Positions 1 to 64,000 of a stretch of DNA of 64,000 bases are shown here, piece after piece. Each line of letters begins with the position of its first letter. Positions within the stretch are counted from its first letter, which is position 1. The stretch is from contig JAJZRL010000004.1 of assembly GCA_021802705.1 (NCBI GenBank), positions 13,862 to 77,861 on the forward strand. Reading direction: 5' to 3'. The translations under genes were made by a program, and so were the position numbers. Under the pieces are notes generated by a model. That model worked only from the letters and a program-made list of their open reading frames with translations, was not told the DNA's origin and did no database searches. This stretch comes from a bacterium (lineage in GTDB: Bacteria; Patescibacteriota; Minisyncoccia; Phycocordibacterales; Phycocordibacteraceae).

Positions 1-1219
1 AAAGGCCGAGGTGAAGCAGGTCGCTTCGATTTCGGCGGAATCCGAAGTGCTCGGAAGCATCATCGCCGAGGCGGTCGAAAAGGTCGGCAGCAGCGGCGTC
101 GTCACCGTCGAGGAGTCGCAAGGAACCGAGCTCTCCTATGACATCGTCGAAGGATTGGAGATTGATAAAGGGTATGTCTCGCCCTATATGGTCACGAACC
201 CTGAACGGATGGAAGCGGAGATGAAAGATGCGGCTATCCTGCTCACCGATAAGAAAATCGGGAACATACAGGAAATCCTGCCGCTTCTTGAAAAGGTCGC
301 TCAGTCGGGAAAGAAAGAGCTCGTCATCGTCGCTGACGATGTCGAGGGGGATGCGCTCGCGACGTTCGTCGTCAACAAGCTGCGAGGCGCCTTCAACGTG
401 CTTGCCGTAAAAGCGCCGGGCTACGGCGACCGGAAAAAGGACATGCTTGCCGATATCGCGACAGTCGTCGGCGGACAGATTATCTCCGACGAAGTCGGTA
501 TCAAATTCGAGAACGCGACGCTCGGCATGCTCGGGAAAGCCGCCCGCGTGGTCGCGACGAAGGATTCGACGACCATTGTCGGAGGAAAGGGGAAGAAGGC
601 GGACATCACTGCGCGTATCGGGCAGTTGAAAGCGCAAGCGGAGCTCACGGAATCGAAATTCGATAAAGAGAAGCTCGAAGAACGCATCGCGAAGCTCTCC
701 GGCGGCGTTGCGGTCATATCGGTCGGCGCCGCGACCGAGACGGAGATGAAATACCTGAAAGACAAGATTGACGACGCGGTGAAGGCGACGAAAGCCTCTA
801 TCGAGGAGGGGATCGTCCCCGGCGGCGGCACGGCTCTCGCCAAGGTCGCCAAGAAGATTTCCGCGAACGAAGGCAAGATGTCTGCGGATGAAGCCGCCGG
901 TTTCGCTATCGTCGTGAGCGCTCTTGAGAAGCCGCTCACCCAGATAGCCATCAATGCCGGCAAAGACGATGCCGCAGTCATCGTTTCGAAAGTACAGGCG
1001 GGGAAGGCGAATGCCGGTTACGACGCGATTTCAGACGAGATCGTCGACGACATGCTCGCGAAGGGCATCGTCGATCCGGCAAAGATGCCGCGTATGGCGC
1101 TTGAGAATGCCGTTTCCGCTGCGGCGATGCTGCTTACGACCGAAGCGGCGGTTGCCGACATTCCGGAACCGAAGAAGGAGATGCCGGCAGGCGGCGGGAT
1201 GGACGGGATGGGGTTCTAA
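1..1219 (+). CDS. groL: chaperonin GroEL, C-terminal ~400 aa (5' end lies outside window)
   Basis: Open frame continues from position 2; GroEL motifs (AAVEEGIVPGGG) and characteristic C-terminal GGM tail (GGGMDGMGF). Confidence 0.95.
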   Translation, partial: KAEVKQVASISAESEVLGSIIAEAVEKVGSSGVVTVEESQGTELSYDIVEGLEIDKGYVSPYMVTNPERMEAEMKDAAILLTDKKIGNIQEILPLLEKVAQSGKKELVIVADDVEGDALATFVVNKLRGAFNVLAVKAPGYGDRKKDMLADIATVVGGQIISDEVGIKFENATLGMLGKAARVVATKDSTTIVGGKGKKADITARIGQLKAQAELTESKFDKEKLEERIAKLSGGVAVISVGAATETEMKYLKDKIDDAVKATKASIEEGIVPGGGTALAKVAKKISANEGKMSADEAAGFAIVVSALEKPLTQIAINAGKDDAAVIVSKVQAGKANAGYDAISDEIVDDMLAKGIVDPAKMPRMALENAVSAAAMLLTTEAAVADIPEPKKEMPAGGGMDGMGF

Positions 1220-1265
1220 AACAGAACGAGGGAGAATAAAACGGCGGCGCACCTGCGCCGCCATT

Positions 1266-2003
1266 TTATTCTCCGAGCGTCTCGTTGTAGCGTATGACTT
1301 CCCACCCGCGCGTCGCTGAGAAAATCTTCCACGGATGGAATTCGCAAATAGTGATACCGGCGTTATCCGAGGCATTGAAGAACGAGAGCTTCACGTAATC
1401 GGCGGCGTGGAGGCGTTTGCGGTAGAGCAAGTAGGCGACAAACATCTTCAGGAAGATGCTGTGGGTTACGACGCAGACATCGCGCTTATGCTGGTACGAA
1501 AGGTATGCGAGCGCCCTCCGCGCCCGCTTCTTAAGGTCTTCGAAATTCTCTTCGTCCGAGAAACGGTATGCGTCGTCGTGATACGCGCGATCTATCTGGT
1601 CGACGATAGGCACGACCTCCGGATCATCAGCCGGTTTGCCGACTATTTCGCTCGGGTTTCGACGTTCTTCGAAAAGCGCCGAGTAGATGATCGGTACCTT
1701 GAGGTACTGGTTGATGATGTCCGCGGTTTCCCGCGTCCGTTCGTAAGGGCTTGCGATGATGCGCTTGATAGGAAAGCGCGCAAGGTAACGCCCGACCCGT
1801 TCCGTCTGATGCTTCCCGTTTTCCGAAAGCCCGCCATCCGGGCCTTGGCGGATGTGTTCGGCATTCAGGATGGTTTCGCCGTGGCGCACGAGATAAAAGC
1901 GCCGCGGCCGCAAGAGGATCGAGAGGATGAACCCGACCGAAATCAGGAACAGCGCGATGAAAAGCGGCTCAAACGCGGTAAGGATGATGGAAAGCGACGG
2001 CAT
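1266..2003 (-). CDS. histidine phosphatase (phosphoglycerate mutase-like) family protein with N-terminal TM anchor
   Basis: RHG catalytic motif (LVRHGETILN) of His-phosphatase superfamily; hydrophobic N-terminus. Confidence 0.75.
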   Translation of the reverse strand: MPSLSIILTAFEPLFIALFLISVGFILSILLRPRRFYLVRHGETILNAEHIRQGPDGGLSENGKHQTERVGRYLARFPIKRIIASPYERTRETADIINQYLKVPIIYSALFEERRNPSEIVGKPADDPEVVPIVDQIDRAYHDDAYRFSDEENFEDLKKRARRALAYLSYQHKRDVCVVTHSIFLKMFVAYLLYRKRLHAADYVKLSFFNASDNAGITICEFHPWKIFSATRGWEVIRYNETLGE

Positions 2004-2055
2004 ATGTCGTCTCTCAGTATAGCCGACGTGTTACACTTATGCCTATCGTTTTAGT

Positions 2056-2229
2056 ATGAATGGCAAATCGCTCATCTGGGGCGGGATGGTTGTCGGATCG
2101 ACCGTCGGAAGCATCGTGCCGTATTTTTGGAACGGCGGCGTTCTTTCCTATACGCTTTGGAGCGCCATCGGCGGCTTCATCGGCATCTATCTCGGCTTCA
2201 AGCTCGCCAAAGCGACCGGCGCGCTATAA
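2056..2229 (+). CDS. small Gly-rich membrane protein (57 aa; GlsB/YeaQ/YmgE-like)
   Basis: ATG ORF below ORF-track size cutoff: MNGKSLIWGGMVVGSTVGSIVPYFWNGGVLSYTLWSAIGGFIGIYLGFKLAKATGAL; two Gly-zipper helices; coordinates +/-1. Confidence 0.5.
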   Translation: MNGKSLIWGGMVVGSTVGSIVPYFWNGGVLSYTLWSAIGGFIGIYLGFKLAKATGAL

Positions 2230-2703
2230 CCAGCGTCTCACGCTCAAGCGGTACCGGCGGTACTCTTCGCCGAACTTCTTTTCAAGGTATGCCTCTTCGC
2301 GCGCAATGACCTTGAACCGTATGAGTGCGAGGATAGGGATCAGCATGAGAAGCATCCAGAATGCGTTGAACCACGAAGTTGCGCCGAAAGAGAAGAGCGT
2401 CATGGAAAGATAGATCGGATTGCGGCTGAAACGGTACGGGCCGCTCGTTACGATGGCCGTTGTCGGCCGGCGCACATCCATGTTCGTTTTCGCGTTTCGA
2501 AGCGCGCGCGCCGCCGCGGCGATAAGCGCGAGAGAAACCGCCATAAGCGCCGCTCCGATCGGGTAGGCGAAACGCTCCGGCAAAAACGGGAAAGGGAAGA
2601 TCTCGTTCAGGAGCAGTCCGAGAGCGAGTCCGCCCGCATAGATGAACGGGGGCGGCAGAATGACTTTCGGCGAATCAGGCGGAGCGGTTTCGTTTGGATG
2701 CAT
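2224..2703 (-). CDS. isoprenylcysteine carboxyl methyltransferase (ICMT/PEMT) family membrane methyltransferase
   Basis: C-terminal consensus RxEExxLxxxFGxxYxxY (REEAYLEKKFGEEYRRYR) and several TM helices. Confidence 0.75.
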   Translation of the reverse strand: MHPNETAPPDSPKVILPPPFIYAGGLALGLLLNEIFPFPFLPERFAYPIGAALMAVSLALIAAAARALRNAKTNMDVRRPTTAIVTSGPYRFSRNPIYLSMTLFSFGATSWFNAFWMLLMLIPILALIRFKVIAREEAYLEKKFGEEYRRYRLSVRRWL

Positions 2704-2760
2704 AGGTATATCGTATATATTTTACAGCATTATATTTTGCCCGCCGATGTCTCTCGTCAT

Positions 2761-2790
2761 AAAAACTCCCGCAGGAAGCGGGAGTTTTTA
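2761..2790. terminator. intrinsic terminator-like hairpin (AAAAACTCCCGC-AGGA-GCGGGAGTTTTT), potentially bidirectional
   Basis: perfect 12-bp stem flanked by A-run and T-run, seen directly. Confidence 0.6.
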
Positions 2791-2796
2791 ACAAGA

Positions 2797-2988
2797 TCAT
2801 TCGGTATCGGATCGAGGGTGTTTTTCGCGAAACCTGTCACTCGCTCCGCACGCTATGTAATAACAAACAAGCTCGTCCTCATTCGGTTCATGCCCAAGAA
2901 CGAGCCCTGCGCCCCATCGATTGAGAGGGCTTAGTATTTCGATTCTCTGGAGAGCTAGATACTCTTCGAGCGTCAGACCTGTTTTCAT
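2797..2988 (-). CDS. hypothetical small protein (63 aa)
   Basis: ORF only; ends just upstream of hairpin at 2761-2790. Confidence 0.3.
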   Translation of the reverse strand: MKTGLTLEEYLALQRIEILSPLNRWGAGLVLGHEPNEDELVCYYIACGASDRFREKHPRSDTE

Positions 2989-3179
2989 CGAGAGTCTCCT
3001 TTCGTCAACAACTCACGGTACTGCTTTCCGTAGCGTAGCACCCCGTTGCGTAATTTCAATAACCTTGTTGTGCAACTCTTTATCGTTCCTGACCATTCTT
3101 CCGCCGTGCTTCGCGTCGCGATCCTCTTTCAGCGTTCAGTTCGAATCTTGGCGGGATCGAAGATATAATTCAAATATGT

Positions 3180-5081
3180 ATGGAAGATAACCACGCTCAT
3201 CATCACGACAGGCATGCCAGTCATCATGCCGCCGATTTTCTAAAGAAATTCTGGGTCGCGCTGGTGCTCTGCGTTCCTATCTTTTTCTACTCCGAAATGG
3301 CGCGGTCTGTGTTCGGCATACAAGGACCATCGTTCTCTGGTTCGGAATACGTCGGCCTGGTATTGGGCTCGATCGTTTTCTTTTATTGCGGCTGGGTCTT
3401 TCTCAAAAGCTCATATGGCGAATTGAAAGACAGGCAACCGGGCATGATGACACTAATCGCGCTCGCGATCACAGCGGCGTACCTCTACAGCTTTGTTTCC
3501 GTCACGGAAGGCACGCGCCATGACCTTCTCTTCGAGCTCTCTTCCCTGATTGCCATCATGCTTCTTGGGCACTGGATCGAGATGCGATCGGTTCAGGGAG
3601 CGCAAGGGGCGCTGAAAGAGCTCGCGAGACTCCTGCCGGACACAGCAGAAGTGATAAGAAACGGAAACGTGCGAAGCATCTCGCTCAATGAACTGGAAGC
3701 CGGCGATAGGATACTCGTTCGGCCCGGCGCAAAAGTCCCTGCGGACGGCGAAATTATAGAAGGCCAATCCGAGCTGAACGAGTCGATCATCACCGGCGAG
3801 TCAAAGCCGGTGTCAAAATCCGAAGGCATGAAAGCTATTGCCGGCTCCATAAACGGCGACGGAAGCCTGACCATCAAAGTCACCGGCATTGGCGAGGGCA
3901 CGTTCCTTGCGGGAGTGATGCGGTTAGTTGCCGACGCACAAGCATCCAAATCACGCCTCCAGATGCTTTCGGACCAAGCGGCTTTTTATTTAACCCTCAT
4001 TACTGTTGGAGCAGGAGCGCTAACGTTTATTGCCTGGATCATTGCACAAGCGGGTATCGGAACAGCAACCGAGCGGCTTATTGCCGTACTCGTCATCGCG
4101 TGCCCGCATGCATTGGGCCTCGCTATCCCGCTTGTCGCCGCAATATCGACGGCCATGGCTGCTCGCAACGGCTTGCTTATCAGAGAACGTCGGGCGCTGG
4201 AATCCGCGAGGAACATCGATACTGTGCTCTTTGACAAAACAGGAACACTCACCGAAGGCGTATTTGCCGTTACGTCTTTGAGTTCTGATGAAGCCCTCGC
4301 TCTCGCCGCAGCGGTTGAAACTCATTCGGAACATCCGATTGCGAAAGCGGTCGTCATGGAAGCAAAAGCGCGCGGCCTTGCCGTCGGAGATGCTCAGAAT
4401 TTCAAACGCATCGCTGGCGCCGGGGTTCAGGCAGAAGTGGAAGGTAGAACGGTCTTCGTCGGTCAGCGCAGCGGCGAGGATATTGTCGTGGAAATCGATG
4501 GAAAGAACGCCGGCAGTATTACCGTCGCAGACAAGGTGCGCCCTGAAGCTAAGGAAGCGATCGCTTCCTTGAAGCACATGAACGTGCAAGTTGCCATGAT
4601 TACCGGCGATTCTCAAGAAGTCGCACGAGACGTCGCCAGGCAGCTCGGCATACAAGAGTACTTTTCGCGCGCGCGGCCGGAGGAGAAAGCCGAAAAGGTG
4701 AAACTTCTACAATCGCAAGGTAAGAAGGTTGCTATGGTTGGCGATGGCGTGAACGACGCTCCCGCATTAACACAAGCCGACATTGGCATCGCCATAGGCG
4801 CTGGCACGAATGTGGCTATTGAATCGGCAGGAATAATTCTGGTACGGAGTGATCCACGCGACATCCCGAAGATTTTTTTACTCTCGCGCCTCACGTACCG
4901 TAAGATGATCCAAAATCTATTTTGGGCTACCGGTTATAATGTCGTGGCGATCCCGTTGGCGGCAGGGGTACTGGCGTTTAAGGGTGTCGTGTTACAGCCG
5001 GCTCTGGCTGCGATTTTTATGTCTGCTAGCACGGTTATCGTTGCAGCCAACGCAATGCTATTACGGAATCAGAAGTTCTAA
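3180..5081 (+). CDS. copB: heavy-metal (copper) translocating P1B-type ATPase, CopB-like (CPH subtype), His-rich N-terminus
   Basis: DKTGTLT phosphorylation motif, GDGVNDAPAL hinge, TM6 CPH motif ([10 protein letters not shown]), N-terminal HAHHHDRHASHH. Confidence 0.9.
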   Translation: MEDNHAHHHDRHASHHAADFLKKFWVALVLCVPIFFYSEMARSVFGIQGPSFSGSEYVGLVLGSIVFFYCGWVFLKSSYGELKDRQPGMMTLIALAITAAYLYSFVSVTEGTRHDLLFELSSLIAIMLLGHWIEMRSVQGAQGALKELARLLPDTAEVIRNGNVRSISLNELEAGDRILVRPGAKVPADGEIIEGQSELNESIITGESKPVSKSEGMKAIAGSINGDGSLTIKVTGIGEGTFLAGVMRLVADAQASKSRLQMLSDQAAFYLTLITVGAGALTFIAWIIAQAGIGTATERLIAVLVIACPHALGLAIPLVAAISTAMAARNGLLIRERRALESARNIDTVLFDKTGTLTEGVFAVTSLSSDEALALAAAVETHSEHPIAKAVVMEAKARGLAVGDAQNFKRIAGAGVQAEVEGRTVFVGQRSGEDIVVEIDGKNAGSITVADKVRPEAKEAIASLKHMNVQVAMITGDSQEVARDVARQLGIQEYFSRARPEEKAEKVKLLQSQGKKVAMVGDGVNDAPALTQADIGIAIGAGTNVAIESAGIILVRSDPRDIPKIFLLSRLTYRKMIQNLFWATGYNVVAIPLAAGVLAFKGVVLQPALAAIFMSASTVIVAANAMLLRNQKF

Positions 5082-5186
5082 AGTTCGAATCCCTTCACGG
5101 GTGGCTAGATTTCCTAAAATTGTACTGCGTAATAACGGTCTAGGATAAAGGATATCGGGTCTGTCTGATACAAAAGTCTTCGGGCG

Positions 5187-5267
5187 GTGAGATATTAGCC
5201 TTCGCTTTCAAGCCACCACGCGCTCGGCGCGTGCGAAGAAGGTTCGAGCGAAGGCTAATATCTCACC
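5187..5267. repeat. perfect 20-bp inverted repeat (GGTGAGATATTAGCCTTCGC / GCGAAGGCTAATATCTCACC) with 41-nt GC-rich spacer
   Basis: seen directly; lies between copB stop and the GC-rich ATPase gene. Confidence 0.8.
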
Positions 5268-5343
5268 GCAGATTGAAACTTCCTCGGGACTGAGGGCCGT
5301 GCAGATCGAGCGGGTAAGGTGTCTCATGCTATGATGAGAGGCG

Positions 5344-7731
5344 ATGCAAGCGGAAGCGTCGAGAGCGGCCGCCGATGATTCGGCGGAGAGTGGCGCGTAT
5401 GCGGGGCTGCAGACCATAGCACTTGATGCCCTGCGCGCGCAGTACGGCTACAACGAGCTGCCGGAATTCCGCGAGAACCCGCTCCTCCTCTACCTGAAGA
5501 ATTTCTGGGGGCCGCTCCCCTGGCTCATGGAGCTCATGGTCGTGGTGACGTTCGTCTCGGGGAGCCGGGTGGAGGCGCTCATCATCATCGCGCTCCTCCT
5601 CACAAACAGCGGCATCAACATCCTTGAGCGCCGTTCTGCAGATCGGGCCCTCGCGACCCTGCGCGAGGCCATCCAGGTCACCGCGCGTGTGTGGCGCGAT
5701 GGGGCGTGGGCGGTCATCCCTGCGCGCGAGCTCCTCCCCGGGGATGTCATCCGCGCGCGGGCGGGAGACGTCGTTCCGGCGGATGCGGTGCTCCTTGCAG
5801 GAGCAGTGAGTGTGGACGCTTCAAGCCTCACCGGCGAGTCGCTTCCGGACGATCTCGACGCGGGCGATCCCGCGTACTCGGGAAGCATCGTCCGGCGCGG
5901 CGAAGCGACCGCGCGCGTGACGGCGATCGGCAGGGAGACGCGATATGCGCAGACGACCGAGCTCCTCGAGACAGCCCACCCGCCGACTCACATGGAGAAG
6001 GTTATCTTCGCCGTCATCCGGTACTTCTTCCTCATGAACGTTCTCGTCGCAATCGGCATTACGGTCTTCGGCGTCGCCGTACACGCGCCGGCGATCGAGA
6101 TCGTAAACTACGTCATCGTTCTCCTCATGATGTCGGTGCCGATCGCGTTCCCGACCATGTTTGTAGTGGCGCAGACCTACGGCGCCCTGCAGCTTAGTAC
6201 GGACGGCGCCGGCGTGCGGGACGCGGGCAAGCGGGCGCTCACCCGCCGGCTCGGGGCGGTGCAGGAGGCGGCCGTCATGGACGTCCTCTGCAGCGACAAG
6301 ACCGGGACGCTCACGAAAAATGAGCTCGCGGTTGCCGCCGTCACGCACTATGGAGACTGTGATGAGAGGCGCGTACTCGCGCTTGCCGCCGCAGCGAGCG
6401 ATACGGAGGGCGGGGATGCCATAGATCAGGCGGTGCTCGCCCGCGCGGCCGAAGCGACCGCGCGCGTGCCCGAACGGGAAAGCTTCACGCCGTTCGACTC
6501 GTCGACCAAGCGCACGAGCGCCGTCGTCGTCGAAGCGGACGGGCGGCGCGAGGTGACGCTCGGGCTTGCAGACCTGCTGCTCGGCCCCGACGTGCGTTTC
6601 GCCGACGCCGCGCTTGAGGACGTCGCTGCGATGAGCGCCCGTGGGCTGCGGGTGCTCGCACTCGTCGTCTCTGACGAGCGGGGCGGGAAAGCCTGCGCGG
6701 GCCTCGTGGGACTCCACGACCCGATCCGCCCGGACGCACCCGCGCTCATCCGCGAGCTTTCCGAGCTCGGGATCCGGGTGGTTATGATCACAGGCGACGG
6801 GCGGATCACGGCGGAAGCCGTCGCCCGGGAGCTCGGCCTTGCGGGCGAAGTCTTCACGCCGGCAGACCTCAAGGAGCATCCAGGCATCGCGCTCTCCGGC
6901 GCGGTCTTTGCCGAAGCATACCCCGAAGACAAGCTTGTCATCATCGAGGCGCTCCAGAAGGCCGGCCACGTGGTCGGCATGACCGGCGACGGGGTGAACG
7001 ACGCGCCTGCTCTGCACCGCGCTGAGGTGGGCATCGCCGTGCTCGGAGCGACCGAGGTGGCAAAACAGGCAGCGAGCTTCATCCTGACGAGCGCGGGTCT
7101 CGAGGGGGTCCGGCGAGTGGTGACGGCCGGCCGGCGGGTGTACGTGCGCATCCACACGTGGGTGCTCAACAAGGTCGTGAAGTCCGTGGAGTCGCTTTTC
7201 ATCGCAACGGTCATCTTTGTGCTCACCCATGCCTACATCCTCTCGCCGCTCCTTGCTATCCTCATCCTCCTCTCGAACGATTTCGTAACGATCGCCATTG
7301 CCGCCGATCACACGCGTCCCTTGGCGCGGCCGGCTCGGTGGGACATCCCGCACCTCGTCGCCGGATCGTTCCTCGTCGCCACCGTGCCATACGCGTGCAC
7401 CATGGGCCTCTATCTGTTCGCCGCGCATGAGGGGTATCCGTTCGAGACGATACGCACGGTGGCGTACGTTTCGCTCATCTACCTCGGAGCAACGACCTTG
7501 CTCGCCGTGCGCGCCTGGCCGTTCGGCTGGAGCGTCCGCCCGAAAGGCATCCTCGTCGCCGCGCTCGTCTTCTCGCTCGTCTTCTCGTCGGTAGTGGCCG
7601 GATTCGGTATCTTCATCGCACCTCTGCCACTGGTCTTCTTCCCGCTTATCATCGCGCTGTCCGTCGCAAGCTTCTTCCTGATCGAGCTCGTCAAACGCGC
7701 TGCGTTCGTTCGGAGGTCTATCGGCGCATGA
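5344..7731 (+). CDS. P3A-type plasma-membrane H+-ATPase-like P-type ATPase
   Basis: N-terminal region YGYNELPEFRENPLLLYLKNFWGPLPWLMELM parallels AHA-type FGPNKLEEKKE..FLGFMWNPLSWVME; [31 protein letters not shown]; markedly GC-richer than neighbours. Confidence 0.85.
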   Translation: MQAEASRAAADDSAESGAYAGLQTIALDALRAQYGYNELPEFRENPLLLYLKNFWGPLPWLMELMVVVTFVSGSRVEALIIIALLLTNSGINILERRSADRALATLREAIQVTARVWRDGAWAVIPARELLPGDVIRARAGDVVPADAVLLAGAVSVDASSLTGESLPDDLDAGDPAYSGSIVRRGEATARVTAIGRETRYAQTTELLETAHPPTHMEKVIFAVIRYFFLMNVLVAIGITVFGVAVHAPAIEIVNYVIVLLMMSVPIAFPTMFVVAQTYGALQLSTDGAGVRDAGKRALTRRLGAVQEAAVMDVLCSDKTGTLTKNELAVAAVTHYGDCDERRVLALAAAASDTEGGDAIDQAVLARAAEATARVPERESFTPFDSSTKRTSAVVVEADGRREVTLGLADLLLGPDVRFADAALEDVAAMSARGLRVLALVVSDERGGKACAGLVGLHDPIRPDAPALIRELSELGIRVVMITGDGRITAEAVARELGLAGEVFTPADLKEHPGIALSGAVFAEAYPEDKLVIIEALQKAGHVVGMTGDGVNDAPALHRAEVGIAVLGATEVAKQAASFILTSAGLEGVRRVVTAGRRVYVRIHTWVLNKVVKSVESLFIATVIFVLTHAYILSPLLAILILLSNDFVTIAIAADHTRPLARPARWDIPHLVAGSFLVATVPYACTMGLYLFAAHEGYPFETIRTVAYVSLIYLGATTLLAVRAWPFGWSVRPKGILVAALVFSLVFSSVVAGFGIFIAPLPLVFFPLIIALSVASFFLIELVKRAAFVRRSIGA

Positions 7732-7865
7732 GTCCGCGCTTCGGGCCCCGCACCCGACGCTGCAACCCGGTGTTTCCGCGAGTTCTAGAGGGTAGAACAG
7801 CACCTATTGAGGGTCGCAACAAAACCTCGGCATTGCGGGAACACGCCGATAATAAGTTGTCAATG

Positions 7866-7952
7866 CGGAGACGGTGGGATTCGAACCCACGAGAGGATTT
7901 CTCCCCTGCCTCATTAGCAGCGAGGTGCTTTCGACCACTCAGCCACGTCTCC
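7866..7952 (-). tRNA. tRNA-Ser (anticodon GCU), long variable arm
   Basis: reverse complement GGAGACGTGGCTGAGTGGTCGAAAGC...anticodon loop CTGCTAA...T-arm GGGTTCGAATCCCACC; 87 nt. Confidence 0.85.
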
Positions 7953-7972
7953 GTAGGGCAAGGATAACAGAC

Positions 7973-8587
7973 TTAATGAGCGAGGGCGAGCGGGATGACA
8001 TGTCTTGCCCCGGCTGCTATAAGCGCGTCGATAGCTTCTTGAAGGGTTGCGCCGGTAGTAAGGACGTCGTCAAGGATGATGTAGGTGTAAGAGGGGTCGG
8101 CCTTGCGGACAGCCTTGAAGGCGTCTCGTACGTTTTCTTTGCGCGCAGCTCGGGAGAGTGTCGTTTGTGATTCCGTGTCGCGGACGCGCGTAAGGAGCGT
8201 CGTTTCTACGAGCATGCCGCCGGCCTTCTCTGCGGCACGCCGCGCGACTTCCTCGACCTGGTTATATCCGCGCATCCTGCGCCGCTTCTTGCTAAGCGGG
8301 ATCGGTATGATCGAGAATGTGCAGAAATCCGCTTCGTCGATCATGAGCAGGTATTCGGCGAGAGTGTCGGCGAGAAGATCGAAAGCGCGTTCGTTGCCGT
8401 GGTATTTCGCTTCATGGATAGCGGCCCGCACGCGAGTATCGGAGAAGGGAAGGAGCGCGGTTGCGGGTGGTCGCGTATCGGGAACCTGGCGCGGATCCAG
8501 AAGCGCCGCAAAGTCGTCGGGCGCGAGGCCGCGGAGCGCCTTCTCGTCCGCGCGCGGAGGGAAAAGGATGTCAAGCCAGCGCAGCAT
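7973..8587 (-). CDS. ComF family phosphoribosyltransferase-domain protein
   Basis: C-terminal PRTase motif YIILDDVLTTGATL. Confidence 0.75.
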   Translation of the reverse strand: MLRWLDILFPPRADEKALRGLAPDDFAALLDPRQVPDTRPPATALLPFSDTRVRAAIHEAKYHGNERAFDLLADTLAEYLLMIDEADFCTFSIIPIPLSKKRRRMRGYNQVEEVARRAAEKAGGMLVETTLLTRVRDTESQTTLSRAARKENVRDAFKAVRKADPSYTYIILDDVLTTGATLQEAIDALIAAGARHVIPLALAH

Positions 8588-8601
8588 GATATCATTCTTA
8601 C

Positions 8602-9681
8602 ATGTCCGGACTTTCGTTTTTCGCTAATCTCTTTGGGAAAAAGGAAGAGAGCGTCCTTGGCGTCGATATCGGCTCCTCGTCTTTGAAGGTCGTGCAGCTT
8701 CGGAAAAAGCAAGGGCGGGTCGTGCTTGAAACCTATGGCGAACTCGCGCTCGGTCCTTACGGCGGCGCGGAAGTAGGGCAAGCGATGAACCTCTCCGCCG
8801 AGCAGATTACCGAAACGCTCAAGGACTTGCTGCGCGAAGCGAAAGTGACGGCAAAGAGCTGCGGCGTTTCGATACCGTTCGCCCGGTCCCTCCTCACGCT
8901 CGTTGAGCTTCCTTATCGCAAGGATCCGCGAGAGCAGAAGACCGTCATCGAGCTCGAAGCGAGGAAATATATCCCTGTGCCAGTGAGCGAGATACAGCTC
9001 GACTGGTTCATCGTTCCCGAGGAAGACCCGTCGCAGAACGCTCCCAAAGAAAAGATCGACGTGCTTATCGTCGCCGTCCACAATGACGAGCTGAAGTTCC
9101 TTCAGAGCGTTATCACGGGCGCGCATCTCGCGGCGAGCTTCTATGAGATCGAGATTTTCAGCACTATCCGTGCGGCTGTCGGGGAGCAGGTGAAGCCGGT
9201 CATGATCCTTGATATCGGCGCCGCTTCGACGAAAACGTACGTAGTCGAGCACGGGGTCGTGGCGCTTTCGCACGCCATAAGCGTCGGGAGCCAGGATATC
9301 ACCCGCGCTATCGCGGTTTCCGGCAATCTTCCCATCGCCCGTGCGGAAGTGCTTAAAAAAGAAAAAGGCCTTGAAGGGGGCGAATCGCTGAGCTCCCTCG
9401 AGCTCGTCTTCTCTCGAATCTTTTCGGAAGTGCGGCGTGTGCTCATACAGTATGAGACGGCTCATAAGAAATCCATCACATCGATCGTGCTTACCGGCGG
9501 CGGTGGTATCACGAAAGCGCTCGACGATTACGCGAAAAGCATCTTTTCGATCGACGTGCATGTCGCGGATCCGTTCTCGAAAACGGAGGCGCCGGCCTTC
9601 ATGCGGTCGGTTCTCGAAGAGATCGGTCCCGAGTTCGCGGTTGCCGTCGGACTCGCGCTTCGCAAGCTCGAGGAGATGTAG
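8602..9681 (+). CDS. pilM: type IV pilus assembly protein PilM (actin-like ATPase)
   Basis: N-terminus GVDIGSSSLKVVQL, size and position at head of pil cluster. Confidence 0.85.
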   Translation: MSGLSFFANLFGKKEESVLGVDIGSSSLKVVQLRKKQGRVVLETYGELALGPYGGAEVGQAMNLSAEQITETLKDLLREAKVTAKSCGVSIPFARSLLTLVELPYRKDPREQKTVIELEARKYIPVPVSEIQLDWFIVPEEDPSQNAPKEKIDVLIVAVHNDELKFLQSVITGAHLAASFYEIEIFSTIRAAVGEQVKPVMILDIGAASTKTYVVEHGVVALSHAISVGSQDITRAIAVSGNLPIARAEVLKKEKGLEGGESLSSLELVFSRIFSEVRRVLIQYETAHKKSITSIVLTGGGGITKALDDYAKSIFSIDVHVADPFSKTEAPAFMRSVLEEIGPEFAVAVGLALRKLEEM

Positions 9682-9714
9682 AAGAAAGTTTTACACACGT
9701 GTCGCGCTCGAAGC

Positions 9715-10401
9715 TTGCGAAGCTGTCGTATACTAAAAGAAATGGCTCTTCCTCCGACAATACCGACCTCTTTCGTTCCGTACTCGGCGTCTGCGTCGAC
9801 GCGGCAGTTCCGCGGCGATTTCTCAGGCGCATTCAATTTCTTCGCGTACGCCGCGTTTTTCATCGCGCTCTCGCTCGCCGTCGGAGTTTTCTTTTACGGC
9901 CGCATCCTTTCCGCGACGCTCGCATCGAAAGACGCCGATTTAAGCAAAGCCGAAGCGTCGGTTGACGAGACGACCGTCAACAGCTTCCTGCAGCTGCACA
10001 ACCGCCTCCTTTCCGGAGAAACGCTCCTCGGGAACCATGTCGCTCTCTCGAATTTCTTCACGCTACTCGAGACCATCATGCCGACGAGCGTCCGCTTCTC
10101 CTCGTTGAATCTTTCGCTCGACAGTTCATCCGGTGCGGTACAAGTAGACGGATCAGGCGTTGCGAAGAGTTTTAACGCTCTAGCATCCGCTTCTATCGCT
10201 TTCGCGAAGGACGGCCGCATCAAGAACGCCATATTCTCGAATATCAGCGTCAATAAGAACAGCTCGGTCACCTTCGCCTTCACCGCATCGCTTGATCCGA
10301 AACTCGTCGCGTTCTCGCCGTCGGCTTCCGCAACGCTTGCGCCGAATGCCTCGACGACAACAGCATCAACGACGGCGACGACGAGCGCCCCTCTGCCATG
10401 A
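9715..10401 (+). CDS. PilN-like pilus assembly membrane protein
   Basis: single N-terminal TM followed by coiled-coil region; follows pilM. Confidence 0.55.
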   Translation: MRSCRILKEMALPPTIPTSFVPYSASASTRQFRGDFSGAFNFFAYAAFFIALSLAVGVFFYGRILSATLASKDADLSKAEASVDETTVNSFLQLHNRLLSGETLLGNHVALSNFFTLLETIMPTSVRFSSLNLSLDSSSGAVQVDGSGVAKSFNALASASIAFAKDGRIKNAIFSNISVNKNSSVTFAFTASLDPKLVAFSPSASATLAPNASTTTASTTATTSAPLP

Positions 10402-10967
10402 ACAGCCGCGTCCTTCCGCTCCTCGCTCTCATCGCGACCATCGCCATCTTTTTCGGGTATGTGAAGCCTACCTGGAGCGGCGAGATAGCGAATCTCAATA
10501 CCGCTATCGCCGCCGACGATCAGGCTCTTGCAGCCGCGGATGCATACGCTTCACAGCAGAATGCGCTCATTGCCGCGCGCAACGCCATCAATCCACAGGA
10601 CCTTTCGAGGCTCTCGACGTTCTTGCCGAGCTCGGCCGATAATGTCGGCATCATCCTCGACCTGAACGCTCTCGCCGCCCGCTCCGGCCTTTCCCTCTCG
10701 AGCATCGATGTTTCTAAAAATGCGGCGGCAGATGCTACTCCGACAAGCGCTCCGAACGGAACCTTCTCAGCAACTCCTTCGACCGGCTCCGTGAACTCGG
10801 TCGATCTCTCCCTTTCCGCCGTCGGTACCTATAGCGCATTCCAGACATTTCTTCAGGGGATTGAAAAGAGCCTCCGTCTTCTCGATGTCCAGAGTCTTTC
10901 CGTGACAGGCTCCGATACCGGATCGTATAATTACAGTATGACCATCCGTTTATACTGGCTCCGCTAA
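10398..10967 (+). CDS. PilO-like pilus assembly membrane protein
   Basis: TM anchor plus coiled coil; start overlaps previous gene (operon-like coupling). Confidence 0.55.
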   Translation: MNSRVLPLLALIATIAIFFGYVKPTWSGEIANLNTAIAADDQALAAADAYASQQNALIAARNAINPQDLSRLSTFLPSSADNVGIILDLNALAARSGLSLSSIDVSKNAAADATPTSAPNGTFSATPSTGSVNSVDLSLSAVGTYSAFQTFLQGIEKSLRLLDVQSLSVTGSDTGSYNYSMTIRLYWLR

Positions 10968-10973
10968 TCCGCT

Positions 10974-11276
10974 ATGAAATTCAATTCAAGCACCATCCTT
11001 ACGATTCTCGCGACGCTTATCGCTGCGGCCGGCGCGTATTGGTATTTCTTCACCGGAACAGGAAATCAGCCGCCGCTTACCGCAAACGCATCGAAAAACG
11101 AGGCACAAGCGCATTTCCAAGCGCTCGTCAGCGAACTGCAGACGATTTCCTTCGATACCGGCATTTTTTCTGATCCGCGTTTCAACGCGCTCGCCGATCT
11201 TACGACGCCCGTCGCTCCGGAAACATTGGGCCGTCTGGATCCATTCGCCCCGATTCCTGGCATAAGCGGAAAATGA
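10974..11276 (+). CDS. hypothetical membrane-anchored protein (possible PilP-like)
   Basis: signal-anchor N-terminus; position in pil cluster. Confidence 0.4.
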   Translation: MKFNSSTILTILATLIAAAGAYWYFFTGTGNQPPLTANASKNEAQAHFQALVSELQTISFDTGIFSDPRFNALADLTTPVAPETLGRLDPFAPIPGISGK

Positions 11277-11279
11277 GTA

Positions 11280-13058
11280 ATGAATCTTCTCGGACTTCTT
11301 CTTGATAAAGGCCTTCTCTCTGCGAATGATCGCGTAGCGATCGAGGCCGAACTCGCGAAGAATCGTCCGCTTAAGGACGTGCTTGCCGAACACGGCATCT
11401 CGCTCAAAGATGCGCTCGCCTCCGCAGGGGAGGTCTACAAGCTCCCTACCCGGATACTCGGTAATCCTCCGGCCAGCGAAGACGCGCTGAGCTATATCCC
11501 GATCGACTCGGCGCGCCACTACGGATTCGTCCCGCTTAACATAGTCGACGGGGCGCTCGAGGTCGGCATCGTCGATCCTGACAATATCGAGGCGCTCGAT
11601 GCGTTGCAGTTCATCTCAGGCCAGACGGGCGTGCCATATAAGATCTTCCTCATCTCGAAGGAAGATTTCGAGCGGGTCCTTAAGGCGTATCAGAACCTTA
11701 CCGGCGAGATAGGGAAGGCGCTTTCCGAGTATGAAATGAGCAGCAAGCCTGCCGCTGCGCAGCCCGCCTCTCCCGAGGCGGAGTCGCAAGACGACAAGCC
11801 GCTCACTCTCACGACCGGCGCCCAGCACGAGACCCTCAAAGAGGATGCGCCGGTAACGAAGATCGTCTCGACGATACTGCGGTACGCTATCGAAGGCCAC
11901 GCTTCCGACATCCATATCGAGCCGTCGCCGACCAAGACCCGGGTGCGTTTCCGTACGGACGGCGATCTCCACACCTCTCTTGAACTCCCCGCAAAAGTGC
12001 GCGATGCGGTCATCGCGCGCGTGAAGATTCTCGCAAAACTGCGTCTCGATGAGAAAAGAAAACCGCAGGACGGCCGTTTTTCAGCGACCATCGATATGCG
12101 ACGTATCGATTTCCGCGTCTCGACCTTCCCGACGGAATACGGAGAAAAGGTCGTGATGCGTATCCTCGATCAGTCGGCCGCGACGGCGACGCTCGATTCG
12201 ATTGGCTTTTCGGAGGAGCAGCTCTCCGGCATACGCGATATGATGAAAGCGCCCTACGGCATTATTCTTATCGCCGGTCCGACCGGATCAGGAAAGTCGA
12301 CGACGCTCTTCGCTATGCTTTCCGAGCTTGATCGCGAGACCGCCAACGTGGTTTCGCTCGAAGACCCCGTCGAGTACGAGATACCCGGCGTTTCCCAGAG
12401 CCAGGTGCGGCCGGAGATAGGCTATACTTTCGCGAGCGGGCTGCGATCTATCTTGCGCCAAGACCCGGATGTCATCATGGTCGGCGAGATCCGTGATAAC
12501 GAAACCGCAGTCCTCGCCGTGCAGGCGGCTCTTACTGGTCATCTCGTTTTCTCCACCATCCATACGAATACCGCCACCGGCGCGATACCGCGCCTCATCG
12601 ACATGGGCGTCGACCCTTTCCTTATCGCGCCGACGCTCGTTGCGGTTATCGGGCAACGTCTCGTGCAGAAGCTCTGCGACGGCGCGGGGAAGCCTTTTCC
12701 GATCACCGCGAGCATGAAAGCGTTTCTGGAGCGGGAATTCGAGGACCTGCCCGCCGAATACAAGAAGAAACTGCCTCCGTTTGAAAATTTCTATCGCGCG
12801 AGCCCGACGACCGAGTGTCCGAACGGTACGCGTGGCCGCACGGCGGTCTTCGAGATCCTCAACATGGAGAAGAGTATCGAACAGGTCGTGCTCAAGGAGC
12901 CGGTTGAGGAAACCATTTATACCGCCGCGCGTGCGAACGGGATGCTCACGATGCACGAAGATGCCATCATAAAGGCTCTTCAAGGGAAGATTCCTTTCGA
13001 GGAGGTGAATACGCTCGGCGGAGACCTTCTTCCCGAAGGGGATAGCGATACCGAGTAA
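11280..13058 (+). CDS. pilB: type IV pilus assembly ATPase PilB (GspE family)
   Basis: Walker A GPTGSGKSTT, GspE N-domain, C-terminal Cys cluster. Confidence 0.9.
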   Translation: MNLLGLLLDKGLLSANDRVAIEAELAKNRPLKDVLAEHGISLKDALASAGEVYKLPTRILGNPPASEDALSYIPIDSARHYGFVPLNIVDGALEVGIVDPDNIEALDALQFISGQTGVPYKIFLISKEDFERVLKAYQNLTGEIGKALSEYEMSSKPAAAQPASPEAESQDDKPLTLTTGAQHETLKEDAPVTKIVSTILRYAIEGHASDIHIEPSPTKTRVRFRTDGDLHTSLELPAKVRDAVIARVKILAKLRLDEKRKPQDGRFSATIDMRRIDFRVSTFPTEYGEKVVMRILDQSAATATLDSIGFSEEQLSGIRDMMKAPYGIILIAGPTGSGKSTTLFAMLSELDRETANVVSLEDPVEYEIPGVSQSQVRPEIGYTFASGLRSILRQDPDVIMVGEIRDNETAVLAVQAALTGHLVFSTIHTNTATGAIPRLIDMGVDPFLIAPTLVAVIGQRLVQKLCDGAGKPFPITASMKAFLEREFEDLPAEYKKKLPPFENFYRASPTTECPNGTRGRTAVFEILNMEKSIEQVVLKEPVEETIYTAARANGMLTMHEDAIIKALQGKIPFEEVNTLGGDLLPEGDSDTE

Positions 13059-13087
13059 CCGGCTCTCATGTACTATACTATCCTATA

Positions 13088-13507
13088 ATGGCTTACCGAA
13101 TCTATCTCGTCGACGACGACCGTTTCCTCCTCGATTTGTATGCGATAAAGTTTAAGAATGCCGGTCACGACGTAAGCGTGTTTAATGGCGGCGAAGACCT
13201 TCTCGCCGCGCTCCGCAAGGAAGACGCGCCCGTACCAAGCGCCATCCTGCTCGACGTTATCATGCCCGGCATGAGCGGTTTCGAGATTCTCGATACGATA
13301 CGGAAAGAGGGTCTTGCGAAAGGGGCGAAGTTCATCATCCTTTCAAATCAAGGACAGGATTCCGATTTCGAGAAGGCGAAGGAGCTCTCCGTTGACGGCT
13401 ACATCATAAAAGCATCCGCCATCCCGTCAGAGGTGCTCACGGAGACTATCCGTACCATCGAGGGTGGTGCGCAGCAGGGCGGCGGAGAACTGCCGATCCA
13501 CCAGTAA
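13088..13507 (+). CDS. single-domain response regulator (CheY-like receiver)
   Basis: YLVDDD...LDVIMPGMSGFEIL receiver motifs, no output domain. Confidence 0.8.
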   Translation: MAYRIYLVDDDRFLLDLYAIKFKNAGHDVSVFNGGEDLLAALRKEDAPVPSAILLDVIMPGMSGFEILDTIRKEGLAKGAKFIILSNQGQDSDFEKAKELSVDGYIIKASAIPSEVLTETIRTIEGGAQQGGGELPIHQ

Positions 13508-13519
13508 AATTTAACCACC

Positions 13520-14581
13520 ATGGCTGCTGACAAACGTCTTGAAGAACTCCTCGATATCGTCATCACGGAAGGCGGCTCCGATCTGCATCTTTTCGTCGGC
13601 GGTCGCCCGGTGGTTCGGATCGCGGGCGCGCTCATCCCGCTCTCGAAGTACCCGGTATTTGCCGCTGACGAGACGGAGGCGATGTTGAAGAGCATCGTGC
13701 CGCCGGACCGCTGGGATTCTTTTATGGAAAATCAGACCATCGATCTTTCGTACGCCTACCGGGAAGACATGCGTTTCCGCGTAAACGGCTACCGGGTACA
13801 GGGAGGGGTAGCTATCGCGTTCCGGCTTATTCCGCATGCGGTACGCACCTTCTCCGATCTCAACCTCCCGTCCGTGCTCGAAGTCTTCACGCAGCGCGAA
13901 CAAGGCTTCTTTATCGTCGTGGGGCCGGTCGGGCACGGCAAATCAACGACGCTTGCCGCGATGATAAACCGCATCAACGATTCTCGTGCGGAGCACATCC
14001 TCACCATCGAAGATCCGGTCGAATACGTCTTTACGCCCAAGAAATCGCTCATCCATCAGCGTGAAGTGTACGTCGATGCGCCCAGCTTCAGCACGGCCTT
14101 ACAGAGCGCGTTCCGTGAAGATGTCGATGTCATCATGGTCGGCGAGATGCGCGATTATGAGACTATCTCGGCGGCAGTAACCGCCGCCGAAACCGGCCAT
14201 CTCGTCTTTTCGACGCTCCACACCAACAACGCCGCGCAGACCATCGACCGCATCATCGACATGTTTCCGGCCGAGCAACAAGACCAGGTGCGCGTGCAGC
14301 TCGCCGGTTCCCTGGCGGGTATCTTTTCCCAACGGCTCATACCGCGCGTTTCAGGCGGGCTTATTCCGGCGTACGAGCTCCTCATCAACAACAACGCCGT
14401 CGCAAACCTCATCCGCGAGGCGCAGACCCACGAGATCAGCGCCGTCATCCAGACCTCTTCGCAAGATGGCATGATCGACATGGACCGCATGCTCGCAGAC
14501 CTTGTTCATCGCGGGGAAGTCACGGTCGAGCACGCCTATGAGCACTCGATGGACCCGAAAACCTTTGAACGCTATCTTTAG
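13520..14581 (+). CDS. pilT: twitching motility ATPase PilT
   Basis: Walker A GPVGHGKSTT, PilT-family length and motifs. Confidence 0.9.
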   Translation: MAADKRLEELLDIVITEGGSDLHLFVGGRPVVRIAGALIPLSKYPVFAADETEAMLKSIVPPDRWDSFMENQTIDLSYAYREDMRFRVNGYRVQGGVAIAFRLIPHAVRTFSDLNLPSVLEVFTQREQGFFIVVGPVGHGKSTTLAAMINRINDSRAEHILTIEDPVEYVFTPKKSLIHQREVYVDAPSFSTALQSAFREDVDVIMVGEMRDYETISAAVTAAETGHLVFSTLHTNNAAQTIDRIIDMFPAEQQDQVRVQLAGSLAGIFSQRLIPRVSGGLIPAYELLINNNAVANLIREAQTHEISAVIQTSSQDGMIDMDRMLADLVHRGEVTVEHAYEHSMDPKTFERYL

Positions 14582-14587
14582 CCTGCC

Positions 14588-15793
14588 ATGCTTTTCAAAT
14601 ATCACGCTATCGATCAAGACGGTCATGAGCGGGACGGAACCATCGAAGCGCCGTCGCAGGAAGTCGCCATCTCGGCGCTGCAGCGCCGCAATCTCATCAT
14701 TTCGGCGATAGAGTCGACCGAGAAGCGGTCGGTGCTCGAGATCGAGATACCGTTTTTCAACCAGGTCTCGAACAAGGACGTCGTCGTCCTTTCGCGCCAG
14801 GTAGCGACGCTCTTCGAAGCGCAGGTGTCTGCGCTTCGCGTCTTCAGGCTCCTCGCCGCCGAAGTCGACAATAAGCAGCTCTCGTCCGTCCTCTCCGCAG
14901 TCGGAGACGACCTCCAAAGCGGAAGCCCCATAAGCAAGGCTCTTGCGCGCCACCCGAAAGTATTCAAGCCGTTTTACGTAAACATGGTCGCAGCCGGAGA
15001 AGAGTCCGGGAAACTCTCGGAAACGTTCGTCTACCTCGCCGACTACCTCGACCGCTCCTACGATGTCATCAGCAAGGCCGAGAACGCGCTCATCTATCCG
15101 ATCTTCGTCATCGCCGTCTTCTTCGGCGTCATGGCGCTCATGCTCACGCTCGTGATCCCGAAGATAAGCGCGGTGCTGCTCGATTCCGGCCAGCCGGTGC
15201 CGCTCTATACGAGCATCATCATCGGCTTTTCGAACTTCCTCATCCAGTACGGCATCTTCCTGATCATCGGGCTCATCGGGCTTGGCATATATGCGTGGCA
15301 GCTCAGCAAGACCGAGCGCGGCAAGCTTCTTCTCGACGGGATCAAGCTTTCGGTGCCGTACGTAGGCGACCTCTACAAGAAGCTCTATCTCGCGCGCATC
15401 GCGGACAACTTCTCCACCATGCTTACTAGCGGCGTCTCGGTCATCAAGGCGCTTGAGATTTCCGCAGCTGTCGTCGATAACTCCGTCTATGCGAACGTCC
15501 TTACCGCCGTCGGGGCGGACGTGCGCGGCGGCTCGGCCGTCTCAAGCGCGCTCGGGAAGCATCCGGAGATGCCGGGCATCATGGTCGCCATGACAAGGGT
15601 CGGAGAGGAGACCGGCGAGCTCGGCAAGATCCTCACGACGCTCGCGAAGTTCTATAACCGCGAAGTGGTGAATGCGGTCGATACGCTCGTCGGGCTCATC
15701 GAGCCGATCATGATCGTGATGCTCGGCCTTGGCGTCGGTACGCTCCTCGCCGCGGTGCTCCTTCCTATCTACAACCTCGCAAGCGCCATTTGA
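14588..15793 (+). CDS. pilC: type IV pilus platform protein PilC (GspF family)
   Basis: duplicated GspF domains, polytopic. Confidence 0.85.
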   Translation: MLFKYHAIDQDGHERDGTIEAPSQEVAISALQRRNLIISAIESTEKRSVLEIEIPFFNQVSNKDVVVLSRQVATLFEAQVSALRVFRLLAAEVDNKQLSSVLSAVGDDLQSGSPISKALARHPKVFKPFYVNMVAAGEESGKLSETFVYLADYLDRSYDVISKAENALIYPIFVIAVFFGVMALMLTLVIPKISAVLLDSGQPVPLYTSIIIGFSNFLIQYGIFLIIGLIGLGIYAWQLSKTERGKLLLDGIKLSVPYVGDLYKKLYLARIADNFSTMLTSGVSVIKALEISAAVVDNSVYANVLTAVGADVRGGSAVSSALGKHPEMPGIMVAMTRVGEETGELGKILTTLAKFYNREVVNAVDTLVGLIEPIMIVMLGLGVGTLLAAVLLPIYNLASAI

Positions 15794-15899
15794 GCGCTTC
15801 CGAGAAAACGCTATCCACAGCCTGTGCCCAAAAAGCGTATGCGTGCGCTAAAATAGAACACAGGTATAGATAACAAGTTAATAATCGCAAATAATCTTT

Positions 15900-16382
15900 A
15901 TGTATAACAATCGTTCTCGAGGTTTCACCCTCATCGAGCTCCTCGTCGTGATCGCCATCATCGGCATCCTCTCGGCGGTCGTGCTCGCTTCGCTTAGCAC
16001 CGCTCGCAGCAAAGGTAGTATCGCCGCCATCCAATCAAATATAAATGCGGTACAGACGCAGGCGGAAATATATTACGGTAGCAATTCTAATAGTTATGGT
16101 ACGCAAGCATGGTCAAGCGGGGCCGCGTCAGCGTGTACGGGAGGCATGTTCTCTGATTCGACCATAACAAAGGCGCTTGCGCAGGCAGATTCTTCGAACG
16201 GAAGCGGCAATATAGACTGCGTTGCGAATGGCACCTCATACGTTGTCGCCGCAGATATCAGCCAGCTTCAAGCTCCCGTTTCCCCGCAAGTTGGAAATTG
16301 GTGGTGTGTTGATTCCTCGGGAACGGCACGACAAGAAACAGCAACCGCATTCCCAACGGCTGCCATCTCTGTCTGCCCGTAG
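15900..16382 (+). CDS. type IV major pilin (prepilin-type N-terminal cleavage/methylation domain)
   Basis: RGFTLIELLVVIAIIGIL prepilin leader/TM. Confidence 0.85.
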   Translation: MYNNRSRGFTLIELLVVIAIIGILSAVVLASLSTARSKGSIAAIQSNINAVQTQAEIYYGSNSNSYGTQAWSSGAASACTGGMFSDSTITKALAQADSSNGSGNIDCVANGTSYVVAADISQLQAPVSPQVGNWWCVDSSGTARQETATAFPTAAISVCP

Positions 16383-16399
16383 GAAGAAGTAGTAAACAC

Positions 16400-16428
16400 A
16401 AAAACCCGCGGCTATGCCGCGGGTTTTT
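16400..16428 (+). terminator. rho-independent terminator after pilin gene
   Basis: AAAACCCGCGG-CTAT-GCCGCGGGTTTTT. Confidence 0.8.
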
Positions 16429-16442
16429 GATATGATACAAGG

Positions 16443-17207
16443 ATGCTTTCTCTCTCGCTTATAACGTTCTTCGCTCTTGGCGCGCTCGTCGCGAGCTTCA
16501 TAGGCGTGGTCGTTGCGCGCCTCAACACCGGGGAAGGTTTCCTTACGGGCCGCTCGCGGTGCGATGTCTGCGGGGCGCCGCTCTCGTTTCTCTCGCTCGT
16601 GCCGATCGTCTCATACCTCGCTTCGTGCGGCCGCGCCCGCTGCTGCGGCGCGCGCATTTCGGCGCGCGCGCCGCTCTCCGAATTCCTTCTCGGCGCGCTC
16701 TTCGCCCTCTCTTTCGCACGGCTCGGGCTTACCGTGACGCTCCTCTTCATGCTCGTGTCCCTTTCGATGCTCCTTGCCCTTGTCCTCTACGACCTCATGC
16801 ATCAGATACTGCCGGCCGGACTCCTTACGGCATTCGTCCTTGCTGCGGCGGCAACCGGATTTTTATCGGCGAGCGATTTTGAGACGTTTGGAAGATCGCT
16901 TCTCGTCGCAGGTGTTTTCGCGCTCTTTTTCGCGCTCATTCACTTTCTCTCGCACGGCCGCGCCATGGGCTTTTCCGACACCCCGCTTGTTTTCGGTCTC
17001 GCTCTCCTTGCGGGGGAGCATGCGCTGCCCGGGTTCGTCTTCTCGTTTTGGATCGGCGCCGTCATAGGGATAACGCTGTTGGCGCGGCGGCCTCATGGTT
17101 CTAGAATAGGGGTTGAGGTGCCGTTCGCCCCGTTTCTGGCCGCCGGCTTCCTTCTCGCATACTTCACCCAATGGAATCCTTTCCTTATCGCCGCGGTTTT
17201 ACCCTGA
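16443..17207 (+). CDS. pilD: prepilin peptidase PilD (A24 family)
   Basis: polytopic, N-terminal Cys-pair region CDVCGAPL...CGRARCCGA. Confidence 0.8.
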   Translation: MLSLSLITFFALGALVASFIGVVVARLNTGEGFLTGRSRCDVCGAPLSFLSLVPIVSYLASCGRARCCGARISARAPLSEFLLGALFALSFARLGLTVTLLFMLVSLSMLLALVLYDLMHQILPAGLLTAFVLAAAATGFLSASDFETFGRSLLVAGVFALFFALIHFLSHGRAMGFSDTPLVFGLALLAGEHALPGFVFSFWIGAVIGITLLARRPHGSRIGVEVPFAPFLAAGFLLAYFTQWNPFLIAAVLP

Positions 17208-17851
17208 TCGAGCTTCTGGTCGTGTTCGCTATCATCGCCGTCCTTTCTCTCGTCGTGATTACCAGCCAGAGCTCTTTCAATAAGACGCTCGTCCTTACCA
17301 ATACCGCGTATGACCTCGCGCTCGCGCTCCGTTCCACCGAAACCTACGGCATCGGCAATCGCGCGATCGGTTCGAGTCAGAATGCGAATGCCGGTTACGG
17401 TCTCGACTTCCAGAAAGCGAACCAGACATCCTTCACGCTTTTTGCCGACACCTATCCGCCGATAGGGAGTTCAGGGCTCTGCCACACGCCGCCCGCAAAT
17501 GATCCGACCGGTCCGAACGCCGTACCCGGTAATTGCGTATATGATGCGACTCAAGGAGAAAAAGTGATGAGCTATACCATCGCAAACAACATCACGATAA
17601 GCAATTTTTGCGCAGGGGTGGGCAGCTCTTGGGCATGCGCGAATGGGACAGGATTCTTCACGCTCTCTTCTCTCGACATCGTATTCTCGCGGCCGAATCC
17701 GGTCCCTTTCATACGGGCACGCATCCTTACTTTCCCTCCGGTTTCCGCGGACGCGGCGTGCATCACGCTCTCTTCTCCTTACGGCGGCTCGCGTTACGTC
17801 GCGGTTAACGCTGCGGGAGAGATAACCGTCGCAACCTCATCATGTCCATGA
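17171..17851 (+). CDS. minor pilin / pseudopilin (prepilin N-terminal domain)
   Basis: RRGFTLIELLVVFAIIAVL. Confidence 0.75.
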   Translation: MESFPYRRGFTLIELLVVFAIIAVLSLVVITSQSSFNKTLVLTNTAYDLALALRSTETYGIGNRAIGSSQNANAGYGLDFQKANQTSFTLFADTYPPIGSSGLCHTPPANDPTGPNAVPGNCVYDATQGEKVMSYTIANNITISNFCAGVGSSWACANGTGFFTLSSLDIVFSRPNPVPFIRARILTFPPVSADAACITLSSPYGGSRYVAVNAAGEITVATSSCP

Positions 17852-18387
17852 CCCGCTCAAGAGGCTACACGCTCGTCGAGCTCATCGTTGCGATGGGTCT
17901 CTTCGCGCTCGTCATGCTGCTTGCTTCAGGCGCGTACCTCATGATGATAGGGGCAAACCGGCAAGCGCAAGCCATCTCTACCGGCATCGACAACCTCTCT
18001 TTCGCGCTTGAAAGCATGACCCGCAGCATACGCACGGGCACATCCTATGATTGCGGTACCCTGACTGCCAGCCCTAACGACTGTTCCGGTGGCAAGAGCA
18101 CCTTTTCATTCAAAGACCAGTCCGGGAAGATAATCGCTTACACGGTAAATGCATCGACGCTTCAGGAGTCGACCGACGGGGGCAACACGTGGGTTTCGCT
18201 TACCGACCCGTCGGTAAACATCTCGTCGCTCATGTTTTATGCCTATGATACGGAGCCGACGTCGGACGGCAACTACGGCCAGCCGCGCGTTACGATCGTC
18301 GTGTCCGGCAGCGTCTCTTCTGGGCCCAACAAGACGGTACCTTTCACGGTTGAGACGGGCGCGACGATGCGCGGCGTGGACCTATAG
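17842..18387 (+). CDS. minor pilin / pseudopilin
   Basis: RGYTLVELIVAMGLFALV. Confidence 0.75.
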   Translation: MSMTRSRGYTLVELIVAMGLFALVMLLASGAYLMMIGANRQAQAISTGIDNLSFALESMTRSIRTGTSYDCGTLTASPNDCSGGKSTFSFKDQSGKIIAYTVNASTLQESTDGGNTWVSLTDPSVNISSLMFYAYDTEPTSDGNYGQPRVTIVVSGSVSSGPNKTVPFTVETGATMRGVDL

Positions 18388-18404
18388 TATATGAAGTATC
18401 CAAT

Positions 18405-19073
18405 ATGCGTATGAAAAACGTCGCCGCCAAACAGGAAAAACAGGAGAATGGTCTCTTTTATCCGGCTACGAACGGGAAGCGAAGAGACCGACAGGGCGGG
18501 TTTACGCTCGTCGAAACTCTGGTTGCCATCGCGATCCTTGCCCTTGCCGTCTCGGGACCGCTCTTCATAGCGGATCGCGCCATCGTTGCGGCGCAGTCGG
18601 CGCAATATCAGCTCACGGCTTCATATCTCGCGCAGGAAGGCATCGAATACGTGCGCGCGATGCGTGATAACGCCTATCTCGCCGCGTACCAGACCAATAA
18701 AACCAACAATACCGCATGGTGGAACGGTTTGAACGGTTTCTTAACTGGGAATTCGTCGAGCTCGATCATGCCCTGCGTTTCGTTGCTCTGCACGCTCGAC
18801 CCGACGCGCCCTATGGGCGCTGGAGTCTTCAACAGCAACCAGGCGCTTGCAGAGTGCAGTGGCGCGTGCCAGCCTCTCTATCTCACAAGCACCGGCTATA
18901 CCGAACAGAGCGCTCTTCCGGGTGCTGTGAAGACCCCGTTTACCCGTACGATAGAAATCGGTTATACGCCCGCGATGCCGGATTTCGCCGAAGCGACCTC
19001 TACCGTATCGTGGAACTTCCATGGCACCATGTATTCCGTCGAGATTGTCGACTACCTTACGCCATGGCAATAA
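18405..19073 (+). CDS. minor pilin / pseudopilin
   Basis: GGFTLVETLVAIAILALAV. Confidence 0.7.
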   Translation: MRMKNVAAKQEKQENGLFYPATNGKRRDRQGGFTLVETLVAIAILALAVSGPLFIADRAIVAAQSAQYQLTASYLAQEGIEYVRAMRDNAYLAAYQTNKTNNTAWWNGLNGFLTGNSSSSIMPCVSLLCTLDPTRPMGAGVFNSNQALAECSGACQPLYLTSTGYTEQSALPGAVKTPFTRTIEIGYTPAMPDFAEATSTVSWNFHGTMYSVEIVDYLTPWQ

Positions 19074-19639
19074 CGATGAAAAGAGCGGGTAGGAAAGCGT
19101 ACGCTCGGAATCCCCGGCGAGGGTTTGCGCTCCTTGTCGCCGTCATCTTCATGTCGGTGATGCTCGTTCTCGGTCTCATCCTCGGCTCGTTAAGCTATAA
19201 GCAGCAGATACTCGCTTCCTCCGCCATCGAATCGCAAGATGCGTTCTATGTGGCTGACGCCGCGCTCGAATGCGCCCTGTTTTCCGACCAAAAACAGAAT
19301 GAGTTTGCCTATCCTTCGCCGTACAACCCGCTCTCTTCTCCTTCCGCGCCTGGTCTTATATGCCGGTATGTTTCTCCGGTTTCTTCGACCGTACTTTCTT
19401 ACACGTCGCAAGAAATGGTTACTTTTAATCGCGTTCAGATCGATTCGGGTACGGGAAGCGGCTGCGCGGACGTGACCGTCTATAAGCCTTCTTCAAGCAC
19501 GGGGACAACCTACATCTTCTCGCAGGGCTACAACGTTCCGTGCAGCACAGTGCAAAGCGCTTCAAGCGGCGTTAATGCGGGAAACCTCTTCAGCAATGCG
19601 CGCATCGTGGCGCGCGGCTTGAGCGCCGAATACAACTAG
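19064..19639 (+). CDS. PilX-like minor pilin (internal start of track ORF 18716..19639)
   Basis: MAITMKRAG...RRGFALLVAVIFMSVMLVLGL; the upstream part of the track ORF overlaps the preceding gene in another frame. Confidence 0.6.
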   Translation: MAITMKRAGRKAYARNPRRGFALLVAVIFMSVMLVLGLILGSLSYKQQILASSAIESQDAFYVADAALECALFSDQKQNEFAYPSPYNPLSSPSAPGLICRYVSPVSSTVLSYTSQEMVTFNRVQIDSGTGSGCADVTVYKPSSSTGTTYIFSQGYNVPCSTVQSASSGVNAGNLFSNARIVARGLSAEYN

Positions 19640-19655
19640 GACCGAGCTGGTATAG

Positions 19656-21662
<2,007 letters not shown>

Positions 21663-21676
21663 TAGAGTGCAAGGCA

Positions 21677-21970
21677 ATGGCGACGGTAGAGGAGGTAAAA
21701 AAGCTCGCGATGCTCGCGCGCATCGCGATAGCCGAGGAAGACGTCCTGAAATTCACGAACGAATTCGACGCTATCCTTGCATACGTGGGGCAGCTCGAAA
21801 CGCTCGATCTCTCCGACAGCACGACGGATGCGAAGCCGCCTTTGCGCAACAGCATGCGCATCGATGGCGACCCCCATGCTCCGGGCGTTTATACCGAGAC
21901 ACTCGCCGCGCAATTCCCCGACCGCGAGGACGATGCGCTTTCGGTAAAACAGATTGTCCAGCATGACTAA
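21677..21970 (+). CDS. gatC: Asp/Glu-tRNA amidotransferase subunit C
   Basis: MATVEEVKKLAMLARIAIAEEDV... typical GatC; immediately upstream of gatA. Confidence 0.8.
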   Translation: MATVEEVKKLAMLARIAIAEEDVLKFTNEFDAILAYVGQLETLDLSDSTTDAKPPLRNSMRIDGDPHAPGVYTETLAAQFPDREDDALSVKQIVQHD

Positions 21971-23396
21971 GCCGAACGAAATGACGGTGAGCGAAGCGGC
22001 GCGCGCGCTGCGCGCGCGCGATATCTCCGTGCAGGAGCTTTGGGATGCGTGTGTTCTCGCGTCTCACGAGCGAAATCAAGAGCTCAACGCATTCCTTGAG
22101 ATCTTTGAAGCCGACAAAGCGGCGGTAGCAGCTGCGCAAAAACGTATCGATACGGAAGGCGAGACGGCGCCGCTTCTCGCCGGTATCCCCCTCGCGATAA
22201 AAGACAACATCCTCATAGAAGGAAAGGTCGCAAGCGCGGCATCGAAGATGCTTGAGAACTACAGAGCGACCTATGACGCGACAGTCGTGAAAAAGCTCAA
22301 AGAGGCGGGGGCGCTCTTCCTCGGGCGCACCAACATGGACGAGTTCGCGATGGGTTCTTCGACCGAACACTCCGCATACGGAACGACGAAGAACCCGCGC
22401 GATACGCGCCGTGTTCCGGGCGGATCTTCCGGAGGCTCCGCTGCCGCGGTTGCCGCGCATCTCGCTCTCGCCGCTCTCGGTTCCGACACGGGCGGCTCCA
22501 TACGCCAGCCGGCGGCGCACACCGGCATCGTAGGATTGAAGCCGACGTACGGCTCCGTCTCGCGGTCCGGGCTTATCGCGATGGGTTCTTCGCTCGACCA
22601 AGTCGGTCCTTTGGCGAAGACGGTCGAAGACGCTCGCCTCATCTACGAAGCGATCGCCGGCCAGGACCCGCTTGATGCGACGACGATTCCTCCCGGCCTT
22701 TGTCCCGCGCGCCCGATGAAGAAGCCCATGCGCATAGGTGTCCCGAGGCATCTTATCGGCGAAGGGGTCGACCCCGACATACGCGCCGCTTTCAGTGCCA
22801 CGCTCGATGCTCTTGCTGACGCCGGACACACGCTTACGGATATCGAGCTGCCGATGAGCCATCACGCGCTTGCCGCGTATTACGTCATCATGCCCGCCGA
22901 GGTCTCGACCAACCTCGCGCGGCTCGACGGCATCCGCTACGGGCTTGCACAGCGCGGCGATACTTTGCTCGACGACTACCTTCTTTCACGCACGAGCGGT
23001 TTTGGCGAAGAGACGCGCCGACGCATCCTGCTTGGGACCTTCGTGCTCTCTTCCGGCTATATCGACGCGTATTACCGCAAAGCCGACGCTGCCCGCGCCG
23101 TATTGCGCAAGGAGTACGCGGATGCTTTCGATAAGGTTGACGCTATCGTGTTCCCGACAACGCCATCGCCGGCGTTTGCGTTTGGCGAAAAGAGCGATCC
23201 GCTCGCGATGTATCTTGAAGACATTTTCACGGTCACCGCGAACCTGACCGGCATGCCGGCGCTCTCCGTCCCGATGGGTTTCGTCGAGCGGGACGGGGCC
23301 TCGCTTCCGGTGGGGATGCATATCACCGCGCCGCACGGAGCAGAAGACACGCTTTTCTCCTTAGGCGCAGAGGTGGAGAAAGAGCGCCGCGCATAG
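21954..23396 (+). CDS. gatA: Asp/Glu-tRNA amidotransferase subunit A (amidase)
   Basis: amidase signature GGSSGGSAAAVAA, Ser-cisSer-Lys triad context. Confidence 0.9.
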   Translation: MSSMTKPNEMTVSEAARALRARDISVQELWDACVLASHERNQELNAFLEIFEADKAAVAAAQKRIDTEGETAPLLAGIPLAIKDNILIEGKVASAASKMLENYRATYDATVVKKLKEAGALFLGRTNMDEFAMGSSTEHSAYGTTKNPRDTRRVPGGSSGGSAAAVAAHLALAALGSDTGGSIRQPAAHTGIVGLKPTYGSVSRSGLIAMGSSLDQVGPLAKTVEDARLIYEAIAGQDPLDATTIPPGLCPARPMKKPMRIGVPRHLIGEGVDPDIRAAFSATLDALADAGHTLTDIELPMSHHALAAYYVIMPAEVSTNLARLDGIRYGLAQRGDTLLDDYLLSRTSGFGEETRRRILLGTFVLSSGYIDAYYRKADAARAVLRKEYADAFDKVDAIVFPTTPSPAFAFGEKSDPLAMYLEDIFTVTANLTGMPALSVPMGFVERDGASLPVGMHITAPHGAEDTLFSLGAEVEKERRA

Positions 23397-23421
23397 CGTA
23401 TTTTCATCTATACTGGAAACG

Positions 23422-23988
23422 ATGCCTATCACGCATGTAAACTTCTTCCAGATCGCTCATAACCTCGCTTACGGCAGCTACACATCGGCAAGCTACGCGA
23501 CGCTCCAGCAGCTCGCCGCTCACGTATGGTTTTGGGTCGTTATCGTCGGCTACGCGCTTTCGGGAATCGGTTTTTTTCTGGTCATCTATACGACCAGAAA
23601 GATCTTCGACCTTCGCGCGCGCGAAAGCGAATATTATGGTGCGGTATTGATCGCGCCCGAAGCCGAGATCGGGACGAATCCTCGGTGGCAGCACATCGAA
23701 TCGCTTGTCGCTGATATGAGTGCGAGCGAGTGGCGCGAGGCCATCATCGAAGCCGACATCATGCTCGATGACCTGCTCACGAAGCAGGGTTATACGGGAG
23801 AAGGAGTCGGCGAAAAACTGAAGGCTGTCGAGCCGTCCGACTTCGATACGCTGCAAGACGCATGGGAAGCGCACAAAGTGCGCAACCAGATAGCGCACGA
23901 AGGATCTTCCTTCGACCTCTCCGAGACGCTCGCGCGCCGTACCATCGCCCGTTATGAAGCCGTCTTCCGCGAGTTCAAGGTCATCTAA
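23422..23988 (+). CDS. hypothetical membrane protein
   Basis: ORF with one strong TM segment; the overlapping minus-strand ORF runs across the tRNA and was rejected. Confidence 0.4.
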   Translation: MPITHVNFFQIAHNLAYGSYTSASYATLQQLAAHVWFWVVIVGYALSGIGFFLVIYTTRKIFDLRARESEYYGAVLIAPEAEIGTNPRWQHIESLVADMSASEWREAIIEADIMLDDLLTKQGYTGEGVGEKLKAVEPSDFDTLQDAWEAHKVRNQIAHEGSSFDLSETLARRTIARYEAVFREFKVI

Positions 23989-24040
23989 AAGGATTTTGGT
24001 CGGGTTGCATTGTCGAGCTCGTTTCTTTATACTTGCAGAA

Positions 24041-24112
24041 GCGGGGTAGAGGAGAGGTACCTCGGGAGGCTCATAACCTCCAGACGCCGGTTCAATTCCG
24101 GCCCCCGCAACA
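24041..24112 (+). tRNA. tRNA-Met/Ile2-like (anticodon CAT); integration target
   Basis: cloverleaf: acceptor GCGGGG, D-stem GAGG/CCTC, anticodon stem GGAGG/CCTCC with loop CTCATAA, T-arm GCCGG-TTCAATT-CCGGC; acceptor stem looks 6 bp, so score moderate. Confidence 0.65.
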
Positions 24113-24221
24113 AGGTAGTGCGGCCTGCCATACAGACCGTCCGGCATCGAAAGTGCCAAAAATCAGTTCAAGACCGACACGATTAAAACTTGCGAAAGGC
24201 GCCCGAAAGGGCGCCTTTCGC
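24111..24221 (+). ncRNA. conserved ~100-nt junction element, copy C1, ending in terminator GCGAAAGGCGCCC-GAAA-GGGCGCCTTTCGC
   Basis: paralogous copies at 47074-47230 and 61508-61640 (partial at 59829-59980); compensatory changes in internal hairpins; each copy ends in a different terminator. Confidence 0.45.
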
Positions 24222-24250
24222 AATGCATCTTCACGGGAATGAGGTTCTCG

Positions 24251-24520
24251 TCATTTCTTTCGGGACACTTTATACACCGCCAGAATCTCGCTGATGGCTT
24301 TCTTCTGCGCTCCGCCCCGCATCTGCTCGACCACATGCGTCGAGAGGTGGTTCTCAAGCATCGCGTCCTCGACTGCCGAAAGCGCCTGCCGTATCGCGGA
24401 CGCCTGCGTTATCACGTCGATGCAATACGTATCGTTCTCGACCATCTTCTCCAACCCTCGTACCTGCCCTTCGATAGTTTTCAACCTGCGCACCACTTTC
24501 CGCTTGACGTCGGGTTTCAT
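24251..24520 (-). CDS. csoR: CsoR/RcnR-family metal-sensing transcriptional repressor
   Basis: W-X-Y-Z ligand positions (YCIDVITQ ... ENHLSTH), ~90 aa all-helical. Confidence 0.85.
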   Translation of the reverse strand: MKPDVKRKVVRRLKTIEGQVRGLEKMVENDTYCIDVITQASAIRQALSAVEDAMLENHLSTHVVEQMRGGAQKKAISEILAVYKVSRKK

Positions 24521-24527
24521 AGGTCCA

Positions 24528-24548
24528 TAATACCCCTAGGGGGTGTTA
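24528..24548. promoter_or_regulatory. candidate CsoR operator palindrome ATACCCCTAGGGGGTGT in divergent promoter region
   Basis: resembles GC-tract inverted repeats of known CsoR operators (TACCC-N-GGGTA type); sits between csoR and the cop operon. Confidence 0.55.
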
Positions 24549-24582
24549 GGTCAAGAATGCTTACTCGCATAATCCTTTTTGT

Positions 24583-25176
24583 ATGAAAACATTCGCACTA
24601 GGCACATTTCTCGCGGCTCTCGCACTCGTCGGTTTCGGCGGTGCGGCGCACGCGCAGATGATGTACGGCAACGGCTACGGCTCGGGCATGATGGGCTACT
24701 ACGGCAATACGGAAACGTCGACCTCTACCGCGACGACGACGAACGCGGGCGATGCCGCCGGTGCCGCGCTCTGGCAGAAACTCTCCTCTGGACAGGTCTC
24801 CTGCGGCTCACTTTCCCAGAGCGACTTCGCGACCCTCGGCGACTACGTTATGGGCAACATGATGGGCGCGTACCACGATCAAGCCGACCAGTACATGACG
24901 CGCTCTCTCGGGCAACAGGGAGAGGAACAGATGCATATCGCGATGGGGGAACGCCTCTCTGGTTGCAACCCGTCTGCCGCGTATCCCTCGGGCGTATCGG
25001 ACTTTTACCCGATGATGGGTGGCTGGGGGCCAGGCAGCTACTCAATGATGGGCTTCGGTTCTGGCGTATTCGACTACAGCGCCTTCGGCGGCATCGTCAT
25101 GGCGCTCGTGTGGCTCTTCGCGATTATCGGCGTCGTAGCATCGATCATGTGGCTCGTGCGGCGCACGGATAAGTGA
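24583..25176 (+). CDS. secreted Met/Gly-rich repeat protein with C-terminal TM anchor (putative Cu(I)-binding)
   Basis: signal peptide, repeats MMGYYG / MGNMMG / MMGGWG / SMMGFG, C-terminal hydrophobic helix; first gene of csoR-regulated operon. Confidence 0.5.
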   Translation: MKTFALGTFLAALALVGFGGAAHAQMMYGNGYGSGMMGYYGNTETSTSTATTTNAGDAAGAALWQKLSSGQVSCGSLSQSDFATLGDYVMGNMMGAYHDQADQYMTRSLGQQGEEQMHIAMGERLSGCNPSAAYPSGVSDFYPMMGGWGPGSYSMMGFGSGVFDYSAFGGIVMALVWLFAIIGVVASIMWLVRRTDK

Positions 25177-27308
25177 GTATGTATTTACCAGAACACGAAC
25201 AAAGCGAAAATAAAACAACCGGACACTACACATGCCCGATGCATCCCGAGATCATGCAAGAGCGTCCCGGCATCTGCTCCGAATGCGGCATGAACCTCGT
25301 TCCTGCGGATAGGGCGAGTGATCATGACCATTCGCATGATTGGCATGACCGGCACGCCGGACACTCGACCGCCATGTTCTTGCGAAAGTTCTGGGTGAGC
25401 TCCGTGCTCTCGATTCCGGTCGTGCTGTACTCATCGATACTCAATATACTTTTCGGTTTTTCTGCCCCGGCGTTCCCCGGCTCCGCCTACATCCCGCTCA
25501 TTCTCGGCTCCATCGTCTTCTTCTACGGCGGTTCCGTCTTCCTCGCGAGCGCGTGGCGCGAGATCAAGGCACGCGTGCCCGGCATGATGACGCTCATTTC
25601 GGTCGCCATCCTGACGGCGTACCTCTGGAGCGTCTACGCGGTTTTCTTCGGACAGGAACCGCTCCTCTGGGAACTCACGACCCTTATCGTCATCATGCTT
25701 CTCGGCCACTATATCGAGATGCGAGCCGTCTCCGGCGCACAAGGAGCGCTCAAAGAGCTTTCCAAACTCCTACCGGACACTGCAGAGGTTATCCGCGGAA
25801 CCGAGACGAAGGTCATTCCGCTCGCTGATCTAAAGGAAAACGACGTCGTGCTCGTGAAGCCCGGCGACAAAATCCCGGCGGACGGATCAATCATCGAAGG
25901 CGAATCGGAGGTGAACGAATCGATGGTTACCGGCGAATCGAAACCCGTCAATAAGCGCATGGGAAGCGCGGTCATCGCGGGCACAGTCAATGGCGACGGA
26001 GCACTCAAGATACAAGTCGCACACATAGGTGAGAAAACATTCCTCGCGGGCGTCATGCGACTCGTCGCGGAAGCGCAAGCCTCCAAATCGAAGCTTCAGA
26101 TACTTTCCGATAAGGCGGCGTTTCTCCTCACCGTCGTCGCCATAGGCGTCGGCGTCGCGACGTTCGGCGCATGGGTCCTGCTCAGCGCGGGGATCGCCTT
26201 CGCGGTCTCGCGCGTCGTCGCGGTCTTGGTCATCGCTTGTCCGCACGCGCTCGGCCTCGCCGTGCCCTTGGTCGCTTCCATTTCCACGACCAAGGCAGCG
26301 AAGAACGGCTTTCTCGTGAAGCAGCGTCTTGCGCTCGAAGCCGCGCGGAGCATAGACACGGTGCTTTTCGACAAGACCGGCACGCTCACCAAAGGCGCGT
26401 TCGGCGTTACGGGCGTCTTCGCGGTATCCGATCATTCGGAGGACGACGTGCTCGCGCTTGCCGCATCGCTTGACGCGCTCTCCGCACATCCCATTGCTCA
26501 AGCGATTGTCGCAGATGCAAAAACAAGAAAGATTCAGTTCTCGGAAGCGAAGAGTCATACCGCCATCAAAGGACGAGGGGCTAAAGCAATGATCGGGGGT
26601 AAGGAAACGCATGTGGGCGGTCCGGCGCTGCTTGAGAGTCTAGGGCTCGCGATACCGGCCGGTATCCTCGAAAAGGTTACGGCTGCAGGATCTCAAGGGC
26701 AGACCGTCGTGTTTGTCGTGCAAGAGAATAGTGTCCTAGGCGCAATCGCGCTCGCCGATGTCGTTCGCGAAGAATCGAAAGAGGCGGTACGAGAACTCAA
26801 GGCGATGGGCATCCGCTCGGTGATGATTACGGGCGATTCCGAGGATGTCGCCAAAGCGGTTGCGGCGGAAATCGGCCTCGACGAGTACTTCGCGCGTGTT
26901 CTCCCTGAACAGAAGTCGGCGAAGGTCAAAGAGCTTCAGGATAAGGGACGGAAGGTCGCGATGGTGGGCGACGGTATCAACGATGCCCCCGCTCTCACCC
27001 AGGCCGACCTCGGCATCGCGATAGGCGCAGGCACGAATGTCGCCATCGAGTCGGCGGGCATCATTCTCGTGCGCGACGACCCGCGCGACATTGCGAAGAT
27101 TGTCCGGCTCTCCAAGATGACGTACTCGAAGATGATTCAGAACCTCTGGTGGGCGGCCGGGTACAACATCTTCGCCATTCCGCTCGCGGCGGGCGTCCTC
27201 GCGCCGTGGGGCATCTTTCTCCAGCCCGCCTTCGCGGCAGTCCTCATGTCCGCGAGCACAGTCATCGTCTCAATAAATGCTGCGCTTTTGGGGCGACGGA
27301 CGTTATAA
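25173..27308 (+). CDS. copB: CopB-like P1B-type ATPase (CPH subtype) with N-terminal heavy-metal-binding domain
   Basis: YTCPMHPEI...[11 protein letters not shown]-terminal metal-binding module, His-rich stretch, CPH in TM6, [17 protein letters not shown]; paralog of 3180..5081. Confidence 0.9.
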
Positions 27309-27315
27309 TACTCAC

Positions 27316-27714
27316 ATGTCGATTCTGAAGCGTGCGTTCGCCAGCTCGTTCATCGCCGCTCTCATTCTTATGTCGGGCGTGTGCGCGGTAACGTATGCAC
27401 CGCCATCGATGCATTCTTCAGGCATGGGAATGGTCGGATGTCCGTTCGCGGGACACGGCGGCGCGGTGTGCGGCATGAGTCCTCTCGATCATCTTGACGG
27501 GATGCAGCTTGCGCTCGCCGCAGTCGTCCCGAGCATCGGGATACTGTTTTTGTTACTTCTTGCATCGTTCCTCGTAGCAGTTCTCGCATCAGTATCGGAA
27601 TGGATTCCTGTCCCGCTCGCGCTTTCATACGAACCGCCTGATACGAGAGTGCGTACGTACGATCCTCTTAAGCGCTACGCCGCACGCGGCCTACTGAATC
27701 CAAAGATTCCCTAA
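27316..27714 (+). CDS. small secreted/membrane protein with Cys/Met/His cluster (putative metal-binding)
   Basis: internal ATG of track ORF 27277..27714; signal peptide; HSSGMGMVGCPFAGHGGAVCGMSPLDHLDGM; C-terminal TM. Confidence 0.45.
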   Translation: MSILKRAFASSFIAALILMSGVCAVTYAPPSMHSSGMGMVGCPFAGHGGAVCGMSPLDHLDGMQLALAAVVPSIGILFLLLLASFLVAVLASVSEWIPVPLALSYEPPDTRVRTYDPLKRYAARGLLNPKIP

Positions 27715-27768
27715 TGATTCCATTGATGTTTATTAACACGGCACAAACGCCGTATTCTTACAAACACC

Positions 27769-28482
27769 ATGGAACCATCATCGAAATTCACCCAGTTTGC
27801 TACGCCCGCCGCCGTGCTCCTCGGAGGAGCGTTCATCGCAGGGGCTATGATATGGAATAATGCGCACCCGAACTCGCAACCACTCCAAGCCGGGAGTCAG
27901 CCGCAACTCGCTGTTGCCGCAGACGTATCGAAGGTCAAGACGGCTGGTGAGCCTTTCATTGGCAGCCCGAACGCGCCTGTCACGATGGCGTACTGGTACG
28001 ACTACCAATGCCCGTTCTGCCAGCGCAACGAGGAGCAGACGATGCCGCAGATAATCAAGGACTACGTTGACACCGGCAAGCTCAAGATCGTATTCAAGGA
28101 TTACCAATTCCTCGGTCCCGATTCGCAGACGCTTGGGAAATTCTCCCGCGCCGTGTGGGAGGTCGCGCCCGACAAGTTCTACCAGTGGCACAAAGCAATC
28201 TACGACAACCAGGGCACGGAAAACACCGGCTGGGCGACCGACGCAAAGATAACATCAATAACGACCGGCGTTCTTGGCGCGTCCGACACCGCGAAAGTCG
28301 CCGCGCTCGTGAAGTCAAACGGCGACGAGTACCAAAAAGAAATGGATGCGGACAGGGCCGAAGGCACCGCGATGGGCATTTCCGGCACGCCGGGCGCGAT
28401 CATCGGCAAGCAGTTAATCTCGGGAGCGCAGCCGTACGCGGCATTCCAGACGGCGATAGATGCGGCTCTGAAGAGCCAATAG
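27769..28482 (+). CDS. DsbA-family thiol:disulfide oxidoreductase
   Basis: thioredoxin-fold CPFC active site (YDYQCPFCQRN), signal anchor. Confidence 0.8.
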   Translation: MEPSSKFTQFATPAAVLLGGAFIAGAMIWNNAHPNSQPLQAGSQPQLAVAADVSKVKTAGEPFIGSPNAPVTMAYWYDYQCPFCQRNEEQTMPQIIKDYVDTGKLKIVFKDYQFLGPDSQTLGKFSRAVWEVAPDKFYQWHKAIYDNQGTENTGWATDAKITSITTGVLGASDTAKVAALVKSNGDEYQKEMDADRAEGTAMGISGTPGAIIGKQLISGAQPYAAFQTAIDAALKSQ

Positions 28483-28486
28483 CCCC

Positions 28487-29149
28487 ATGCGGAGAAAATA
28501 TGTTCCTATCCTCATCATTGCCATTGCTGCGGTGATCGGAGGGTACCTCATCGCAAAACCTCATACGCCTGTGGCGAATGCCGAAATTGCCGCGGAGTAC
28601 GCAAAAATCCCTACCGAAAGCGGTAAGGCGGCTTTCATGACTCAGAGCAATAACCTCACGACGCCGGTCGATTCGACGCTCGTCGACCTCGACTCGCAAC
28701 TCATCACCTGCTCTCCGAATGTCGACAGTTTGCTTTCGGCAAGTCCGTCAGTCGGCGGCAGCTGCGTCGCGGGTGGGACGAATCTCGCCTCGACAACCGG
28801 CATGTACCTGGGTGGTCAGTGTTGCGGGGCCATGAAAGACCTTAGCGAGTACAACAAAGAGCTACAAAATCTGCAACAGTACAAAAACATTCCCGATGTG
28901 CCGATGAATCCGTACAAGACGCCGATCGCAATCGCGAAAAAGTGGATTGATTACGACAACGCTACGACGCTCACGCCGCAGGAACAAACCATCATGGACC
29001 AAGCGATGAAAACGTCGAAAGAAGGTCCTTGCTGCTGCAAATGCTGGCACTATTTCGTCAACGAAGGTATCGCCAAGAAAATGATCAAAGATTACCACTA
29101 CAGCGCGCAGCAGATCGCCGCGTACTGGGATACCTCAAGTATCTGTTAA
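28487..29149 (+). CDS. secreted Cys-rich hypothetical protein
   Basis: signal anchor; Cys clusters CSPN, GGSCVAGG, GQCCGAMKDL, GPCCCKCWHY. Confidence 0.45.
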   Translation: MRRKYVPILIIAIAAVIGGYLIAKPHTPVANAEIAAEYAKIPTESGKAAFMTQSNNLTTPVDSTLVDLDSQLITCSPNVDSLLSASPSVGGSCVAGGTNLASTTGMYLGGQCCGAMKDLSEYNKELQNLQQYKNIPDVPMNPYKTPIAIAKKWIDYDNATTLTPQEQTIMDQAMKTSKEGPCCCKCWHYFVNEGIAKKMIKDYHYSAQQIAAYWDTSSIC

Positions 29150-29161
29150 CCAACTAACATT

Positions 29162-29578
29162 ATGAAAACAATTATTGGAATCGGCGCAGCCGTTGTTCTG
29201 CTTCTCGTGGGCGGTGCGCTGTGGTCAAACGGCCTGGCAAACAGCAATCCCGATATTGTTTCTCGAAGGGGTATTCACTGGCACCCGCAACTCACCATCA
29301 TGGTCGGAACGACGACCGTGCCGATCCCTGCTGGTATTGGACTCGGTCCATCCGAAATGCCCATCCACACGCATGACGATTCCGGAACGATACACCTTGA
29401 GTTCTCGGGCGTCGTTCGTAAAGAGCAACTGACGTTGGGCGAGTTCTTCAGAGTATGGGGTAAAGATATGCGCTCGTTCGGCACAAATATGCGCATGACG
29501 GTCAATGGCGTGCCTAACACCGATTACGAGAATTATGTTATGCGAGATGGAGATAAGATCGTCTTGCAATTCGATTAA
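29162..29578 (+). CDS. secreted hypothetical protein
   Basis: signal peptide ORF, operon-like spacing. Confidence 0.4.
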   Translation: MKTIIGIGAAVVLLLVGGALWSNGLANSNPDIVSRRGIHWHPQLTIMVGTTTVPIPAGIGLGPSEMPIHTHDDSGTIHLEFSGVVRKEQLTLGEFFRVWGKDMRSFGTNMRMTVNGVPNTDYENYVMRDGDKIVLQFD

Positions 29579-30102
29579 CGTACAATCCTTGCCCGTTCGT
29601 GCAACGTGCGGCGCAGATACCGCCATTCGTGCCATGTAAGCGCGATGACGACGAGATCGAGGACCGTGATGAGGATGAGCAGGAGCGAGTGCGTGAAAGC
29701 GAAGCGGTAGAGCTGGTAGACGATAAAGAGGCCGAATACGACCATGGCGGTCGGGTAATACCAGAGCCGTTTCCGGAGGAGGCCCACGATGAGCCAGAGC
29801 TTCACGACGCCGTGCGCGATGAGGTAGATCGCGGCAAAATCACGCGCGCCGATGGAGAGGTTCTGAGCGGTGTGAAGCAGATAACTTGCGAGTTGGTCGT
29901 GCGGATCCTCGGCGAACTCAGCTCGCGTGATGAACAAGACTATCTGCACAAGCAACTCCTTCGAGACGAGATAGGTGGCGATGCCCGAGACGATTTCACC
30001 AAGCGCAAAAACAGCCTTCAGCCACAAGCTGACGTCGAAGACGAGGTGGATATTCCTCTCGCTAAGCAATCGCTGTATGCCAGAGGTGTTTGTATGCGGC
30101 AT
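29575..30102 (-). CDS. hypothetical polytopic membrane protein
   Basis: 4 predicted TM helices. Confidence 0.4.
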   Translation of the reverse strand: MPHTNTSGIQRLLSERNIHLVFDVSLWLKAVFALGEIVSGIATYLVSKELLVQIVLFITRAEFAEDPHDQLASYLLHTAQNLSIGARDFAAIYLIAHGVVKLWLIVGLLRKRLWYYPTAMVVFGLFIVYQLYRFAFTHSLLLILITVLDLVVIALTWHEWRYLRRTLHERARIVR

Positions 30103-30535
30103 AGGTCAATAGTACCGCCACGGCGGATATGACGATACTGCCTGCCACGTCGAGTACGTGACGCACGCCGACGTACACGCGGCCGATCGCGACGAGAATC
30201 GCGAGGACCCAGAGCGCGATACCGAGGCGCCGGTTCCAGAGTGTGCCGATCATGGCGATGGCAGAGACGAGGAGCGCATGGTCGGACGGGAATCCGTTAT
30301 CCGGCGCATGCGGTACGAGCGGCGTGAAATGTCCGACAACGAATGGGCGAGGGTCGAAGTACAGATGGTTTGCAAGCAGTCCAAGCACGAGAGCAAAGAG
30401 GCCGGCGGGAATCGCGAAGAGCGCCCGGCGTTTCCACGAGTCGCGCGGCTGAAGGAAGAAGTACACGCCGAGAATCACGACAGAGACGAGGTACAGGTAT
30501 TCGGCGGCGAAGATGAAAAACGCATCCATCGTCAT
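30062..30535 (-). CDS. PAP2-family phosphatase (undecaprenyl-diphosphatase-like)
   Basis: PSDH acid-phosphatase motif (FPSDHALL), polytopic. Confidence 0.7.
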   Translation of the reverse strand: MTMDAFFIFAAEYLYLVSVVILGVYFFLQPRDSWKRRALFAIPAGLFALVLGLLANHLYFDPRPFVVGHFTPLVPHAPDNGFPSDHALLVSAIAMIGTLWNRRLGIALWVLAILVAIGRVYVGVRHVLDVAGSIVISAVAVLLTYAAYKHLWHTAIA

Positions 30536-30578
30536 TTTATATCACACCGCAAGGTGGCATGACTGAATGACGTTCGTC

Positions 30579-31904
30579 CTATTTCGTAAGTGCAATCTGT
30601 TTGTCTTTCATCACGATCTTCCCGCGCATATATTCGAGCAGATCGCGCTTCTCCTCGACGGTGCCATTTTGTAGCAAGTACTTGGCGTAGCGGCGCACGT
30701 CCATTTCCTTCGCCTTGAGCCGCTCTCCCGGATTCCGGGTAGCCGCCTGGAGCTTGTTGTACCGGGCGACCTCTGCCTCGATAACCTTCCGCGCTCCAAT
30801 CTCGTCAAGCTCGACCTGGTCGATCATGGCCGCAAGCTGCTCGATGAGGTTGTCCTCGCGGATGTACGGATTCGCACACGGCACGCCCTTTGACTTCGTG
30901 CAGGTATAGTAGATGTAAGTGCGCTCGGTGCCGTCGCTCTTGATGATTTTCTTCTTCTCGACACCCGTGATGCCCGAGCCGCATTCGCCGCAGACCATGA
31001 TCTTCGTGAAGGTGAACGAGTGCTGCGTGTGCTTCGGCTTGTGATCCTCGAGGAGCTTGTCCTGCACGAGCTGATACAGGTCCCGGCTGATAAGCGCCGT
31101 GTGCCTTCCCGTATACCAGTTGCCGCTCCCTCGCGGGTATTCGTACACGCCGCAGTAGAAGGGATTTTTGAGCGTCAGGTACACCGAGCTCACGGACAGG
31201 TGCTTGTTATTCTTCGTGCGGAAATCGAGGTCGTTCTTGAGCCAGGCGTAAATCCTCCGGCCGCTCCACCGCTCGTATCCGGCCTTCTCGAACATCTGCT
31301 TCACGATGGGGGAGCGTATCGGGTCTACCACCATCTCGCACTTGTGGTCGCGCCGCCTGTCGTTCGCGTATCCGACCGGCGCGACGCCCGGTAGAAGGCC
31401 CATCTCCGCGCGGGTCTTGAGGCCGCGCTTCACGTTGATGCGCTTGTTGTCGTTTTCGAGCTTCGCCTGGCTCCCGAGAATCATGAGTAAGAACTTCTCA
31501 TTCGGATTGTTCGAGAATTTCTGATTGTACGTGCGTATCTCGCGCAGAAGCCCCGCGTCCATGAGGTCGATGACCTTGCCGAGGTCGCCAGCATTTCGGG
31601 CAATGCGGTCTGGTGCCCAGGTGAGGAGTCCATCGAATTTTCCGACCCGCACTTCGTCGATAATCTGGTTGAAGACCGGCCGCTGACCCGTCTCTTTGGC
31701 CGAGTGCGATTCGCGCTTTACCTCGATCACGTCGATGCCGTCCCGTTCGGCGAGCGCCGTCATCTCCTTGATCTGGCTATCTATCGAGAGCGCCTGGACC
31801 TCGTCCTGCTCCGTCGATTTGCGGGCGTACAGGCAGTACCGGATCGGGCGCACCTCTTCGACGACCGGGACGCTCCCCATTTCCCTTGCTAAGGTTGTCT
31901 CCAT
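30579..31904 (-). CDS. large serine recombinase (resolvase catalytic domain + recombinase domain + zinc ribbon)
   Basis: YARKSTEQD catalytic Ser region, CGECGSGITG zinc ribbon, coiled-coil tail; paralog at 50998..52353. Confidence 0.9.
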   Translation of the reverse strand: METTLAREMGSVPVVEEVRPIRYCLYARKSTEQDEVQALSIDSQIKEMTALAERDGIDVIEVKRESHSAKETGQRPVFNQIIDEVRVGKFDGLLTWAPDRIARNAGDLGKVIDLMDAGLLREIRTYNQKFSNNPNEKFLLMILGSQAKLENDNKRINVKRGLKTRAEMGLLPGVAPVGYANDRRRDHKCEMVVDPIRSPIVKQMFEKAGYERWSGRRIYAWLKNDLDFRTKNNKHLSVSSVYLTLKNPFYCGVYEYPRGSGNWYTGRHTALISRDLYQLVQDKLLEDHKPKHTQHSFTFTKIMVCGECGSGITGVEKKKIIKSDGTERTYIYYTCTKSKGVPCANPYIREDNLIEQLAAMIDQVELDEIGARKVIEAEVARYNKLQAATRNPGERLKAKEMDVRRYAKYLLQNGTVEEKRDLLEYMRGKIVMKDKQIALTK

Positions 31905-31990
31905 ATCCCTTGTGGTTATTGGCTAATGGCACAGCCACAAGGAATGACGCAACCCCTGCTGGGCGTCCAGACCTGAGTCCGGTACCCATT
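31905..31990. other. att-like site abutting recombinase 5' end: CCTTGTGG-N19-CCACAAGG palindrome followed by AATGACGCAAC-N14-GTCCAGAC
   Basis: same architecture at 52320-52400; half-site only at 35686-35730. Confidence 0.5.
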
Positions 31991-32035
31991 TCTCGCCCTC
32001 TTGCGCGGGATATTCAAAAGAGTAGCCTTAAGGCC

Positions 32036-33652
32036 ATGCCACGATCGGCTGTCAAGACGAACAAGCTGAGCATTTATATGATCAAGCCGCAGTTTCAGCG
32101 GCTTGAAGAAATCGTTAACACGACAAGCGACCCTGTCGAGATCGAGGGCGTCGGCCATTTCTTCTACGAGCGATCAGCCCCTCGTGCACCCGCATGGTTG
32201 CGTTCATTTTTCGGGAGCACGCTCGATAGCATCGACGGCATCCTGAGCTCGAGCGCAAAGGGCGTGCTCGTGGTTCCCGTGCGCGACGGGGACGGGACGG
32301 TACATTCCGCGCTTCCGTTCGGCGTCGGTCGGCATCTCCTGCGAGACGACGTTACCGAAGAACGATTCGGCCTCAAGGTCGTTCTCAATTCGGTGGATCC
32401 CGAGAGCCTGCGCAGCATCGATAAGACCACGCTCGGGACGGTACCGAAGCATAGCCGCGAGCAGATGAGCCGCGAAGTGAACGCAAGTGAGTTCGGAATC
32501 GACGTCGATCAGGATCTTCTCACTGCCGTCACGGCGAAATCGCTTGATGAGCGGCTAGGCAAGATGCCGAGCGGGAAAGACGCGCTTAGCCTTAACGTGC
32601 AGGTGTGCGCCGACGGCATTGTCGACCTGCTCCAGCATTGCCTGGCGCGCTATCGCAGCGACGAGTACAAAAAGACCTTTGGCTGGATAGACCAAATCGC
32701 CGAGGTGCGCGATCGCGAGAAAATCGCAGCTCTCAAAGCGAGGCTTGCTGAAAAGCTCGTCGCCGGAGACCTCACTAAGATTTGGATGGCCGTACCCGAG
32801 GTCGTCGACTGGGAGGACGTTCAGGGGTTTCGGTACTTTACGCCGAAGCGAGGCGAGCTTCTGAACGACATTGGTATGGAGTCGTTTCTACACAGAGTCG
32901 ATGACCGCCCAATTACGGCAGAGATGCTGGAAGATGAAATGGTCTACATGATATCGACTCGTACCGGTGAATGGTCGTCACGCTGGACGGCCTACCGTTG
33001 CACGTATGCTGAGATCGAACACGACGGGAAGCTTTACATACTAAATAACGGCCAGTGGTACGAAATTGATAAGGACTTCACTGACTCCGTCCTGGCCGGA
33101 TACCACAGCCTGCCACGTTCGACGACGGTTCTCCCGGACTACGCGCAAGCGACCGAAGGAGCGTACAACCGCGCGGTCGCGACATCTCTCGGGCTGTGCT
33201 GCATGGATAACGACCCGATTGTTCACGGCGGCGGGCGAAGCAAAATCGAGTTCTGCGACCTCCTTACGCCAGACAAGAAAATAATTCACGTGAAGCGATA
33301 TGGCGGCTCGAGTCCTCTCAGCCACCTGTTCGCGCAAGGAGTCGTATCCGGTGAGCTGTTCGCGAGTGACGCGGAATTTCGCAGGAAGGTTAACGATAGG
33401 CTCCCCGACGCATACAAGCTCGCGAATCCAGATACTCGTCCGAAGGCTGGCGAGTACGAGGTCGTCTACGCAATCATCAGCCATTCCGACGCCGACCTCG
33501 ATATCCCATTCTTCAGCAAGGTCAGTCTTAAGAACGCGAGGAGCCGCCTCGAGTTCTGCGGCTATAATGTCAGCCTTAAGAAGGTCGGGAAAGTTAAGCC
33601 GATGAGAGTAGCTGCCGCCGTTGCTGCTGAAGTACCATCGGTCGCCACCTAA
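32036..33652 (+). CDS. hypothetical protein (~539 aa; possibly TIGR04141-like sporadically distributed family)
   Basis: internal ATG of track ORF 31886..33652 (the N-terminal extension overlaps the att-like site); family recall is weak. Confidence 0.5.
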   Translation: MPRSAVKTNKLSIYMIKPQFQRLEEIVNTTSDPVEIEGVGHFFYERSAPRAPAWLRSFFGSTLDSIDGILSSSAKGVLVVPVRDGDGTVHSALPFGVGRHLLRDDVTEERFGLKVVLNSVDPESLRSIDKTTLGTVPKHSREQMSREVNASEFGIDVDQDLLTAVTAKSLDERLGKMPSGKDALSLNVQVCADGIVDLLQHCLARYRSDEYKKTFGWIDQIAEVRDREKIAALKARLAEKLVAGDLTKIWMAVPEVVDWEDVQGFRYFTPKRGELLNDIGMESFLHRVDDRPITAEMLEDEMVYMISTRTGEWSSRWTAYRCTYAEIEHDGKLYILNNGQWYEIDKDFTDSVLAGYHSLPRSTTVLPDYAQATEGAYNRAVATSLGLCCMDNDPIVHGGGRSKIEFCDLLTPDKKIIHVKRYGGSSPLSHLFAQGVVSGELFASDAEFRRKVNDRLPDAYKLANPDTRPKAGEYEVVYAIISHSDADLDIPFFSKVSLKNARSRLEFCGYNVSLKKVGKVKPMRVAAAVAAEVPSVAT

Positions 33653-33700
33653 CATCTTCGTTAGATTGACATTGTATTTCTAGGGACGTACGTTTACGTC

Positions 33701-34696
33701 ATGAAGCCTGACGTGAAGCTCGCAACACTTAAGAACAACCGCAGACAGATCGTACAGCTCCTTGAGGAGCTGGTACTTGCGCCGCGCGTGAACGCACTCA
33801 AGTGGTCGGCCATCACCAAGCAGACTCCAAACATAAAGGTCGGATATCCCGGCCAGCATCTTGCGTCGCTTATTACCGGCATGCCCGGCGAACGGACAGG
33901 TGCTCGAGGGAATGACCTCGTTGATGGATCGGAAGTGAAGTCGTGCTCCCGCATTGACCAGCTCGATGTGTGCAAGAAATGTGGCGCCTCAGTTGCCCGC
34001 AGCGAAACCGAGTGCAGCGCCTGTGGCTCCACCGATATCATTCGCAAAGACGATTCGAAGTGGCTCTTTACGATTCGGAGCGAGGATGATTTACGAGTGC
34101 TCGTGAAGGACGTGAATCGCGTCATGCTTCTCATCGGCGACTACCCAAACTTCGAGAAAGGCGATTACTCAACACTGCGCTTCCAGGCATTTGAGATATG
34201 GACGCATAGCTCACGCAACGCACGCTTCGTCGAGCTTATGACGAACTATTACCGCAAAATCTATCTTGCCCACAAGAAAAGGAATCCGGCGAAGACGCCT
34301 GCACCCAAGAACTTCTGGCCGTTCTCATATCAGTTCTACCTCTGCAACCCAATCCTTGTGTTCGCGTGTACCGTCACGGCGGCCGACACTAATCCGAAGA
34401 TAAAAATCGACCACTATGTTGAACCGACGACGGATCGTTCGAAACTCGAGTCCGTCCCAATGCCCGTGACCTTGCTTAACGAGCAAGAGCTGGCCATTCT
34501 TTTTAAGAAAGCTAAGCCAGCCGAGCTTCAGAAGTGTCTCGTGCCAGGCGCCTCCGTAAAAGGCATGACGCTCGGACGATTCGGCGCTTCACTGAAGTAC
34601 GTTGATGAGCGTCTCCGTAGCTATCTGCCGCTTCGAGATACCGACCGTATCGCTACCGCCAAAGTCGCTTACGTACGACGTCGGAACGGTAGCTAA
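33701..34696 (+). CDS. putative type II restriction endonuclease
   Basis: convergent 4-bp overlap with DNA MTase gene; CxxC...CxxC zinc ribbon; no family-level recognition. Confidence 0.45.
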   Translation: MKPDVKLATLKNNRRQIVQLLEELVLAPRVNALKWSAITKQTPNIKVGYPGQHLASLITGMPGERTGARGNDLVDGSEVKSCSRIDQLDVCKKCGASVARSETECSACGSTDIIRKDDSKWLFTIRSEDDLRVLVKDVNRVMLLIGDYPNFEKGDYSTLRFQAFEIWTHSSRNARFVELMTNYYRKIYLAHKKRNPAKTPAPKNFWPFSYQFYLCNPILVFACTVTAADTNPKIKIDHYVEPTTDRSKLESVPMPVTLLNEQELAILFKKAKPAELQKCLVPGASVKGMTLGRFGASLKYVDERLRSYLPLRDTDRIATAKVAYVRRRNGS

Positions 34697-35646
34697 ATCA
34701 GCTTCTGCTGCACCCTGAGCGCTTCAAGGCGTTCGTTCGCAGCCTTTACATACGCAGGCTCGACTTCGATTCCAATAAACGGCCGGTTGAGTTCTGTTGC
34801 CGCGAGCGCCGTCGATCCAGCCCCAAGGAAAGGATCCAAAACGACCATTCCTTCATGCGTGCTGGCATTGATGATGCGTTTTATGAGCTCGATCGGTTTT
34901 TGCGTTGGGTGATAGCGCTCCTCTTTGTAGAAGTCGAAGTCGCGCCATACGTCCGTAACCCCCATCTCGATGTTGAAAGTCTGACCGATGTCTTCATATG
35001 GATATTTAAATTCCAGGGCTTCTTGCAACCGGTCCCACATTTCTCGAGTAGGAACTTGTGCGAGGATGTTTTCACCCGTATAGAGCGACCATACGCCGCC
35101 GCCGTTCACTTTCACCCCAAGTCGCTTATTAATTTCGAGGGCCGTCAAGCCAAGTTCCTGCTGCCGCTCCTTCAGCATCTGTTTGATAAACGGCTTGCTG
35201 TCGAATATGAAAAAGAGAAGACTCTCCGTCGCGTTCGGAAACATTTTATAGCCGCGCGTCGCCCTGCCTCCAAGCGCTTTCACTCCCTTGTCTATGACGA
35301 CCTGCTGCCGGAAAACGAATCCGAGATCGAGGATGTCTTTGTAGAGGTAAACGAGATTTCGTAGGTACCCGAATAGATAGAGACTGCCAGAAAGCTTTAT
35401 CACTCTCGATAGTTCCTGGAACCACTCGAAGCACCACTTTGCGTAGTCGCTCTCGGTGCGCCACTGATAATCCCAGTGCTCTTTGGCGACCTTCCAATAG
35501 GGCGGATCAAGAATAATCAGGTCAACACTGCGATCTGGAAGTTTCTTCAACTCCTCGACGCAGTCGCCCAAGATAATTTGATTCAGCGGAAGCTGAGTCT
35601 TAAGTTTTTGGCCTTTTCGTTGTGTCGCTTGGGCAGCCATTTGCAT
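34693..35646 (-). CDS. DNA methyltransferase, beta-class (N4-cytosine or N6-adenine)
   Basis: motif IV DPPY (LIILDPPYW) N-terminal of motif I FxGxG (VVLDPFLGAGSTA). Confidence 0.85.
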   Translation of the reverse strand: MQMAAQATQRKGQKLKTQLPLNQIILGDCVEELKKLPDRSVDLIILDPPYWKVAKEHWDYQWRTESDYAKWCFEWFQELSRVIKLSGSLYLFGYLRNLVYLYKDILDLGFVFRQQVVIDKGVKALGGRATRGYKMFPNATESLLFFIFDSKPFIKQMLKERQQELGLTALEINKRLGVKVNGGGVWSLYTGENILAQVPTREMWDRLQEALEFKYPYEDIGQTFNIEMGVTDVWRDFDFYKEERYHPTQKPIELIKRIINASTHEGMVVLDPFLGAGSTALAATELNRPFIGIEVEPAYVKAANERLEALRVQQKLI

Positions 35647-35685
35647 AGATTATTGCGCATTTACTCCAGTTGATAAAGTCGCCCC

Positions 35686-35730
35686 GCATGACAAGGAATG
35701 ACGCGGCTCTCCTTGAATGTCCAGAGCGCT
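35686..35730. other. orphan half att-like motif ACAAGGAATGACGC-N14-GTCCAGAGC, no adjacent recombinase
   Basis: matches the right half of the sites at 31936 and 52354. Confidence 0.45.
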
Positions 35731-35739
35731 GTTCCGATC

Positions 35740-36990
35740 CTTGTCCCCAGCGAGTAAGGTCTCGATCGGGCGCCCGCCCGGCCCGTAACCCTGAAATCAC
35801 ATGGAAAAGACCCTTACCTACGCCGAATACCAGGCTCGGCTTAAAAACGTGCGCACCCCAGAGGACGCCGCCGCCCTCGCCGAAGAGCTGACCGCCTCCG
35901 CGCTCGCCGCTATCCCGCAGGCCGAGCCGGAGGAGGAAGCCCCGGCCCCGAAGGCGAAATACAAGCGCCGTCTTGGCATCCCCGCGATCGACAAAGACGA
36001 CCTTGCCTTCGCTCCGTGGTACGACGTGGTCGCCAACGACAACGAAGCGATGGTCATCACCCTATACGCCAAGGGCCTCACAACCCGCGACATCTCGCGG
36101 TACATGAAGGCGCATCACGGCGTCGACATCTCCCAGCCTGGCGTCTCATCGATCACGGACAAAGTGTTCCCGCTCGTTAAAGAATGGCAGGCGCGCCCGC
36201 TCTCCGCGATGTACCCGATCGTGTATCTGGACGGCATTCACTTCAAGGTCCGCGATGCGGGGAAGATAGCGTCGAAAGTCGCGTACATCGCGCTCGGCAT
36301 CAATCCGTACGGCATTAAAGAAGTGCTCGGCATCTGGGTGACCGATACGGAGGGCGCGAAGTATTGGATGCACGTCCTGAATGACCTCAAAAATCGAGGC
36401 GTCGACGACATCCTCATCGCGTGCGTTGACGGCCTCAAGGGATTCCCTGAGGCGATCAAGGCGGTGTACCCGAACACGGACGTACAGGTGTGCATCGCGC
36501 ACCAGATCCGGAACACCATGAAGTTCCTGCCGTTCCACGATCGCGAGGCCTTCTGCAAAGACCTCAAACTCGTGTACACGGCGGCGAATGCCGAAGCGGG
36601 CCGCGAAGCGCTGGATGAGGTGAAGGAGAAATGGCCTCAATACCGGCCGTACCTCCGCAGCTGGGAAGAAAAGTGGTCGGATCTCGCCACCTTCTTCGAG
36701 TATCCGGCTCCGGTTCGCCGCATGATCTACACGACGAACATGATCGAGAACCTGAACCGGCAGTTCCGGAAGGTGACGAAGACGACCAACGTCTTCCCGC
36801 ACGACGACTCGCTCGTGAAGCTCCTCTGGCTCGCGCAGTCGGACTTCTCGAAGGCTCGTTCCATGGCGCTTCGCAATTGGAGCGAGATCATGGCACAGCT
36901 TTCCGTCCTCTTTGAGGACCGCGTGCGGTTCTAGCAGATCTCTATTAACCAACGGCCGGGCAGGGCTCCCGCCGAATGCCGCTGAGAGCG
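35740..36990 (+). mobile_element. IS256-family insertion sequence (boundaries approximate)
   Basis: mutator-type transposase ORF; short imperfect inverted repeats GCCCGCCCGGCC near 35770 and 36960; ends not precisely resolved. Confidence 0.5.
35801..36934 (+). CDS. IS256-family (mutator-type) transposase
   Basis: DDE region YLDGIHFKV ... VCIAHQIRN, ~380 aa. Confidence 0.85.
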   Translation: MEKTLTYAEYQARLKNVRTPEDAAALAEELTASALAAIPQAEPEEEAPAPKAKYKRRLGIPAIDKDDLAFAPWYDVVANDNEAMVITLYAKGLTTRDISRYMKAHHGVDISQPGVSSITDKVFPLVKEWQARPLSAMYPIVYLDGIHFKVRDAGKIASKVAYIALGINPYGIKEVLGIWVTDTEGAKYWMHVLNDLKNRGVDDILIACVDGLKGFPEAIKAVYPNTDVQVCIAHQIRNTMKFLPFHDREAFCKDLKLVYTAANAEAGREALDEVKEKWPQYRPYLRSWEEKWSDLATFFEYPAPVRRMIYTTNMIENLNRQFRKVTKTTNVFPHDDSLVKLLWLAQSDFSKARSMALRNWSEIMAQLSVLFEDRVRF

Positions 36991-37266
36991 GCATTCGCGC
37001 TCCCGGCCCAGCAAGCGTATAGTGCCGCTATGCGAGAAAAGGAGTGGTACAGAAAAACGCCCGAGGAGAAAATCGCCTCGTTTTTCCTGATGCTCGGCTA
37101 CGGTCTTTTCATGATGGTTTGGGTCCCGATAAAGTGGATCGGGGCTGGGCTCTGGAAACTCGCCAGTGACGTTGCGAAGGGCACCTACGGGCGGCTGGTC
37201 AATTGGGTCGCCGGGATTTTATTTATCGCAATCGCAGGTTGGATCGTAACGGTAGTCGCTCATTAA
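36976..37266 (+). CDS. hypothetical membrane protein (96 aa)
   Basis: two TM helices. Confidence 0.35.
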   Translation: MPLRAAFALPAQQAYSAAMREKEWYRKTPEEKIASFFLMLGYGLFMMVWVPIKWIGAGLWKLASDVAKGTYGRLVNWVAGILFIAIAGWIVTVVAH

Positions 37267-37272
37267 AATCCT

Positions 37273-38772
37273 ATGGCAACCCTGATCTCCAAAACGACCT
37301 TCTTGGAGTTTCTTATGTGCCCAAAGAATATTTGGCTAAAAATCCATAAGCCCGAACTGATAGACCTTTTTGGCCTATCGCCATTTGAACTTCAGTTGGC
37401 CGAGCAAGGCAATGAGGTTGAGGAGTGGGCCCGCAAACTCTTCCCACAAGGAGTGCTTGTCACGCAAACCGGGGACGGTGCCGTCGAAGAAACGCAGCAT
37501 CTCATGGCTGCCGAGACGCCTGCGATTTTTCAGGCAACTTTCGTGGTCGACGGCTTTATTGCGAAAAACGATGTGCTGGCGTACGACAAGAAAAATCAGA
37601 GATGGGACCTCTACGAAATTAAGGGCACGAATTCGATAAAAGAGGACGGCGGCGATCGCGACCATATCGACGACCTCGCATTCCAGGCATCCGTCCTGAG
37701 GCGCGCGGGAATCTCGACGGGTCGTTATTTCCTGATCCACCTCAATAAGGATTACATTCGTGCGGGGGACCTCGAAATAGACCAGCTCTTCCTCGTCGAG
37801 GATATGACGGAGAAAATCACGGCCCGCCTCCCTCAGGTGGAGGAGCAGATGGAGGCCGCTCGCGTGCACCTAACGAAAGAAACCGAGCCGATGGTCGGGT
37901 GCGACTGTATATACGCAGGTCGGAGTTCGCACTGCTCCACATTCAAATACTCGAATCCTCAGGTACCCGAATATTCAATCCATGATCTTGCCCGAATCGG
38001 CAACAGCAAGAAGAAGCTCAAGATCATGGTCGAACGCGGCGCCGTCGATCTCAGGGATATCCCCGAGGATGTGGAGTTGAGCGACATTCAAAAGAACCAG
38101 GTGCGTGTACATCTCACGCAGACACCCATTGTCGATGTCGATGAAATCAAGAAGGAACTCGAGGCGCTGACCTTCCCGTTGTACTTCCTCGACTACGAAA
38201 CCTTCGCTCCTGCAATTCCGATGTTCGGTGGCTACGGGCCGTATGACCGGATTCCATTCCAGTTCTCCCTTCATATTCTCCGCGATCCAAACTCGGAGCC
38301 GGAGCATGTCGAATATCTTCATCTAGACCGTTCAGATCCCTCTCAACCGGTCGCCGAGTTGCTCGCAAAACACATACAGCCGGGTGGCACTGTTATCGCC
38401 TGGAACAAGGGGTTCGAGCAGGGAGTCAATAAGGAGCTTGCGGTTCGTAAATCCGAATACGCTCAACCGCTCGAGCAGATCAACGCGCAGATGTATGACC
38501 TTCGCGACATTTTCCATAAGCAACATTATGTACATCCGGAATTTAAGGGGAAAACCTCTATCAAGAAAGTCCTCCCTCCGCTCGTGCCAGGGGTGCGACA
38601 CGCCGATCTAAACATCAAAGAAGGCGGTCAGGCATCTGACGCCTGGTCACAGATGATCGCGCCTGCCACTTCGCCGGGAGAGCGCGAGAAAATCGCTCAG
38701 GATCTTTTGACGTACTGTGGTCTCGATACGTATGCGATGTTCCAGATCTGGAAACATCTCGCCGAGCTTTAA
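37273..38772 (+). CDS. DUF2779-like protein (RecB/PD-(D/E)xK-like nuclease fold, Cys cluster)
   Basis: N-terminus ISKTTFLEFLMCPKNIWLKIHKPEL typical of DUF2779; internal CDCIYAG..SHC cluster. Confidence 0.55.
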   Translation: MATLISKTTFLEFLMCPKNIWLKIHKPELIDLFGLSPFELQLAEQGNEVEEWARKLFPQGVLVTQTGDGAVEETQHLMAAETPAIFQATFVVDGFIAKNDVLAYDKKNQRWDLYEIKGTNSIKEDGGDRDHIDDLAFQASVLRRAGISTGRYFLIHLNKDYIRAGDLEIDQLFLVEDMTEKITARLPQVEEQMEAARVHLTKETEPMVGCDCIYAGRSSHCSTFKYSNPQVPEYSIHDLARIGNSKKKLKIMVERGAVDLRDIPEDVELSDIQKNQVRVHLTQTPIVDVDEIKKELEALTFPLYFLDYETFAPAIPMFGGYGPYDRIPFQFSLHILRDPNSEPEHVEYLHLDRSDPSQPVAELLAKHIQPGGTVIAWNKGFEQGVNKELAVRKSEYAQPLEQINAQMYDLRDIFHKQHYVHPEFKGKTSIKKVLPPLVPGVRHADLNIKEGGQASDAWSQMIAPATSPGEREKIAQDLLTYCGLDTYAMFQIWKHLAEL

Positions 38773-38810
38773 TCGGCATGCGAAGGAGCTCTTTTGCTGA
38801 TTTGTAGGTA

Positions 38811-39035
38811 AGCCCCTTCGCAAGGCCGCCATTCTAAGCTACCCTTAAGAGACTAGCCCCGTGCTAGTACGACCTAAACCAATGGCCCTGGCCGCTGGCA
38901 TGGTCGAAAATCGCATCGAACCTAGAAAACCCGTCATCAGGGCGTTCGATGCGTTATACGGGGAAACTCGTATAGGCCCGCAAGGGCTCCTGGTGGCGGG
39001 TTTTGTGGCACCCGTCCGACAGGATTTATTCGTTA
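38811..39035 (+). ncRNA. candidate structured RNA (5' leader motif, copy A)
   Basis: homologous to 54297-54560 with compensatory stem substitutions and GCAA<->TTCG tetraloop swap. Confidence 0.55.
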
Positions 39036-39045
39036 GCAACCCTGT

Positions 39046-39612
39046 ATGGACTCGCAAGAAAAACCGACGAAGAAGTTTTACAAGCAATGGTGGTTCTGGG
39101 TGATCGTCGTGCTCGTCCTCGCCGTCATAGGCGAGAGCGGCGGCTCGAAGACTTCCGATCAGACGACCGCGCAGACGGAAGCCGTGCCGACGACGCAGTC
39201 CGCGCCCGCCGAGACGGCGAGTGCCCCGGCGCAAACCGCCGCAGCTCCCGCGAAGCAGACGGCTCCCGCCAAGACGACGACCGCGTCCGTTCCGGCCCCA
39301 GCATCCGCGCCAGCCTCAGCCCCGCACGTTCCCGTCGTCCTGCTCCAAGTGAGCGGCAACGGGCAGAAATCCACGCAGACTTTCACCGCGCCCTCGAACT
39401 GGACGATGGACTACACGTACGACTGTTCTTCGTTCGGGATGCGCGGCAACTTCCAGGTGTACGTGTATAACGCGAACGGCACCATGGCGCTCCTCTCGGG
39501 CCCGAACGAGCTCGGCACCTCCGGCTCCGACACCGAGTACTACCACCAAGGCGGCCAGTTCTACCTCGAGGTCAACTCCGAGTGCAGCTGGACGATCACG
39601 GCGAAGGGGTAG
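39046..39612 (+). CDS. membrane-anchored low-complexity protein (paralog of 54571..55042 in N-terminus)
   Basis: KKFYKQWWFWVIVVLVL anchor, Ala/Pro/Thr-rich linker, C-terminal beta-rich domain. Confidence 0.6.
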   Translation: MDSQEKPTKKFYKQWWFWVIVVLVLAVIGESGGSKTSDQTTAQTEAVPTTQSAPAETASAPAQTAAAPAKQTAPAKTTTASVPAPASAPASAPHVPVVLLQVSGNGQKSTQTFTAPSNWTMDYTYDCSSFGMRGNFQVYVYNANGTMALLSGPNELGTSGSDTEYYHQGGQFYLEVNSECSWTITAKG

Positions 39613-39723
39613 GCCGCTACCAAATCCTTCCGCGATAGACCGTGTGCCAAAGGTGCTCGTCGGTAAGCCAAGCGAGAGGATCTATCTTCTTCGGCGGAAC
39701 GGGACGACGACGCGGTGTCTTGT

Positions 39724-41196
39724 TCATATCACGAAGATGCGCGGCACCCACGGCGGGTCCTCGGTCATCGAGAGTGCGAGCGTCGTAAACGCGTCGGCGA
39801 GGTCGTCGTGCTTCTCGACGCCGAAGTGGACGATCTGCCGGATGAGCTCTTCCGCTCCCGTGCGCGGGAACAGAATTGTGCCGTTCCGGATCATGTTTGC
39901 CGTGAGAATGAGTCGCGTGCGCTTGTCCTGGCTGCCCGGCCTGGTGGTGCGCACGTCGTGCAGCCCTTCTTTCTCGAGTTGTTGCGGAAGCGCTTTTTGG
40001 TACGCAACGTCCTCGACCACGAAGGCAGGATATCGGCCGTCGCTCTCGTAGTAGCTGTCCTCGAGCGTCTTGCAGAGGTCGACGGTCTCCGGGAACGAGA
40101 GACGGCGATTGATGATTTTCGGGAGAATATACAGTCGATAGCCCTCGCGCGTTTCGTAGAGCAGGCCTGGCACCATCGCCGTGTAGTCGGCAGTATCACG
40201 TTTCGAGATTGCGAGGTCGACGGCGATACGCACCACCATATTCGATCTGTACTTTCCTTCGAAAAGCGGCAGAGGCGGCGGGATTTCGTCGTAGTAGTGG
40301 ATCCACGCTGGGTCGATGGCCTGGTCCTCGGCGGGAACGATGTTAAGGAGGTATTCGCGTTGCCACGCATATTCGTTCGCGGCTTTTGCTTTCTCATCCT
40401 CGACATCCGCCATGGTCGGATACTTACCGAGCCAGGCGATGACGCCGTCTTTCACGAGAGGATATGCGCGGAACTCTCCCTTTATCCGACCCTTGTCCAT
40501 GTCGTCCTTGAGCCGCATAAGGGTCGAGTCTTCGTGGAGCAGGTTTCCGACGATTACCATGCGCGTATCGCGGTCTCCCGCCGGGACAACTTCGCCCGTG
40601 AGCCATTGGTACGTCTTATCGCGCCCTTCGCGCGTTTTCGTCGAAGCGATGTCCTCGAGGTCATCGCCGACGATGAGATCGGGACGGTGCTGGTTGTGGC
40701 GGAGTCCGCGAATGGCCTGCTCGGTCGAGACGGCGGTGATCCGCGCGTTTAAGCGCGAGAACACGAGCGAGGACGAACCCCATTCATTTTGCTCCTCTTG
40801 GAAGGGGCCGAGGTCATTCTTCAAGAGGTGATTGCCCTCGAGTTCGCGACGCAAGTTCATCATGTGCTGTTTCGCTTGCGCTTGCGTTTGGCACAGGAGG
40901 AGCACGAACTTCTTTTCGTGTTCGCCGAGGATCGCCCATATCGGGTACGACGTGGTGAATATCGTCGATTTTGCCGACCCGCGAAACGCGACAATGAGAA
41001 GGTTGCGCACCTCCCGATCTTCCGAAAGCCGGAACATTTCATGCTGAAACTTCGCCGTCGGATATCTCACGTAGTGCGCGAAGTAGAAGTGGAAGAACAT
41101 GAAGTGGCTCTTCCGCGTTATCGCCGCGCGGATTTTCCGGTCGCGGAACATCTTGTCCGCGAGGTCAGGCGGCAGGCCGGTCGGTTGAGGGTCCAT
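39724..41196 (-). CDS. phage terminase large subunit-like protein
   Basis: Walker A-like VAFRGSAKST, C-terminal RNaseH-like nuclease acidic residues (VAVDLAIS..D, VVEDVAY, DDLADAF). Confidence 0.7.
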   Translation of the reverse strand: MDPQPTGLPPDLADKMFRDRKIRAAITRKSHFMFFHFYFAHYVRYPTAKFQHEMFRLSEDREVRNLLIVAFRGSAKSTIFTTSYPIWAILGEHEKKFVLLLCQTQAQAKQHMMNLRRELEGNHLLKNDLGPFQEEQNEWGSSSLVFSRLNARITAVSTEQAIRGLRHNQHRPDLIVGDDLEDIASTKTREGRDKTYQWLTGEVVPAGDRDTRMVIVGNLLHEDSTLMRLKDDMDKGRIKGEFRAYPLVKDGVIAWLGKYPTMADVEDEKAKAANEYAWQREYLLNIVPAEDQAIDPAWIHYYDEIPPPLPLFEGKYRSNMVVRIAVDLAISKRDTADYTAMVPGLLYETREGYRLYILPKIINRRLSFPETVDLCKTLEDSYYESDGRYPAFVVEDVAYQKALPQQLEKEGLHDVRTTRPGSQDKRTRLILTANMIRNGTILFPRTGAEELIRQIVHFGVEKHDDLADAFTTLALSMTEDPPWVPRIFVI

Positions 41197-41614
41197 GGGG
41201 TTCGGGGTTAGCAGTCGGCGTCTCGGTGTCGGCAGCTTCGAGCGGCAAGGAGGCCAAGCGCAGCGCCTCTTTCACCACCGCTTCCTGTTCAGGAGACAGC
41301 TCGTCTTGCGGCGGTGCGGCTGCGACGACCTCGAGACGGTCGCGGAACTTCGGGTTGCGCTTCCTAAGCCAAAACGAGATGGCGTGCCAGTTCTTTTCTT
41401 TCATGAGCGTGAGGAGTTGCGATTCGCCCATATCGTTCACGATCGCTTCGCCCTCGGCGAGCGCCTCGTCCATCGCTTTCGCGAACTCCGGATCCTCCTT
41501 GCGCCAGCGGTACACGCTGTTACGGGCGATCCCGACCTTCTCGCATGCGACCTGTACGATCGGGATTTTGCGCAGCTGCTCGAGGAAGATGTCTTGGGTG
41601 CGGTCCTTTTTCAT
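41165..41614 (-). CDS. HTH DNA-binding protein, putative terminase small subunit
   Basis: VACEKVGIARNSVYRWRKED helix-turn-helix; upstream of terL; paralog 55043..55495. Confidence 0.5.
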   Translation of the reverse strand: MKKDRTQDIFLEQLRKIPIVQVACEKVGIARNSVYRWRKEDPEFAKAMDEALAEGEAIVNDMGESQLLTLMKEKNWHAISFWLRKRNPKFRDRLEVVAAAPPQDELSPEQEAVVKEALRLASLPLEAADTETPTANPEPHGPSTDRPAA

Positions 41615-42384
41615 ACCTTCTTCGCCTTAAGTCCGAACTCGCGCTCGAAGCGGTTGATAATCGTTTGGCAGTATCCCTCGTCGCGTTCGACGAGGATGGA
41701 CTTACGCTTGCATTGCTCGGCCGCGATGCCGGTCGAGCCCGATCCCGCAAAACAGTCGTACACGATGTCGCCGATGTTCGAACTGTTGAGGACGAGGCGG
41801 CGCAAGAGGCCGACGGGCTTTTGCGTCGGGTGAAGCGGGCTTCGGCTCGGTTTCGGATAGAAGAGGACGGACTTGTCCTTCGCCTTCTTGAAGTCGTGCG
41901 TTCCGTGCCACCCGTACGCGACGAGTTCGTGCTGGGGAAGATAGTCTTTGCGTCCGACGACGACGTGGTTTTTCACCCAGATAAGAAGCTGCGCGAAGCG
42001 GATGCCGGAGCGTTCCATGCCGTCCCGAAGCGCGAAGAGCATCTTGTCCGAATTGAAGACGTACGCCGCGTTCTTTGCCGCGAAATGCGGCACGACGGGC
42101 GCAAGCCAGTCTTTCGTGAACTGCGCGTATTCGGATTCTGAGACGATGCCGTCGTTGAGAATCTTCTTTTTCACGCGGATCTTTGCGAATGACTCTTTGC
42201 TCTCGACGAATGCGACGCCGTAGGGCGGGTCAACGAGCAGGAGCGCGATCTTTGTTTTGCCGAGGACGCGGTCGACGAACGCCGCGTCACGCGCGTCGCC
42301 GCATCCGAGAACATGGTCCCCGATGCGGAATACGTCGCCCGCTTTAACCGAGCTTGCGTGCTTTTTCATGGGAGAGGGCTTCAT
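41611..42384 (-). CDS. DNA methyltransferase (beta-class, DPPY)
   Basis: LLVDPPYGV motif IV then DCFAGSGSTG motif I. Confidence 0.8.
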   Translation of the reverse strand: MKPSPMKKHASSVKAGDVFRIGDHVLGCGDARDAAFVDRVLGKTKIALLLVDPPYGVAFVESKESFAKIRVKKKILNDGIVSESEYAQFTKDWLAPVVPHFAAKNAAYVFNSDKMLFALRDGMERSGIRFAQLLIWVKNHVVVGRKDYLPQHELVAYGWHGTHDFKKAKDKSVLFYPKPSRSPLHPTQKPVGLLRRLVLNSSNIGDIVYDCFAGSGSTGIAAEQCKRKSILVERDEGYCQTIINRFEREFGLKAKKV

Positions 42385-43618
42385 AGCGCTTGATAATGAG
42401 GTCGCAGAAGGCGGGTTCGAGTTCGACCAGAAACGCCCGCCGCTTCAGCTGCTGCGCGGCTACGAGCGTGCTGCCTGAGCCGCCGAAGGAATCGAGAATG
42501 AGGTCGCCCGGCCGGGTGCAGCGACGAATCGCTTTCTCGTGCAGAGTCGGCGGTTTGGCGGTCGCGTGCTGGTAGTCCTGCCCGGCCATGCGCTTCACGA
42601 GCCAGATGTTGAGAAGGTCGAGGATGTCGTCGATAGCGCGGTTACCGGTCGTAATCTCCTTGTTGAAGATCTCGTTCAGTGAATCGACGCCCTTGGCGAG
42701 GTACGGTTTGCCGCGCGTGCCGTATATGCAGGGCTCATAGCACTTGTTGAACGCGACGCTGGGTGTCGGGTTCTGCCCGTTCTTGATCCACATGCACACA
42801 CGCCGATTGGCGATACCGATTTCCTCGAAAAGCGATTGCACGAGTCCGATCTGCGATTCGTCGTTCCAGTAGAAGACATGCGCGTCGTCTTTCGCGACGG
42901 CGAGCGCCGCTTCCAAGCTCTTTTTGAGGAAGGCGCGGTACTCGGCGGGGGAGCGCTTATCGTTTACTGCGCCCCCGTACGCCTGCTTGCCGCCGATGCC
43001 GCGGTCATAGTCGATGCCGATGTTGTAGACCGGATCGCTGTATATCATCGAAGCGCGGTCCTTGCCGACGAGCCGCTTCAACACCGACGGCTCGGTCGAG
43101 TCGCCGCAGATAAGGCGATGCGGGCCGAGCTGGTACAGGTCGCCGAGCTTCGTTTTCGGTTTCTTTATCTTGAAGAGTTCTTTGTCGACCTCGAATCCGT
43201 CGTCCTCGGTTTCGAGGTTCTCGTCCCAGATATGCGCGAGATCTTCCGCGTCGAAACCGGTATCGAGCAGGGCGTCGATGTCGAAGAGCTTGAGTTTCGA
43301 GAAGTCCCATTCCCCGGTATTGTGGTTGAGGCGGAGATTGAGTTCCTTTTCTTTCTCCAAGCTCGGGAGGTTGACGTACACGACGGGGACGGTCTTGAGG
43401 CCGAGCTCTTTCGCGGCGCGAAGCCGCATATGGCCGCCGATAACGACGCCGCGGCGCTTCGGCGCGGAGTTGACGATGACCGGATCGATCATCCGGAAAC
43501 GCGCGATGCTCTCTTTGAGGTGTGCGAACGCCTCGTCGGAAATCTTGCGCGGATTGTACGGAGCGGGGCGCAAATCGCCGACCGGTACGTACACGATGCT
43601 GATGTCTTGCTTGTTCAT
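42344..43618 (-). CDS. ParB-like nuclease domain fused to DNA methyltransferase
   Basis: N-terminal ParB box (IVYVPVGDLRPAPYNPRK...GGHMRLRAAKELG), C-terminal ILDSFGGSGSTL; paralog 55482..56882. Confidence 0.8.
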   Translation of the reverse strand: MNKQDISIVYVPVGDLRPAPYNPRKISDEAFAHLKESIARFRMIDPVIVNSAPKRRGVVIGGHMRLRAAKELGLKTVPVVYVNLPSLEKEKELNLRLNHNTGEWDFSKLKLFDIDALLDTGFDAEDLAHIWDENLETEDDGFEVDKELFKIKKPKTKLGDLYQLGPHRLICGDSTEPSVLKRLVGKDRASMIYSDPVYNIGIDYDRGIGGKQAYGGAVNDKRSPAEYRAFLKKSLEAALAVAKDDAHVFYWNDESQIGLVQSLFEEIGIANRRVCMWIKNGQNPTPSVAFNKCYEPCIYGTRGKPYLAKGVDSLNEIFNKEITTGNRAIDDILDLLNIWLVKRMAGQDYQHATAKPPTLHEKAIRRCTRPGDLILDSFGGSGSTLVAAQQLKRRAFLVELEPAFCDLIIKRYEALSHEKARKLG

Positions 43619-43769
43619 ATTCGCGTTATTAATGGGGTAATAACGAGAAAGCCCACTTCGCGAAGAAGACTCGGAGAACCAGCAATGCTGATTCGTCAGG
43701 CTTTCTCTACGAAGTGGGCGTGGCGACGAGCGCGAGGCACCACCTGTAATATTCAGTTGTACCTACATT

Positions 43770-44123
43770 CTACTCCTTATCGCCCTGGTGCCAAGTGCGC
43801 CCCCGGTGGATGAGCTGGCGCCGTTGCGCCCGATTCATTCCGTCGAGGAACTCGTAGACATCCTTGCCCGCGTAGACGGGCAACCCGCCCTCCGGCATCA
43901 TCAGCTCGACTTCGCCGCGATCGACGCGTTCTTGCAGATCGGGCGGCAAGGAAAAATGCATGCCAAACGTCCCGTCTTTCGAAACGGGAGAACGCTTGGC
44001 GTAATCCTTGGGCAGTGGCGAATACATGCGTCCTTTTTGCGCCACCTTCGAGAAGCTCCCGGTTTGCCGGTGCCCGCGAACGTGCAGCATTATGTCAGTC
44101 AGGTACACGCGCTCTTTTTCCAT
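43770..44123 (-). CDS. hypothetical protein
   Basis: ORF only. Confidence 0.35.
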   Translation of the reverse strand: MEKERVYLTDIMLHVRGHRQTGSFSKVAQKGRMYSPLPKDYAKRSPVSKDGTFGMHFSLPPDLQERVDRGEVELMMPEGGLPVYAGKDVYEFLDGMNRAQRRQLIHRGRTWHQGDKE

Positions 44124-44134
44124 AGGATTGGCGA

Positions 44135-44329
44135 TTATTTCTTGCGGAGCTCCTTGATGACCTGGTCGAGCGAGTCGACGCCGAACTTATCCTTGAGCGT
44201 GCCGAGGTGCATGTTGCCGTTGATGCCCTCGAACTCCGGATAGTCCTTCTTGAGCGTTTCGACCTTCGTGTCGGAACGCTTCTCGCGCCATTCGCCGTCC
44301 TTGTCGCGAGAGCGGTTGGGTACTGCCAT
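44135..44329 (-). CDS. small conserved hypothetical protein (64 aa)
   Basis: paralog at 57169..57372 (shared KDYPEF..NGN..LGTLK-KF). Confidence 0.5.
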   Translation of the reverse strand: MAVPNRSRDKDGEWREKRSDTKVETLKKDYPEFEGINGNMHLGTLKDKFGVDSLDQVIKELRKK

Positions 44330-44401
44330 GGCGATTCGGTTAGGGCCGCGGGTAATCGGCCATCCCTATTGTAGGGGAGAGCTTGCAAGGGTGCAAGTGA
44401 T

Positions 44402-45178
44402 ATGCTAAGACATAAGGGTATGCCCACCAACCACCAGGATTCCTACGAAGCCACCGTCGAGCTCCTGCGCGAGTTCCCCCAATGGCGCGGGGTCATCGCG
44501 GCGGCGCTTGAAGAGGCTCAGACCATCACCACCGAGCGTTTCGCCGGGAAGTGGGTTCTCAACCGTGCCAAGAAGCACGGTGTTACTTGGGTGCCAAACC
44601 TCCGGAAACTCGTCTCTCACGGGATTCTCCAAAAGGAGGGCGAATCGACGCGGGGCGGCAGCCGCGCCTACTACTCCATGCCCGATCCGGCAGGAGTGGC
44701 ACGCGCGCTCCGTGACGTGAAGATTTCCTCGGTGAGCGAGCCGTATGCGGGTCACTTCGTAACGAAGGAGGGCGTCGCGCAGCGTGGCACCGTCTCCGTT
44801 CCATTTTATGCGACGCTCGCGTCGTGCGGAAGTCCGAATATGGCCGAAGCACACACCGACGAACACATGGATGTCGATGCACGTCTCATTAAGCCGAACC
44901 AGGAATATTTCCTTGTCCGCGCCGAAGGCGACTCAATGGATTTGGCGGGTATACGAAGCGGCGACCTACTCCTCGTGCGCTGTCAGGACTACGCCGACGT
45001 GGGACAAAAAGTCCTTGCGTGCATCGACGGTGGCGTGACCGTGAAGGAGTATCAACATACGGGCGAGTACGCGGTGCTCATACCGCGTTCCTCGAATCCG
45101 GCGAACAGGCCGGTCATCATGGCGGAAGACGCGCACATTCAAGGGGTCGTCGCGGCGGTAATTCCGGGCTTCACATAG
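44402..45178 (+). CDS. LexA/CI-like repressor with S24 peptidase domain
   Basis: C-terminal S24 autoproteolysis domain (GDSMDLAGIRSGDLLLV ... K in GQKVLACIDGGVTVKEY). Confidence 0.75.
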   Translation: MLRHKGMPTNHQDSYEATVELLREFPQWRGVIAAALEEAQTITTERFAGKWVLNRAKKHGVTWVPNLRKLVSHGILQKEGESTRGGSRAYYSMPDPAGVARALRDVKISSVSEPYAGHFVTKEGVAQRGTVSVPFYATLASCGSPNMAEAHTDEHMDVDARLIKPNQEYFLVRAEGDSMDLAGIRSGDLLLVRCQDYADVGQKVLACIDGGVTVKEYQHTGEYAVLIPRSSNPANRPVIMAEDAHIQGVVAAVIPGFT

Positions 45179-45185
45179 CATCACG

Positions 45186-45608
45186 ATGGACGCAAAACTC
45201 AAACATCTGGAATTCATTCAGGAGACCATCAAAAGGATGGCGGGGAATTCCTTTTTGCTGAGGGGGTGGAGCATCACGCTCGTGGTAGCCATCTTCACTA
45301 TCGCGAGTCAGACATACAAGCCCGTCTACCTATGGATCGCGCTTTTCGTAACCGGCGTGTTCTGGCTGCTCGATTCTTACTATCTCTTCCAGGAGAGACG
45401 GTTTCGTTGCCTCTACGACGAAGTGCGGGTTAAGGATCCATCCGCCATCGATTTCTCGATGGCTCTCCCAAAGAATCATTGCGATAAGTGCACGTGGCGG
45501 TCGTCCGCAAAATCTCCGATCTTCCTCGTGTTCTATGGCGTCGCGGCGGTGGTTCTGGTAGCGATATTACTAACGGTTTATCTCAACATATCCGTAACAC
45601 TTAAATAA
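45186..45608 (+). CDS. small 3-TM membrane protein (SLATT-like), putative effector
   Basis: N-terminal amphipathic helix then TM helices WSITLVVAIFTIA / VYLWIALFVTGVFWLL / IFLVFYGVAAVVLVAILL; immediately upstream of TIR gene. Confidence 0.5.
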   Translation: MDAKLKHLEFIQETIKRMAGNSFLLRGWSITLVVAIFTIASQTYKPVYLWIALFVTGVFWLLDSYYLFQERRFRCLYDEVRVKDPSAIDFSMALPKNHCDKCTWRSSAKSPIFLVFYGVAAVVLVAILLTVYLNISVTLK

Positions 45609-45610
45609 TT

Positions 45611-46216
45611 ATGACTAGGAAAATATTCTTCAGCTTCCATTACGAGCGCGACGCCTGGCGGGCTGGCCAGATTCGCAACAGCGATCTGCTCAGCCCCGAG
45701 GACAATGTCGGTTTCATCGATGCCGCCGCGTGGGAGGAGATTAAACGCAAAGGCGATGCCGCAGTAGAAAAATGGATAAACGAACAACTCGAAGGGACGT
45801 CGGTCACGGTTGTTCTCATCGGCGCAGAGACCTCACAGCGTCCCTGGGTCGATTATGAAATTCGTACGAGCTGGGAGCGCGGTAACGCGATAATCGGCCT
45901 CTACATACATAACGTTAAGGACAACGAACGCAAAACGGATATGCAGGGAGCGAATCCGCTCGACAACATCCTGCTTACCGACGGCCAACCGCTTTCTTCG
46001 GTCTGCAAGACATACGATTGGGTCAACGACGACGGTCGCAGTAATCTTGGCACCTGGGCAAACGAGGCGGCGAATGCGCGAGTGTCGTATAAAGGAGTGA
46101 CGACCCTTAAGGCTGGCACTCTGGATCGCCATGCGGCGACACCCTCGCTCCGCAAGTCCTATGCGACCACCGGCCCCACCGTTATCAACAATCCCTCCGG
46201 TCCTTGGGCGCAGTAG
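45611..46216 (+). CDS. TIR-like (DUF1863) protein, ThsB-like
   Basis: N-terminal KIFFSFHYERD, then VTVVLIGAETSQRPWVDYEI..ERGNAIIGLYIHNVKD and YDWVNDDG, matching the ThsB/DUF1863 pattern as I recall it. Confidence 0.7.
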   Translation: MTRKIFFSFHYERDAWRAGQIRNSDLLSPEDNVGFIDAAAWEEIKRKGDAAVEKWINEQLEGTSVTVVLIGAETSQRPWVDYEIRTSWERGNAIIGLYIHNVKDNERKTDMQGANPLDNILLTDGQPLSSVCKTYDWVNDDGRSNLGTWANEAANARVSYKGVTTLKAGTLDRHAATPSLRKSYATTGPTVINNPSGPWAQ

Positions 46217-46926
46217 GTATGGCTGCTGTGTTTTCCGATGAGGAAATCGCAGCGGTGAAGACTCGATATCCAGGCCTCGTCAGGGCAGGTCCGGACGTCG
46301 TTCAGGGGACGTTACGGATGGAGGCCGTCTACAACGGCGAGACCTTGAGCGGCGACTTTCAAATTCGTATCACTGCCACGAACCCGAATTCCGACGTTTT
46401 GCCTGCCCTCTACGAAACGGGTGGACGTACAGCGGCAATAGCCGCTGCGCACGGGATTACTGACTTACGAACGCTCCACCGCAACCGAGACGGAACTGCG
46501 TGCGTATGCGTAAAGCAGATTGAGCGGCGGAAATACCCGCCAGGATCCGATTTGTTGGTGTTCGTGGAAAATCTCGCGGTACCGTATTTGTATTGGCTGA
46601 CTTACTACGAACGATACGGGGAAGGTCCTTGGAAAGATTATGCTCACGGCGGTCTTGGCCTGCTGGAATTTTATTCTGAAGATACGGAGCCGCAAACCAC
46701 TGAAGGCATCAGAGAAATCCTCCCGACGCTTCGTAGAGAATTGAATTGGCAGGAGTATCATAAGCAGCTTAGAAAACCGAGTGGTGATAGGGCATGCTTG
46801 TGCGGCTCGGGCAAACCTTTTCGCACGTGCCACAAGAAGGCGTGGCAGGGAGTGGAGCGCCTTCATCGCGAGTTTCTCCGGCTCGGCATCAACCCTCGTT
46901 CGTTATTCGAGGGTATAAAAAAGTGA
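46204..46926 (+). CDS. hypothetical protein with C-terminal SEC-C metal-binding motif
   Basis: CLCGSGKPFRTCH; start overlaps TIR gene stop. Confidence 0.5.
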   Translation: MGAVGMAAVFSDEEIAAVKTRYPGLVRAGPDVVQGTLRMEAVYNGETLSGDFQIRITATNPNSDVLPALYETGGRTAAIAAAHGITDLRTLHRNRDGTACVCVKQIERRKYPPGSDLLVFVENLAVPYLYWLTYYERYGEGPWKDYAHGGLGLLEFYSEDTEPQTTEGIREILPTLRRELNWQEYHKQLRKPSGDRACLCGSGKPFRTCHKKAWQGVERLHREFLRLGINPRSLFEGIKK

Positions 46927-47073
46927 CATGCGCGTGTCCCGTTCTTATGTCACTTTTGTAACTCTGGTACGAGACCGACACGCCCTCGAAAATCGTCGGA
47001 ATCGCCGAAATGCCCTCGAATTCGCTCAAACCCTGCCGAGACCGACTGGCCTCGGACGGGAGTAGAGAAGCGC

Positions 47074-47230
47074 GCCGGAAACGCCCTTGGATACCTTACA
47101 TAGCGGGGTGCAAGACCGCTGCGGGCAACAAGGTAGTGCGGCCTGCAATGCAGACCGCCTGGCATCAAAAGTGCCGAAATTCAGTTCAAGACCGACACGG
47201 TCAAAACTCGCAAAAGGCGCTCGAAAGAGC
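47074..47230 (+). ncRNA. conserved junction element, copy C2, ending in terminator GCAAAAGGCGCTC-GAAA-GAGCGCCTTTTGC
   Basis: ~80% identical to 24111-24221 over ~95 nt; compensatory hairpin CTGCAATGCAG vs CTGCCATACAG. Confidence 0.45.
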
Positions 47231-47265
47231 GCCTTTTGCGTAGTCGGTAAAATTAAGCTAATTCG

Positions 47266-48720
47266 GTGTTTTTTGCTAGAATGGTCAGAATGGCAACGCT
47301 GAACTGGATTGGCAAAGAAGCCGTGGTAAACCACGACAAGGAGGTGCCTTTCAAGCTGCTCAAAAAGGTCCCATCCGCATCGGTCGGCAAGGAGTCGAAA
47401 AACCTCATCGTTCACGGGGATAACCTCGAAGCGCTCAAGGCGTTGATGCCTTTCTACAAGGGTAAAGTGAAATGTATTTACATTGATCCTCCCTATAATA
47501 CGGGAAACGAAAAATGGACTTATAACGATAAAGTGAATTCGCCAAAGATACGTGAATGGCTCGGGAAGGTTGTCGGAGGTGATGCAGAAGATCTGACGCG
47601 TCACGACAAGTGGCTCTGTATGATGTATCCGCGTCTCAAGTTGTTGAGAGAACTGTTAAGTGAGGACGGGGCTATTTACATGCAGTTGGACTACAACGAA
47701 GTTCATTACGGAAAGTTATTGATGGACGAAATTTTTGGTAGAGATAATTTCCAACGAGAAATCATTTGGAGAATTGGCTGGATTTCTGGTTTCAAATCGG
47801 CTGATGCAAATTGGGTTAGAAATCACGACACAATTCTTTTTTATTCTAAAAATGCCAAGAAACTTGAGTTCATAAAGCAGTACAACAAACCAGAAGAATA
47901 TCTCGAAAGGTTTAATGGTGAGACAACAAAAGCACTGGCTCAGTATTTTCAGGACCTTGGCCTAGACAAGAAAGCAACTGAGAAGGCCATAAAATATGCT
48001 GCAACAGTCGGATTGCCCGATAGATATCCCCTAGAGGATACTTGGAATGCAAGTGTTTACGACAAGCTGAACAGCATCGCCATCGTTTCCTTCTCAGGAG
48101 AGAAGGTCTCCAAGCTTTTAAACGTTGAAGAATTCAAGGGACAGAAGAGTATTGAATTGGTAAAGAGAATTATCAGGGCGCATACTAAAGAGGACGATAT
48201 TGTGCTCGATTCCTTTGCGGGAACTGGCAGTACGGGTCACGCCGTTTTGGATTTAAATAAAGAAGATGGGCAGCATAGAAAGTTTATTCTTGTGGAAATG
48301 GATGATCATGTAGCGGAAAAGATTACCTCCAAGAGGCTGAAAAAGAATATAGAGAAAAGTGGATATAAAGATAGCTTTGAATATTGTGACCTCGCCGAAC
48401 CACTCTTTGATGAGAAGGGGCAAATAAATGTGGAGTGTTCGTATGACGAGCTTGCGACCTATATCTACTTCACCGAGACCCAGACCAATCTCGAGAAAAA
48501 GACGATCAAGAAGCCGTTTATCGGCGAGAGTCACGGCACCTCGTACTACCTCATTTACGCCGGGAAGGATAAAAATGATCTCACGCGAGCGACCATCGAA
48601 AAGTTGAAATTAACTGGCCCAGCAGTAATCTACGCAGACCGATGTCTCGTGGACGAAGACGAGCTAGAAGAGAAGGGTATTGTCTTCAAGCAGATTCCAT
48701 ACGAGATCAAGGTTTACTAA
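47266..48720 (+). CDS. mod: type III R-M methyltransferase (Mod, N6-adenine)
   Basis: DPPYNTGNEKWTYNDK motif IV, C-terminal FAGTGSTGHA. Confidence 0.85.
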   Translation: MFFARMVRMATLNWIGKEAVVNHDKEVPFKLLKKVPSASVGKESKNLIVHGDNLEALKALMPFYKGKVKCIYIDPPYNTGNEKWTYNDKVNSPKIREWLGKVVGGDAEDLTRHDKWLCMMYPRLKLLRELLSEDGAIYMQLDYNEVHYGKLLMDEIFGRDNFQREIIWRIGWISGFKSADANWVRNHDTILFYSKNAKKLEFIKQYNKPEEYLERFNGETTKALAQYFQDLGLDKKATEKAIKYAATVGLPDRYPLEDTWNASVYDKLNSIAIVSFSGEKVSKLLNVEEFKGQKSIELVKRIIRAHTKEDDIVLDSFAGTGSTGHAVLDLNKEDGQHRKFILVEMDDHVAEKITSKRLKKNIEKSGYKDSFEYCDLAEPLFDEKGQINVECSYDELATYIYFTETQTNLEKKTIKKPFIGESHGTSYYLIYAGKDKNDLTRATIEKLKLTGPAVIYADRCLVDEDELEEKGIVFKQIPYEIKVY

Positions 48721-48724
48721 TCCT

Positions 48725-51001
48725 ATGCAATTCAAGCGCTATCAAACTGCTGCCCTAGAGACGCTCGACACCTTCTTGGGGAGCATCAAAAAGACGCCCT
48801 TGCGTCACGCTTTTCTCGACATAACGGACGAGAAGTACAACCAGGACTGGTTCGGTGAAGTCCCGTTCGTCTGTGTCCGCATACCAACCGGCGGAGGTAA
48901 GACTCTCGTGGCGTGTAAGTCAGTGGAACGGATCATGAGTACGATCCTCCAGTACAAGCTGGATACAGGAGTCGTCATGTGGTTCGTGCCGTCGGACTCG
49001 ATCAAGACGCAGACGCTCAAGAAGTTTAAGGACTCGCGGGACTGGCACAACGAAGTGCTGAACGAGTCTTTTGATGGGAAGGTAAAGGTTTTCTCGAATG
49101 AGGAAGCACTTACTATCACTCCTGAAGATGTGCGCAATAATCTCTGCATCATTGTGGCGAGTCTCGAGGCCTTCCGTAAGGAGGCATCCATCCAGAAGAA
49201 ATACAAAGTCTACAAGGAAAACGGCGCTCTGATGGATCACTTCTTGAATCTCAAAGACACCAAAGATCTTGAGAAGGACTCGGAAGGTGAAGTGATTAAT
49301 TCGCTCGCAAACGTCATCCGCAAGAACAACCCACTCATCGTTATCGATGAAGGCCACCACACACAGACCGAGCTTTCTGTGCAGTTCCTCTCCGACCTCA
49401 AACCGTCTTTCATTATCGAGTTCACGGCTACGCCGCGTGATGGCAGTAACGTGCTCGTGCGCATCAGTGCTTCCGAACTCAAGAATGAGCAGATGGTGAA
49501 GATTCCTATCGTGCTTGAGAGCCGTTCGCAGTGGGAGCAGGTAGTGGCAGACGGCTTGGTCAAACGAGAGGAGCTCGAGAAGCGGGCCAAGAAACTCGCC
49601 AAGGAATATATACGCCCGATTGCACTCCTTCAGGCACAGCCGAAGAGCAAGGTCCGTACCACGGTTACCGTCGAAGACCTCAAACAGATGCTTCTTGCTC
49701 GCAAGATTCCGGAGAGCCAGATCAAGATAAAGACCTCTGATGTCGATGAACTTGAGGGAATAGATCTCTTTGATAAGAAGTGCGAGGTCCGCTATATCTT
49801 GACCGTCAACGCTCTCGCAGAGGGGTGGGACTGCTCATTTGCATATGTGCTTATCTCAGTTGCAAACCTTGGAGCAAAAGTAGCCGTTGAACAGATCATC
49901 GGCCGCGTTATTCGCATGCCGAATGCAAAGAGGAAAACTGACGATGCTCTCAACCGCAGCTATGTGTTTGCCTCGGCAGCCAACTTCAATGAAGCCGCTT
50001 CTAGAATTATCGGCGGCCTCGAGGACAACGGCTACAGCCGGTCCGACTTCGTGGGAGTTGCTGAAGAGAAGGAGTATTCTGATCCTCTTGAAGCGAAGAA
50101 GGCAATCAAGAAAGATTTGAAAGTCCCGATGATGGCTATCGGGAAGCAGAAGCTCTCATTTGAGGATTTGCTCGGAGAGGATTTTGAGCTTGCGAAGCAG
50201 AACCCCGACTGCGACTTCAAGATCCATTATGACCTCGATGGGCAGGCGACTATCGACATCTCAGAAGACGAAGAGTGGCTTCAGGGGAAACAGCTAGCGC
50301 TCTCGTTCCAGTACCTCGATGGGAATCATTCTGTAGATGAGTTGGTGACGTGGCTTGATAAGAAGCTCCGTTTCCCGATGCTGAGTCCGGAGGATAAAAT
50401 CGCCTTTCTCGAGAGGGCCGTGCAGTCGCAGATAAAGAAGAATAAGCGGACGCTTCCGGAGTTGTCCGTTAACCGGTATCTTCTTGCAGAACGCCTGAAC
50501 CTTCTTATCACTGAACGACTCGAAACCTATACGAAGAAAGCATATAAGGATCTTCTTGCAAAGAAGAAGTTGGTCGTCGCGCCTTTTGATTCATACCCCG
50601 CGACTATTGCCCTCAAATCTCCGGTACCGAAGGTCTTCAATAAGAACCTCTATGAGCGTATCGACTCAATTAACGGTGAAGAGCGCGGGTTTGTGGAACG
50701 CATCGATCTTGGTGCTTTGGACAATATTGAGTTCTGGGTTCGCAACCGAGAAAAGGTAGACCCGTTTTATATCCAGGGATGGAAGAAAGGAAAGTTCTAT
50801 CCAGACTTTGTCGCCGTGACGAAGAAGGGAAATATCGTTGCGCTTGAATGGAAAGGGGAGGACCGGATCAGCAACGAGGATACTTCTTACAAAGTCGAGA
50901 TTGCAAAAGAATGGGAGAAACTGGGCAAAGGTAAGACGCATTTCTTCCTTGTGCATAACGGGAAAGTCGACGAAGTCCTTGCCGGAATCAAGGCACTCTA
51001 G
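48725..51001 (+). CDS. res: type III restriction enzyme Res subunit (helicase-nuclease)
   Basis: SF2 helicase motif I IPTGGGKT, DEGHH motif II, immediately downstream of mod. Confidence 0.85.
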   Translation: MQFKRYQTAALETLDTFLGSIKKTPLRHAFLDITDEKYNQDWFGEVPFVCVRIPTGGGKTLVACKSVERIMSTILQYKLDTGVVMWFVPSDSIKTQTLKKFKDSRDWHNEVLNESFDGKVKVFSNEEALTITPEDVRNNLCIIVASLEAFRKEASIQKKYKVYKENGALMDHFLNLKDTKDLEKDSEGEVINSLANVIRKNNPLIVIDEGHHTQTELSVQFLSDLKPSFIIEFTATPRDGSNVLVRISASELKNEQMVKIPIVLESRSQWEQVVADGLVKREELEKRAKKLAKEYIRPIALLQAQPKSKVRTTVTVEDLKQMLLARKIPESQIKIKTSDVDELEGIDLFDKKCEVRYILTVNALAEGWDCSFAYVLISVANLGAKVAVEQIIGRVIRMPNAKRKTDDALNRSYVFASAANFNEAASRIIGGLEDNGYSRSDFVGVAEEKEYSDPLEAKKAIKKDLKVPMMAIGKQKLSFEDLLGEDFELAKQNPDCDFKIHYDLDGQATIDISEDEEWLQGKQLALSFQYLDGNHSVDELVTWLDKKLRFPMLSPEDKIAFLERAVQSQIKKNKRTLPELSVNRYLLAERLNLLITERLETYTKKAYKDLLAKKKLVVAPFDSYPATIALKSPVPKVFNKNLYERIDSINGEERGFVERIDLGALDNIEFWVRNREKVDPFYIQGWKKGKFYPDFVAVTKKGNIVALEWKGEDRISNEDTSYKVEIAKEWEKLGKGKTHFFLVHNGKVDEVLAGIKAL

Positions 51002-52353
51002 CCCACTGACTCGAGGGAAATTTTTCTATCTTTCATCACGATCTTGCCGCGCATGTATTCGAGCAGGTCGCGCTTTTCCTGCACGGTTCCGTTCTGGAGT
51101 AGGTACTTCGCATAGCGTCGCACATCCATTTCTTTTGCCTTGAGCCGCTCTCCTGGATGCTGTGTGGCCGCTTGTAACTTGTTGTATCGCGAAACCTCCG
51201 CCTCAATGACTCTCCGCGCCCCGATCTCATCCAGCTCGACTTGGTCCATTATCGCCGCCAGCTGTTCGATAAGATGATCCTCGCGGATATAAGGGTTCTC
51301 GCAGGGATTGCCCTTGGATTTCGTACAGGTGTAGTAGATGTAGGAACGCTCTGAGCCGTCAGATTTGATGATCTTCTTTTTCTCTACACCCGTGATGCCG
51401 GAGCCGCATTCGCCACAGATCATGATCTTGGTGAAGGTGAATGAGTGCCGTGTATGTTTCGGTTTGTGGTCTTCGGCGAGCTTCTCTTGCACGAGCTGGT
51501 ATAACTCGCGTGTGATAAGCGGTGTGTGTTTGCCGGTATACCAGTTGCCGCTACCACGTGGGTATTCGTACACGCCGCAGTAGAAGGGATTCTTCAGTGT
51601 CGTGTATACCAGACTTACCGGTAGATGTTTATTGCTCCTCGTCCTGAAATCGATTTCTTTTAGCCATGCGTATATCTTGCGTCCGCTCCATCGTTCGTAT
51701 GCCGCCTTTTCGAACATCTGCTTCACGATAGGGGAGCGGACGGAGTCGACGAGCATTTCACACTTGTGATCGCGTCGTTTGTCATTTAGGTATCCGAGCG
51801 GAGCGACTCCAGGCAAGAGTCCCATCTCGGCTCGGGTCTTCAGGCCGCGCTTCACGTTGATGCGCTTGTTGTCGTTCTCAAGCTTTGCTTGGCTCCCCAG
51901 AATCATGAGAAGGAATTTCTCATTCGGGTTATTCGAGAACTTTTGATTGTATGTCCGTATCTCGCGCAGAAGTCCTGCGTCCATGAGGTCTATAACTTTC
52001 CCGAGATCGCCCGCGTTACGCGCGATGCGATCTGGCGCCCAAGTGAGCAGGCCATCGAACTTACCGATCCGTATCTCGTCGATGATTTGGTTGTACACCG
52101 GCCGTTGGCCAGTCTCTTTTGCAGAGTGCGATTCGCGTTTAATCTCGACCACGTTTATGCCGTCGCGCCTGGCGAGCTCGGTCATTTCCTTGATCTGACT
52201 GTCGATCGATAGCGCTTGAACCTCATCTTGCTCGGTTGATTTGCGGGCGTATAGACAGTACCGGATCGGGTGTATCACCTCGACGACCGGCATGCTTCCC
52301 ATTTCTCTCGCTAAAGTGGCTTCCATTTCCTTGTATTTACTGGCTAATGGCAC
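50998..52353 (-). CDS. large serine recombinase (paralog of 30579..31904)
   Basis: YARKSTEQD, CGECGSGITG; ~85% identical to the first copy by eye. Confidence 0.9.
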   Translation of the reverse strand: MPLASKYKEMEATLAREMGSMPVVEVIHPIRYCLYARKSTEQDEVQALSIDSQIKEMTELARRDGINVVEIKRESHSAKETGQRPVYNQIIDEIRIGKFDGLLTWAPDRIARNAGDLGKVIDLMDAGLLREIRTYNQKFSNNPNEKFLLMILGSQAKLENDNKRINVKRGLKTRAEMGLLPGVAPLGYLNDKRRDHKCEMLVDSVRSPIVKQMFEKAAYERWSGRKIYAWLKEIDFRTRSNKHLPVSLVYTTLKNPFYCGVYEYPRGSGNWYTGKHTPLITRELYQLVQEKLAEDHKPKHTRHSFTFTKIMICGECGSGITGVEKKKIIKSDGSERSYIYYTCTKSKGNPCENPYIREDHLIEQLAAIMDQVELDEIGARRVIEAEVSRYNKLQAATQHPGERLKAKEMDVRRYAKYLLQNGTVQEKRDLLEYMRGKIVMKDRKISLESVG

Positions 52354-52400
52354 GAGTACAAGGAATGACGCAACCGTCCCGGGTAGTCCAGACTAGCGTC
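52320..52400. other. att-like site: CCTTGTA-N-TACAAGG palindrome followed by AATGACGCAAC-N14-GTCCAGAC
   Basis: same architecture as 31905-31990. Confidence 0.5.
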
Positions 52401-52412
52401 CGATAGGCGTAG

Positions 52413-53531
52413 TTGGTAAAAGACTCTTTATTTCGATACAATAGTGTTGTGAAATATAAAATCTTTGTAGATACAAACCAGGTATTTTTCTCGAATAAAG
52501 CCCCCTTGAACGAGGTGTTCAGCAACAGCATTCCTGAACTCCGTTCTTTTTTGCAGGAACACAATCTAGATATACCTATTTGCTTGCCAGAAATTGTCAT
52601 TCGCGAACGTATCCAACAACGACTTGAAGACGTGGCTGGGACGGTGCAGTCCGTAAATGATGCTCTCAATAAGCTTTTGCCGTTGAAACACAAAACTGCT
52701 CAAATAAAATCCCGGAAGGACTATTTGAAGACATTATCTCAAAATGCGGACTCCTTTCTACAAGAACACTCTGTGACTAAGGTTCCCGTTCCTTCAATAA
52801 CGAAAAATGAGCTTATTGATCGCGCAATTCTCAAGCGGCGTCCTTTCAATGATAATAGTGCTGGATTTAAAGACACCCTCATCTATCTTTCGATAGTCGA
52901 GGATGCTCTAGGGGAGGAAAGTGCGGATCGTTACATCTTCTGTACTAATGATAGTAAAGAGTTTACTGAGGACGTCGTTCAAGAATTTAGGGAATGTACA
53001 GCAAAGGAATTGTACATTGTTAAAAATATGGAAGAGGTACGGGAAAAACTTGATACGCTTGTGCCGCTCAGTCTCCATCTTGAAGAAAGAAATCGAGAGA
53101 TAAGGAATCTTGTTTTCAAACATCTTGGCGATTTGATGCATCTGGCCAACAAATCGATAAAGCCGGCCTCTTCGCGATGGGGAGGGCCACTTGATTATTC
53201 TTCTCGAGTTTTCCGTACAGTCCATGTGGATTCAGTTCTGTCGGGAGAAAATAATTCTGAAGATAAAATTGAAGGTCTCAATTACCAGAATCTCTCCCTG
53301 TTGAGCATCACTGAAATGGCCGGTGGTAGATTCAAGGTCAATGGAACTCTTGAGGTAGAAATTCAATATCAGGATAAGGATCGGGATGCTAATCCATATG
53401 ATGTTGTGTGGAGGACGAATTGGGGGATGGGTTCTTATAGACCTCAACATAAAACGTTCGACGTGTTGTTTGTGTGCAGTCTCACTGACAATACGGTTGA
53501 CATCGAGTATGTAAATTCGATGTTCGCCTGA
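52413..53531 (+). CDS. PIN-like domain protein (DUF4935-like), low-GC
   Basis: N-terminal KIFVDTNQVFFSN and downstream acidic residues in PIN-like spacing; AT-rich codon usage unlike surroundings. Confidence 0.45.
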   Translation: MVKDSLFRYNSVVKYKIFVDTNQVFFSNKAPLNEVFSNSIPELRSFLQEHNLDIPICLPEIVIRERIQQRLEDVAGTVQSVNDALNKLLPLKHKTAQIKSRKDYLKTLSQNADSFLQEHSVTKVPVPSITKNELIDRAILKRRPFNDNSAGFKDTLIYLSIVEDALGEESADRYIFCTNDSKEFTEDVVQEFRECTAKELYIVKNMEEVREKLDTLVPLSLHLEERNREIRNLVFKHLGDLMHLANKSIKPASSRWGGPLDYSSRVFRTVHVDSVLSGENNSEDKIEGLNYQNLSLLSITEMAGGRFKVNGTLEVEIQYQDKDRDANPYDVVWRTNWGMGSYRPQHKTFDVLFVCSLTDNTVDIEYVNSMFA

Positions 53532-53561
53532 TTGCGCAAACAAGCGGGTTACTATTAGGTC

Positions 53562-54284
53562 ATGTGGACGAAAGAAGAGTGTCGGACTTTTTTCTCTCGA
53601 ATACTCGGTCTTGATTTGACTGATGCCGAGCTCGAGAGCACCCATACATTTTTGAGCGCTAATACGGCGACCGCTATGCCTCGTCACGGGAGTCCGAATG
53701 CTGGACTTAGCCCAAATATACTTCAGCTTTTTATCGGAGTTGCTGTACAGCGCACAGGACTACAGCTCGATCATGCGCGCTTCAAAAAGGTACGAGAGGA
53801 AATTCTCCCAGCCGCACATTTTGCCATTCTACTCCGCAAGCTCGGGTACGGAGATTTTCTCCTCGTATCGAGCGACATGCCGAATCCTGATATCTCTCTA
53901 GTAAGACTTGATCCTGCCACGGTTGGTCCATCTTCAACTGGGCTTAATGCGTTACCACTCGAGATGATGTATGCGCATCCACATGCGCTTGCGAATGCTC
54001 ACGGAGCCTCGAATGCTGAGAAAATAGCGAATGCAATTTTTGATATAAAATTCTCCATGAGGTACCTTCCGCAGACTATCCTCATTGTGACGCTGCATTC
54101 TAGTATTTCCGATGCGGACGTAGAAACGATTGCGAGAATGCTTCCTTCTGGTGCGGAGAATCCATTTCATCAAGTTTGGCTGTGCTTTGCTCGCGATAAT
54201 CATGTTTCCACTCTTGCGATGATTGCTCCCCAGCATGAGAATCATGACTTAACCGTCGAAGACTTGCGTCAGTACAGTTACTAA
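53562..54284 (+). CDS. hypothetical protein, low-GC cargo
   Basis: ORF only; composition matches 52413..53531. Confidence 0.4.
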   Translation: MWTKEECRTFFSRILGLDLTDAELESTHTFLSANTATAMPRHGSPNAGLSPNILQLFIGVAVQRTGLQLDHARFKKVREEILPAAHFAILLRKLGYGDFLLVSSDMPNPDISLVRLDPATVGPSSTGLNALPLEMMYAHPHALANAHGASNAEKIANAIFDIKFSMRYLPQTILIVTLHSSISDADVETIARMLPSGAENPFHQVWLCFARDNHVSTLAMIAPQHENHDLTVEDLRQYSY

Positions 54285-54296
54285 AGGTGAACAGGC

Positions 54297-54560
54297 AAGC
54301 CCCTTCGCAAAGCCCTAATACTAAGTTAGGGTCGTGGGCAGGCTCAATTTGAGTTATTATGTTCTTGTAAACCGAATAAAGAGGCCTAAACCGGCTTGAG
54401 AATCCTTGATTCTCCCGGCATGGCCGCAAATCGCGACCAGCGTACTGAACCCGTCATCGGGAGCGCTGGTCGCGTTACAGGGGGAAACTCTTGTAGGGCC
54501 TTCGGGCCCACCCGGTGGCGGGTTCAGTGCGTCTCTCCATCGGGCATTACAAATCGCGAC
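54297..54560 (+). ncRNA. candidate structured RNA (5' leader motif, copy B)
   Basis: see copy A. Confidence 0.55.
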
Positions 54561-54570
54561 CAGCAAATAT

Positions 54571-55042
54571 GGATGTTCAATCTGCACCAAAGAAGTTTTA
54601 CAAGAAGTGGTGGTTCTGGCTCATTATAGTGCTCGTTCTTGGCGGCCTCGCGTCGACGCCTGATTCCCCGAGCACGACTGCAACAACGGCGACCGCCTCT
54701 GACACGCAAAGCGCTCCGACCCCGAAAGAAGCGCGAACGCTCGGACAAGACGCGTACCTGCGTCTTCCGAATAACAGCGATCCGAAACAGATCCTCTGCC
54801 TCGCGCCGACCAAGAATGTGTACGACGAGTACACCAAGGCGCTCATGGCTCAGGACTACCAAGGCATTCTTGATCTTTCCGCCCAAGGGCTCTTCTGCGT
54901 TCATAACGGCTCCGAAGTGAAAGTCATTGATACGAGCGTCCTGCTCACGAGAGTACGCGTGGTCAAAGGCGCATCGGATGCCGACAGCGACAATGTGGGG
55001 CAGGCCGGATGGTCCGCGAGCGAGTGGATAGTTGATCGGTAA
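54571..55042 (+). CDS. membrane-anchored protein (paralog of 39046..39612 N-terminus)
   Basis: internal ATG MDVQSAPKKFYKKWWFWLIIVLVL of track ORF 54515..55042. Confidence 0.55.
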
Positions 55043-55495
55043 TCACGGTGCCGCTTCGTTCCATGGGTCTGTCAGTGAGCCTAGTCTCCTGTCTCGCTTG
55101 ATGTGATTTTCTCGTGTCGTCTCTTCGTTTGCGTGTTGGTATTCACGTGGATCGACCACTCGAATCTGCACGGTCTGGACAGGCGGTGCTTCCTTGATAT
55201 ACGGAGCGGGCTTGCGCGGTCGGTAGTAGCGCTTTGAGTTCGCTTCGAGAATCAGTTTGATCGCACCGAAGTGTTCCTTGTCGGCCATCTTCACGAGTTT
55301 GCTCTCGGCATGGTCGACCAGCGTGTCCCGCCCGCGTTTCAGCGAACGATCGTACTTCTTTTTGAAGTCAGGGTCGTCCTCGAGCCAGCGATAGATGGTC
55401 GCTTTGCTGATACCGGCACGCTTGCACACCACCGATACGATCGGCAGGTTCTCGAGTTCATCGAGAAATTTCTGTTTATCATCAGGCGGCACCAT
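55043..55495 (-). CDS. HTH DNA-binding protein, putative terminase small subunit
   Basis: VCKRAGISKATIYRWLEDDPDF; paralog of 41165..41614. Confidence 0.5.
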   Translation of the reverse strand: MVPPDDKQKFLDELENLPIVSVVCKRAGISKATIYRWLEDDPDFKKKYDRSLKRGRDTLVDHAESKLVKMADKEHFGAIKLILEANSKRYYRPRKPAPYIKEAPPVQTVQIRVVDPREYQHANEETTRENHIKRDRRLGSLTDPWNEAAP

Positions 55496-56882
55496 GGATC
55501 TTAACGGCCTTCTTCCCAGTCTCCATTTCCCAACGCCGTTTTATGACTTCAGCGTACACGGGACTCTTCTCCATGAGATAGCAACGGCGATGCATCTTGA
55601 TGGATGCGATGAGAGTCGATCCGCTCCCGCCGAATGGCTCAACGATAAGGTCGTCACGCTTCGTGAGCACCTTCACATACGGGATGAGGATCTCGAGCGG
55701 CTTGGTGCCGAAAATGATGCCTTGTCCTGAGGACTGAAGGTCGGCCGCTTTGTACTCGATGAAGTCGGTCGGCTGGATCTTCTTTCCTTTTTCATATCCC
55801 TCCCAGTGTGGCTTACCCGAGATAGCGTAGAGCGCCGTTTCGTACTCGTTATCGAGGAGTTCGCCTTCGCTATCAAGGTTGAGATGCTCGGCATCATCCT
55901 GCGACGAGCCGACCACCGCGATGTCGTGCTTGCTGAACAGCTTGTACTTCCCGGCGTATCCCTGATTGCGGTTTGGCAGATGCCACACAATCATGTTCTT
56001 CACCTTCCAGTATTTCTCCATCTCGCCCCAGATGGTGCGGATGTTCTTCCAGTTCTCATACACGACGATGTGGAAGTCCGGTTTCGCAATTTTCGACACA
56101 TTGCCCATCCAGAGTTCAGTGAAGTTATCGGGCAGTGAATCGGTCTCGAGATAACGGCGGTCACGCTTCGCACCGAAGCCGGTCACGGCCTCGCCATTCT
56201 TTTTCTTCTTGCCGTGAAGATAGTCGAGGATGTATGGAGGATCGGTGAAGCACATATCAGCACGAGCATCGCCCATAAGGGTGAGCATGTCGGCCTCGAC
56301 GGTCGAGTCGCCACACATCATCCTCGACCCGTCGATTTCATAGATATCGCCCTTTTGCACTTTGATCTCGGTGATATCAAGCTTCTCGAGTTCCTTCTCG
56401 AGGTCGAATTTCTCAGGATTATCCTCGGCAGGGAATATGTCATCGAGGTCTTCGCTTGAGAAGCCGACCTCGGTGAGGAGGGAAGCATCGAATTCCTTGA
56501 GGAGCTCGAAGTCCCATTCACCGACCGCCTTGTTCAAGCGAAGACAGAGGTCGCGTTCTTTCTCGATATCGGGAATCGCGAGATACACAACGGGTACTTC
56601 TTCGTGGCCCATGTCCTTCAGCACTTCATACCGAAGGTTGCCGCCGATGATAATGCCTTCGCGCCCGGGCGCATTGTTCACGAGGATTGGATCGGCTACG
56701 CCATGGCGTTCGATGCTCTCGCGCACAGGAAGTTTCGTTTCGTCGTTAAGAACTCGTGGGTTGTACTCCGCGTGGCGGAGGGAAGTAATGGGCACATATA
56801 CGATATTGAGTTTGTTTTCCATAGATGTTGTTTTTAATTGGTAACGAAAACGCCCGAACAAGCGCTCGTGTCGATGACACAA
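55482..56882 (-). CDS. ParB-like nuclease domain fused to DNA methyltransferase
   Basis: N-terminal ParB box, C-terminal IVEPFGGSGSTL. Confidence 0.8.
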   Translation of the reverse strand: MCHRHERLFGRFRYQLKTTSMENKLNIVYVPITSLRHAEYNPRVLNDETKLPVRESIERHGVADPILVNNAPGREGIIIGGNLRYEVLKDMGHEEVPVVYLAIPDIEKERDLCLRLNKAVGEWDFELLKEFDASLLTEVGFSSEDLDDIFPAEDNPEKFDLEKELEKLDITEIKVQKGDIYEIDGSRMMCGDSTVEADMLTLMGDARADMCFTDPPYILDYLHGKKKKNGEAVTGFGAKRDRRYLETDSLPDNFTELWMGNVSKIAKPDFHIVVYENWKNIRTIWGEMEKYWKVKNMIVWHLPNRNQGYAGKYKLFSKHDIAVVGSSQDDAEHLNLDSEGELLDNEYETALYAISGKPHWEGYEKGKKIQPTDFIEYKAADLQSSGQGIIFGTKPLEILIPYVKVLTKRDDLIVEPFGGSGSTLIASIKMHRRCYLMEKSPVYAEVIKRRWEMETGKKAVKIHGAA

Positions 56883-56920
56883 ACGTTTGTTCGGGCGTTC
56901 CGAACTTGCTCGATTGCTCG

Positions 56921-57172
56921 CTAGGCGAGAGAGACGCTAAGCGCGTCGTTCACACCTGTCGATTCCTTGATGTTGAGAAAGATCGCTCCGAAACCGCACT
57001 CTTCGCACACGACTTTTGCTTGATCGCCGTATTCGATTCGCGTCTTCACTGGCCGACCCCGATAGAACTTGATTAGCTCGAGCTCTTGTCGTCCCGACCG
57101 CCTAGCGATAGGTGTATCGCAGAAGCAGTACACCAAATCGCCCACGTCAGCGAATTGATCGGCGCGTTTCAT
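56921..57172 (-). CDS. hypothetical protein
   Basis: ORF only. Confidence 0.3.
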   Translation of the reverse strand: MKRADQFADVGDLVYCFCDTPIARRSGRQELELIKFYRGRPVKTRIEYGDQAKVVCEECGFGAIFLNIKESTGVNDALSVSLA

Positions 57173-57372
57173 TTCTGGTTGCGAAGCGCCTTGAGCACTC
57201 CGTCGAGGGAAGGGGTATCGAACTTCTCCTTGAGGGTGCCGAGCTTCGTATTGCCGTTCACATGATTGAACTCGGGGTAGTCCTTGCGAAGGTTTTTCGC
57301 GAGAGCGTCCGAGCGTTCCTCACGGTAGCGGCCGTCTTGATTGCGACTGCGGGTTCCTTTTGGTACTGGCAT
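57169..57372 (-). CDS. small conserved hypothetical protein (paralog of 44135..44329)
   Basis: shared motif KDYPEF-N-NGN-LGTLK. Confidence 0.5.
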   Translation of the reverse strand: MPVPKGTRSRNQDGRYREERSDALAKNLRKDYPEFNHVNGNTKLGTLKEKFDTPSLDGVLKALRNQK

Positions 57373-57415
57373 AGCGGGGTAGGGGTTAGGGTCGGATAAT
57401 GTCGACCTACTATCA

Positions 57416-58162
57416 GTGTATTCTCGCTATGCACAGTGTCAAGTATTAGGGACTTGCAGACCTTACCGATTCCATGGTATACATCATGTAATGCACCCAA
57501 TTCAAGAACAACTTCTAGCGCTTTCACGTAGGAAAAACCTAGCTGAAATGAGCCTTCGTGAGATGGCCCAGGAAATCGGCGCGACTGATGCATCTCCTCA
57601 GAAAATTAAGCACCATTTGATGCAATTGCAGAAGAAGGGATTCATCATTATTGATCGCCCTCGCGGCGTCATGAAGGCCGGGGCAGAAAAGCCCGCATGG
57701 GCGAAGGGGTTCATGGAAAAGGCAAAGACACTGCTCCGTATTCCAGTCATCGGCACTGCGAACTGCGGTCCCGCCACCATTTATGCAGAAGAGAACTATC
57801 AGGGCTTTCTCCGTGTATCAAGCAGGCTCGCCGGAGTGCGATCTCCCGAAGGGATTTATGCAATCAAGGCTGATGGATCGTCCATGAATCGTGCCGATGT
57901 CGATGGTCGCAAAATTGAGGACGGTGACTATGTCATCGTAGATTCTAAAATTGCCGAGCCGAAGAACAATGACATCGTCGTTGCAATCATTGACGGGAAG
58001 GCGACGATCAAGCGTTTCATCCGCGATGACGCGAACGAACAGATCGTTCTCAAGGCCGATTCTTCAAATGACTATGAGCCGATCTATCTCCACGCTAATG
58101 ATGATTTCACGATAAGCGGAAGAGTGATCAGTGTCGTGAAGAAACCAACGCGCGTAAATTAA
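57416..58162 (+). CDS. LexA/CI-like repressor with HTH and S24 peptidase domain
   Basis: N-terminal wHTH (LREMAQEIGATDASPQKIKHHLMQLQKKG), C-terminal S24 domain (IKADGSSM ... K in DGKATIKRF); true start may be an internal Met. Confidence 0.7.
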   Translation: MYSRYAQCQVLGTCRPYRFHGIHHVMHPIQEQLLALSRRKNLAEMSLREMAQEIGATDASPQKIKHHLMQLQKKGFIIIDRPRGVMKAGAEKPAWAKGFMEKAKTLLRIPVIGTANCGPATIYAEENYQGFLRVSSRLAGVRSPEGIYAIKADGSSMNRADVDGRKIEDGDYVIVDSKIAEPKNNDIVVAIIDGKATIKRFIRDDANEQIVLKADSSNDYEPIYLHANDDFTISGRVISVVKKPTRVN

Positions 58163-58163
58163 T

Positions 58164-59060
58164 ATGTCCTGGGAAGATACATTTCGCACATGGGGAGCTG
58201 CTCCGAGCGCAACGGAACAACAAAAGATGGAAAACGCTGAGACGGCAATTCGCAAGGCTATTAAATCGAATGATCGGCTAGCTGCTATGGATATCACGAT
58301 TGTCTCTCAAGGTTCTTATCGCTCGAAAACAAATGTGCGTCTCGATAGTGATGTTGATATTGCGGTTCGTCTCAACTCGACGTTCTTCGCCCGGTATCCT
58401 GAAGGCAAAAACCGTGAAGATTATGGAAATGTGGAAGGGAGTATTTCCTTCAGAGAGTTCAGGAATCTTGTTCACATCGCTCTCGGGGACTACTTTAATT
58501 TTGCGAATGTCACGCCAGGGAATAAGGCTTTCGATATCCATTCAAATTCTTATCGCGTGGACGCAGATGTAGTTCCCGCGTTTGCGTATCGTTCCTATTA
58601 CGGCAATGGTTTCGATGACTACAGTGAACCGACCGGTACCGCTTTTCTCTATGGCGGCGAAGGTCACCGTATCGTGAATTGGCCGGTGCAAACTTATGAG
58701 AACGGAAAAGATAAACATGATCGCACTGGCCAGCGACATCGCAAGATAGTGCGTATATTGAAGCGTTTGCGAAATAAGATGCAGGACGAGAAAATAGCCG
58801 CCGCGAATGACATCGCCTCTTTTCTGATCGAGAGCATGGTGTGGAATGCTCCCGACGGGCATTTTGGGAACATAGACTACAAAGACGATGTCCGCGCCGT
58901 TCTCGCGTACTGCTTCAATGAGACGCTTCTTGCGGGGAGCCATCCAAAGCTTCGAGAGGTTAATGATCGGAAACTCCTCTTCGGTTCTCATCAGTCATGG
59001 ACACGAGAGCGAGCGCACGATTTCTTCTCAGCAGCTTGGGATTACATCGGATTCAAATAG
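58164..59060 (+). CDS. SMODS/CD-NTase-like nucleotidyltransferase
   Basis: pol-beta NTase signature GSYRSKTNVRLDSDVDIAV plus downstream RVDADVV third acidic residue; ~300 aa with helical C-domain. Confidence 0.65.
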   Translation: MSWEDTFRTWGAAPSATEQQKMENAETAIRKAIKSNDRLAAMDITIVSQGSYRSKTNVRLDSDVDIAVRLNSTFFARYPEGKNREDYGNVEGSISFREFRNLVHIALGDYFNFANVTPGNKAFDIHSNSYRVDADVVPAFAYRSYYGNGFDDYSEPTGTAFLYGGEGHRIVNWPVQTYENGKDKHDRTGQRHRKIVRILKRLRNKMQDEKIAAANDIASFLIESMVWNAPDGHFGNIDYKDDVRAVLAYCFNETLLAGSHPKLREVNDRKLLFGSHQSWTRERAHDFFSAAWDYIGFK

Positions 59061-59062
59061 CC

Positions 59063-59683
59063 ATGGAAAAAGTTAATCATACCGTCGCGCTCTATGCCCA
59101 GTTCATTACGTTCTTGGTTATTTGGTTCGCGTCGATGATTGTCTCTGGGCTAGTCGCGCCGATGGATTTTATTAGCGCGCTCAAGCTCATCCCGACCGCC
59201 ATATCTGTCTATGCTTTCGTTGCTTTGATTTTCACGAAGTGGGTTTGGCGCTGGCCGATTTTTCAGGGGTGGTTGATTAAGGTTCCGGACTTGCGCGGAA
59301 CGTGGCGTGGCGAATTGAAGAGCGATTGGATCGATCCGAAAACAGGTCAATCGATCGATCCAATCCCCGTCGTTCTGTTAATTCGTCAGAGCTTTTCGAA
59401 CATAAATATCACTCTCATGACGAAAGAGTCGACCAGCTACAGTACCACCGCCAGCATAAATGCCGCAGTTAATGGTGAGGATCTCTATCTGACCTATAAC
59501 TACACGAATCGCCCGAAGGCGTCCCTTTGGGACAGGAGTGCTATTCATGACGGTGCAGCTATCCTGAAAATTATCAAGCGGCCGAATCGCCGCCTAGAGG
59601 GTGAGTACTGGACCGGTCGCAAGACGCGAGGTGATCTTTCACTTCAGTTCGATTCTAAAGTTTTGGCAGAGAGCTTTTCATAG
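59063..59683 (+). CDS. 2-TM membrane protein with beta-rich C-terminal domain (Cap15/SLATT-like putative effector)
   Basis: TM helices ALYAQFITFLVIWFASMIVSGL / LIPTAISVYAFVALIF; 3 nt after NTase stop. Confidence 0.55.
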   Translation: MEKVNHTVALYAQFITFLVIWFASMIVSGLVAPMDFISALKLIPTAISVYAFVALIFTKWVWRWPIFQGWLIKVPDLRGTWRGELKSDWIDPKTGQSIDPIPVVLLIRQSFSNINITLMTKESTSYSTTASINAAVNGEDLYLTYNYTNRPKASLWDRSAIHDGAAILKIIKRPNRRLEGEYWTGRKTRGDLSLQFDSKVLAESFS

Positions 59684-59828
59684 GGGGTGTGTCTCATTTG
59701 TCTCATTTTGGTTCAAGACCGATACGCTCCTAAAACGCATTGAAAGTACCGAAGCACGCCCGATCTGCCTCAAAGCCGGATGAGACCGTTAGGCCTAATT
59801 CTAGGAGATAGAAGGGGGCGGGGAAGGT

Positions 59829-59980
59829 CCTTAGATACCTTATATGGTGGGGTGCACGACCGACTCGGGCAACACGGTTGTGACGCCAGGAACCGGTACC
59901 GGTTCCCGTCAAAGTCGGTACTGTACCGGCGCCCCTGTTCAGCCGAAAACCCGCGCAAATTCAATGCGCGGGTTTTCGGC
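59829..59980 (+). repeat. partial junction element, copy C4, ending in terminator GCCGAAAACCCGCGC-AAATTCAAT-GCGCGGGTTTTCGGC
   Basis: CCTTAGATACCTTATATGGTGGGGTGCACGACCGACTCGGGCAACA matches the 5' part of copy C2; GGTTCAAGACCGATACG at 59720 matches the 3' core of the other copies. Confidence 0.45.
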
Positions 59981-59989
59981 CATGTAGCA

Positions 59990-60490
59990 TTTCCAACGTA
60001 TTTCCAGTTCAATTCCCTTTCTGGATCTTTTCTGCCAACTGGTTGCAAGTCGTGTCGCCTGCTCGGCGTGTGCGGAGGTGGTTGTCGGATGGAAGCAAAG
60101 GTCTGCTGTGGGGATCCCTCCGCTCCAGATCCGTATTGTGTGCCGGAGGATGCTGACTTTGCACTAAAGTCTCTTCAGGCTCATCTCGATCGTCGCCAAG
60201 GAAGCACTCCTTTGATTCAAGGTGATGGGCGGTTTGTTATCTTGCCACACCGGAGCAGAGAGGAGCCATTTGGGATGACGGCCCGCGTGAGTGGACAACC
60301 ATACACTTACCTCGACCAAACGGGTATGAAAGTATTCCGGCAGATGCAGGTTGGTGTTGTGTACCAAGTCGGAGACGCGCGTATTCAATGGGGCACAATG
60401 AACCCTTTGAATTTCGTGCGTGGTTTGATTGCTCGCGGTACAGCGGAGATGGTTGACGGAGATAACCAAAAAGTGGTACTCTCTGGCTGA
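59990..60490 (+). pseudogene. 3' fragment of a radical SAM SPASM-domain protein (truncated by element junction)
   Basis: SPASM signature CKSCRLLGVCGGGC with no radical SAM core upstream; the N-terminal part of track ORF 59780..60490 is junction repeat sequence. Confidence 0.4.
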
Positions 60491-60548
60491 GCCGTCTAGA
60501 AGTTAGGCGCACTCAGACACGCGTGTAGTTCAACGAAAGGAGCTCCTT

Positions 60549-60704
60549 ATGAACCAAAACGAAGGGTTCGTTCCCCTCATCTGGAACGGCGATGAGAGCA
60601 ATCTCGAAAGCTCTCGCGCGGCACTTCACACGGCCTCGTTGCAGGACCGCAATCCCTCCTGGGGTGGCGATTGCTGCGATGACGGCTGCGAGAACGGCGG
60701 CTGA
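60549..60704 (+). CDS. small RBS-led peptide ORF (51 aa, Cys/Asp-rich C-terminus)
   Basis: AAAGGAG 7 nt upstream of ATG; predicted MNQNEGFVPLIWNGDESNLESSRAALHTASLQDRNPSWGGDCCDDGCENGG; frame depends on the length of an A-run near 60598-60601, where the printed bases and ORF-track frames disagree by one base. Confidence 0.35.
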   Translation: MNQNEGFVPLIWNGDESNLESSRAALHTASLQDRNPSWGGDCCDDGCENGG

Positions 60705-60785
60705 GAAGCCGACTAGGGCGGGAGCGAAAGCTTCCGCCCGAATTTTTTATGTGACTATTTATCTGATTTACGTAATAATTACAAA

Positions 60786-61412
60786 ATGATCACTCTAGCT
60801 ATTTCGTTTAGTGAAAACAGCGAATTGAATCGCGTAAGAGAAACCCTTAAGAGGTTGCCATGGTATCGCGAACATAAATATCCAGACACTTTCGCCAAAT
60901 TGCCCTTGGATGTAACCGAGACGAGTGCTGAAGCTGCAATAGTCGCGTCTGTCTCAAAAGAATACGATCCCCAATTGTTCAAGGAGACTGAAGAATATGT
61001 CCAGGGGAAATGGAATGTTGTCGTAGAGGGTTTTGAAGAACTGCGGAAGATGCGAGGAATAGAACTACGCGATTCTTATTCAGTTGTGCTGACTAAGTAC
61101 GGAAGTGGCGGTAGTTACAATGGTGCAATCGGGGAGCTGATTATACGAATCGGTTCGCAAAAGAGAAGAGAGCAGATCGTCGGTGTCATCGTGCATGAGA
61201 TAGTCCATATGACGATTCAGCATCTCGTAGATCGGTATGAAGTCCCTCATTGGCGCAAGGAAAAATTGGTGGACATGCTTGTTGAAAGATATTTTCCTGC
61301 TTTGGAAATGAGCCAGAATATTCCCGAAGATGTCTCAATAGTAGAAAGCACTTTCAATTCGCTGTTTCCTGATATAGGGGCTATCGCCAAGGAGATAGGA
61401 GCAAATAAATAA
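60786..61412 (+). CDS. hypothetical protein with HExxH motif (putative metallopeptidase), low-GC
   Basis: VIVHEIVHM. Confidence 0.4.
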   Translation: MITLAISFSENSELNRVRETLKRLPWYREHKYPDTFAKLPLDVTETSAEAAIVASVSKEYDPQLFKETEEYVQGKWNVVVEGFEELRKMRGIELRDSYSVVLTKYGSGGSYNGAIGELIIRIGSQKRREQIVGVIVHEIVHMTIQHLVDRYEVPHWRKEKLVDMLVERYFPALEMSQNIPEDVSIVESTFNSLFPDIGAIAKEIGANK

Positions 61413-61507
61413 CTCAGCATTTTTTCGAGGGATTGAGAGGGCGTCGGAATCGAACCGATTTGTGAACAAAATAGTGAGGAAATATATGGGGGCTGTGAGT
61501 CGGTGAT

Positions 61508-61640
61508 ATTCCGGCCCCCGCAACAAGGTAGTGCGGCCTGGTCATCCAGACCGCCCGGCATTAAAAGCGCCGAAAATCAGTTCAAGACCGGTACGGTCAA
61601 AAACACAAAAGTCGCGACGTATGTCGCGACTTTTGTGTTT
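61508..61640 (+). repeat. distal junction: 16-nt duplicate of tRNA-Met 3' end (ATTCCGGCCCCCGCAA) followed by junction element copy C3 and terminator ACACAAAAGTCGCGAC-GTAT-GTCGCGACTTTTGTGT
   Basis: identical over 33 nt to the tRNA end and C1 start, then ~80% identity. Confidence 0.6.
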
Positions 61641-61666
61641 GTCCATGCACGATATACTGATGCTAT

Positions 61667-62707
61667 ATGAAGACGATGGCTCGACTTAATAAGTTCAAGA
61701 AAGGCGACAAGGTTGCAATCCTCTCGCCTTCGTTCGCGGCCCCCGGTAGATTCCCGCATGTATACGAACTTGGTTTGAAGCGTTTACGGGAAACGTTCGG
61801 TCTTGAGCCCGTCGCATTCCCTGCGACGGCGAAGCTCGGCGCGAGTGGCGAAGAGCGCGCGACTGACCTCATCGCCGCGTTCGAAGACCCGAGCATCAAA
61901 GGAATCATCACTTCGCTCGGCGGCAATGATCAGGTCACGTATATAAAGAATCTTCCACCCGAGCCGTTCATCAATAATCCGAAGCCGTTCTTCGGGTACA
62001 GCGACAATACTCACCTGGCTAATTTTCTTTGGCTGCAGGGCGTACCGTCGTTCTATGGTGGCGCGCTGTTCACACAGTTCGCTATGGAAGGGAAGATAGA
62101 CGACTTCACGCTGAAGTACCTGAAGGTTGCGCTTTTCGAATCGGGTGAGCACGAACTTGAAGCGAGTCCGGTATTTTCAGACATGGGTCTCGATTGGAAC
62201 GATCCGGCAAATCTCGAGAAGCTCGAGATATTCCTGCCGAACGATGGATGGCATTGGGATGGTGAACAGAATGCCGAGGGTATCAGTTGGGGTGGTTGCC
62301 TCGAATCGATAGATGAGTTGCTGCGGCATAGCATCGAGATCCCTTCCCTCGAGGATTTCGAGAACGTCATTCTCTTCACGGAAACTTCAGAAGAAATGCC
62401 TTCAGCTGAGCAGGTCTTCCGCGTGTATCGCGCGCTTGGCGAGCGCGGTATTCTTGCGCGAGTGCGTGGTGTGCTTGTCGGACGACCGAAGGCATGGGAA
62501 TTCGGCAATGAACACGACGAAGCGTGGCAGGTCGCGCATCGTGCGGAGCAACGCGAAACTATTCTCAAAGTGATTCGAGCATACAATCCAAACATTCCAA
62601 TCATCCAAAACATGGACTTCGGGCATACGAGCCCTCAGGTACCACTACCGTATGGCGGCCACATCTGCATTGATTCTGGCGCACGAAAGATATTCGCGAC
62701 GTTCTAA
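61667..62707 (+). CDS. S66-family peptidase (LD-carboxypeptidase/MccF-like)
   Basis: N-terminal GDKVAILSPS..., size ~346 aa, Ser-nucleophile region GYSDNTHL. Confidence 0.75.
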   Translation: MKTMARLNKFKKGDKVAILSPSFAAPGRFPHVYELGLKRLRETFGLEPVAFPATAKLGASGEERATDLIAAFEDPSIKGIITSLGGNDQVTYIKNLPPEPFINNPKPFFGYSDNTHLANFLWLQGVPSFYGGALFTQFAMEGKIDDFTLKYLKVALFESGEHELEASPVFSDMGLDWNDPANLEKLEIFLPNDGWHWDGEQNAEGISWGGCLESIDELLRHSIEIPSLEDFENVILFTETSEEMPSAEQVFRVYRALGERGILARVRGVLVGRPKAWEFGNEHDEAWQVAHRAEQRETILKVIRAYNPNIPIIQNMDFGHTSPQVPLPYGGHICIDSGARKIFATF

Positions 62708-62952
62708 TGGTTATGAAGATCTATGCCGAGGTTGGGATCGGGAATGATACGTTCTTCTCGACCGAATACGAAGACGGGAATCGGGAATATAGAATCCCAA
62801 GCTTCGTGAAGCCACCACACATCATGGAGTATTATGTCCGCATTTGGATACGAAAGACGGTTTATGTATTCTCAACTAAAGATGGTTTCAAAAAATCCTC
62901 GAAAGATAAAAGTAGATTCAAACTCCTGTTGGGAATTGGTGGCGTGCGTTAG
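62707..62952 (+). CDS. hypothetical small protein
   Basis: ORF only, AT-rich. Confidence 0.3.
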   Translation: MVMKIYAEVGIGNDTFFSTEYEDGNREYRIPSFVKPPHIMEYYVRIWIRKTVYVFSTKDGFKKSSKDKSRFKLLLGIGGVR

Positions 62953-62961
62953 TATGGCACT

Positions 62962-63618
62962 ATGACCAAGAACATCTTCTTGCTCAGTATGATGAGCCCG
63001 CTCGACGAGGATTTGCGGCAGGTGCTCGCGCGAGAAATCTTGAAGCGCGGTACGAAAGTAGCTTATGTTTCGTCGAGTCCACAGGACGGGGATCGACCAT
63101 ACTATCAATCCACCATCGCCGACTATGCCGCCATCAGCTCTGAACTCGTAGTCGACTACTTCGATCTTTCAGATGCCTTCACGGATCAAGCGCTCGCGAC
63201 GCTAACAGATTACGCGGCCATCTATCTCTCGGGAGGGAATACGTTCACGTTCATGGACAGTGCGCGCACGCGCGGACTCAAAACCATTCTTGAGCAATAT
63301 CTCGCGAACGGCGGCGTGCTCATTGGCGCGAGCGCGGGGAGCATCATGTGCACACCATCGATTGAGATCGCGAGCGACGCAGATGCGAACGAAGTCGGTA
63401 TGACTGATTTCACCGGCTTCGGTTTTGTCGACTTCGAATTCCAACCGCATTTTAGTGACACAGACGAAGAGCACGCGTGGCTTGCCGAATATCAGAGGAA
63501 AAACGAACGAGAAATCTATACCTGCAAGGATGGTGCTGGGCTGCACGTCACGGATTCAGGAGTCGAGTCATTTGGAAAAGTAAGGAATCTAGACACTCTC
63601 AAAGAAATTGTTTCCTGA
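62962..63618 (+). CDS. S51-family peptidase (peptidase E-like)
   Basis: GGNTFTF and GASAGS nucleophile elbow motifs. Confidence 0.75.
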   Translation: MTKNIFLLSMMSPLDEDLRQVLAREILKRGTKVAYVSSSPQDGDRPYYQSTIADYAAISSELVVDYFDLSDAFTDQALATLTDYAAIYLSGGNTFTFMDSARTRGLKTILEQYLANGGVLIGASAGSIMCTPSIEIASDADANEVGMTDFTGFGFVDFEFQPHFSDTDEEHAWLAEYQRKNEREIYTCKDGAGLHVTDSGVESFGKVRNLDTLKEIVS

Positions 63619-63698
63619 CCCGACATGGATAAAGTGGCACTTTTGTGGTAGAATAATAAATGGAGGGTCGTCCTCCGGCAACCGAAAGGAGCAGTGCT

Positions 63699-63833
63699 AT
63701 GAAAACGCTGACACCGGCACCGGCCGGTACCACCAAGCCCGCCGCCAAGACTCAGGGCGTGCAGGTGCTGAAGCCGGGCCGTCGCCGCATCATCGGCGGC
63801 ACCAAGTTCGGTCAGGACGGTTGCGGGTACTAA
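63699..63833 (+). CDS. small RBS-led peptide ORF (44 aa)
   Basis: AAAGGAG 8 nt upstream; MKTLTPAPAGTTKPAAKTQGVQVLKPGRRRIIGGTKFGQDGCGY; downstream hairpin 63884-63912. Confidence 0.35.
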   Translation: MKTLTPAPAGTTKPAAKTQGVQVLKPGRRRIIGGTKFGQDGCGY

Positions 63834-63883
63834 TCCTGCGACTACTCTGGGGCACAGAGCCTCATCACCAAACGCCCGGGCTT

Positions 63884-63912
63884 CGGCTCGGGCGTCGTTT
63901 CGTCAACCGGAG
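63884..63912 (+). terminator. terminator-like hairpin ACGCCCGGGCTTCGGCTCGGGCGTCGTTT
   Basis: GC stem with TTCG loop and T-tract. Confidence 0.55.
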
Positions 63913-64000
63913 GGAAATCTCAATGTATGCAATCAGTCCTTTTACAATCTTTCATCCCACGTCAGATGGATCTTTGTTCGTCAAGAACCTGTTCACTGGT

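Follow-up and report, generated by a model that had tools for sequence, protein, structure and literature searches.

A P3A-like P-type ATPase gene in a variable tRNA-Ser(GCU) island of a Patescibacteria genome, probably acquired by transfer within the phylum

P3A-type ATPases include the plant and fungal H+-ATPases AHA2 and Pma1, as well as prokaryotic P3A-like enzymes such as that of M. jannaschii. Prokaryotic P3A ATPases have been described mainly from methanogenic archaea, and a review lists their transport function as undetermined and no substrate as established (PMC10654040). Here, we analyzed a P3A-like ATPase gene that lies beside tRNA-Ser(GCU) in a 64,000-nucleotide stretch of DNA (the window) from a Kaiserbacteria-like member of the Paceibacteria, within the Patescibacteria (candidate phyla radiation, CPR). 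Its product shares the short, regulator-less P3A-type architecture of the prokaryotic P3A-like ATPases and differs from those reviewed so far in belonging to a large Patescibacteria clade. Its setting invites comparison with two kinds of mobile DNA: tRNA-anchored islands, such as the tycheposon islands of Prochlorococcus (10.1101/2020.12.28.424599) and Islander-type tDNA islands (PMC4383910), and integron cassettes, including CALINs. The best explanation of the locus as a whole, to which we assign a probability of roughly 70%, is that the ATPase gene is not ancestral and arrived in the tRNA-Ser(GCU) island by transfer within the phylum.

The ATPase gene (5344..7731, + strand) encodes 795 amino acids with 10 predicted transmembrane (TM) helices and without a C-terminal regulatory domain. 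The protein contains the Pfam domains E1-E2_ATPase, Hydrolase, and Cation_ATPase_N. Its top NCBIfam model is TIGR01647, at 550.4 bits (below the equivalog/trusted cutoff of 615.5), and the next specific model, MgtA, scores 238 bits. The top matches among solved structures were AHA2 (5ksd, 6.6e-94) and Pma1. When the predicted AF2 fold (pLDDT 79.5, pTM 0.74) was searched with Foldseek, 9ugb matched at 4.7e-47, the Pma1/AHA2 structures 7nxf and 5ksd at a TM score of 0.78, and MgtA structures at 0.77. The original prediction had recognized hallmark P3A features in this protein, and a P3A-like assignment is borne out by the TIGR01647 score and by AHA2 and Pma1 as the best structures.

The phospho-Asp motif, D318-K-T-G-T, is unchanged across 60 homologues, and N88, P266/P270, D318, K610, and D646 are invariant among them. 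N88 is the TM2 Asn, the counterpart of AHA2 N106; D646 aligns with the TM6 Asp that serves as H+ acceptor/donor (AHA2 D684, Pma1 D730); and K610 in TM5, a Lys rather than an Arg, aligns with Pma1 R695, one of the basic TM5 residues (with AHA2 R655) that serve those pumps as a built-in counter-ion. TM4 carries PIAFP (PIAMP in AHA2), with neither a cation-binding Glu nor a CPC metal motif. The window ATPase is thus like AHA2 and Pma1 in DKTGT, the TM2 Asn, TM4 PIAxP, the TM6 Asp, and a basic TM5 residue at the position of Pma1 R695. However, it is only 25 to 28% identical to them, has a Glu (Glu616) where AHA2 has R655, falls under the TIGR01647 trusted cutoff, and at 795 amino acids has neither the N- nor the C-terminal autoinhibitory domain.

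Export of H+ is the most likely function. The enzyme would be a single-subunit pump of 10 TM helices, phosphorylated at D318 and carrying D646 in TM6 and K610 in TM5, which would use ATP to export H+ for membrane potential or pH homeostasis. It is possible, if doubtful, that this P3-type enzyme instead pumps some other cation (e.g., Mg2+ or K+) or has a metal-linked role, and was recruited to a metal-homeostasis island. Such a role would suit the CopA gene that adjoins it in the window, the CsoR-like/DUF4396 and ArsR/HMBD-ArsP genes found beside orthologues in some genomes, the score under the TIGR01647 cutoff, the near equality of the MgtA and Pma1/AHA2 structural matches (0.77 versus 0.78), and the absence of any prokaryotic P3A enzyme with an established substrate (PMC10654040). 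It is harder to reconcile with the lead of the P3A model over MgtA (550 versus 238 bits), with a TM4 PIAFP that has no cation-binding Glu or CPC motif, with the invariance of the TM6 Asp and the TM5 basic residue in the 60 homologues, and with neighboring genes that differ widely among genomes.

An extended -10-like box, TGCTATGAT (5327..5335, + strand), lies 8 nt upstream of the ATPase ATG. Among the loci fetched from other genomes (denoted by L numbers), 'GCTATGAT' just 5' of the start codon is kept in L004 and L007 and appears as a variant in L003. A consensus promoter scan made no call at 5327..5335. The box suggests that the gene may be transcribed from a promoter of its own into an mRNA with little or no leader.

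A backbone running from GroEL to tRNA-Ser(GCU)-ComF-PilMNO-PilB is common to 80 species-level relatives, and none of the 80 carries the ATPase within 10 kb; the synteny check that had been proposed thus identifies the gene as an insertion relative to related genomes. In blastn alignments, collinearity with L010, L011, and L012 ends at 2221-2232 and restarts at 7860, 5 nt from the tRNA 3' end. The intervening 5.6-kb variable island (2222..7864) holds a PEMT-like gene (- strand), CopA (+), a repeat that we call X, a hairpin, the ATPase gene (+), and a short X2-like repeat. L012 has 155 nt in its place, and the closest relatives, whose GroEL is 91% identical to that of the host, lack the island entirely. 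Across relatives, the spacing from HisPhos to ComF ranges from 0.65 to >8 kb. The tRNA-Ser(GCU) gene that anchors this variable region (7865-7952, - strand; ARAGORN; Rfam 60.5 bits) faces the ATPase with its 3' end and stands beside ComF in 13/13 relatives tested. It had been placed correctly downstream of the ATPase gene and on the opposite strand (its start moves from 7866 to 7865), and its 3' end is indeed the right edge of the insertion, in keeping with the proposal that it bounds the acquired segment. The inverted repeat was not supported as the other boundary: the island starts at about 2222 and also includes CopA and the PEMT-like gene.

The PEMT/ICMT-like methyltransferase gene (2224..2703, - strand; assigned by Pfam) forms the left end of the island, and relatives have no copy of it in the corresponding interval. 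Its neighboring cargo gene (3180..5081, + strand) encodes a CopA-type P1B copper ATPase (TIGR01511, 581 bits) whose codon usage is the most atypical in the first 47 kb of the window (z=-8.5). CopA homologues of 70 to 79% identity sit in other contexts in Patescibacteria, and X was found beside none of the homologues in other genomes. These two genes and the ATPase gene are the only genes called within 2222..7864, where we found no integrase or transposase; a large serine recombinase lies 43 kb away in another island. The window contains no displaced copy of the tRNA-Ser(GCU) 3' end at up to 3 mismatches. We read the region as a hypervariable island that grows from the tRNA-Ser(GCU) 3' end and in which the ATPase gene is not ancestral.

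Given that this is a metagenome-assembled genome with an abrupt GC step at both ends of the ATPase gene, a GC-rich segment of another organism might have been joined to it in silico, by misassembly or misbinning. This is highly improbable. The CopA-hairpin-ATPase-tRNA-Ser-ComF-PilM junctions are identical in two independently assembled contigs, one of 50.5 kb from NCBI and one of 11.3 kb from ENA, and an 84-kb contig is also recorded for the same ATPase protein. Moreover, the flanks carry X and the remnant of a second conserved element, W, both typical of the hot spot in this lineage, and the codon usage of the ATPase gene fits the host.

The GC content of the ATPase gene is 0.663, the highest total GC in the window (average, 0.555), and 500-nt windows over 5251-7750 range from 0.63 to 0.71, against 0.53 to 0.60 in both flanks. 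The gene is therefore much richer in GC than its surroundings, as the original prediction had stated. Its further description of third positions as almost all G/C was overstated: GC at the three codon positions is 0.697/0.469/0.823, and a GC3 of 0.80 to 0.86 is found in five further genes of the window. Once the excess was decomposed, we no longer took GC3 or codon usage to prove transfer. With the codon usage of the host, a GC of 0.624 is already predicted from the amino acid sequence alone, such that about half of the excess is amino acid content and about 4 of 10 excess points are synonymous. The synonymous excess (+0.040) lies inside the background of other window genes (standard deviation 0.029, maximum 0.045), and the codons follow host preference more closely than average (z=+4.8). 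GC as proof of acquisition thus fails, and the case cautions that a GC-rich gene may look foreign largely through its amino acid content. The protein is enriched in amino acids with GC-rich codons, its GARP value being 0.345, compared to 0.29 to 0.30 in the four orthologues nearest to it, whose hosts have a similar GC, and the gene-minus-flank GC offset is largest in the window and in L006, at +0.10 each. We regard composition as weak evidence for a foreign origin.

Codon choice also accounts for a 660-amino-acid antisense open reading frame (5821..7803, - strand), which had been ascribed purely to GC bias and which we read as a by-product rather than a gene. This frame stays open because only one TTA/CTA/TCA codon, a TCA at 5821, occurs in the ATPase gene, where about 5.9 such codons would be expected under host usage (P(0)=0.002). 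In the orthologues of relatives, the same antisense frame is fragmented.

All close homologues of the ATPase come from Patescibacteria, the nearest being P0002 to P0005 at 75 to 79% identity. They form a clade with dozens of 90%-identity clusters at 50 to 79% identity, with named matches in Paceibacterota, Minisyncoccota, and Saccharimonadales; the next layer, at 40 to 44% identity, includes proteins of Acidiferrobacter and Actinomycetota. Within this clade the window ATPase is sister to P0002 (bootstrap 99%) in a P1-P5 clade (100%) that belongs to Paceibacteria. The P0002 to P0005 genes have a shared context of their own, LemA-M48-(GGDEF)-tRNA-Ser(GGA)...ATPase...DUF192-RNR-TPR-MurJ-LepA. The host GroEL is 81 to 91% identical to that of the backbone relatives and only 56 to 63% identical to that of the genomes whose ATPase is 70 to 79% identical. 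The ATPase identity thus exceeds the GroEL identity by 16 points here, compared to 2 to 5 points in calibration pairs. Because the nearest homologues belong to Patescibacteria with so distant a GroEL, and because the gene nests among them, these data point to transfer within the phylum and not from outside it. The original prediction of horizontal acquisition therefore stands with respect to insertion, and probably to transfer, but not to a donor outside the lineage; the homology search expected to return relatives from elsewhere returned only Patescibacteria among close homologues, and a type described there as sporadic in bacteria proved, for this family, to be widespread in that phylum. We infer the direction of transfer to have been into the present host, and the donor would be a lineage related to the L006 host.

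A rival account is vertical inheritance with relocation, in which an old Paceibacteria gene from downstream of groESL was lost in nearly all family members and was kept and rearranged here. This account would accommodate the host-like codon usage, with the GC taken as protein composition plus expression-linked codon bias; the location of the ATPase gene a few kb downstream of SBP5-SecG-GroES-GroEL in the window and in the P0007, P0009, and L006 genomes; and a family that is widespread in the phylum. Yet it requires loss at the locus in 80/80 sampled relatives, and it does not explain why the ATPase nests among genomes with a GroEL only 56 to 63% identical, why its identity exceeds that of GroEL by 16 points rather than 2 to 5, or why its GARP value exceeds that of orthologues from hosts of equal GC. 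The site itself is a tRNA-anchored variable region rich in mobile-type repeats. We consider vertical inheritance improbable.

ATPase-bearing lineages also have the ATPase a few kb downstream of groESL, which counts against transfer, and some ancient shared ATPase/groESL neighborhood is possible. Also counted against the best explanation as a whole were the host-like codons, the absence of an integrase or displaced tRNA fragment, the inverted X, the short X2 match, the TIGR01647 score below cutoff, the Glu at the AHA2 R655 position, and the metal-regulator neighbors of some orthologues.

The hairpin upstream of the ATPase is a perfect inverted repeat (5184..5269) with 23-nt arms (5184-5206 and 5247-5269) and a 40-nt loop; it had been described as 20 bp with a 41-nt spacer, and the perfect pairing held while the size did not. 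The 64 kb contain no other perfect inverted repeat with a long loop, and by chance none would be expected. Neither a hairpin arm nor X occurs elsewhere in the window, and no hairpin was found upstream of ATPase orthologues. The loop and right arm fall within Y (5206..5270, + strand), the last 65 nt of W, a conserved noncoding element of about 240 nt. Y is 92% identical to L026 9004-9068, located 42 nt from the 3' end of tRNA-Ser(GCU), and 84 to 88% identical to L109 7573-7648. In both relatives W adjoins this same tRNA and keeps the hairpin loop and right arm, and the left arm is absent. On the other side lies X (5082..5187, - strand), a repeat of about 105 nt that is 88 to 91% identical to copies in L004 and L106. 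The arrangement supports the hairpin as marking an internal junction between a CopA/X module and a W-remnant/ATPase module: it sits where a CopA cassette with an X end meets the remnant of the resident W, and the left arm, on the simplest reading, arose recently at that point as an inverted duplicate of the right arm.

We think it rather unlikely that the hairpin has a function as RNA or DNA (as a copA terminator, an operator, or an attC-like site) instead of being a by-product of such a junction. The 23-bp stem is perfect, the intergenic stretches that bear it fold far better than shuffles (z of -4.95 for 5082-5343, + strand, and -5.8 for 5082-5275, - strand), and it stands between two convergently organized modules in the place held elsewhere by tRNA-Ser or a module that we call Z in front of X. 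Against this, it belongs to no Rfam family and has no above-chance similarity to Z, its left arm is missing in L026 and L109, and it has no second copy in the window or the fetched loci (L003 to L124), barring duplicate contigs of the same genome. The reading as an intrinsic terminator was rejected: the scan made no call, the loop is 40 nt, and the stem is followed by AGATTGAAAC and not by a U-tract. With Rfam, only the tRNA was found, whether the intergenic region, W in L026, or Z|X units were scanned, and RNAalifold gave X a weak local stem with weak energy and no base-pair covariation. Likenesses seen by eye between the hairpin and tRNA-Ser, the hairpin and Z, X2 and X, and 5270-5343 and X were dropped as no better than shuffles; X2, the hairpin, and Z likewise show no mutual similarity above shuffles.

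Elsewhere, X follows immediately on the 3' end of a tRNA-Ser gene or a Z module, and 29 metagenome stretches contain exact matches to its 24-mer core. We provisionally define here a family of X-cargo-Z cassettes, units of which are present in L103, L104, L109, and L114. The sister gene in L006 forms a single-gene unit, tRNA-Ser(GGA)|X - ATPase - Z|X'. In L103, a perfect 23-nt displaced fragment of tRNA-Ser lies 6.4 kb from its tRNA, which identifies X as island DNA. Large serine recombinases 49 to 66% identical to the window ORF at 50998-52353 are encoded near X or X2 in L102, L106, L110, and L115, and no tyrosine recombinase was found among the 125 ORFs of X-bearing loci. X, Z, and the W remnant were not found in viral contigs.

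The window gene departs from this plan, being wedged between tRNA-Ser(GCU)|X2 and the W remnant. X is inverted and on the CopA side, no Z was found, and the tRNA carries only the X2-like 29-mer ATTGACAACTTATTATCGGCGTGTTCCC (7836..7864, - strand), a borderline match (blast E 0.04) that starts exactly at the tRNA-Ser(GCU) 3' end. The sole other X2 copy, at L106 4613, comes directly after a Z module, and a gene for a large serine recombinase has its 3' end about 85 nt away. Given that X runs opposite to the ATPase and that the gene lacks a Z downstream, the locus did not arise by simple entry of an intact X-ATPase-Z unit. CopA is bracketed by a T-loop-like motif, AGTTCGAATCTTGGCGGGAT (3138..3158, + strand), which is a direct repeat of 5082-5104 and resembles, on the opposite strand, the start of Z and the end of X; AGTTCGAATC has its only two window occurrences at 3138 and 5082. 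We tentatively raise the possibility, with no great confidence, of an undescribed cassette system of Paceibacteria, in which units of one or two genes with X (left) and Z (right) ends of about 100 nt would stack at the 3' end of any tRNA-Ser and be moved in trans by a family of large serine recombinases. By closing with a sequence that mimics the acceptor end of tRNA-Ser, Z would restore a target for the unit that follows; the window ATPase and CopA would be cargo, and the 23-bp palindrome a scar or a variant of a Z-type end. A literature search found nothing specific on P3A pumps of CPR bacteria or on tRNA-Ser cassette systems.

These observations indicate that P3A-type pumps are common and mobile in Patescibacteria, in contrast to the mainly archaeal picture in the review (PMC10654040). 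Since Patescibacteria are ultra-small and have a reduced energy metabolism, an ATP-driven proton pump could be one of their main means of energizing the membrane. The locus also illustrates concretely how adaptive transporters are exchanged among CPR genomes, in this case at a hot spot beside tRNA-Ser whose junction repeats are conserved.

Compared to integron cassettes and CALINs, the X-bearing loci are similar in consisting of tandem units of one or two genes parted by conserved noncoding repeats of about 100 to 200 nt, with cargo that mostly points in the same direction as the repeat (in about 18 of 22 cases). They differ in that there is no IntI-type integrase, that X and Z have, by inspection, no R''/R' (RYYYAAC/GTTRRRY) boxes and no attC-type palindrome, that the arrays are anchored on tRNA-Ser, and that the cargo here has its own promoter-like box. 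The likeness to tycheposon and Islander-type islands extends to a variable region that starts at the tRNA 3' end, content that differs between close relatives, adaptive cargo (here, ion pumps), stacked units split by tRNA-like fragments, degenerate units without integrases, and, in L103, a classical displaced 23-nt tRNA fragment. Unlike those islands, the window island has neither an integrase nor a displaced tRNA fragment, and the recombinases near X are large serine recombinases rather than tyrosine integrases. The X/Z unit ends are a further point of difference, being about 100 nt long, nearly identical across distant hosts, and attached to all four tRNA-Ser isoacceptors examined.

The P3A-like ATPase is encoded by an ORF of 795 aa on the plus strand (5344-7731). 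The original prediction regarded this gene as horizontally acquired, and synteny agreed in that relatives are without the ATPase at this locus and the closest of them are without the surrounding island (2222-7864). Using PilM as the query, we found 80 genomes that each represent a species; their titles read Kaiserbacteria, Paceibacterota or Parcubacteria, and their PilM proteins are 63 to 84% identical. Nearly all of these relatives keep ComF-PilM-PilN-PilO-PilB, tRNA-Ser(GCU) adjoins ComF in 13 of the 13 tested, and the upstream GroES-GroEL-HisPhos genes are retained in many; the ATPase occurs within the 10-kb flanks in 0 of the 80. Relative to L010, L011 and L012, the contigs of the closest relatives (GroEL 91% identical), the window is collinear over 2-2221/2232 and 7860-12000. 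The intervening 5.6 kb, comprising a PEMT-like gene, the copper ATPase gene CopA, a hairpin, and the ATPase gene, has no counterpart in them, with just 155 nt present in L012. The distance from HisPhos to ComF ranges among relatives from 0.65 to >8 kb. As had been predicted, a tRNA-Ser(GCU) gene lies downstream of the ATPase on the opposite strand (7865-7952, minus), its 3' end facing the ATPase, and by these comparisons the locus is a hot spot starting at that end. An assembly chimera is unlikely, because two contigs that were assembled separately, one from an NCBI MAG (GCA_027356665.1) and the other from ENA, encode the identical protein among the same neighbors. Beyond ComF, the window carries a type IV pilus/competence-type cluster common to all 80 relatives (8602-18387), with PilM, PilN- and PilO-like proteins, two T2SSE ATPases, a response regulator, T2SSF, a prepilin peptidase, and pilins.

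The close homologues of the ATPase all derive from uncultured bacteria, and homologues from outside the CPR appeared only at 40 to 44% identity. The window ATPase is sister to P0002, the homologue encoded on L006 (99% bootstrap), within the clade P1-P5 (100%). The four closest homologues (75 to 79% identical) have a different, mutually conserved neighborhood, LemA-M48-(GGDEF)-tRNA-Ser(GGA)...ATPase...DUF192-RNR-TPR-MurJ-LepA. Other family members are found in yet other contexts, one of which is an island where AcrVA2-like and AbiEii genes accompany the remnant of a recombinase. We compared these identities with those of GroEL. The window host shares 81 to 91% GroEL identity with its backbone relatives, in which the ATPase is absent at the locus, and 56 to 63% with the ATPase-bearing genomes, whose ATPases are 70 to 79% identical to its own. 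In two calibration pairs of genomes (L006 versus L122, GroEL 66% and ATPase 71%; L120 versus L122, 80% and 82%), ATPase identity exceeds GroEL identity by 2 to 5 points, compared to 16 points between the window and L006 (63% and 79%). Taken together, this gap, the nesting of the gene, and the differing contexts support acquisition within the phylum, by which the ATPase would have been gained from another Paceibacteria lineage and not from beyond. Of the predicted transfer, the insertion is supported and a donor outside the lineage is not, since every close homologue with a name belongs to the Patescibacteria (Paceibacterota, Minisyncoccota, and Saccharimonadales). We concluded that a P3A-like pump family found across the Patescibacteria has here a new member, which was probably acquired horizontally and is situated in a variable island anchored at tRNA-Ser.

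The GC richness that first set this gene apart is real: its GC is 0.663 (GC1 0.697, GC2 0.469, GC3 0.823) against 0.555 for the window, and 500-nt windows reach 0.63 to 0.71 across it versus 0.53 to 0.60 on either side. GC and codon usage had been put forward as a check on the transfer, and they failed as proof, since the synonymous excess lies within the spread among genes and the codons are host-preferred. Given its amino acids and host codon usage, the gene is expected to have a GC of 0.624, and for no other gene in the window is the expectation so high. The synonymous share of the ~10-point excess is 4 points, within the variation seen among genes (sd 0.029, max 0.045), and by codon likelihood the ATPase uses host-preferred codons above average (z=+4.8). 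The fraction of GC-encoded residues (GARP) is 0.345 in the window ATPase versus 0.29 to 0.30 in the nearest orthologues, whose hosts are equal in GC, and the gene-minus-flank GC offset is, among nine genomes, largest in the window and L006. By its composition, the gene may once have resided in a genome richer in GC, and composition alone would not prove transfer. A third P-type ATPase gene in the window (25173-27308), with an N-terminal heavy-metal-binding domain (HMBD), has ordinary codon usage (z=0.2).

The 660-aa antisense ORF also noted originally is present at 5821-7803 on the minus strand. Stops in this frame correspond to sense TTA, CTA, and TCA codons, of which the ATPase gene holds only one, the TCA at 5821; under host usage 5.9 would be expected (P(0)=0.002). 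We ruled it out as a gene because orthologues keep only fragments of the frame. Before the ATPase start, no Shine-Dalgarno sequence is visible, and a (T)GCTATGAT box within 5327-5346, conserved also in L004, L007, and L003, ends 8 nt 5' of the ATG. This combination suggests that the family may rely on leaderless or near-leaderless expression.

The protein contains the Pfam domains Cation_ATPase_N, E1-E2_ATPase, and HAD, and the P3A resemblance ascribed to it holds. Among NCBIfam models, TIGR01647 (plasma-membrane proton-efflux P-type ATPase) scores highest, its 550 bits lying below the cutoff of 615.5 yet well over the MgtA model (238 bits). In sequence comparison with solved structures, AHA2 (6.6e-94) and Pma1 come first. 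The AlphaFold model (pLDDT 79.5, pTM 0.74), with 10 TM helices, matches Pma1 and AHA2 best (TM 0.78), MgtA being just behind. Among 60 aligned homologues, the most distant of them 36% identical, N88 (AHA2 N106), P266/P270 (TM4 PIAFP), D318 (DKTGT), K610, and D646 are invariant. D646 pairs with AHA2 D684 and Pma1 D730, and K610 with Pma1 R695; Glu616 occupies the position of AHA2 R655, and a regulatory tail is absent. The proton-transport pair has been named as a TM6 Asp and a TM5 basic residue (PMC10654040). Proton export is predicted to be the most likely activity. We use the label P3A-like, instead of calling the protein a proton pump outright, because the same review describes prokaryotic P3A ATPases as known chiefly from methanogens, with function undetermined (PMC10654040). 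Orthologous ATPases lie downstream of a CsoR-type repressor and DUF4396 (L121/L122 8802-9603) and, in L003, just downstream of ArsR and an HMBD-ArsP permease (4345-6007), neighbors that hint at a possible link to metal stress.

Upstream of the ATPase, the spacer 5082-5343 is a mosaic of a repeat, X, and a hairpin that includes a remnant of a second element, W. The perfect inverted repeat of the original prediction exists, with arms of 23 nt and not 20 (5184-5206 and 5247-5269, 40-nt loop), and the window holds no other perfect inverted repeat with a long loop. The loop of this hairpin together with its right arm (5206-5270) makes up the final 65 nt of W, which is non-coding, ~240 nt long, and without an Rfam match. 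Two Kaiserbacteria-like genomes carry W, 92% identical, beside tRNA-Ser(GCU): L026 (8836-9068), where it ends 42 nt from the tRNA 3' end, and L109 (7410-7642), a member of the host family. The left arm is missing in both, and L053 has two partial W copies. Deletion of 5271-7864 would bring the W remnant beside the tRNA, which is the arrangement in L026. At the end of X, 4 nt are shared with the left arm, and the palindrome may be a recent inverted duplication formed where a CopA/X module joined W.

X is a repeat of ~105 nt (5187-5082, minus strand). We located the 24-nt core of X in 29 metagenome stretches. In 11 of them, as well as in L006, the first nucleotide of X directly follows a tRNA-Ser 3' end (anticodons gga, gct, tga, and cga), and a further 10 cases have X or a variant placed after Z, a conserved module of ~100 nt whose end resembles a tRNA-Ser acceptor end. 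X showed no base-pair covariation, has no Rfam family, and is absent from viral contigs. Complete X-cargo-Z units of one or two genes, with X on the left at the 3' end of tRNA-Ser or Z and Z on the right, are present in L103 (2106-3215), L104 (57-1043), L109 (1866-3857), L114 (787-2495), and L006 (2741-5373). The L006 unit is the most telling, since tRNA-Ser(GGA) abuts X, followed by the ATPase P0002 and then by Z abutting a further copy, X'. Cargo is diverse, including ATPases, a sigma factor, and RibD_C-like, NUDIX, and CYTH proteins. A 6.4-kb island of L103, which has no integrase, lies between two perfect 23-nt copies of the tRNA-Ser(GCU) region from T-loop to 3' end, in direct orientation (2082-2104 and 8486-8508). 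The downstream copy is followed by different sequence, which shows X to be part of the inserted DNA. In our window, AGTTCGAATC occurs just twice, at 3138 and 5082, on either side of CopA; elsewhere this motif stands at the outer ends of X and of Z. Because of this bracketing and its codon usage (z=-8.5, a real outlier and the most atypical in the first 47 kb), CopA (3180-5081, plus strand; window 3138-5104) also looks like acquired cargo.

Large serine recombinases 49 to 66% identical to a window ORF (50998-52353, minus) are encoded at most a few kb from X or X2 in L102, L106, L110, and L115, and more distant ones occupy the same hot spot in L021, L030, and L070. Directly after the window tRNA, an X2-like sequence (7864-7836, minus) matches, over a short length, the one that follows a Z module in L106 and comes before a recombinase gene there. 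The window ORF itself belongs to a low-GC region (46900-64000; 0.46 to 0.53) with mobile-element content, including type III restriction-modification (47266-51001), a small-terminase-like protein (55043-55495, minus), a ParB-methylase (55482-56882, minus), a LexA/S24 repressor (57416-58162), and a PIN_12 protein. Elsewhere in these Paceibacteria contigs, IS200-type Y1 transposase genes recur (L004 20657-21100; L124 9573-10004), and L004 has a 44-aa serine recombinase remnant (21695-21826).

The island 2222-7864 holds no recombinase, the window has no displaced tRNA-Ser(GCU) fragment, no Z follows the window ATPase, X is inverted relative to that gene, and several by-eye similarities in the flanks were no better than shuffles. 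Of the leads from this locus, the candidate cassette architecture built on X and Z is the most novel. The closest described model for the window locus is provided by the tycheposons of Prochlorococcus, in which transient, decaying integrative elements give rise to an additive island seeded at a tRNA.

Follow-up and report, generated by a model that had tools for sequence, protein, structure and literature searches.

The question raised by this locus is how 37.4 kb of DNA came to lie directly behind a tRNA-Met gene in a Patescibacteria genome of Parcubacteria/Kaiserbacteria-like type, and what kind of element brought it there. The block (24112-61524; all positions refer to the window, the whole stretch of 64,000 nt that was analysed) comprised two complete elements and one remnant. 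It is likely to represent integrative elements arrayed in tandem, serially inserted right after the tRNA by catalysis of large serine recombinases (LSRs).

The gene that the sequence-only reading had called tRNA-Met-like was identified by ARAGORN and Rfam (RF00005, 58.8 bits) as tRNA-Met(CAT) on the plus strand (24040-24110/24111), and its 3' half formed the left arm (B), on the host side, of the putative attachment site. Both sequence reading and a repeat search returned an exact repeat of 33 nt, ATTCCGGCCCCCGCAACAAGGTAGTGCGGCCTG, at 24095-24127 and 61508-61540, which cannot have arisen by chance in 64 kb. The pair was extended by blastn to 83 nt at 90.4% identity (24095-24176 versus 61508-61590), in keeping with the diverged continuation described earlier, beyond which the two copies, C1 and C3, each ended in their own G+C-rich terminator hairpin. 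The earlier interpretation of these copies as attL and attR of an island, and the empty site proposed as a check on it, were both borne out by a conspecific metagenome contig (L005, ERZ27237541; 99.96% identity), in which tRNA-Met is followed by a C3-type trailer and then the S66 peptidase gene, 37,413 bp being absent; this contig begins inside the tRNA and holds only 41 nt of it at its end. Since L005 lacks the 37.4 kb, the interval is an insertion and C3 represents the native downstream sequence, with the S66 peptidase gene (61667-62707, plus strand) as the first host gene past the island. The whole stretch was backed by two independent public contigs (DAHVXN010000005.1 up to position 36884 and ERZ27237050 k141_1151069 from position 27811 on), which overlap each other by 9 kb at 100% identity. 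A further contig carrying the CsoR gene of the island (L153) came from the same sample as L005, which points to a mixed population, and in other samples the copper cargo end was joined in some cases to tRNA-Met and in others to a non-tRNA arm (L154, L087).

Within the block, element A extended from about 24112 to 47129 (23 kb), element B from about 47130 to 59873 (12.7 kb) and the remnant from 59874 to 61524 (1.65 kb). The roughly seven segments distinguished previously were not separate units, the copper, restriction-modification (R-M), IS256 and low-GC parts being cargo inside A and B. The proposed serial accretion held up, supported by hybrid junctions (C2 and C4, see below), the two parallel element cores and arrays elsewhere, with tandem copies also present in L014, L057 and L068. 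A and B shared one architecture, consisting of the tRNA, cargo, LSR, large terminase (TerL), small terminase (TerS), ParB-methylase, S24 repressor and defence cargo, with three variable cargo slots (past the repressor, from TerL to LSR, and from LSR to the tRNA). Decay increased with distance from the tRNA: A was complete, B was devoid of TerL and the last unit was reduced to fragments. Element A, which carries an IS256 copy, or element B, without TerL, may be inactive.

The cargo of A between tRNA and LSR (24251-30535; Pfam) comprised a CsoR-type repressor, a 197-aa protein, a P-type Cu ATPase, a DsbA-like thioredoxin, DUF2127 and PAP2 proteins and unknown proteins. It was followed on the minus strand by LSR1 (30579-31904; 441 aa, motif YARKSTEQ; Pfam Resolvase, Recombinase and Zn_ribbon_recom). 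Between LSR and TerL (31886-39612) there were a DUF6119/TIGR04141 protein, a MamI restriction enzyme with its methylase, an IS256-family transposase, a DUF2779 protein, a LOOT RNA (38871-38988) and a Sie-like membrane protein (39046-39612). The core operon (39724-44123, minus strand) contained TerL (39724-41196; PHROG phrog_38, 8.6e-74; NCBIfam T7-type TerL N-terminus and psiM2 nuclease domain), TerS (41165-41614; PHROG TerS families), a DNA methylase (41611-42384; Pfam), the ParB-methylase (42344-43618; Pfam) and a 117-aa protein (43770-44123). On the plus strand, an S24/LexA-like repressor (44402-45178) was followed by the distal defence cargo, which ends at 46926: PDC-M50A (45186-45608), a ThsB-like TIR protein (45611-46216) and an E2-like protein (46204-46926), as assigned from Pfam and PADLOC matches.

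In element B, the junction-side cargo slot (47266-51001) held a type III R-M system on the plus strand (mod 47266/47281-48720, res 48680-51001; Pfam), as did the same slot in L070 and L091. LSR2 (50998-52353, minus strand; 451 aa; Pfam) gave PDB matches to the SPbeta, A118 and TP901-1 integrases. The middle region (52413-55042, plus strand) contained a PIN_12 protein, a 240-aa unknown protein, a LOOT RNA (54383-54509) and a Sie-like membrane protein, and TerL was absent from it. TerS (55043-55495; Pfam Sf6_terminase) and the ParB-methylase (55482-56882; Pfam ParB_N and N6_N4_Mtase) lay on the minus strand, and the S24 repressor (57416-58162; Pfam) on the plus strand, where it was followed by a two-gene CBASS system composed of a CD-NTase (58164-59060; PADLOC cyclase, 4.4e-111) and a Cap15-like 2TM effector (58997-59683; PADLOC, 8.5e-75). 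In the remnant segment (59986-61430, plus strand), the C-terminal part of a SPASM-like gene (within 59780-60490) remained, together with a 208-aa ORF (60786-61412), for which no family was detected. For the earlier label of a radical SAM remnant, the one feature observed was a SPASM-like CxxxCGGGC motif in ORF 59780-60490.

The same organisation was found in at least 113 related loci with the ParB-methyltransferase/TerS/TerL/LSR operon and no capsid genes, 80 of them from genome assemblies that were almost all Patescibacteria MAGs. ORF clustering of the 113 loci recovered the LSR in 113, the ParB-methyltransferase or methyltransferase in 58, TerS in 53 and TerL in 40, the last directly upstream of the LSR, and yielded no conserved portal or capsid cluster. 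In most loci, the LSR stop codon was closely followed by a tRNA in convergent orientation (Ser, Gln, Met, Arg, Gly and others); among the 80 best genome loci, ARAGORN placed one after the LSR in 56, and three more had an intron-split tRNA-Met. Within 3 kb downstream, a convergent tRNA was present in 40 of 87 loci and a co-directional one in five of the 87, and no tRNA of any kind was detected within 3 kb upstream of the 93 LSR loci considered. The sequences right after the tRNA fell into types that were common across hosts and even across isotypes, and these trailer types followed LSR clades (LSR identity of 72-95% within and 54-61% between types). This tRNA-adjacent sequence is element-borne. 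A long direct repeat was lacking in most relatives at other tRNAs, yet these were located at an identical position relative to the tRNA end.

This distribution bears on a different origin of the block, in which A and B are two decayed temperate prophages whose head, tail and lysis genes were deleted and back-filled by cargo, with TerS and TerL as leftovers and nothing mobilised now. The TerL family is a genuine phage terminase with distant members in head modules; one such homologue (42%) lies in a normal TerL-portal-protease-major-head module, and in phage TerL relatives (L103) portal, protease and major head protein follow as well, as opposed to the elements, in which TerS and TerL were the only phage genes of this kind. 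The lack of TerL in B, the IS256 copy in A, the fragmentary distal unit and the position of the S24 repressor opposite a divergent operon, typical of a lysogeny switch, fit such a history as well. However, dozens of loci of many lineages, and also contigs of IMG/VR, a prediction-based collection, show the head-less order of ParB-methyltransferase, TerS and TerL with the LSR immediately behind, TerL and LSR being intact, and a single compact architecture would not be the common outcome of independent random decay. In addition, the island is polymorphic within the species and its cargo end occurs in other junction contexts. We therefore regard decayed prophages as an unlikely, though not negligible, explanation.

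An LSR is not the usual enzyme at such a site. Genes for tRNAs are textbook landing sites for tyrosine integrases, and LSRs normally neither use them nor make long repeats; canonical serine integrases have short cores and dissimilar attP and attB sites, and those of Bxb1, phiC31, A118, SPbeta and TP901-1 insert within protein-coding genes at cores of a few bp. In one survey of mycobacterial prophages, serine integrases are reported to have short common cores, with attB sites overlapping tRNA or tmRNA genes only in tyrosine-integrase systems (PMC10654092), and a survey of thousands of LSRs, in which targets are grouped by the protein gene hit, makes no mention of tRNA (PMC10083194). In the present block, no Phage_integrase match was obtained among the 46 ORFs scanned, and the recombinases found were the LSRs and the IS256 transposase only; in the compact relatives L070 (13.6 kb) and L091, every gene could be accounted for and no other recombinase was present. 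LSR1 and LSR2 were 88% identical, contained the PF00239 catalytic domain (3.9e-22 and 4e-21) with the conserved YARKSTEQ motif, and carried PF07508 and PF13408 C-terminal to it, in alignment with the SPbeta and A118 integrase structures; their three-domain arrangement is thus shared with the five integrases named above, of which SPbeta, A118 and TP901-1 also matched in sequence. The best NCBIfam match of LSR2 was CcrB (5.4e-35), at 121 bits well below the cut-off of 900. Being the only recombinase, the LSR most likely catalysed the insertion.

The junctions indicate where exchange may have occurred. C1, or attL (24095-24223, plus strand, as are all copies), comprised, in order, the final 16 nt of the tRNA, 17 nt of shared core, an element-borne trailer and a terminator hairpin (24191-24223). 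C3, or attR (61478-61640), contained a degenerate tRNA-Met 3'-half copy, the exact repeat and the native host trailer with its terminator, and was identical to L005. The two additional copies claimed earlier were recovered by repeat search and nhmmer, C4 requiring a profile. C2, the A/B junction (47040-47243), joined a degenerate tRNA-3'-half-like right-end arm of A to the shared core (47125-47145) and the trailer and terminator of B, and was 83% identical to C1 over 133 nt (47107-47239; nhmmer E=1.9e-30). C4, the junction between B and the remnant (59790-59985), comprised the right-end arm of B, a core variant, GCAACACGGTTGTGACGCCAG (59869-59889), a 'general' tRNA-Met-type trailer and a terminator; its simple identity was weak (65%), yet it was clear by profile (59843-59975, E=1.8e-30) and matched a junction copy in another MAG at 91% over 100 nt (L014, 815-914). 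Both C2 and C4 lacked a true tRNA 3' end and carried a diverged tRNA-3'-half-like arm, GGGTGCAAGACCGCTGCGGGCAAC. The minus-strand T-arm/acceptor fragment noticed before the distal junction was present at about 61431-61450 (GGCGTCGGAATCGAACCGAT) and formed part of a recurrent 'type-2' left arm with homologues in L088 and L090.

The only core common to C1, C2 and C3 was GCAAC+AAGGTAGTGCGGCCTG, so that exchange would have taken place either where the tRNA ends or in its trailer, and the tRNA was never interrupted. Identity blocks confine the exchange to GCAACAAGGTAGTGCGGCCTG, and because the empty site has a C3-type rather than a C1-type trailer, it would fall within 24095-24127. An ungapped test for dyad symmetry around the core gave at best 12 of 24 matches, compared to a shuffle mean of 11.9, and thus no significant pseudo-palindrome. 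The arms of the C copies resembled each other over more than 100 nt, and, the arms being alike, the standard directionality logic of serine integrases may not apply here; neither a replication module nor a recombination directionality factor could be identified in the elements.

Such long similarity could suggest that RecA-type homologous recombination between the ~130-nt C repeats was the main process by which the block was acquired and rearranged, for instance after uptake of foreign DNA with the same tRNA trailer, the LSR genes being passengers. The copies share 83-90% identity over 80-130 nt, a length far beyond what a serine integrase needs, and mosaic trailers were seen in L149 and L154, the former mixing C1- and C3-type sequence in related strains; some events at C copies may indeed represent homologous recombination between them. 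As the main route it appears very improbable, since most members at other tRNAs have no long repeat and still occupy exactly the same tRNA-end position, trailer type co-varies with LSR clade, and homology to the tRNA is absent from the left arms of C2 and C4, which means that tRNA-flank homologies alone cannot have given rise to the A/B junction. That the C copies are small structured RNA genes or generic terminator repeats of a core genome without any insertion, as their terminator hairpins with compensatory changes and their 78-91% conservation between distant hosts might imply, is effectively refuted by the empty site in L005 and the loss of the internal hairpin of L014 (GGAAC/GTTCC) in L015, L009 and L010, and also conflicts with the location of each copy at an element boundary and the lack of Rfam matches to the C2 region other than terminator-like noise even at E<=10.

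Serial insertion by the LSRs could proceed as follows. The conserved core of the family is an S24 (LexA/CI-like) repressor facing an operon for the ParB-methyltransferase, in some cases a methylase, TerS, TerL and the LSR. The host site would consist of the tRNA 3' half and its trailer, and the element site of the degenerate tRNA-3'-half-like arm and an element-borne trailer copy that includes a separate terminator. Recombination within GCAAC|AAGGTAGTGCGGCCTG, where the tRNA ends, would leave the tRNA intact and provide it with a replacement trailer and terminator. With an element trailer arm 85-90% like that of the host, the new tRNA-proximal junction would resemble the empty site and accept the next element, and such re-use of attL would explain both the array and the decay increasing away from the tRNA.

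Comparable features occur in several known systems. In the SCC elements of staphylococci (SCCmec, ACME, COMER composite islands), insertion by an LSR (Ccr) also takes place right at the 3' terminus of a conserved housekeeping gene, which stays active, flanking direct repeats result from a duplicate of the target end on the element, tandem stacks form between repeat copies, and the cargo includes R-M and copper resistance. In contrast, SCC targets rlmH/orfX instead of a tRNA end (here tRNA-Met), uses a CcrA/CcrB pair instead of a single LSR and lacks the TerS, TerL, ParB-methylase and S24 repressor found here in a Patescibacteria host, and the CcrB score given above places LSR2 outside that group. 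Classical tRNA islands and prophages share the tRNA at one boundary, the 3'-end repeat at the other, the restored tRNA and tandem accretion, and here both the repeat and an unoccupied site in a relative were found; they differ by their tyrosine integrase and in that, among relatives of the present elements at other tRNAs, most have no long direct repeat. Tycheposons of Prochlorococcus likewise occupy tRNA genes in a streamlined genome, form arrays between partial tRNA copies, include cargo and PICI-like (TerS-bearing) forms and are mixed for presence and absence in cultures (bioRxiv 10.1101/2020.12.28.424599). However, 910 of 937 have tyrosine recombinases and many have replication genes (bioRxiv 10.1101/2020.12.28.424599), neither of which was found in this block, where an LSR fused into the terminase operon is the hallmark. 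PICI/SaPI elements and PLE are similar in size (~10-20 kb) and in gene content (integrase, repressor, small terminase, anti-phage cargo, and no virion structural genes), and PLE of Vibrio cholerae also uses an LSR, according to two reports (PMC9410903, PMC9638900). Accordingly, LSR, S24 repressor and TerS were found in both elements, with no portal, capsid or tail matches. The differences are a large terminase besides TerS, tRNA-end integration and the lack of detectable capsid-remodelling genes and of a primase or replication module (primase/helicase, origin) in A, B, L070 and L091.

The presence of TerS and TerL without head genes suggests, from gene content, a satellite-like lifestyle in which the elements would spread by hijacking the capsids of helper phages. 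The literature searched described no mobile elements for candidate-phyla-radiation bacteria, and the family apparently has not been described there. As a wider view, which we offer tentatively and at somewhat less than even confidence, the loci may belong to a Patescibacteria-wide, head-less TerS-TerL-LSR family, whose LSRs diversified over many tRNA 3' ends, whose own trailer and terminator keep the site re-usable, whose arrays are main depots of defence and accessory genes, and whose members are probably satellites with their own terminase.

Within this window, the proposed array would explain 37.4 kb of strain-variable sequence. An LSR clade acting at tRNA ends would extend the target range of an enzyme class widely used in genome engineering: for each LSR subclade there is a tRNA-end site of its own, several subclades use more than one tRNA isotype, and such sites are short, nearly universal and predictable. 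For candidate-phyla-radiation bacteria with their small genomes of ~1 Mb, these elements would provide a concrete handle on how defence systems (CBASS, the ThsB-like TIR protein, type II and III R-M, reverse transcriptases) and metal resistance are exchanged, and they may represent phage satellites in a lineage from which hardly any phages are known.

The interval between the tRNA-Met gene and the S66 peptidase gene is securely an insertion. The tRNA-Met(CAT) gene was placed at 24040-24110/24111 (+) by ARAGORN and Rfam, and a 33-nt sequence, ATTCCGGCCCCCGCAACAAGGTAGTGCGGCCTG, at 24095-24127 was found in an identical copy at 61508-61540, which bears out the sequence-only reading that a duplicate of the tRNA 3' end bounds the region. 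The repeat pair extends to 83 nt at 90.4% identity, and each of the two copies (C1 or attL, at the tRNA, and C3 or attR, next to the S66 peptidase gene) is closed by a terminator hairpin of its own. Two public contigs with a 9-kb overlap at 100% identity jointly span the interval. The empty site proposed as a check in that reading, tRNA-Met followed by the S66 peptidase gene, was found in contig L005 (sample ERZ27237541), which starts inside tRNA-Met at the equivalent of window position 24054 and leads from the tRNA end through a C3-type trailer (the sequence right after the tRNA) into the S66 peptidase gene, with 99.96% identity to window 61508-64000; another contig of this sample has its end within the tRNA and shares 41 nt with L005. 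Since L005 continues downstream of the 33-nt block with C3-type and not C1-type sequence, the exchange is placed within 24095-24127 and the inserted length at 37,413 bp. A separate contig (L153) of this sample carries the CsoR gene of the island, so that the population is mixed. Exact-protein look-ups with the flank, CsoR, ThsB and Mod proteins returned this one empty site, many contig breaks at C1 or C2 and no contig in which either of the two elements described below adjoined the tRNA alone; the breaks, seen at both junctions in several samples, fit with junction heterogeneity.

Two further related copies lie within the interval, as had been noted before. C2 (47107-47239) matches C1 with 83% identity across 133 nt; C4 reaches just 65% identity in a simple comparison, and a profile made from the C copies recovered all four in the window (E 1e-27 to 1e-30). 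The true tRNA end is absent from C2 and C4, in which a divergent T-arm-like sequence (AGCGG-GGTGCAAGA-CCGCT-GCGGGCAAC) stands to the left of the common core GCAAC; the two copies resemble each other for ~60 nt further upstream. C3 is preceded by the minus-strand T-arm fragment that had been reported just before the distal junction. Such opposite-strand T-arm/acceptor fragments (GGAATCGAACC; window 61431-61450 (-)) were also seen in L088, L090 and L068; in some junction arms they lie at a distance of 45-75 nt from the core, with two in tandem in L090. They may stem from older inverted insertions or belong to an arm type. The C-tail motif (GTTC)AAGACCGAYACG occurs nine times in the window (1.8 expected), with extra copies at 46972-46982, 47036-47046, 59711-59739 and 59783-59793, which precede the C2 and C4 cores by 80-160 nt and may be binding sites or traces left by earlier junctions. 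The idea that the C element is an RNA gene was rejected, as Rfam and hairpin conservation were both negative: at the gathering threshold, Rfam found two tRNAs, two LOOT RNAs and nothing else in the window, a permissive scan of 46900-47300 gave terminator-like noise only, and the internal hairpin is not kept among homologous copies.

Both recombinases recognized earlier are present and can now be assigned to a class. In LSR1 and LSR2, which are 88% identical, the Resolvase, Recombinase and Zn_ribbon_recom domains typical of large serine recombinases (LSRs) were recognized, and both are similar to the integrases of SPbeta, A118 and TP901-1, whose structures are solved; no tyrosine integrase was detected in any scanned ORF of the window. 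The motif ACAAGGAATGACGC(N14-16)GTCCAGA occurs at 31937-31971, 35691-35725 and 52358-52392. It lies just upstream of the start codons of both LSR genes, where the two hairpins that precede it differ by compensatory changes (CCTTGTGG..CCACAAGG versus CCTTGTA..TACAAGG), and its third copy flanks a DUF6119 and MamI restriction-modification (R-M) block, as if this cassette had been inserted at the motif.

In place of the many-segment partition proposed earlier, family scans (Pfam, PHROG, PADLOC, NCBIfam) resolve the structure into two parallel elements and a remnant. Element A (~24112-47129, GC about 57%) and element B (~47130-59873, GC about 49%) each carry cargo at the tRNA-side junction, namely a copper/redox set (CsoR, Cu P-type ATPase, DsbA-like, DUF2127, PAP2) in A and type III R-M in B, and a minus-strand recombinase gene (LSR1 and LSR2, respectively). 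The middle cargo comprises DUF6119, MamI R-M, IS256, DUF2779 and a LOOT RNA with a Sie-like membrane protein in A, and a PIN_12 protein, an unknown protein and a LOOT RNA with a Sie-like protein in B. The minus-strand core operon encodes the large and small terminase subunits (TerL, TerS), a methylase and a ParB-methylase in A, and TerS and a ParB-methylase without TerL in B. Both elements have an S24 repressor gene on the plus strand, and their distal cargo consists of PDC-M50A, ThsB-like TIR and E2-like genes in A and of a CD-NTase with a Cap15-like effector (CBASS) in B. The remnant (59874-61524, 1.65 kb) holds a SPASM-like gene fragment, one ORF without family match and nothing more. In the ORF at 59780-60490, the N-terminal part is a mere translation of the C4 junction, and the C-terminal, SPASM-like part (CRLLGVCGGGCRMEAKV) resembles (blastp E=0.001) the SPASM region of the radical SAM gene found downstream of the S51 peptidase gene of this genome.

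Two cargo blocks are candidates for defence systems of little-known types, one at 45186-46926 (the three-gene set of PDC-M50A, ThsB-like TIR and E2-like proteins) and one at 31886-33652 (a DUF6119/TIGR04141 'sporadically distributed' protein adjoining MamI R-M). The IS256-family transposase lies at 35801-36934; its presence accounts for the end of NCBI contig DAHVXN010000005.1 at window 36884, within this gene. The LOOT RNAs (Rfam RF03000) at 38871-38988 (+; 79.7 bits) and 54383-54509 (+; 68.7 bits) each immediately precede a gene for a small membrane protein, of which they are possibly the 5' leader; the two proteins are weakly similar to superinfection-exclusion proteins and have a common N-terminus (KKFYK.WWFW). 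As LOOT RNAs also occur inside related LSR elements of two other MAGs (L014 4365-4483 (-) and L007 4011-4133 (-)), they appear to be a component of the element family. Pfam, PHROG and NCBIfam gave no match for the ORFs at 23422-23988, 43770-44123, 53562-54284, 56921-57593 and 60786-61412 or for a conserved 207-210-aa protein of the related loci L070 and L091, and no candidate for a directionality factor emerged.

When LSR1 and LSR2 were used as queries against one genome per species, at least 303 relatives were obtained, the best 80 of which showed 53-78% identity and came nearly all from Patescibacteria MAGs; IMG/VR contributed about 33 more. The flanks of the island (GatA, a 188-aa protein and tRNA-Met) show synteny to MAGs of Paceibacterota and Kaiserbacteria in which tRNA-Met likewise has an LSR element, and this synteny, together with a GatA identity of 74-77%, would place the host in the Paceibacterota/Kaiserbacteria group. 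ORF clustering across 113 loci, with the LSR (113 loci) as reference position, yielded a conserved set of ParB-methylase or methylase (58 loci) and TerS (53 loci), both upstream of the LSR on the same strand, TerL directly upstream of it (40 loci) and a divergent S24 repressor (10 loci at the clustering threshold used); these clusters contained no conserved portal or capsid family. In the compact relatives L070 (13.6 kb) and L091, every gene is accounted for, with CBASS, type III R-M or reverse transcriptase as cargo in the same three slots. A distant TerL homologue (42%) lies within an ordinary head module (TerL, portal, protease, major head protein), so that the terminase of the present elements is phage-derived, with the rest of the head missing from them. 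The slot between TerL and the LSR holds a reverse transcriptase in L091 (11375-12490) and a pair formed by a large helicase and a methyltransferase in L095 (10305-16636), which suggests a general defence-gene hotspot.

ARAGORN located a tRNA downstream of the LSR stop codon on the opposite strand in 56 of the 80 genome loci, and in three more a tRNA-Met gene is interrupted by some 230 nt of inserted sequence. Splits at the anticodon loop, with insertions of about 230-250 nt, were seen in related MAGs at L010 (13368-13617; scoring as a group I intron, RF00028, 63 bits), L007, L015 and L089; ARAGORN misses such split genes. Within 3 kb downstream of the LSR, the tRNA was convergent in 40/87 loci and co-directional in 5/87; within 3 kb upstream, none was present on either strand (0/93). 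The targeted tRNAs include Ser, Gln, Met, Arg, Gly, Glu, Val and Trp, and the first 20-60 nt after them belong to a few conserved types common to different hosts and even isotypes; CAAGGTCGAyGCkGAkGC, for instance, follows Arg, Glu and Gly tRNAs. These types track LSR clades (72-95% LSR identity within, 54-61% between types), indicating that the trailer at an occupied tRNA is element-borne, co-evolving with the integrase, and that exchange takes place at the extreme tRNA end. Comparative data strongly support exchange by the LSR at this end. Long direct repeats are not expected for serine integrases. Long attL/attR repeats were mostly absent from the 80 related genome loci, being limited to the tRNA-Met group, L057, L068 and L066/L070, and the long trailer copy is an unusual trait of the tRNA-Met clade. 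A second landing site in the window, empty or decayed, may exist at tRNA-Ser(GCT) (7865-7952 (-)), whose trailer (ATTGACAACTTATTATCGGCGTG...GCGACCC) resembles those of Ser-targeting LSR relatives; no LSR is present at this site, and the genes after it (3180-7731) are two P-type ATPases of contrasting GC (0.53 versus 0.61-0.68).

The four junctions can be read as combinations of parts. C1 joins the tRNA end to the element A trailer, C2 the right-end arm of A to the element B trailer, C4 the right-end arm of B to a 'general' tRNA-Met-type trailer (sharing 91% identity with the host-side L014 copy), and C3 a degenerate tRNA-Met 3' half to the native host trailer. The same parts recur in other combinations among metagenome matches: in L087, a general-type arm leads into a C2-like trailer with copper genes behind it; in L154, the copper element is attached to another kind of pseudo-tRNA arm; and L088 and L090 have C3-like 'type-2' arms with minus-strand T-arm fragments. 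A pattern scan of metagenomes returned four loci, including two attP-like or tandem junctions and one from another species; one of the four, L090, has an S51 peptidase upstream of its C copy and no LSR. Because the trailers of elements and host are 85-90% alike, the tRNA-proximal junction still resembles the empty site after insertion, and the occupied site might be re-used by the next element. Decay grows away from the tRNA, with A complete, B lacking TerL and the last unit in fragments, a gradient consistent with the newest element adjoining the tRNA. Serial accretion of integrative elements at one tRNA, the main interpretation of the sequence-only reading, holds. Homologous exchange between copies also occurs, as judged from the mosaic trailers of related strains (L149). 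A mirrored GGTTC (T-loop)/GACC arrangement around the core, as expected for a serine-integrase site, was considered; ungapped dyad symmetry was no better than in shuffled sequence, and no crossover or central dinucleotide is claimed for that reason.

Mechanistically, the closest analogue is staphylococcal SCC, in which a serine recombinase likewise uses the 3' end of a housekeeping gene as its insertion site, direct repeats arise from an element-borne copy of the target end, tandem arrays form, and R-M and copper resistance are among the cargo; of the NCBIfam models, CcrB is the one most similar to LSR2, yet far below the family threshold. Ecologically, tycheposons are closest, forming tRNA-linked arrays in a streamlined genome, but they differ in their tyrosine recombinases (910/937) and in carrying replication genes (bioRxiv 10.1101/2020.12.28.424599). 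Phage satellites (PICI, PLE) have a similar gene content, and PLE also uses a serine recombinase according to PMC9410903 and PMC9638900; unlike these, elements of the present family lack a replication module and have TerL. A satellite lifestyle of the elements is conceivable. The largest published survey of serine integrases classes targets by protein gene and leaves tRNA unmentioned (PMC10083194), and a survey of mycobacterial prophages lists tRNA/tmRNA sites among tyrosine-integrase systems only, with short common cores for serine integrases (PMC10654092). A literature search on Patescibacteria with serine recombinases, integrases or tRNA islands gave nothing relevant, which is no proof that the family is undescribed. 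What the analysis adds to the first reading is the enzyme class, the structure of two elements plus a remnant, and the link to a large family of tRNA-targeting serine integrases with a terminase operon in Patescibacteria.

What the first reader, a model, noticed from the sequence alone, without database searches (positions are those of the whole stretch)
38811..39035. Candidate novel structured RNA at the head of both phage-like modules
Two intergenic segments, 38811-39035 and 54297-54560, are homologous and sit between an upstream stop codon and the ATG of paralogous membrane-anchored proteins (KKFYKQWWFW...). Where they differ, the changes are compensatory. (1) Arm pair CGCATCGAAC ... GTTCGATGCG in copy A is replaced by GCGACCAGCG ... 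CGCTGGTCGC in copy B: both arms are completely different, yet each pair is perfectly complementary. (2) TATACG-GGGAAACT-CGTATA versus TACAGG-GGGAAACT-CTTGTA keeps the loop and introduces a G-U wobble. (3) GCCC-GCAA-GGGC becomes GGCC-TTCG-GGCC, a GNRA to UUCG tetraloop exchange on a re-paired stem. Single-stranded stretches (CCCGTCATC, GGTGGCGGGTT, AAGCCCCTTCGCAA) are conserved. Tetraloop swapping and G-U pairs argue for RNA-level rather than DNA-operator selection. I could not match it to any RNA family I know (not T-box, RNase P, tmRNA, group II domain V or the common riboswitches).
Basis: seen in the sequence. Interest (0 to 1): 0.8.

Follow-up and report, generated by a model that had tools for sequence, protein, structure and literature searches.

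The report
LOOT leader RNA in phage-like elements
The two segments are real, strongly structured RNAs, but they belong to an already catalogued orphan family (LOOT, Rfam RF03000); here they sit as leaders in front of small membrane-protein genes inside two phage-like elements, and comparison with about 100 relatives adds a pseudoknot and a genomic setting that are not part of the Rfam model or found in the searched literature.

Summary
Both segments hit Rfam RF03000 (LOOT RNA) well above threshold (79.7 and 68.7 bits; cut-off 46.4). LOOT has no known function.

I collected 102 full-length LOOTs, mostly from Patescibacteria (CPR) genomes, and found four things.
1. The two "conserved single strands" CCCGUCAUC and GGUGGCGGG pair with each other. 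This pseudoknot lies outside the Rfam model (95% paired, 8 of 9 pairs covary).
2. LOOT has its own promoter-like upstream region. An ATG ORF follows within 70 nt in 80 of 102 loci. These ORFs are unrelated to each other, and 64% have an N-terminal membrane segment.
3. LOOT often sits between a divergent large serine recombinase gene and a convergent terminase/ParB-methylase block, as in both window modules.
4. The 3' strands of the pseudoknot and of stem P2 can pair instead with downstream copies of their partners. The P2 copy (14% of loci, including window copy B) always ends 2-9 nt before the ATG.

Best reading: a cis-acting leader switch for accessory ("moron") genes of temperate elements. 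The trigger is unknown. Stem P2 is hypervariable yet strictly Watson-Crick, which I cannot explain.

The parts
38810..38823 (+). Copy A: 14-mer AAGCCCCTTCGCAA shared exactly with copy B. It contains a possible -35 box, TTCGCA (38817-38822).
   Evidence: exact matches occur only at 38810 and 54297. L097 and L152 carry the same CCCCTTCGCA motif upstream of their LOOT. Reading it as a promoter is my inference; the consensus scan did not call it.
38840..38845 (+). Copy A: possible -10 box TACCCT, 17 nt after TTCGCA.
   Evidence: TTCGCA-17 nt-TAnnnT is present in window A, window B, L097 and L152 (sequences). Inferred and weak.
38852..38868 (+). Copy A: optional leader hairpin (ACUAGC-CCCGU-GCUAGU) between the presumed transcript start and P1.
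   Evidence: The equivalent hairpin, often with a GNRA loop, sits at the same place in L097, L152, L132, L146, L013, L051 and L095.
38871..38988 (+). Copy A: LOOT RNA core as defined by Rfam RF03000 (P1, P1a, P2, P3, P4).
   Evidence: 79.7 bits (cut-off 46.4), E = 2.2e-13, model positions 1-121 of 121. One search confirms.
38869..39010 (+). Copy A: extended LOOT, including the 3' pseudoknot strand and the U-rich tail.
   Evidence: My covariance model R1 scores 127.5 bits. Fold z-score -5.3.
38912..38953 (+). Copy A: stem P2 (38912-38921 pairs with 38944-38953) and its ~22-nt loop.
   Evidence: Family-wide, P2 is 99% paired and 9 of 10 pairs covary. It is hypervariable and almost free of G-U pairs.
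38930..38938 (+). Copy A: pseudoknot 5' strand CCCGUCAUC, inside the P2 loop.
   Evidence: Pairs with 38992-39000. Family-wide: 95.3% paired, 8 of 9 pairs with double changes, 0 of 500 shuffles reach this.
38992..39007 (+). Copy A: pseudoknot 3' strand GGUGGCGGG (38992-39000) plus U-rich tail UUUUGUG (39001-39007). The tail can extend the helix onto the A-rich part of the P2 loop.
   Evidence: The loop:tail duplex is -31.6 kcal/mol. This stretch lies outside the Rfam model, which ends at 38988.
39010..39016 (+). Copy A: 'mimic' ACCCGUC, which can pair with the pseudoknot 3' strand in place of the P2 loop.
   Evidence: Family-wide, the pseudoknot 3' strand pairs with the first 30 nt downstream at -12.3 kcal/mol, against -10.0 when loci are permuted (p = 1.5e-5) and -6 to -8 for other regions.
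39046..39612 (+). Gene led by copy A: 188-aa protein with an N-terminal membrane anchor (KKFYKQWWFW...).
   Evidence: No Pfam hit reaches the cut-off; the only weak match is DUF6465, 21 bits against a cut-off of 26. Shares only its first ~55 aa with the copy B gene.
54297..54310 (+). Copy B: the same 14-mer AAGCCCCTTCGCAA (TTCGCA at 54304-54309). TAGGGT follows 17 nt later (54327-54332).
   Evidence: The promoter reading is inferred.
54369..54379 (+). Copy B: AAACCGAAUAA, a degenerate copy of the family's 5' motif ACAAYUGAAUA. A TATTAT box lies 8 nt upstream (54355-54360).
   Evidence: The motif occurs in 40 of 102 loci, 11-35 nt before P1, with a -10-like box 6-9 nt upstream of it. Background is 0.013 per 60 nt.
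54383..54509 (+). Copy B: LOOT RNA core (Rfam RF03000), with a 20-nt longer P1a hairpin.
   Evidence: 68.7 bits, E = 8.3e-11, model positions 1-121 of 121. One search confirms.
54381..54532 (+). Copy B: extended LOOT, including the pseudoknot and tail.
   Evidence: Model R1 scores 105.5 bits. Fold z-score -7.5.
54432..54474 (+). Copy B: stem P2 (54432-54442 pairs with 54464-54474, 11 bp) and its loop.
54442..54461 (+). Copy B: whole P2 loop GUACUGAA-CCCGUCAUC-GGG, which pairs with the tail. The core is 54450-54458.
   Evidence: 20 of 20 positions pair with 54511-54530, -38.3 kcal/mol. B's unusual tail UUCAGUGC is matched by its unusual loop GUACUGAA; L063 and L139 show similar matched changes.
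54511..54530 (+). Copy B: pseudoknot 3' strand (core GGUGGCGGG at 54514-54522) and tail UUCAGUGC.
54537..54544 (+). Copy B: 'mimic' CCAUCGGG, complementary to CCCGGUGG (54511-54518).
54550..54564 (+). Copy B: exact 15-nt direct copy (CAAAUCGCGACCAGC) of the J1/2 linker plus the P2 5' strand (54427-54441). It ends 4 nt before the ATG.
   Evidence: Duplex with the P2 3' strand is -22 kcal/mol. Such copies occur in 14 of 101 loci, against 0.6-2.7 expected, and are always 2-9 nt from an ATG.
54569..55042 (+). Gene led by copy B: 157-aa protein with an N-terminal membrane anchor.
50998..52353 (-). Large serine recombinase, upstream of and divergent from LOOT-B.
   Evidence: Pfam Resolvase + Recombinase + Zn_ribbon_recom. 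PHROG integrase.
30579..31904 (-). Second large serine recombinase, upstream of and divergent from LOOT-A. Defence-type genes and an IS256-family transposase lie between it and LOOT-A.
   Evidence: Gene calls and Pfam families of the same contig, L162. ORF listed.
39724..41614 (-). Terminase large (39724-41196) and small (41165-41614) subunit genes, convergent with the LOOT-A gene.
   Evidence: PHROGs phrog_38 at 8.6e-74 and phrog_4044 at 2e-12.
55043..56882 (-). Terminase small subunit-like gene (55043-55495) and ParB-N/DNA methylase gene (55482-56882), convergent with the LOOT-B gene.

Best explanation
**Shown.**
- Both segments are LOOT RNAs (Rfam RF03000).
- The fold consists of:
  - P1 with a conserved internal loop;
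  - a variable P1a hairpin;
  - a 10-11 bp stem P2;
  - P3 capped by an invariant GAAA loop;
  - a P4 hairpin;
  - a pseudoknot, outside the Rfam model, between the P2 loop and the 3' tail.
- The RNA is followed at about 20-45 nt by the start codon of a same-strand gene that varies between loci and most often encodes a small membrane-anchored protein.
- In the window and in many Patescibacteria loci, the unit lies between a divergent large serine recombinase gene and a convergent terminase/ParB-methylase block.

**Inferred context.**
- LOOT starts at or near the 5' end of its own transcript.
- Its position in the element is the one where temperate phages keep accessory ('moron', superinfection-exclusion) genes.

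**Inferred mechanism.**
- LOOT is a cis-acting leader that gates expression of the gene behind it by switching between two folds.
- In the compact fold, P2 and the pseudoknot are formed and the start region is free.
- In the other fold, the pseudoknot 3' strand pairs with a downstream 'mimic'. In a subset of loci (including window copy B), the P2 3' strand also pairs with a perfect downstream copy of the P2 5' strand that abuts the ATG and occludes it.
- What sets the balance is unknown. It could be a protein, a small ligand or co-transcriptional folding.
For: **Identity.**
- Rfam hits at 79.7 and 68.7 bits, full length.
- Helices 87-99% paired with covariation over 102 homologues.

**Pseudoknot.**
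- Chosen independently by RNAalifold.
- 95.3% paired against 79.2% in shuffles and 33-47% when partners are slid. These columns were not fitted to the pairing.

**Compact tertiary fold.**
- The P3 loop is GAAA in 100 of 102 sequences, whereas the P4 loop varies: GCAA 48, GAAA 24, UUCG 16.
- The P1 internal loop CCUAAAC/GCAUGG resembles the 11-nt GAAA-tetraloop receptor CCUAAG/UAUGG. This is my inference.

**Leader position.**
- 80 of 102 loci have an ATG ORF of at least 40 aa starting 0-63 nt after the RNA on the same strand.
- A conserved ACAAYUGAAUA motif with a -10-like box just upstream occurs in 40 of 102 loci.

**Cargo.**
- 64% of the downstream ORFs have an N-terminal membrane-like segment, against 15% of neighbouring ORFs.
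- Their Pfam families are heterogeneous: superinfection immunity, DUF4352, DUF2726, DNA methylases, zinc-ribbon membrane proteins.

**Element context.**
- 39 LOOT loci hold a large serine recombinase, mostly upstream and divergent; 12 are within 150 nt.
- With at least 5 kb of upstream sequence held, 15 of 33 loci have one.
- Terminase and ParB-methylase genes lie downstream and convergent in 12 or more loci.
- The window shows the same order twice.
- Five IMG/VR viral contigs carry a true LOOT: L005, L011, L013, L031, L033 (a sixth, L021, brought in by a LOOT-like variant, also holds one).

**Alternative pairings.**
- Pseudoknot 3' strand with the first 30 nt downstream: -12.3 kcal/mol, against -10.0 permuted (p = 1.5e-5) and about -7 elsewhere.
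- P2 3' strand with a downstream copy: at most -12 kcal/mol in 15 of 101 loci against 2.7 expected. All 14 clear copies end 2-9 nt before an ATG.
- In L110 and L136 the P2 3' strand matches the downstream copy better than its own partner.
- The order of the downstream copies (mimic first, then P2 copy) is the one a nested alternative fold needs. It is the reverse of the order a simple duplication would give.
Against: - A general test found no consistent change in predicted start-codon accessibility when the pseudoknot 3' strand was blocked or free (mean difference 0.02, p = 0.26).
- The P2 copy is present in only about 14% of loci and is degenerate in window copy A. The ATG-occluding pairing therefore cannot be the family-wide mechanism.
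- The genes behind LOOT share no function, unlike typical riboswitch regulons.
- Rfam files LOOT as 'Gene; sRNA'.
- The pseudoknot is followed by a U-rich tract that could end a discrete small RNA.
- There are no expression data.
- The P1 receptor motifs were part of my retrieval pattern, so their invariance in my set is partly by construction. Only the Rfam consensus supports it independently.
Confidence: 0.45

Rival explanations
1. LOOT is a discrete small RNA made from the leader, acting in trans as well as in cis. The model would be the RNA immunity factors of temperate elements: P1/P7 c4 (a1 b1 - c4 - a2 b2) and satellite P4 CI RNA (seqA - seqB - seqC). The hypervariable stem P2 would be the specificity determinant, and the downstream copy near the ATG would be the target.
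For: - Rfam types LOOT as an sRNA.
- It has a promoter-like upstream region and a GC-rich helix followed by a U-rich tract.
- It has the same three-part logic as c4 and CI: a partner upstream, its complement in the RNA, and a copy of the partner downstream in the start region.
- P2 is hypervariable, with 91 distinct sequences among 102, as expected for a specificity element.
- It sits in integrative, phage- or satellite-like elements.
- The description of c4 and CI rests on my own knowledge of the literature, not on papers read here.
Against: - Only about 14% of loci have the downstream target.
- No other target for either window P2 sequence exists in the 64-kb window beyond chance: 15 matches against 13 expected, and 18 against 12 with only the known copy exact.
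- Both candidate 'antisense' strands are locked in intramolecular helices.
- There is no similarity to the c4 families.
- The downstream genes are not antirepressor or replication genes.
- The consensus scan calls no terminator at the 3' end.
Confidence: 0.25
2. LOOT is the aptamer of a riboswitch for a small molecule, for example a nucleotide second messenger or an ion. The downstream mimic, the P2 copy and occasional terminators would be its variable expression platforms.
For: - The fold is compact and highly conserved, with a pseudoknot and a probable tetraloop-receptor contact.
- It sits at a fixed place in 5' leaders.
- It has mutually exclusive pairings of the kind expression platforms use.
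- The sequences after the aptamer differ from locus to locus. Some longer spacers (L031, L147) contain what by eye looks like a hairpin followed by a U-run (not run through the terminator scan).
Against: - The regulated genes have no common function.
- No candidate ligand follows from the context.
- There is no consistent predicted effect on the start region.
- P2, part of the supposed aptamer, is hypervariable and free of G-U pairs, which ligand binding would not explain.
Confidence: 0.15
3. LOOT is an RNA processing element: either a self-cleaving ribozyme or a double-strand-specific nuclease (RNase III-type) site in P2. Cleavage would mature or stabilise the mRNA of the downstream gene.
For: - It has a complex conserved fold in mobile-element contexts next to functionally unrelated genes, as seen for several self-cleaving ribozyme classes (my knowledge).
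- P2 is a 10-11 bp helix of any sequence but strictly Watson-Crick: 0.7% G-U against 14-26% in the other helices. A protein that reads helix shape rather than sequence would impose this.
Against: - It matches no known ribozyme family.
- No conserved bulge or obvious cleavage-site motif was identified.
- 10-11 bp is short for RNase III.
- This reading is speculative.
Confidence: 0.07
4. The conserved feature acts at the DNA level. It would be an attachment or recombination site for the neighbouring serine recombinase, or an operator, and the apparent RNA structure would be secondary.
For: - It lies close to a large serine recombinase gene.
- P2 plus its loop spans about 50 bp, the size of a serine-integrase att site.
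- P2 is a perfect inverted repeat without G-U pairs.
- Homology between loci often stops at the LOOT 3' end.
Against: - The other helices are full of G-U pairs (16% in P3, 26% in the pseudoknot). Together with the GNRA/UUCG loop exchanges and an invariant GAAA loop, this only makes sense as RNA.
- LOOT is intact both next to the recombinase and inside elements with a conserved backbone on both sides. It is therefore neither split by integration nor at the element end.
Confidence: 0.04

Closest known systems
LOOT RNA motif (Rfam RF03000; Weinberg et al. 2017 collection, imported in Rfam 14)
   Same: Both window copies align end to end with the model above the curated threshold. All modelled helices are present: P1 with the CCUAAAC/GCAUGG loop, P1a, P2, P3 with a GAAA loop, and P4.
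   Different: - The Rfam model stops at P4. It omits the 3' pseudoknot strand, the U-rich tail and the 5' leader motif.
- It draws a local hairpin in the P2 loop. In my set that hairpin is only 73% paired with little covariation, while the same bases form the pseudoknot at 95%.
- Rfam 14 describes the family as metagenome-based (PMC7779021).
- I found no paper in the searched library that links LOOT to Patescibacteria or to a function.
Leader-encoded immunity RNAs of temperate elements: P1/P7 c4 antisense RNA (Rfam RF01695) and satellite P4 CI RNA
   Same: - Encoded in the leader of the transcript they act on, in temperate or satellite elements.
- A sequence in the RNA is complementary both to an upstream partner and to a downstream copy of that partner at the start of the next gene.
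- The matching sequences differ between related elements.
   Different: - There is no sequence or structure similarity.
- LOOT is larger and pseudoknotted.
- The downstream copy exists in only about 14% of loci.
- The downstream genes are membrane or defence-type cargo, not antirepressor or replication genes.
- Processing and trans action are untested.
- This comparison rests on my recollection of the c4 and CI literature.
Pseudoknot- or tetraloop-receptor-containing riboswitches with start-site sequestration (for example c-di-GMP-I, preQ1-II, SAM-II)
   Same: - A compact aptamer-like fold in a 5' leader.
- A pseudoknot whose 3' strand has an alternative partner.
- Variable downstream platforms.
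- For c-di-GMP-I, a very mixed set of controlled genes and occurrence in phages.
   Different: - No ligand is known or suggested.
- No family similarity was found.
- One helix of the core is hypervariable and free of G-U pairs.
- No consistent predicted effect on ribosome access.

Membership tests
LOOT RNA (Rfam RF03000) | Covariance-model score at or above the curated gathering score (46.4 bits), over the full model | tested here: met
   79.7 bits (38871-38988) and 68.7 bits (54383-54509), both covering model positions 1-121 of 121.
LOOT RNA (Rfam RF03000) | P1 enclosing the conserved internal loop CCUAAAC / GCAUGG, with a P1a hairpin | tested here: met
   Present in both copies. Copy B has a 20-nt longer P1a.
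LOOT RNA (Rfam RF03000) | Long stem P2, then a P3 hairpin with a GAAA loop and a P4 hairpin | tested here: met
   The P3 loop is GAAA in both copies and in 100 of 102 homologues.
LOOT RNA (Rfam RF03000) | Local hairpin inside the P2 loop, as drawn in the Rfam consensus | tested here: inconclusive
   Only 3 bp are possible in the window copies. It is 73% paired in my set with little covariation. The same bases form the pseudoknot.
Riboswitch (generic) | Conserved aptamer in a 5' leader with mutually exclusive downstream pairings | tested here: met
   Leader position in 80 of 102 loci. Alternative pairings of the pseudoknot and P2 3' strands.
Riboswitch (generic) | Controlled genes share a pathway or ligand-related function | tested here: not met
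   The downstream genes are heterogeneous and most have no Pfam family.
Riboswitch (generic) | Direct, selective ligand binding that changes the fold | not testable with these tools
   Needs in-line probing or ITC.
c4 / P4 CI-type leader-encoded immunity RNA | The RNA sequence is complementary to repeats upstream and downstream on the same transcript, with the downstream repeat at the start of the next gene | tested here: inconclusive
   Met in window copy B (54427-54441 repeated at 54550-54564) and in 14 of 101 loci. Degenerate in copy A and absent in most loci.
c4 / P4 CI-type leader-encoded immunity RNA | Similarity to the known c4 models | tested here: not met
   No Rfam hit other than LOOT, even at E up to 1.
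c4 / P4 CI-type leader-encoded immunity RNA | Processed to a stable small RNA that represses in trans | not testable with these tools
   Needs RNA-seq or Northern blots and genetics.
Intrinsic terminator | Short-loop GC-rich hairpin immediately followed by a U-run | tested here: not met
   The scan finds none at 38990-39010 or 54510-54535. The GC-rich helix before the U-rich tract is the pseudoknot, with about 50 nt (the P2 3' strand, P3 and P4) between its two strands.

The most novel reading that the evidence does not exclude
LOOT may be a programmable, element-specific RNA control module of Patescibacteria temperate phages or satellites. The conserved pseudoknotted body would sense a signal or partner. 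The hypervariable, strictly Watson-Crick stem P2 would act as an 'address' matched to the start region of the accessory gene it governs, or of a rival element's gene. That would make it an RNA-based immunity or exclusion switch, structurally unrelated to P1 c4 or P4 CI, in a phylum with very few known regulators.
Probability: 0.15. Interest if true: 0.8.

Novelty: new member of a known kind. Interest (0 to 1): 0.5.

Why it matters
LOOT has been an orphan. It has a covariation-supported fold, but Rfam describes it as metagenome-based and I found no published function.

This work places it in three ways.
- **Host:** Patescibacteria.
- **Setting:** integrative, phage-like elements, between a serine recombinase gene and terminase genes.
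- **Role in the transcript:** leader of a slot for variable membrane and defence genes.

It also extends the structure with a pseudoknot and competing downstream pairings.

Together these turn an anonymous motif into something testable. They give defined constructs: pseudoknot, P2 and downstream-copy mutants. They also point to defined systems: cultivated Saccharibacteria, if any carry LOOT, or heterologous reporters.

If LOOT does control prophage accessory genes, it would be one of very few regulatory elements known in this large, poorly understood bacterial group.

Tried and rejected
1. **Novel family.** Rejected by the Rfam hits.
2. **tRNA or tmRNA.** ARAGORN finds nothing at either site.
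3. **Protein-coding region.** An 80-aa GTG ORF overlaps copy A. The stems covary, the hairpin lengths differ by non-triplet indels, and the family alignment is structural.
4. **Relay from the pseudoknot 3' strand through the mimic to the start codon.** I found no consistent change in predicted accessibility of positions -15 to +10.
5. **Trans targets of the P2 sequences in the window.** Matches are at chance level, apart from the known copy at 54553-54564.
6. **LOOT at the end of a minimal recombinase-plus-RNA element, with the downstream copy as the insertion target.** Rejected, because terminase and ParB-methylase genes are conserved beyond the variable gene in 12 or more loci.
7. **The two LOOTs as attL/attR repeats of one prophage.** They are only about 68-76% identical, with fully different P2 stems. 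Each heads its own parallel module.
8. **Sigma-70 promoter and terminator consensus scans.** They call no promoter or terminator within LOOT or immediately flanking it; the nearest terminator-like hits (38780-38797, after the DUF2779 gene, and 54329-54345) lie upstream of each RNA and are within chance expectation.
9. **Cultured-phage database.** No match.
10. **Weinberg 2017 supplement.** Not held, so the original description of LOOT could not be read.
11. **Pairing of the 5' motif ACAAY with the UUGUG tail.** No supporting covariation by eye.
12. **Search for an 'empty site'.** Other assemblies of the same organism show the same arrangement.
Full report
**1.

The two segments align at 76% identity.
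- P2: 38912-38921 with 38944-38953 in copy A, and 54433-54442 with 54464-54473 in copy B. The sequences are completely different, and both are perfectly complementary.
- P3: GGGAAACU centre in both copies, with a G-U pair in B.
- P4: GCAA loop in A, UUCG loop in B.

Both copies fold far better than shuffled sequence (z = -5.3 and -7.5). There are only two copies in the window.

**2. It is a known family**

An Rfam scan places both copies in RF03000, the LOOT RNA.
- Scores are 79.7 and 68.7 bits against a gathering score of 46.4. Both hits are full length.
- Permissive scans of both regions find nothing else of note: the only other hit, bxd_5 at 14.6 bits (cut-off 50) and E = 0.71, is noise.
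- ARAGORN finds no tRNA or tmRNA there.

What the literature says about LOOT:
- It comes from the Weinberg/Breaker collection (Weinberg et al. 2017, PMC5737381). Rfam 14 calls it a metagenome-based RNA (PMC7779021).
- Its helices have been noted for strong covariation (PMC7657543, PMC11701678).
- I found no paper in the held library that assigns it a function or links it to Patescibacteria.
- The 2017 supplement is not held.

So the claim of a new family fails, but the RNA remains an orphan.

**3. Homologues**

- A pattern built from the conserved P1 motifs pulled 34 viral and 119 genome loci.
- A covariance model built from 24 sequences then found 102 full-length LOOTs (alignment A4).
- The positive genome loci are overwhelmingly named as Patescibacteria/CPR lineages: Saccharibacteria, Parcubacteria/Paceibacterota, Microgenomates-group phyla, Doudna-, Berkel-, Kuenen- and Uhrbacteria, among others.
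- A dozen are labelled 'uncultured Gammaproteobacteria'. One of these is a 0.89-Mb chromosome.
- The cultured non-CPR genomes hit by the pattern are all negative with the model.
- Five of the viral contigs hit by the pattern (L005, L011, L013, L031, L033) carry a true LOOT at the pattern match. A sixth, L021, was hit by the pattern at a LOOT-like variant and carries a true LOOT about 3 kb away.

**4. Structure**

On A4 the nested helices are well supported.

| Helix | Cells paired |
|---|---|
| P1 | 87% |
| P1a | 92% |
| P2 | 99% |
| P3 | 96.5% |

*Pseudoknot.*
CCCGUCAUC in the P2 loop pairs with GGUGGCGGG after P4.
- RNAalifold picked this helix on a plain MAFFT alignment.
- On A4, whose loop and tail columns were not fitted to any pairing, it is 95.3% paired with double changes at 8 of 9 pairs (for example GC 51 / AU 42).
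- No shuffle in 500 reaches this, and slid partners pair only 33-47%.
- The Rfam model ends before the 3' strand.
- The local hairpin that Rfam draws in the P2 loop is only 73% paired here.

*Extension of the pseudoknot.*
- Almost the whole P2 loop is complementary to the tail, including the U-rich tract. The duplex is -31.6 kcal/mol in A. In B, 20 of 20 positions pair, at -38.3 kcal/mol.
- B's unusual tail UUCAGUGC is matched by its unusual loop GUACUGAA.
- Whether the full 20-bp helix can coexist with P2 is sterically doubtful. This is my inference.

*Tertiary contact.*
- The P3 loop is GAAA in 100 of 102 sequences, while the P4 loop varies.
- The P1 loop CCUAAAC/GCAUGG resembles the 11-nt GAAA-tetraloop receptor. 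A tertiary contact is therefore likely (inference).
- The P1 motifs were part of my retrieval pattern, so their invariance in my set is not independent evidence.

**5. An odd helix**

P2 is hypervariable, with 91 distinct 5' strands among 102 and a mean pairwise identity of 0.31. Yet it is almost purely Watson-Crick.

| Helix | G-U share of paired cells |
|---|---|
| P2 | 0.7% |
| P1a | 14% |
| P3 | 16% |
| Pseudoknot | 26% |

The difference is significant at p of at most 1e-24. I have no tested explanation for it.

**6. Position in the transcript**

*Upstream.* 40 of 102 loci have the motif ACAAYUGAAUA 11-35 nt before P1, against a background of 0.013 per 60 nt. A TATAAT-like box lies 6-9 nt before the motif. 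LOOT therefore appears to start its own transcript.
- Copy B has a degenerate version of the motif (54369-54379).
- Copy A has the optional hairpin seen in a subgroup (38852-38868).
- The shared 14-mer AAGCCCCTTCGCAA (38810 and 54297, the only two exact matches) fits a TTCGCA-17 nt-TAnnnT arrangement that L097 and L152 also show. The consensus scan does not call it.

*Downstream.*
- 80 of 102 loci have an ATG ORF of at least 40 aa starting 0-63 nt after the model end on the same strand. The spacing is mostly 20-40 nt.
- Most of the remaining loci are truncated or have a start a little further on.
- Shine-Dalgarno motifs are rare there.

**7. What it precedes**

- The downstream ORFs are unrelated to one another.
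- 64% have a membrane-like segment in the first 80 residues, against 15% of other ORFs in the same loci.
- The few Pfam hits are superinfection immunity, DUF4352, DUF2726, DNA methylases, zinc-ribbon membrane proteins, bPH_2 and DUF559.
- The two window proteins share only their first ~55 residues.
- Between loci, long upstream homology stops at the LOOT 3' end. The gene behind LOOT is therefore a variable slot.

**8. Element context**

The window holds two parallel modules.
- **Module A:** large serine recombinase (30579-31904, minus strand); defence-type genes and an IS256-family transposase; LOOT-A and its membrane-protein gene. Convergent with that gene come the terminase large and small subunit genes, a methylase and a ParB-methylase. 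After these follow a LexA-like S24 repressor, a ThsB-TIR protein and a type III restriction-modification pair.
- **Module B:** large serine recombinase (50998-52353, minus strand); PIN_12 and a 240-aa protein; LOOT-B and its membrane-protein gene. Convergent with that gene come a terminase small subunit gene and a ParB-methylase, followed by an S24 repressor.

Across the collected loci:
- 39 hold a homologue of the recombinase. It is mostly upstream and divergent, and in 12 cases lies within 150 nt.
- With at least 5 kb of upstream sequence held, 15 of 33 loci have one.
- Terminase and ParB-methylase genes lie downstream and convergent in 12 or more loci.

LOOT is therefore internal to a recurrent backbone: recombinase, then LOOT with its variable gene, then the packaging genes. 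This is the kind of place where temperate phages keep accessory or exclusion genes (inference from general phage biology).

**9. Alternative pairings**

- The pseudoknot 3' strand is also complementary to the first 30 nt downstream (the 'mimic'). The duplex is -12.3 kcal/mol, against -10.0 when loci are permuted (p = 1.5e-5) and -6 to -8 for other regions.
- The P2 3' strand has a perfect downstream partner in a discrete subset of loci. This partner is a direct copy of the J1/2 linker plus the P2 5' strand.
  - 15 of 101 loci reach -12 kcal/mol or better, against 2.7 expected.
  - Every clear copy ends 2-9 nt before an ATG.
  - Window copy B has one: 54550-54564, identical to 54427-54441. Copy A has only a degenerate remnant.
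- The order (mimic, then P2 copy) is what a nested alternative fold needs.
- For copy B, three folds have comparable predicted energies. These are the LOOT fold with pseudoknot, a nested long loop:tail helix, and the alternative fold.
- However, blocking or freeing the pseudoknot 3' strand does not consistently change predicted start-site accessibility across loci (p = 0.26).

**10. Reading**

- I commit to a cis-acting leader switch, with a trigger I cannot identify, at about 0.45.
- The main rival (0.25) is a leader-derived small RNA that works like the P1 c4 or P4 CI immunity RNAs. It shares their three-part complementarity logic but not their sequence, fold or target genes.
- A ligand-sensing riboswitch (0.15), a processing element (0.07) and a DNA-level site (0.04) follow.
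- The DNA-level reading is weakened by the abundance of G-U pairs outside P2. It is also weakened because LOOT is intact within a backbone conserved on both sides.

**11. Verdict**

- The finding is real and well observed, but it is two new members of a known orphan family.
- My analysis adds four points: the host range, the element context, the leader position, and the pseudoknot with its competing pairings.
- The peculiar helix P2 remains an open question.

Noticed in passing
window 30579-61600: Two tandem, parallel integrative modules, each with a large serine recombinase, LOOT plus a membrane-protein gene, terminase small subunit (large subunit only in the first), ParB-methylase and an S24/LexA-like repressor. 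No capsid or tail genes were seen. They may be satellite-like or degraded prophages. They carry defence-type cargo: ThsB-TIR, a type III restriction-modification pair, PIN_12, DUF6119, RE_MamI with a methylase, and a Cap15-like protein.
   Followed up: partly
window 35801-36934: An IS256/Mutator-family transposase (Pfam E = 6e-85) sits between the first recombinase and LOOT-A, next to a DUF2779 nuclease-like gene (37273-38772).
   Followed up: no
L021 459-629, L034 1987-2157, L036, L122 1247-1317: A LOOT-like variant keeps P1 and P1a (CCUAAACC...GGCAUGG) and the AAAAC linker but continues with a different body. It scores only ~23 bits with my model. It lies a few kb from a true LOOT on the same contig in L021 and L122.
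   Followed up: no
L041, L048, L088, L089, L100, L105, L111, L115, L136, L138, L143: LOOT-positive genomes labelled 'uncultured Gammaproteobacteria' (TPA assemblies). One is a complete 0.89-Mb chromosome (OZ246416.1), a size typical of Patescibacteria. The labels may be wrong.
   Followed up: no
L041 1-144, L048 1-57, L088 1-49, L153 1-125: Several LOOT copies sit exactly at contig ends. This would be expected if LOOT is repeated within a genome and breaks assemblies.
   Followed up: no
window 39046-39210 and 54569-54735; also L067, L087, L095: The LOOT-led proteins of the window and of three other loci share an N-terminal anchor motif (KKFYKKWWFW plus a hydrophobic helix) but have unrelated C-terminal parts. 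The conserved unit seems to run from LOOT into the first ~55 codons.
   Followed up: partly
window 50998-51001: The stop codons of the ResIII helicase gene (48680-51001, plus strand) and of the second serine recombinase gene (50998-52353, minus strand) overlap by 4 nt. This leaves no intergenic room for an attachment site between the two modules.
   Followed up: no
window 7865-7952 (-) and 24040-24111 (+): tRNA-Ser(GCU) and tRNA-Met(CAU) genes. They are the only other Rfam/ARAGORN hits in the window.
   Followed up: no
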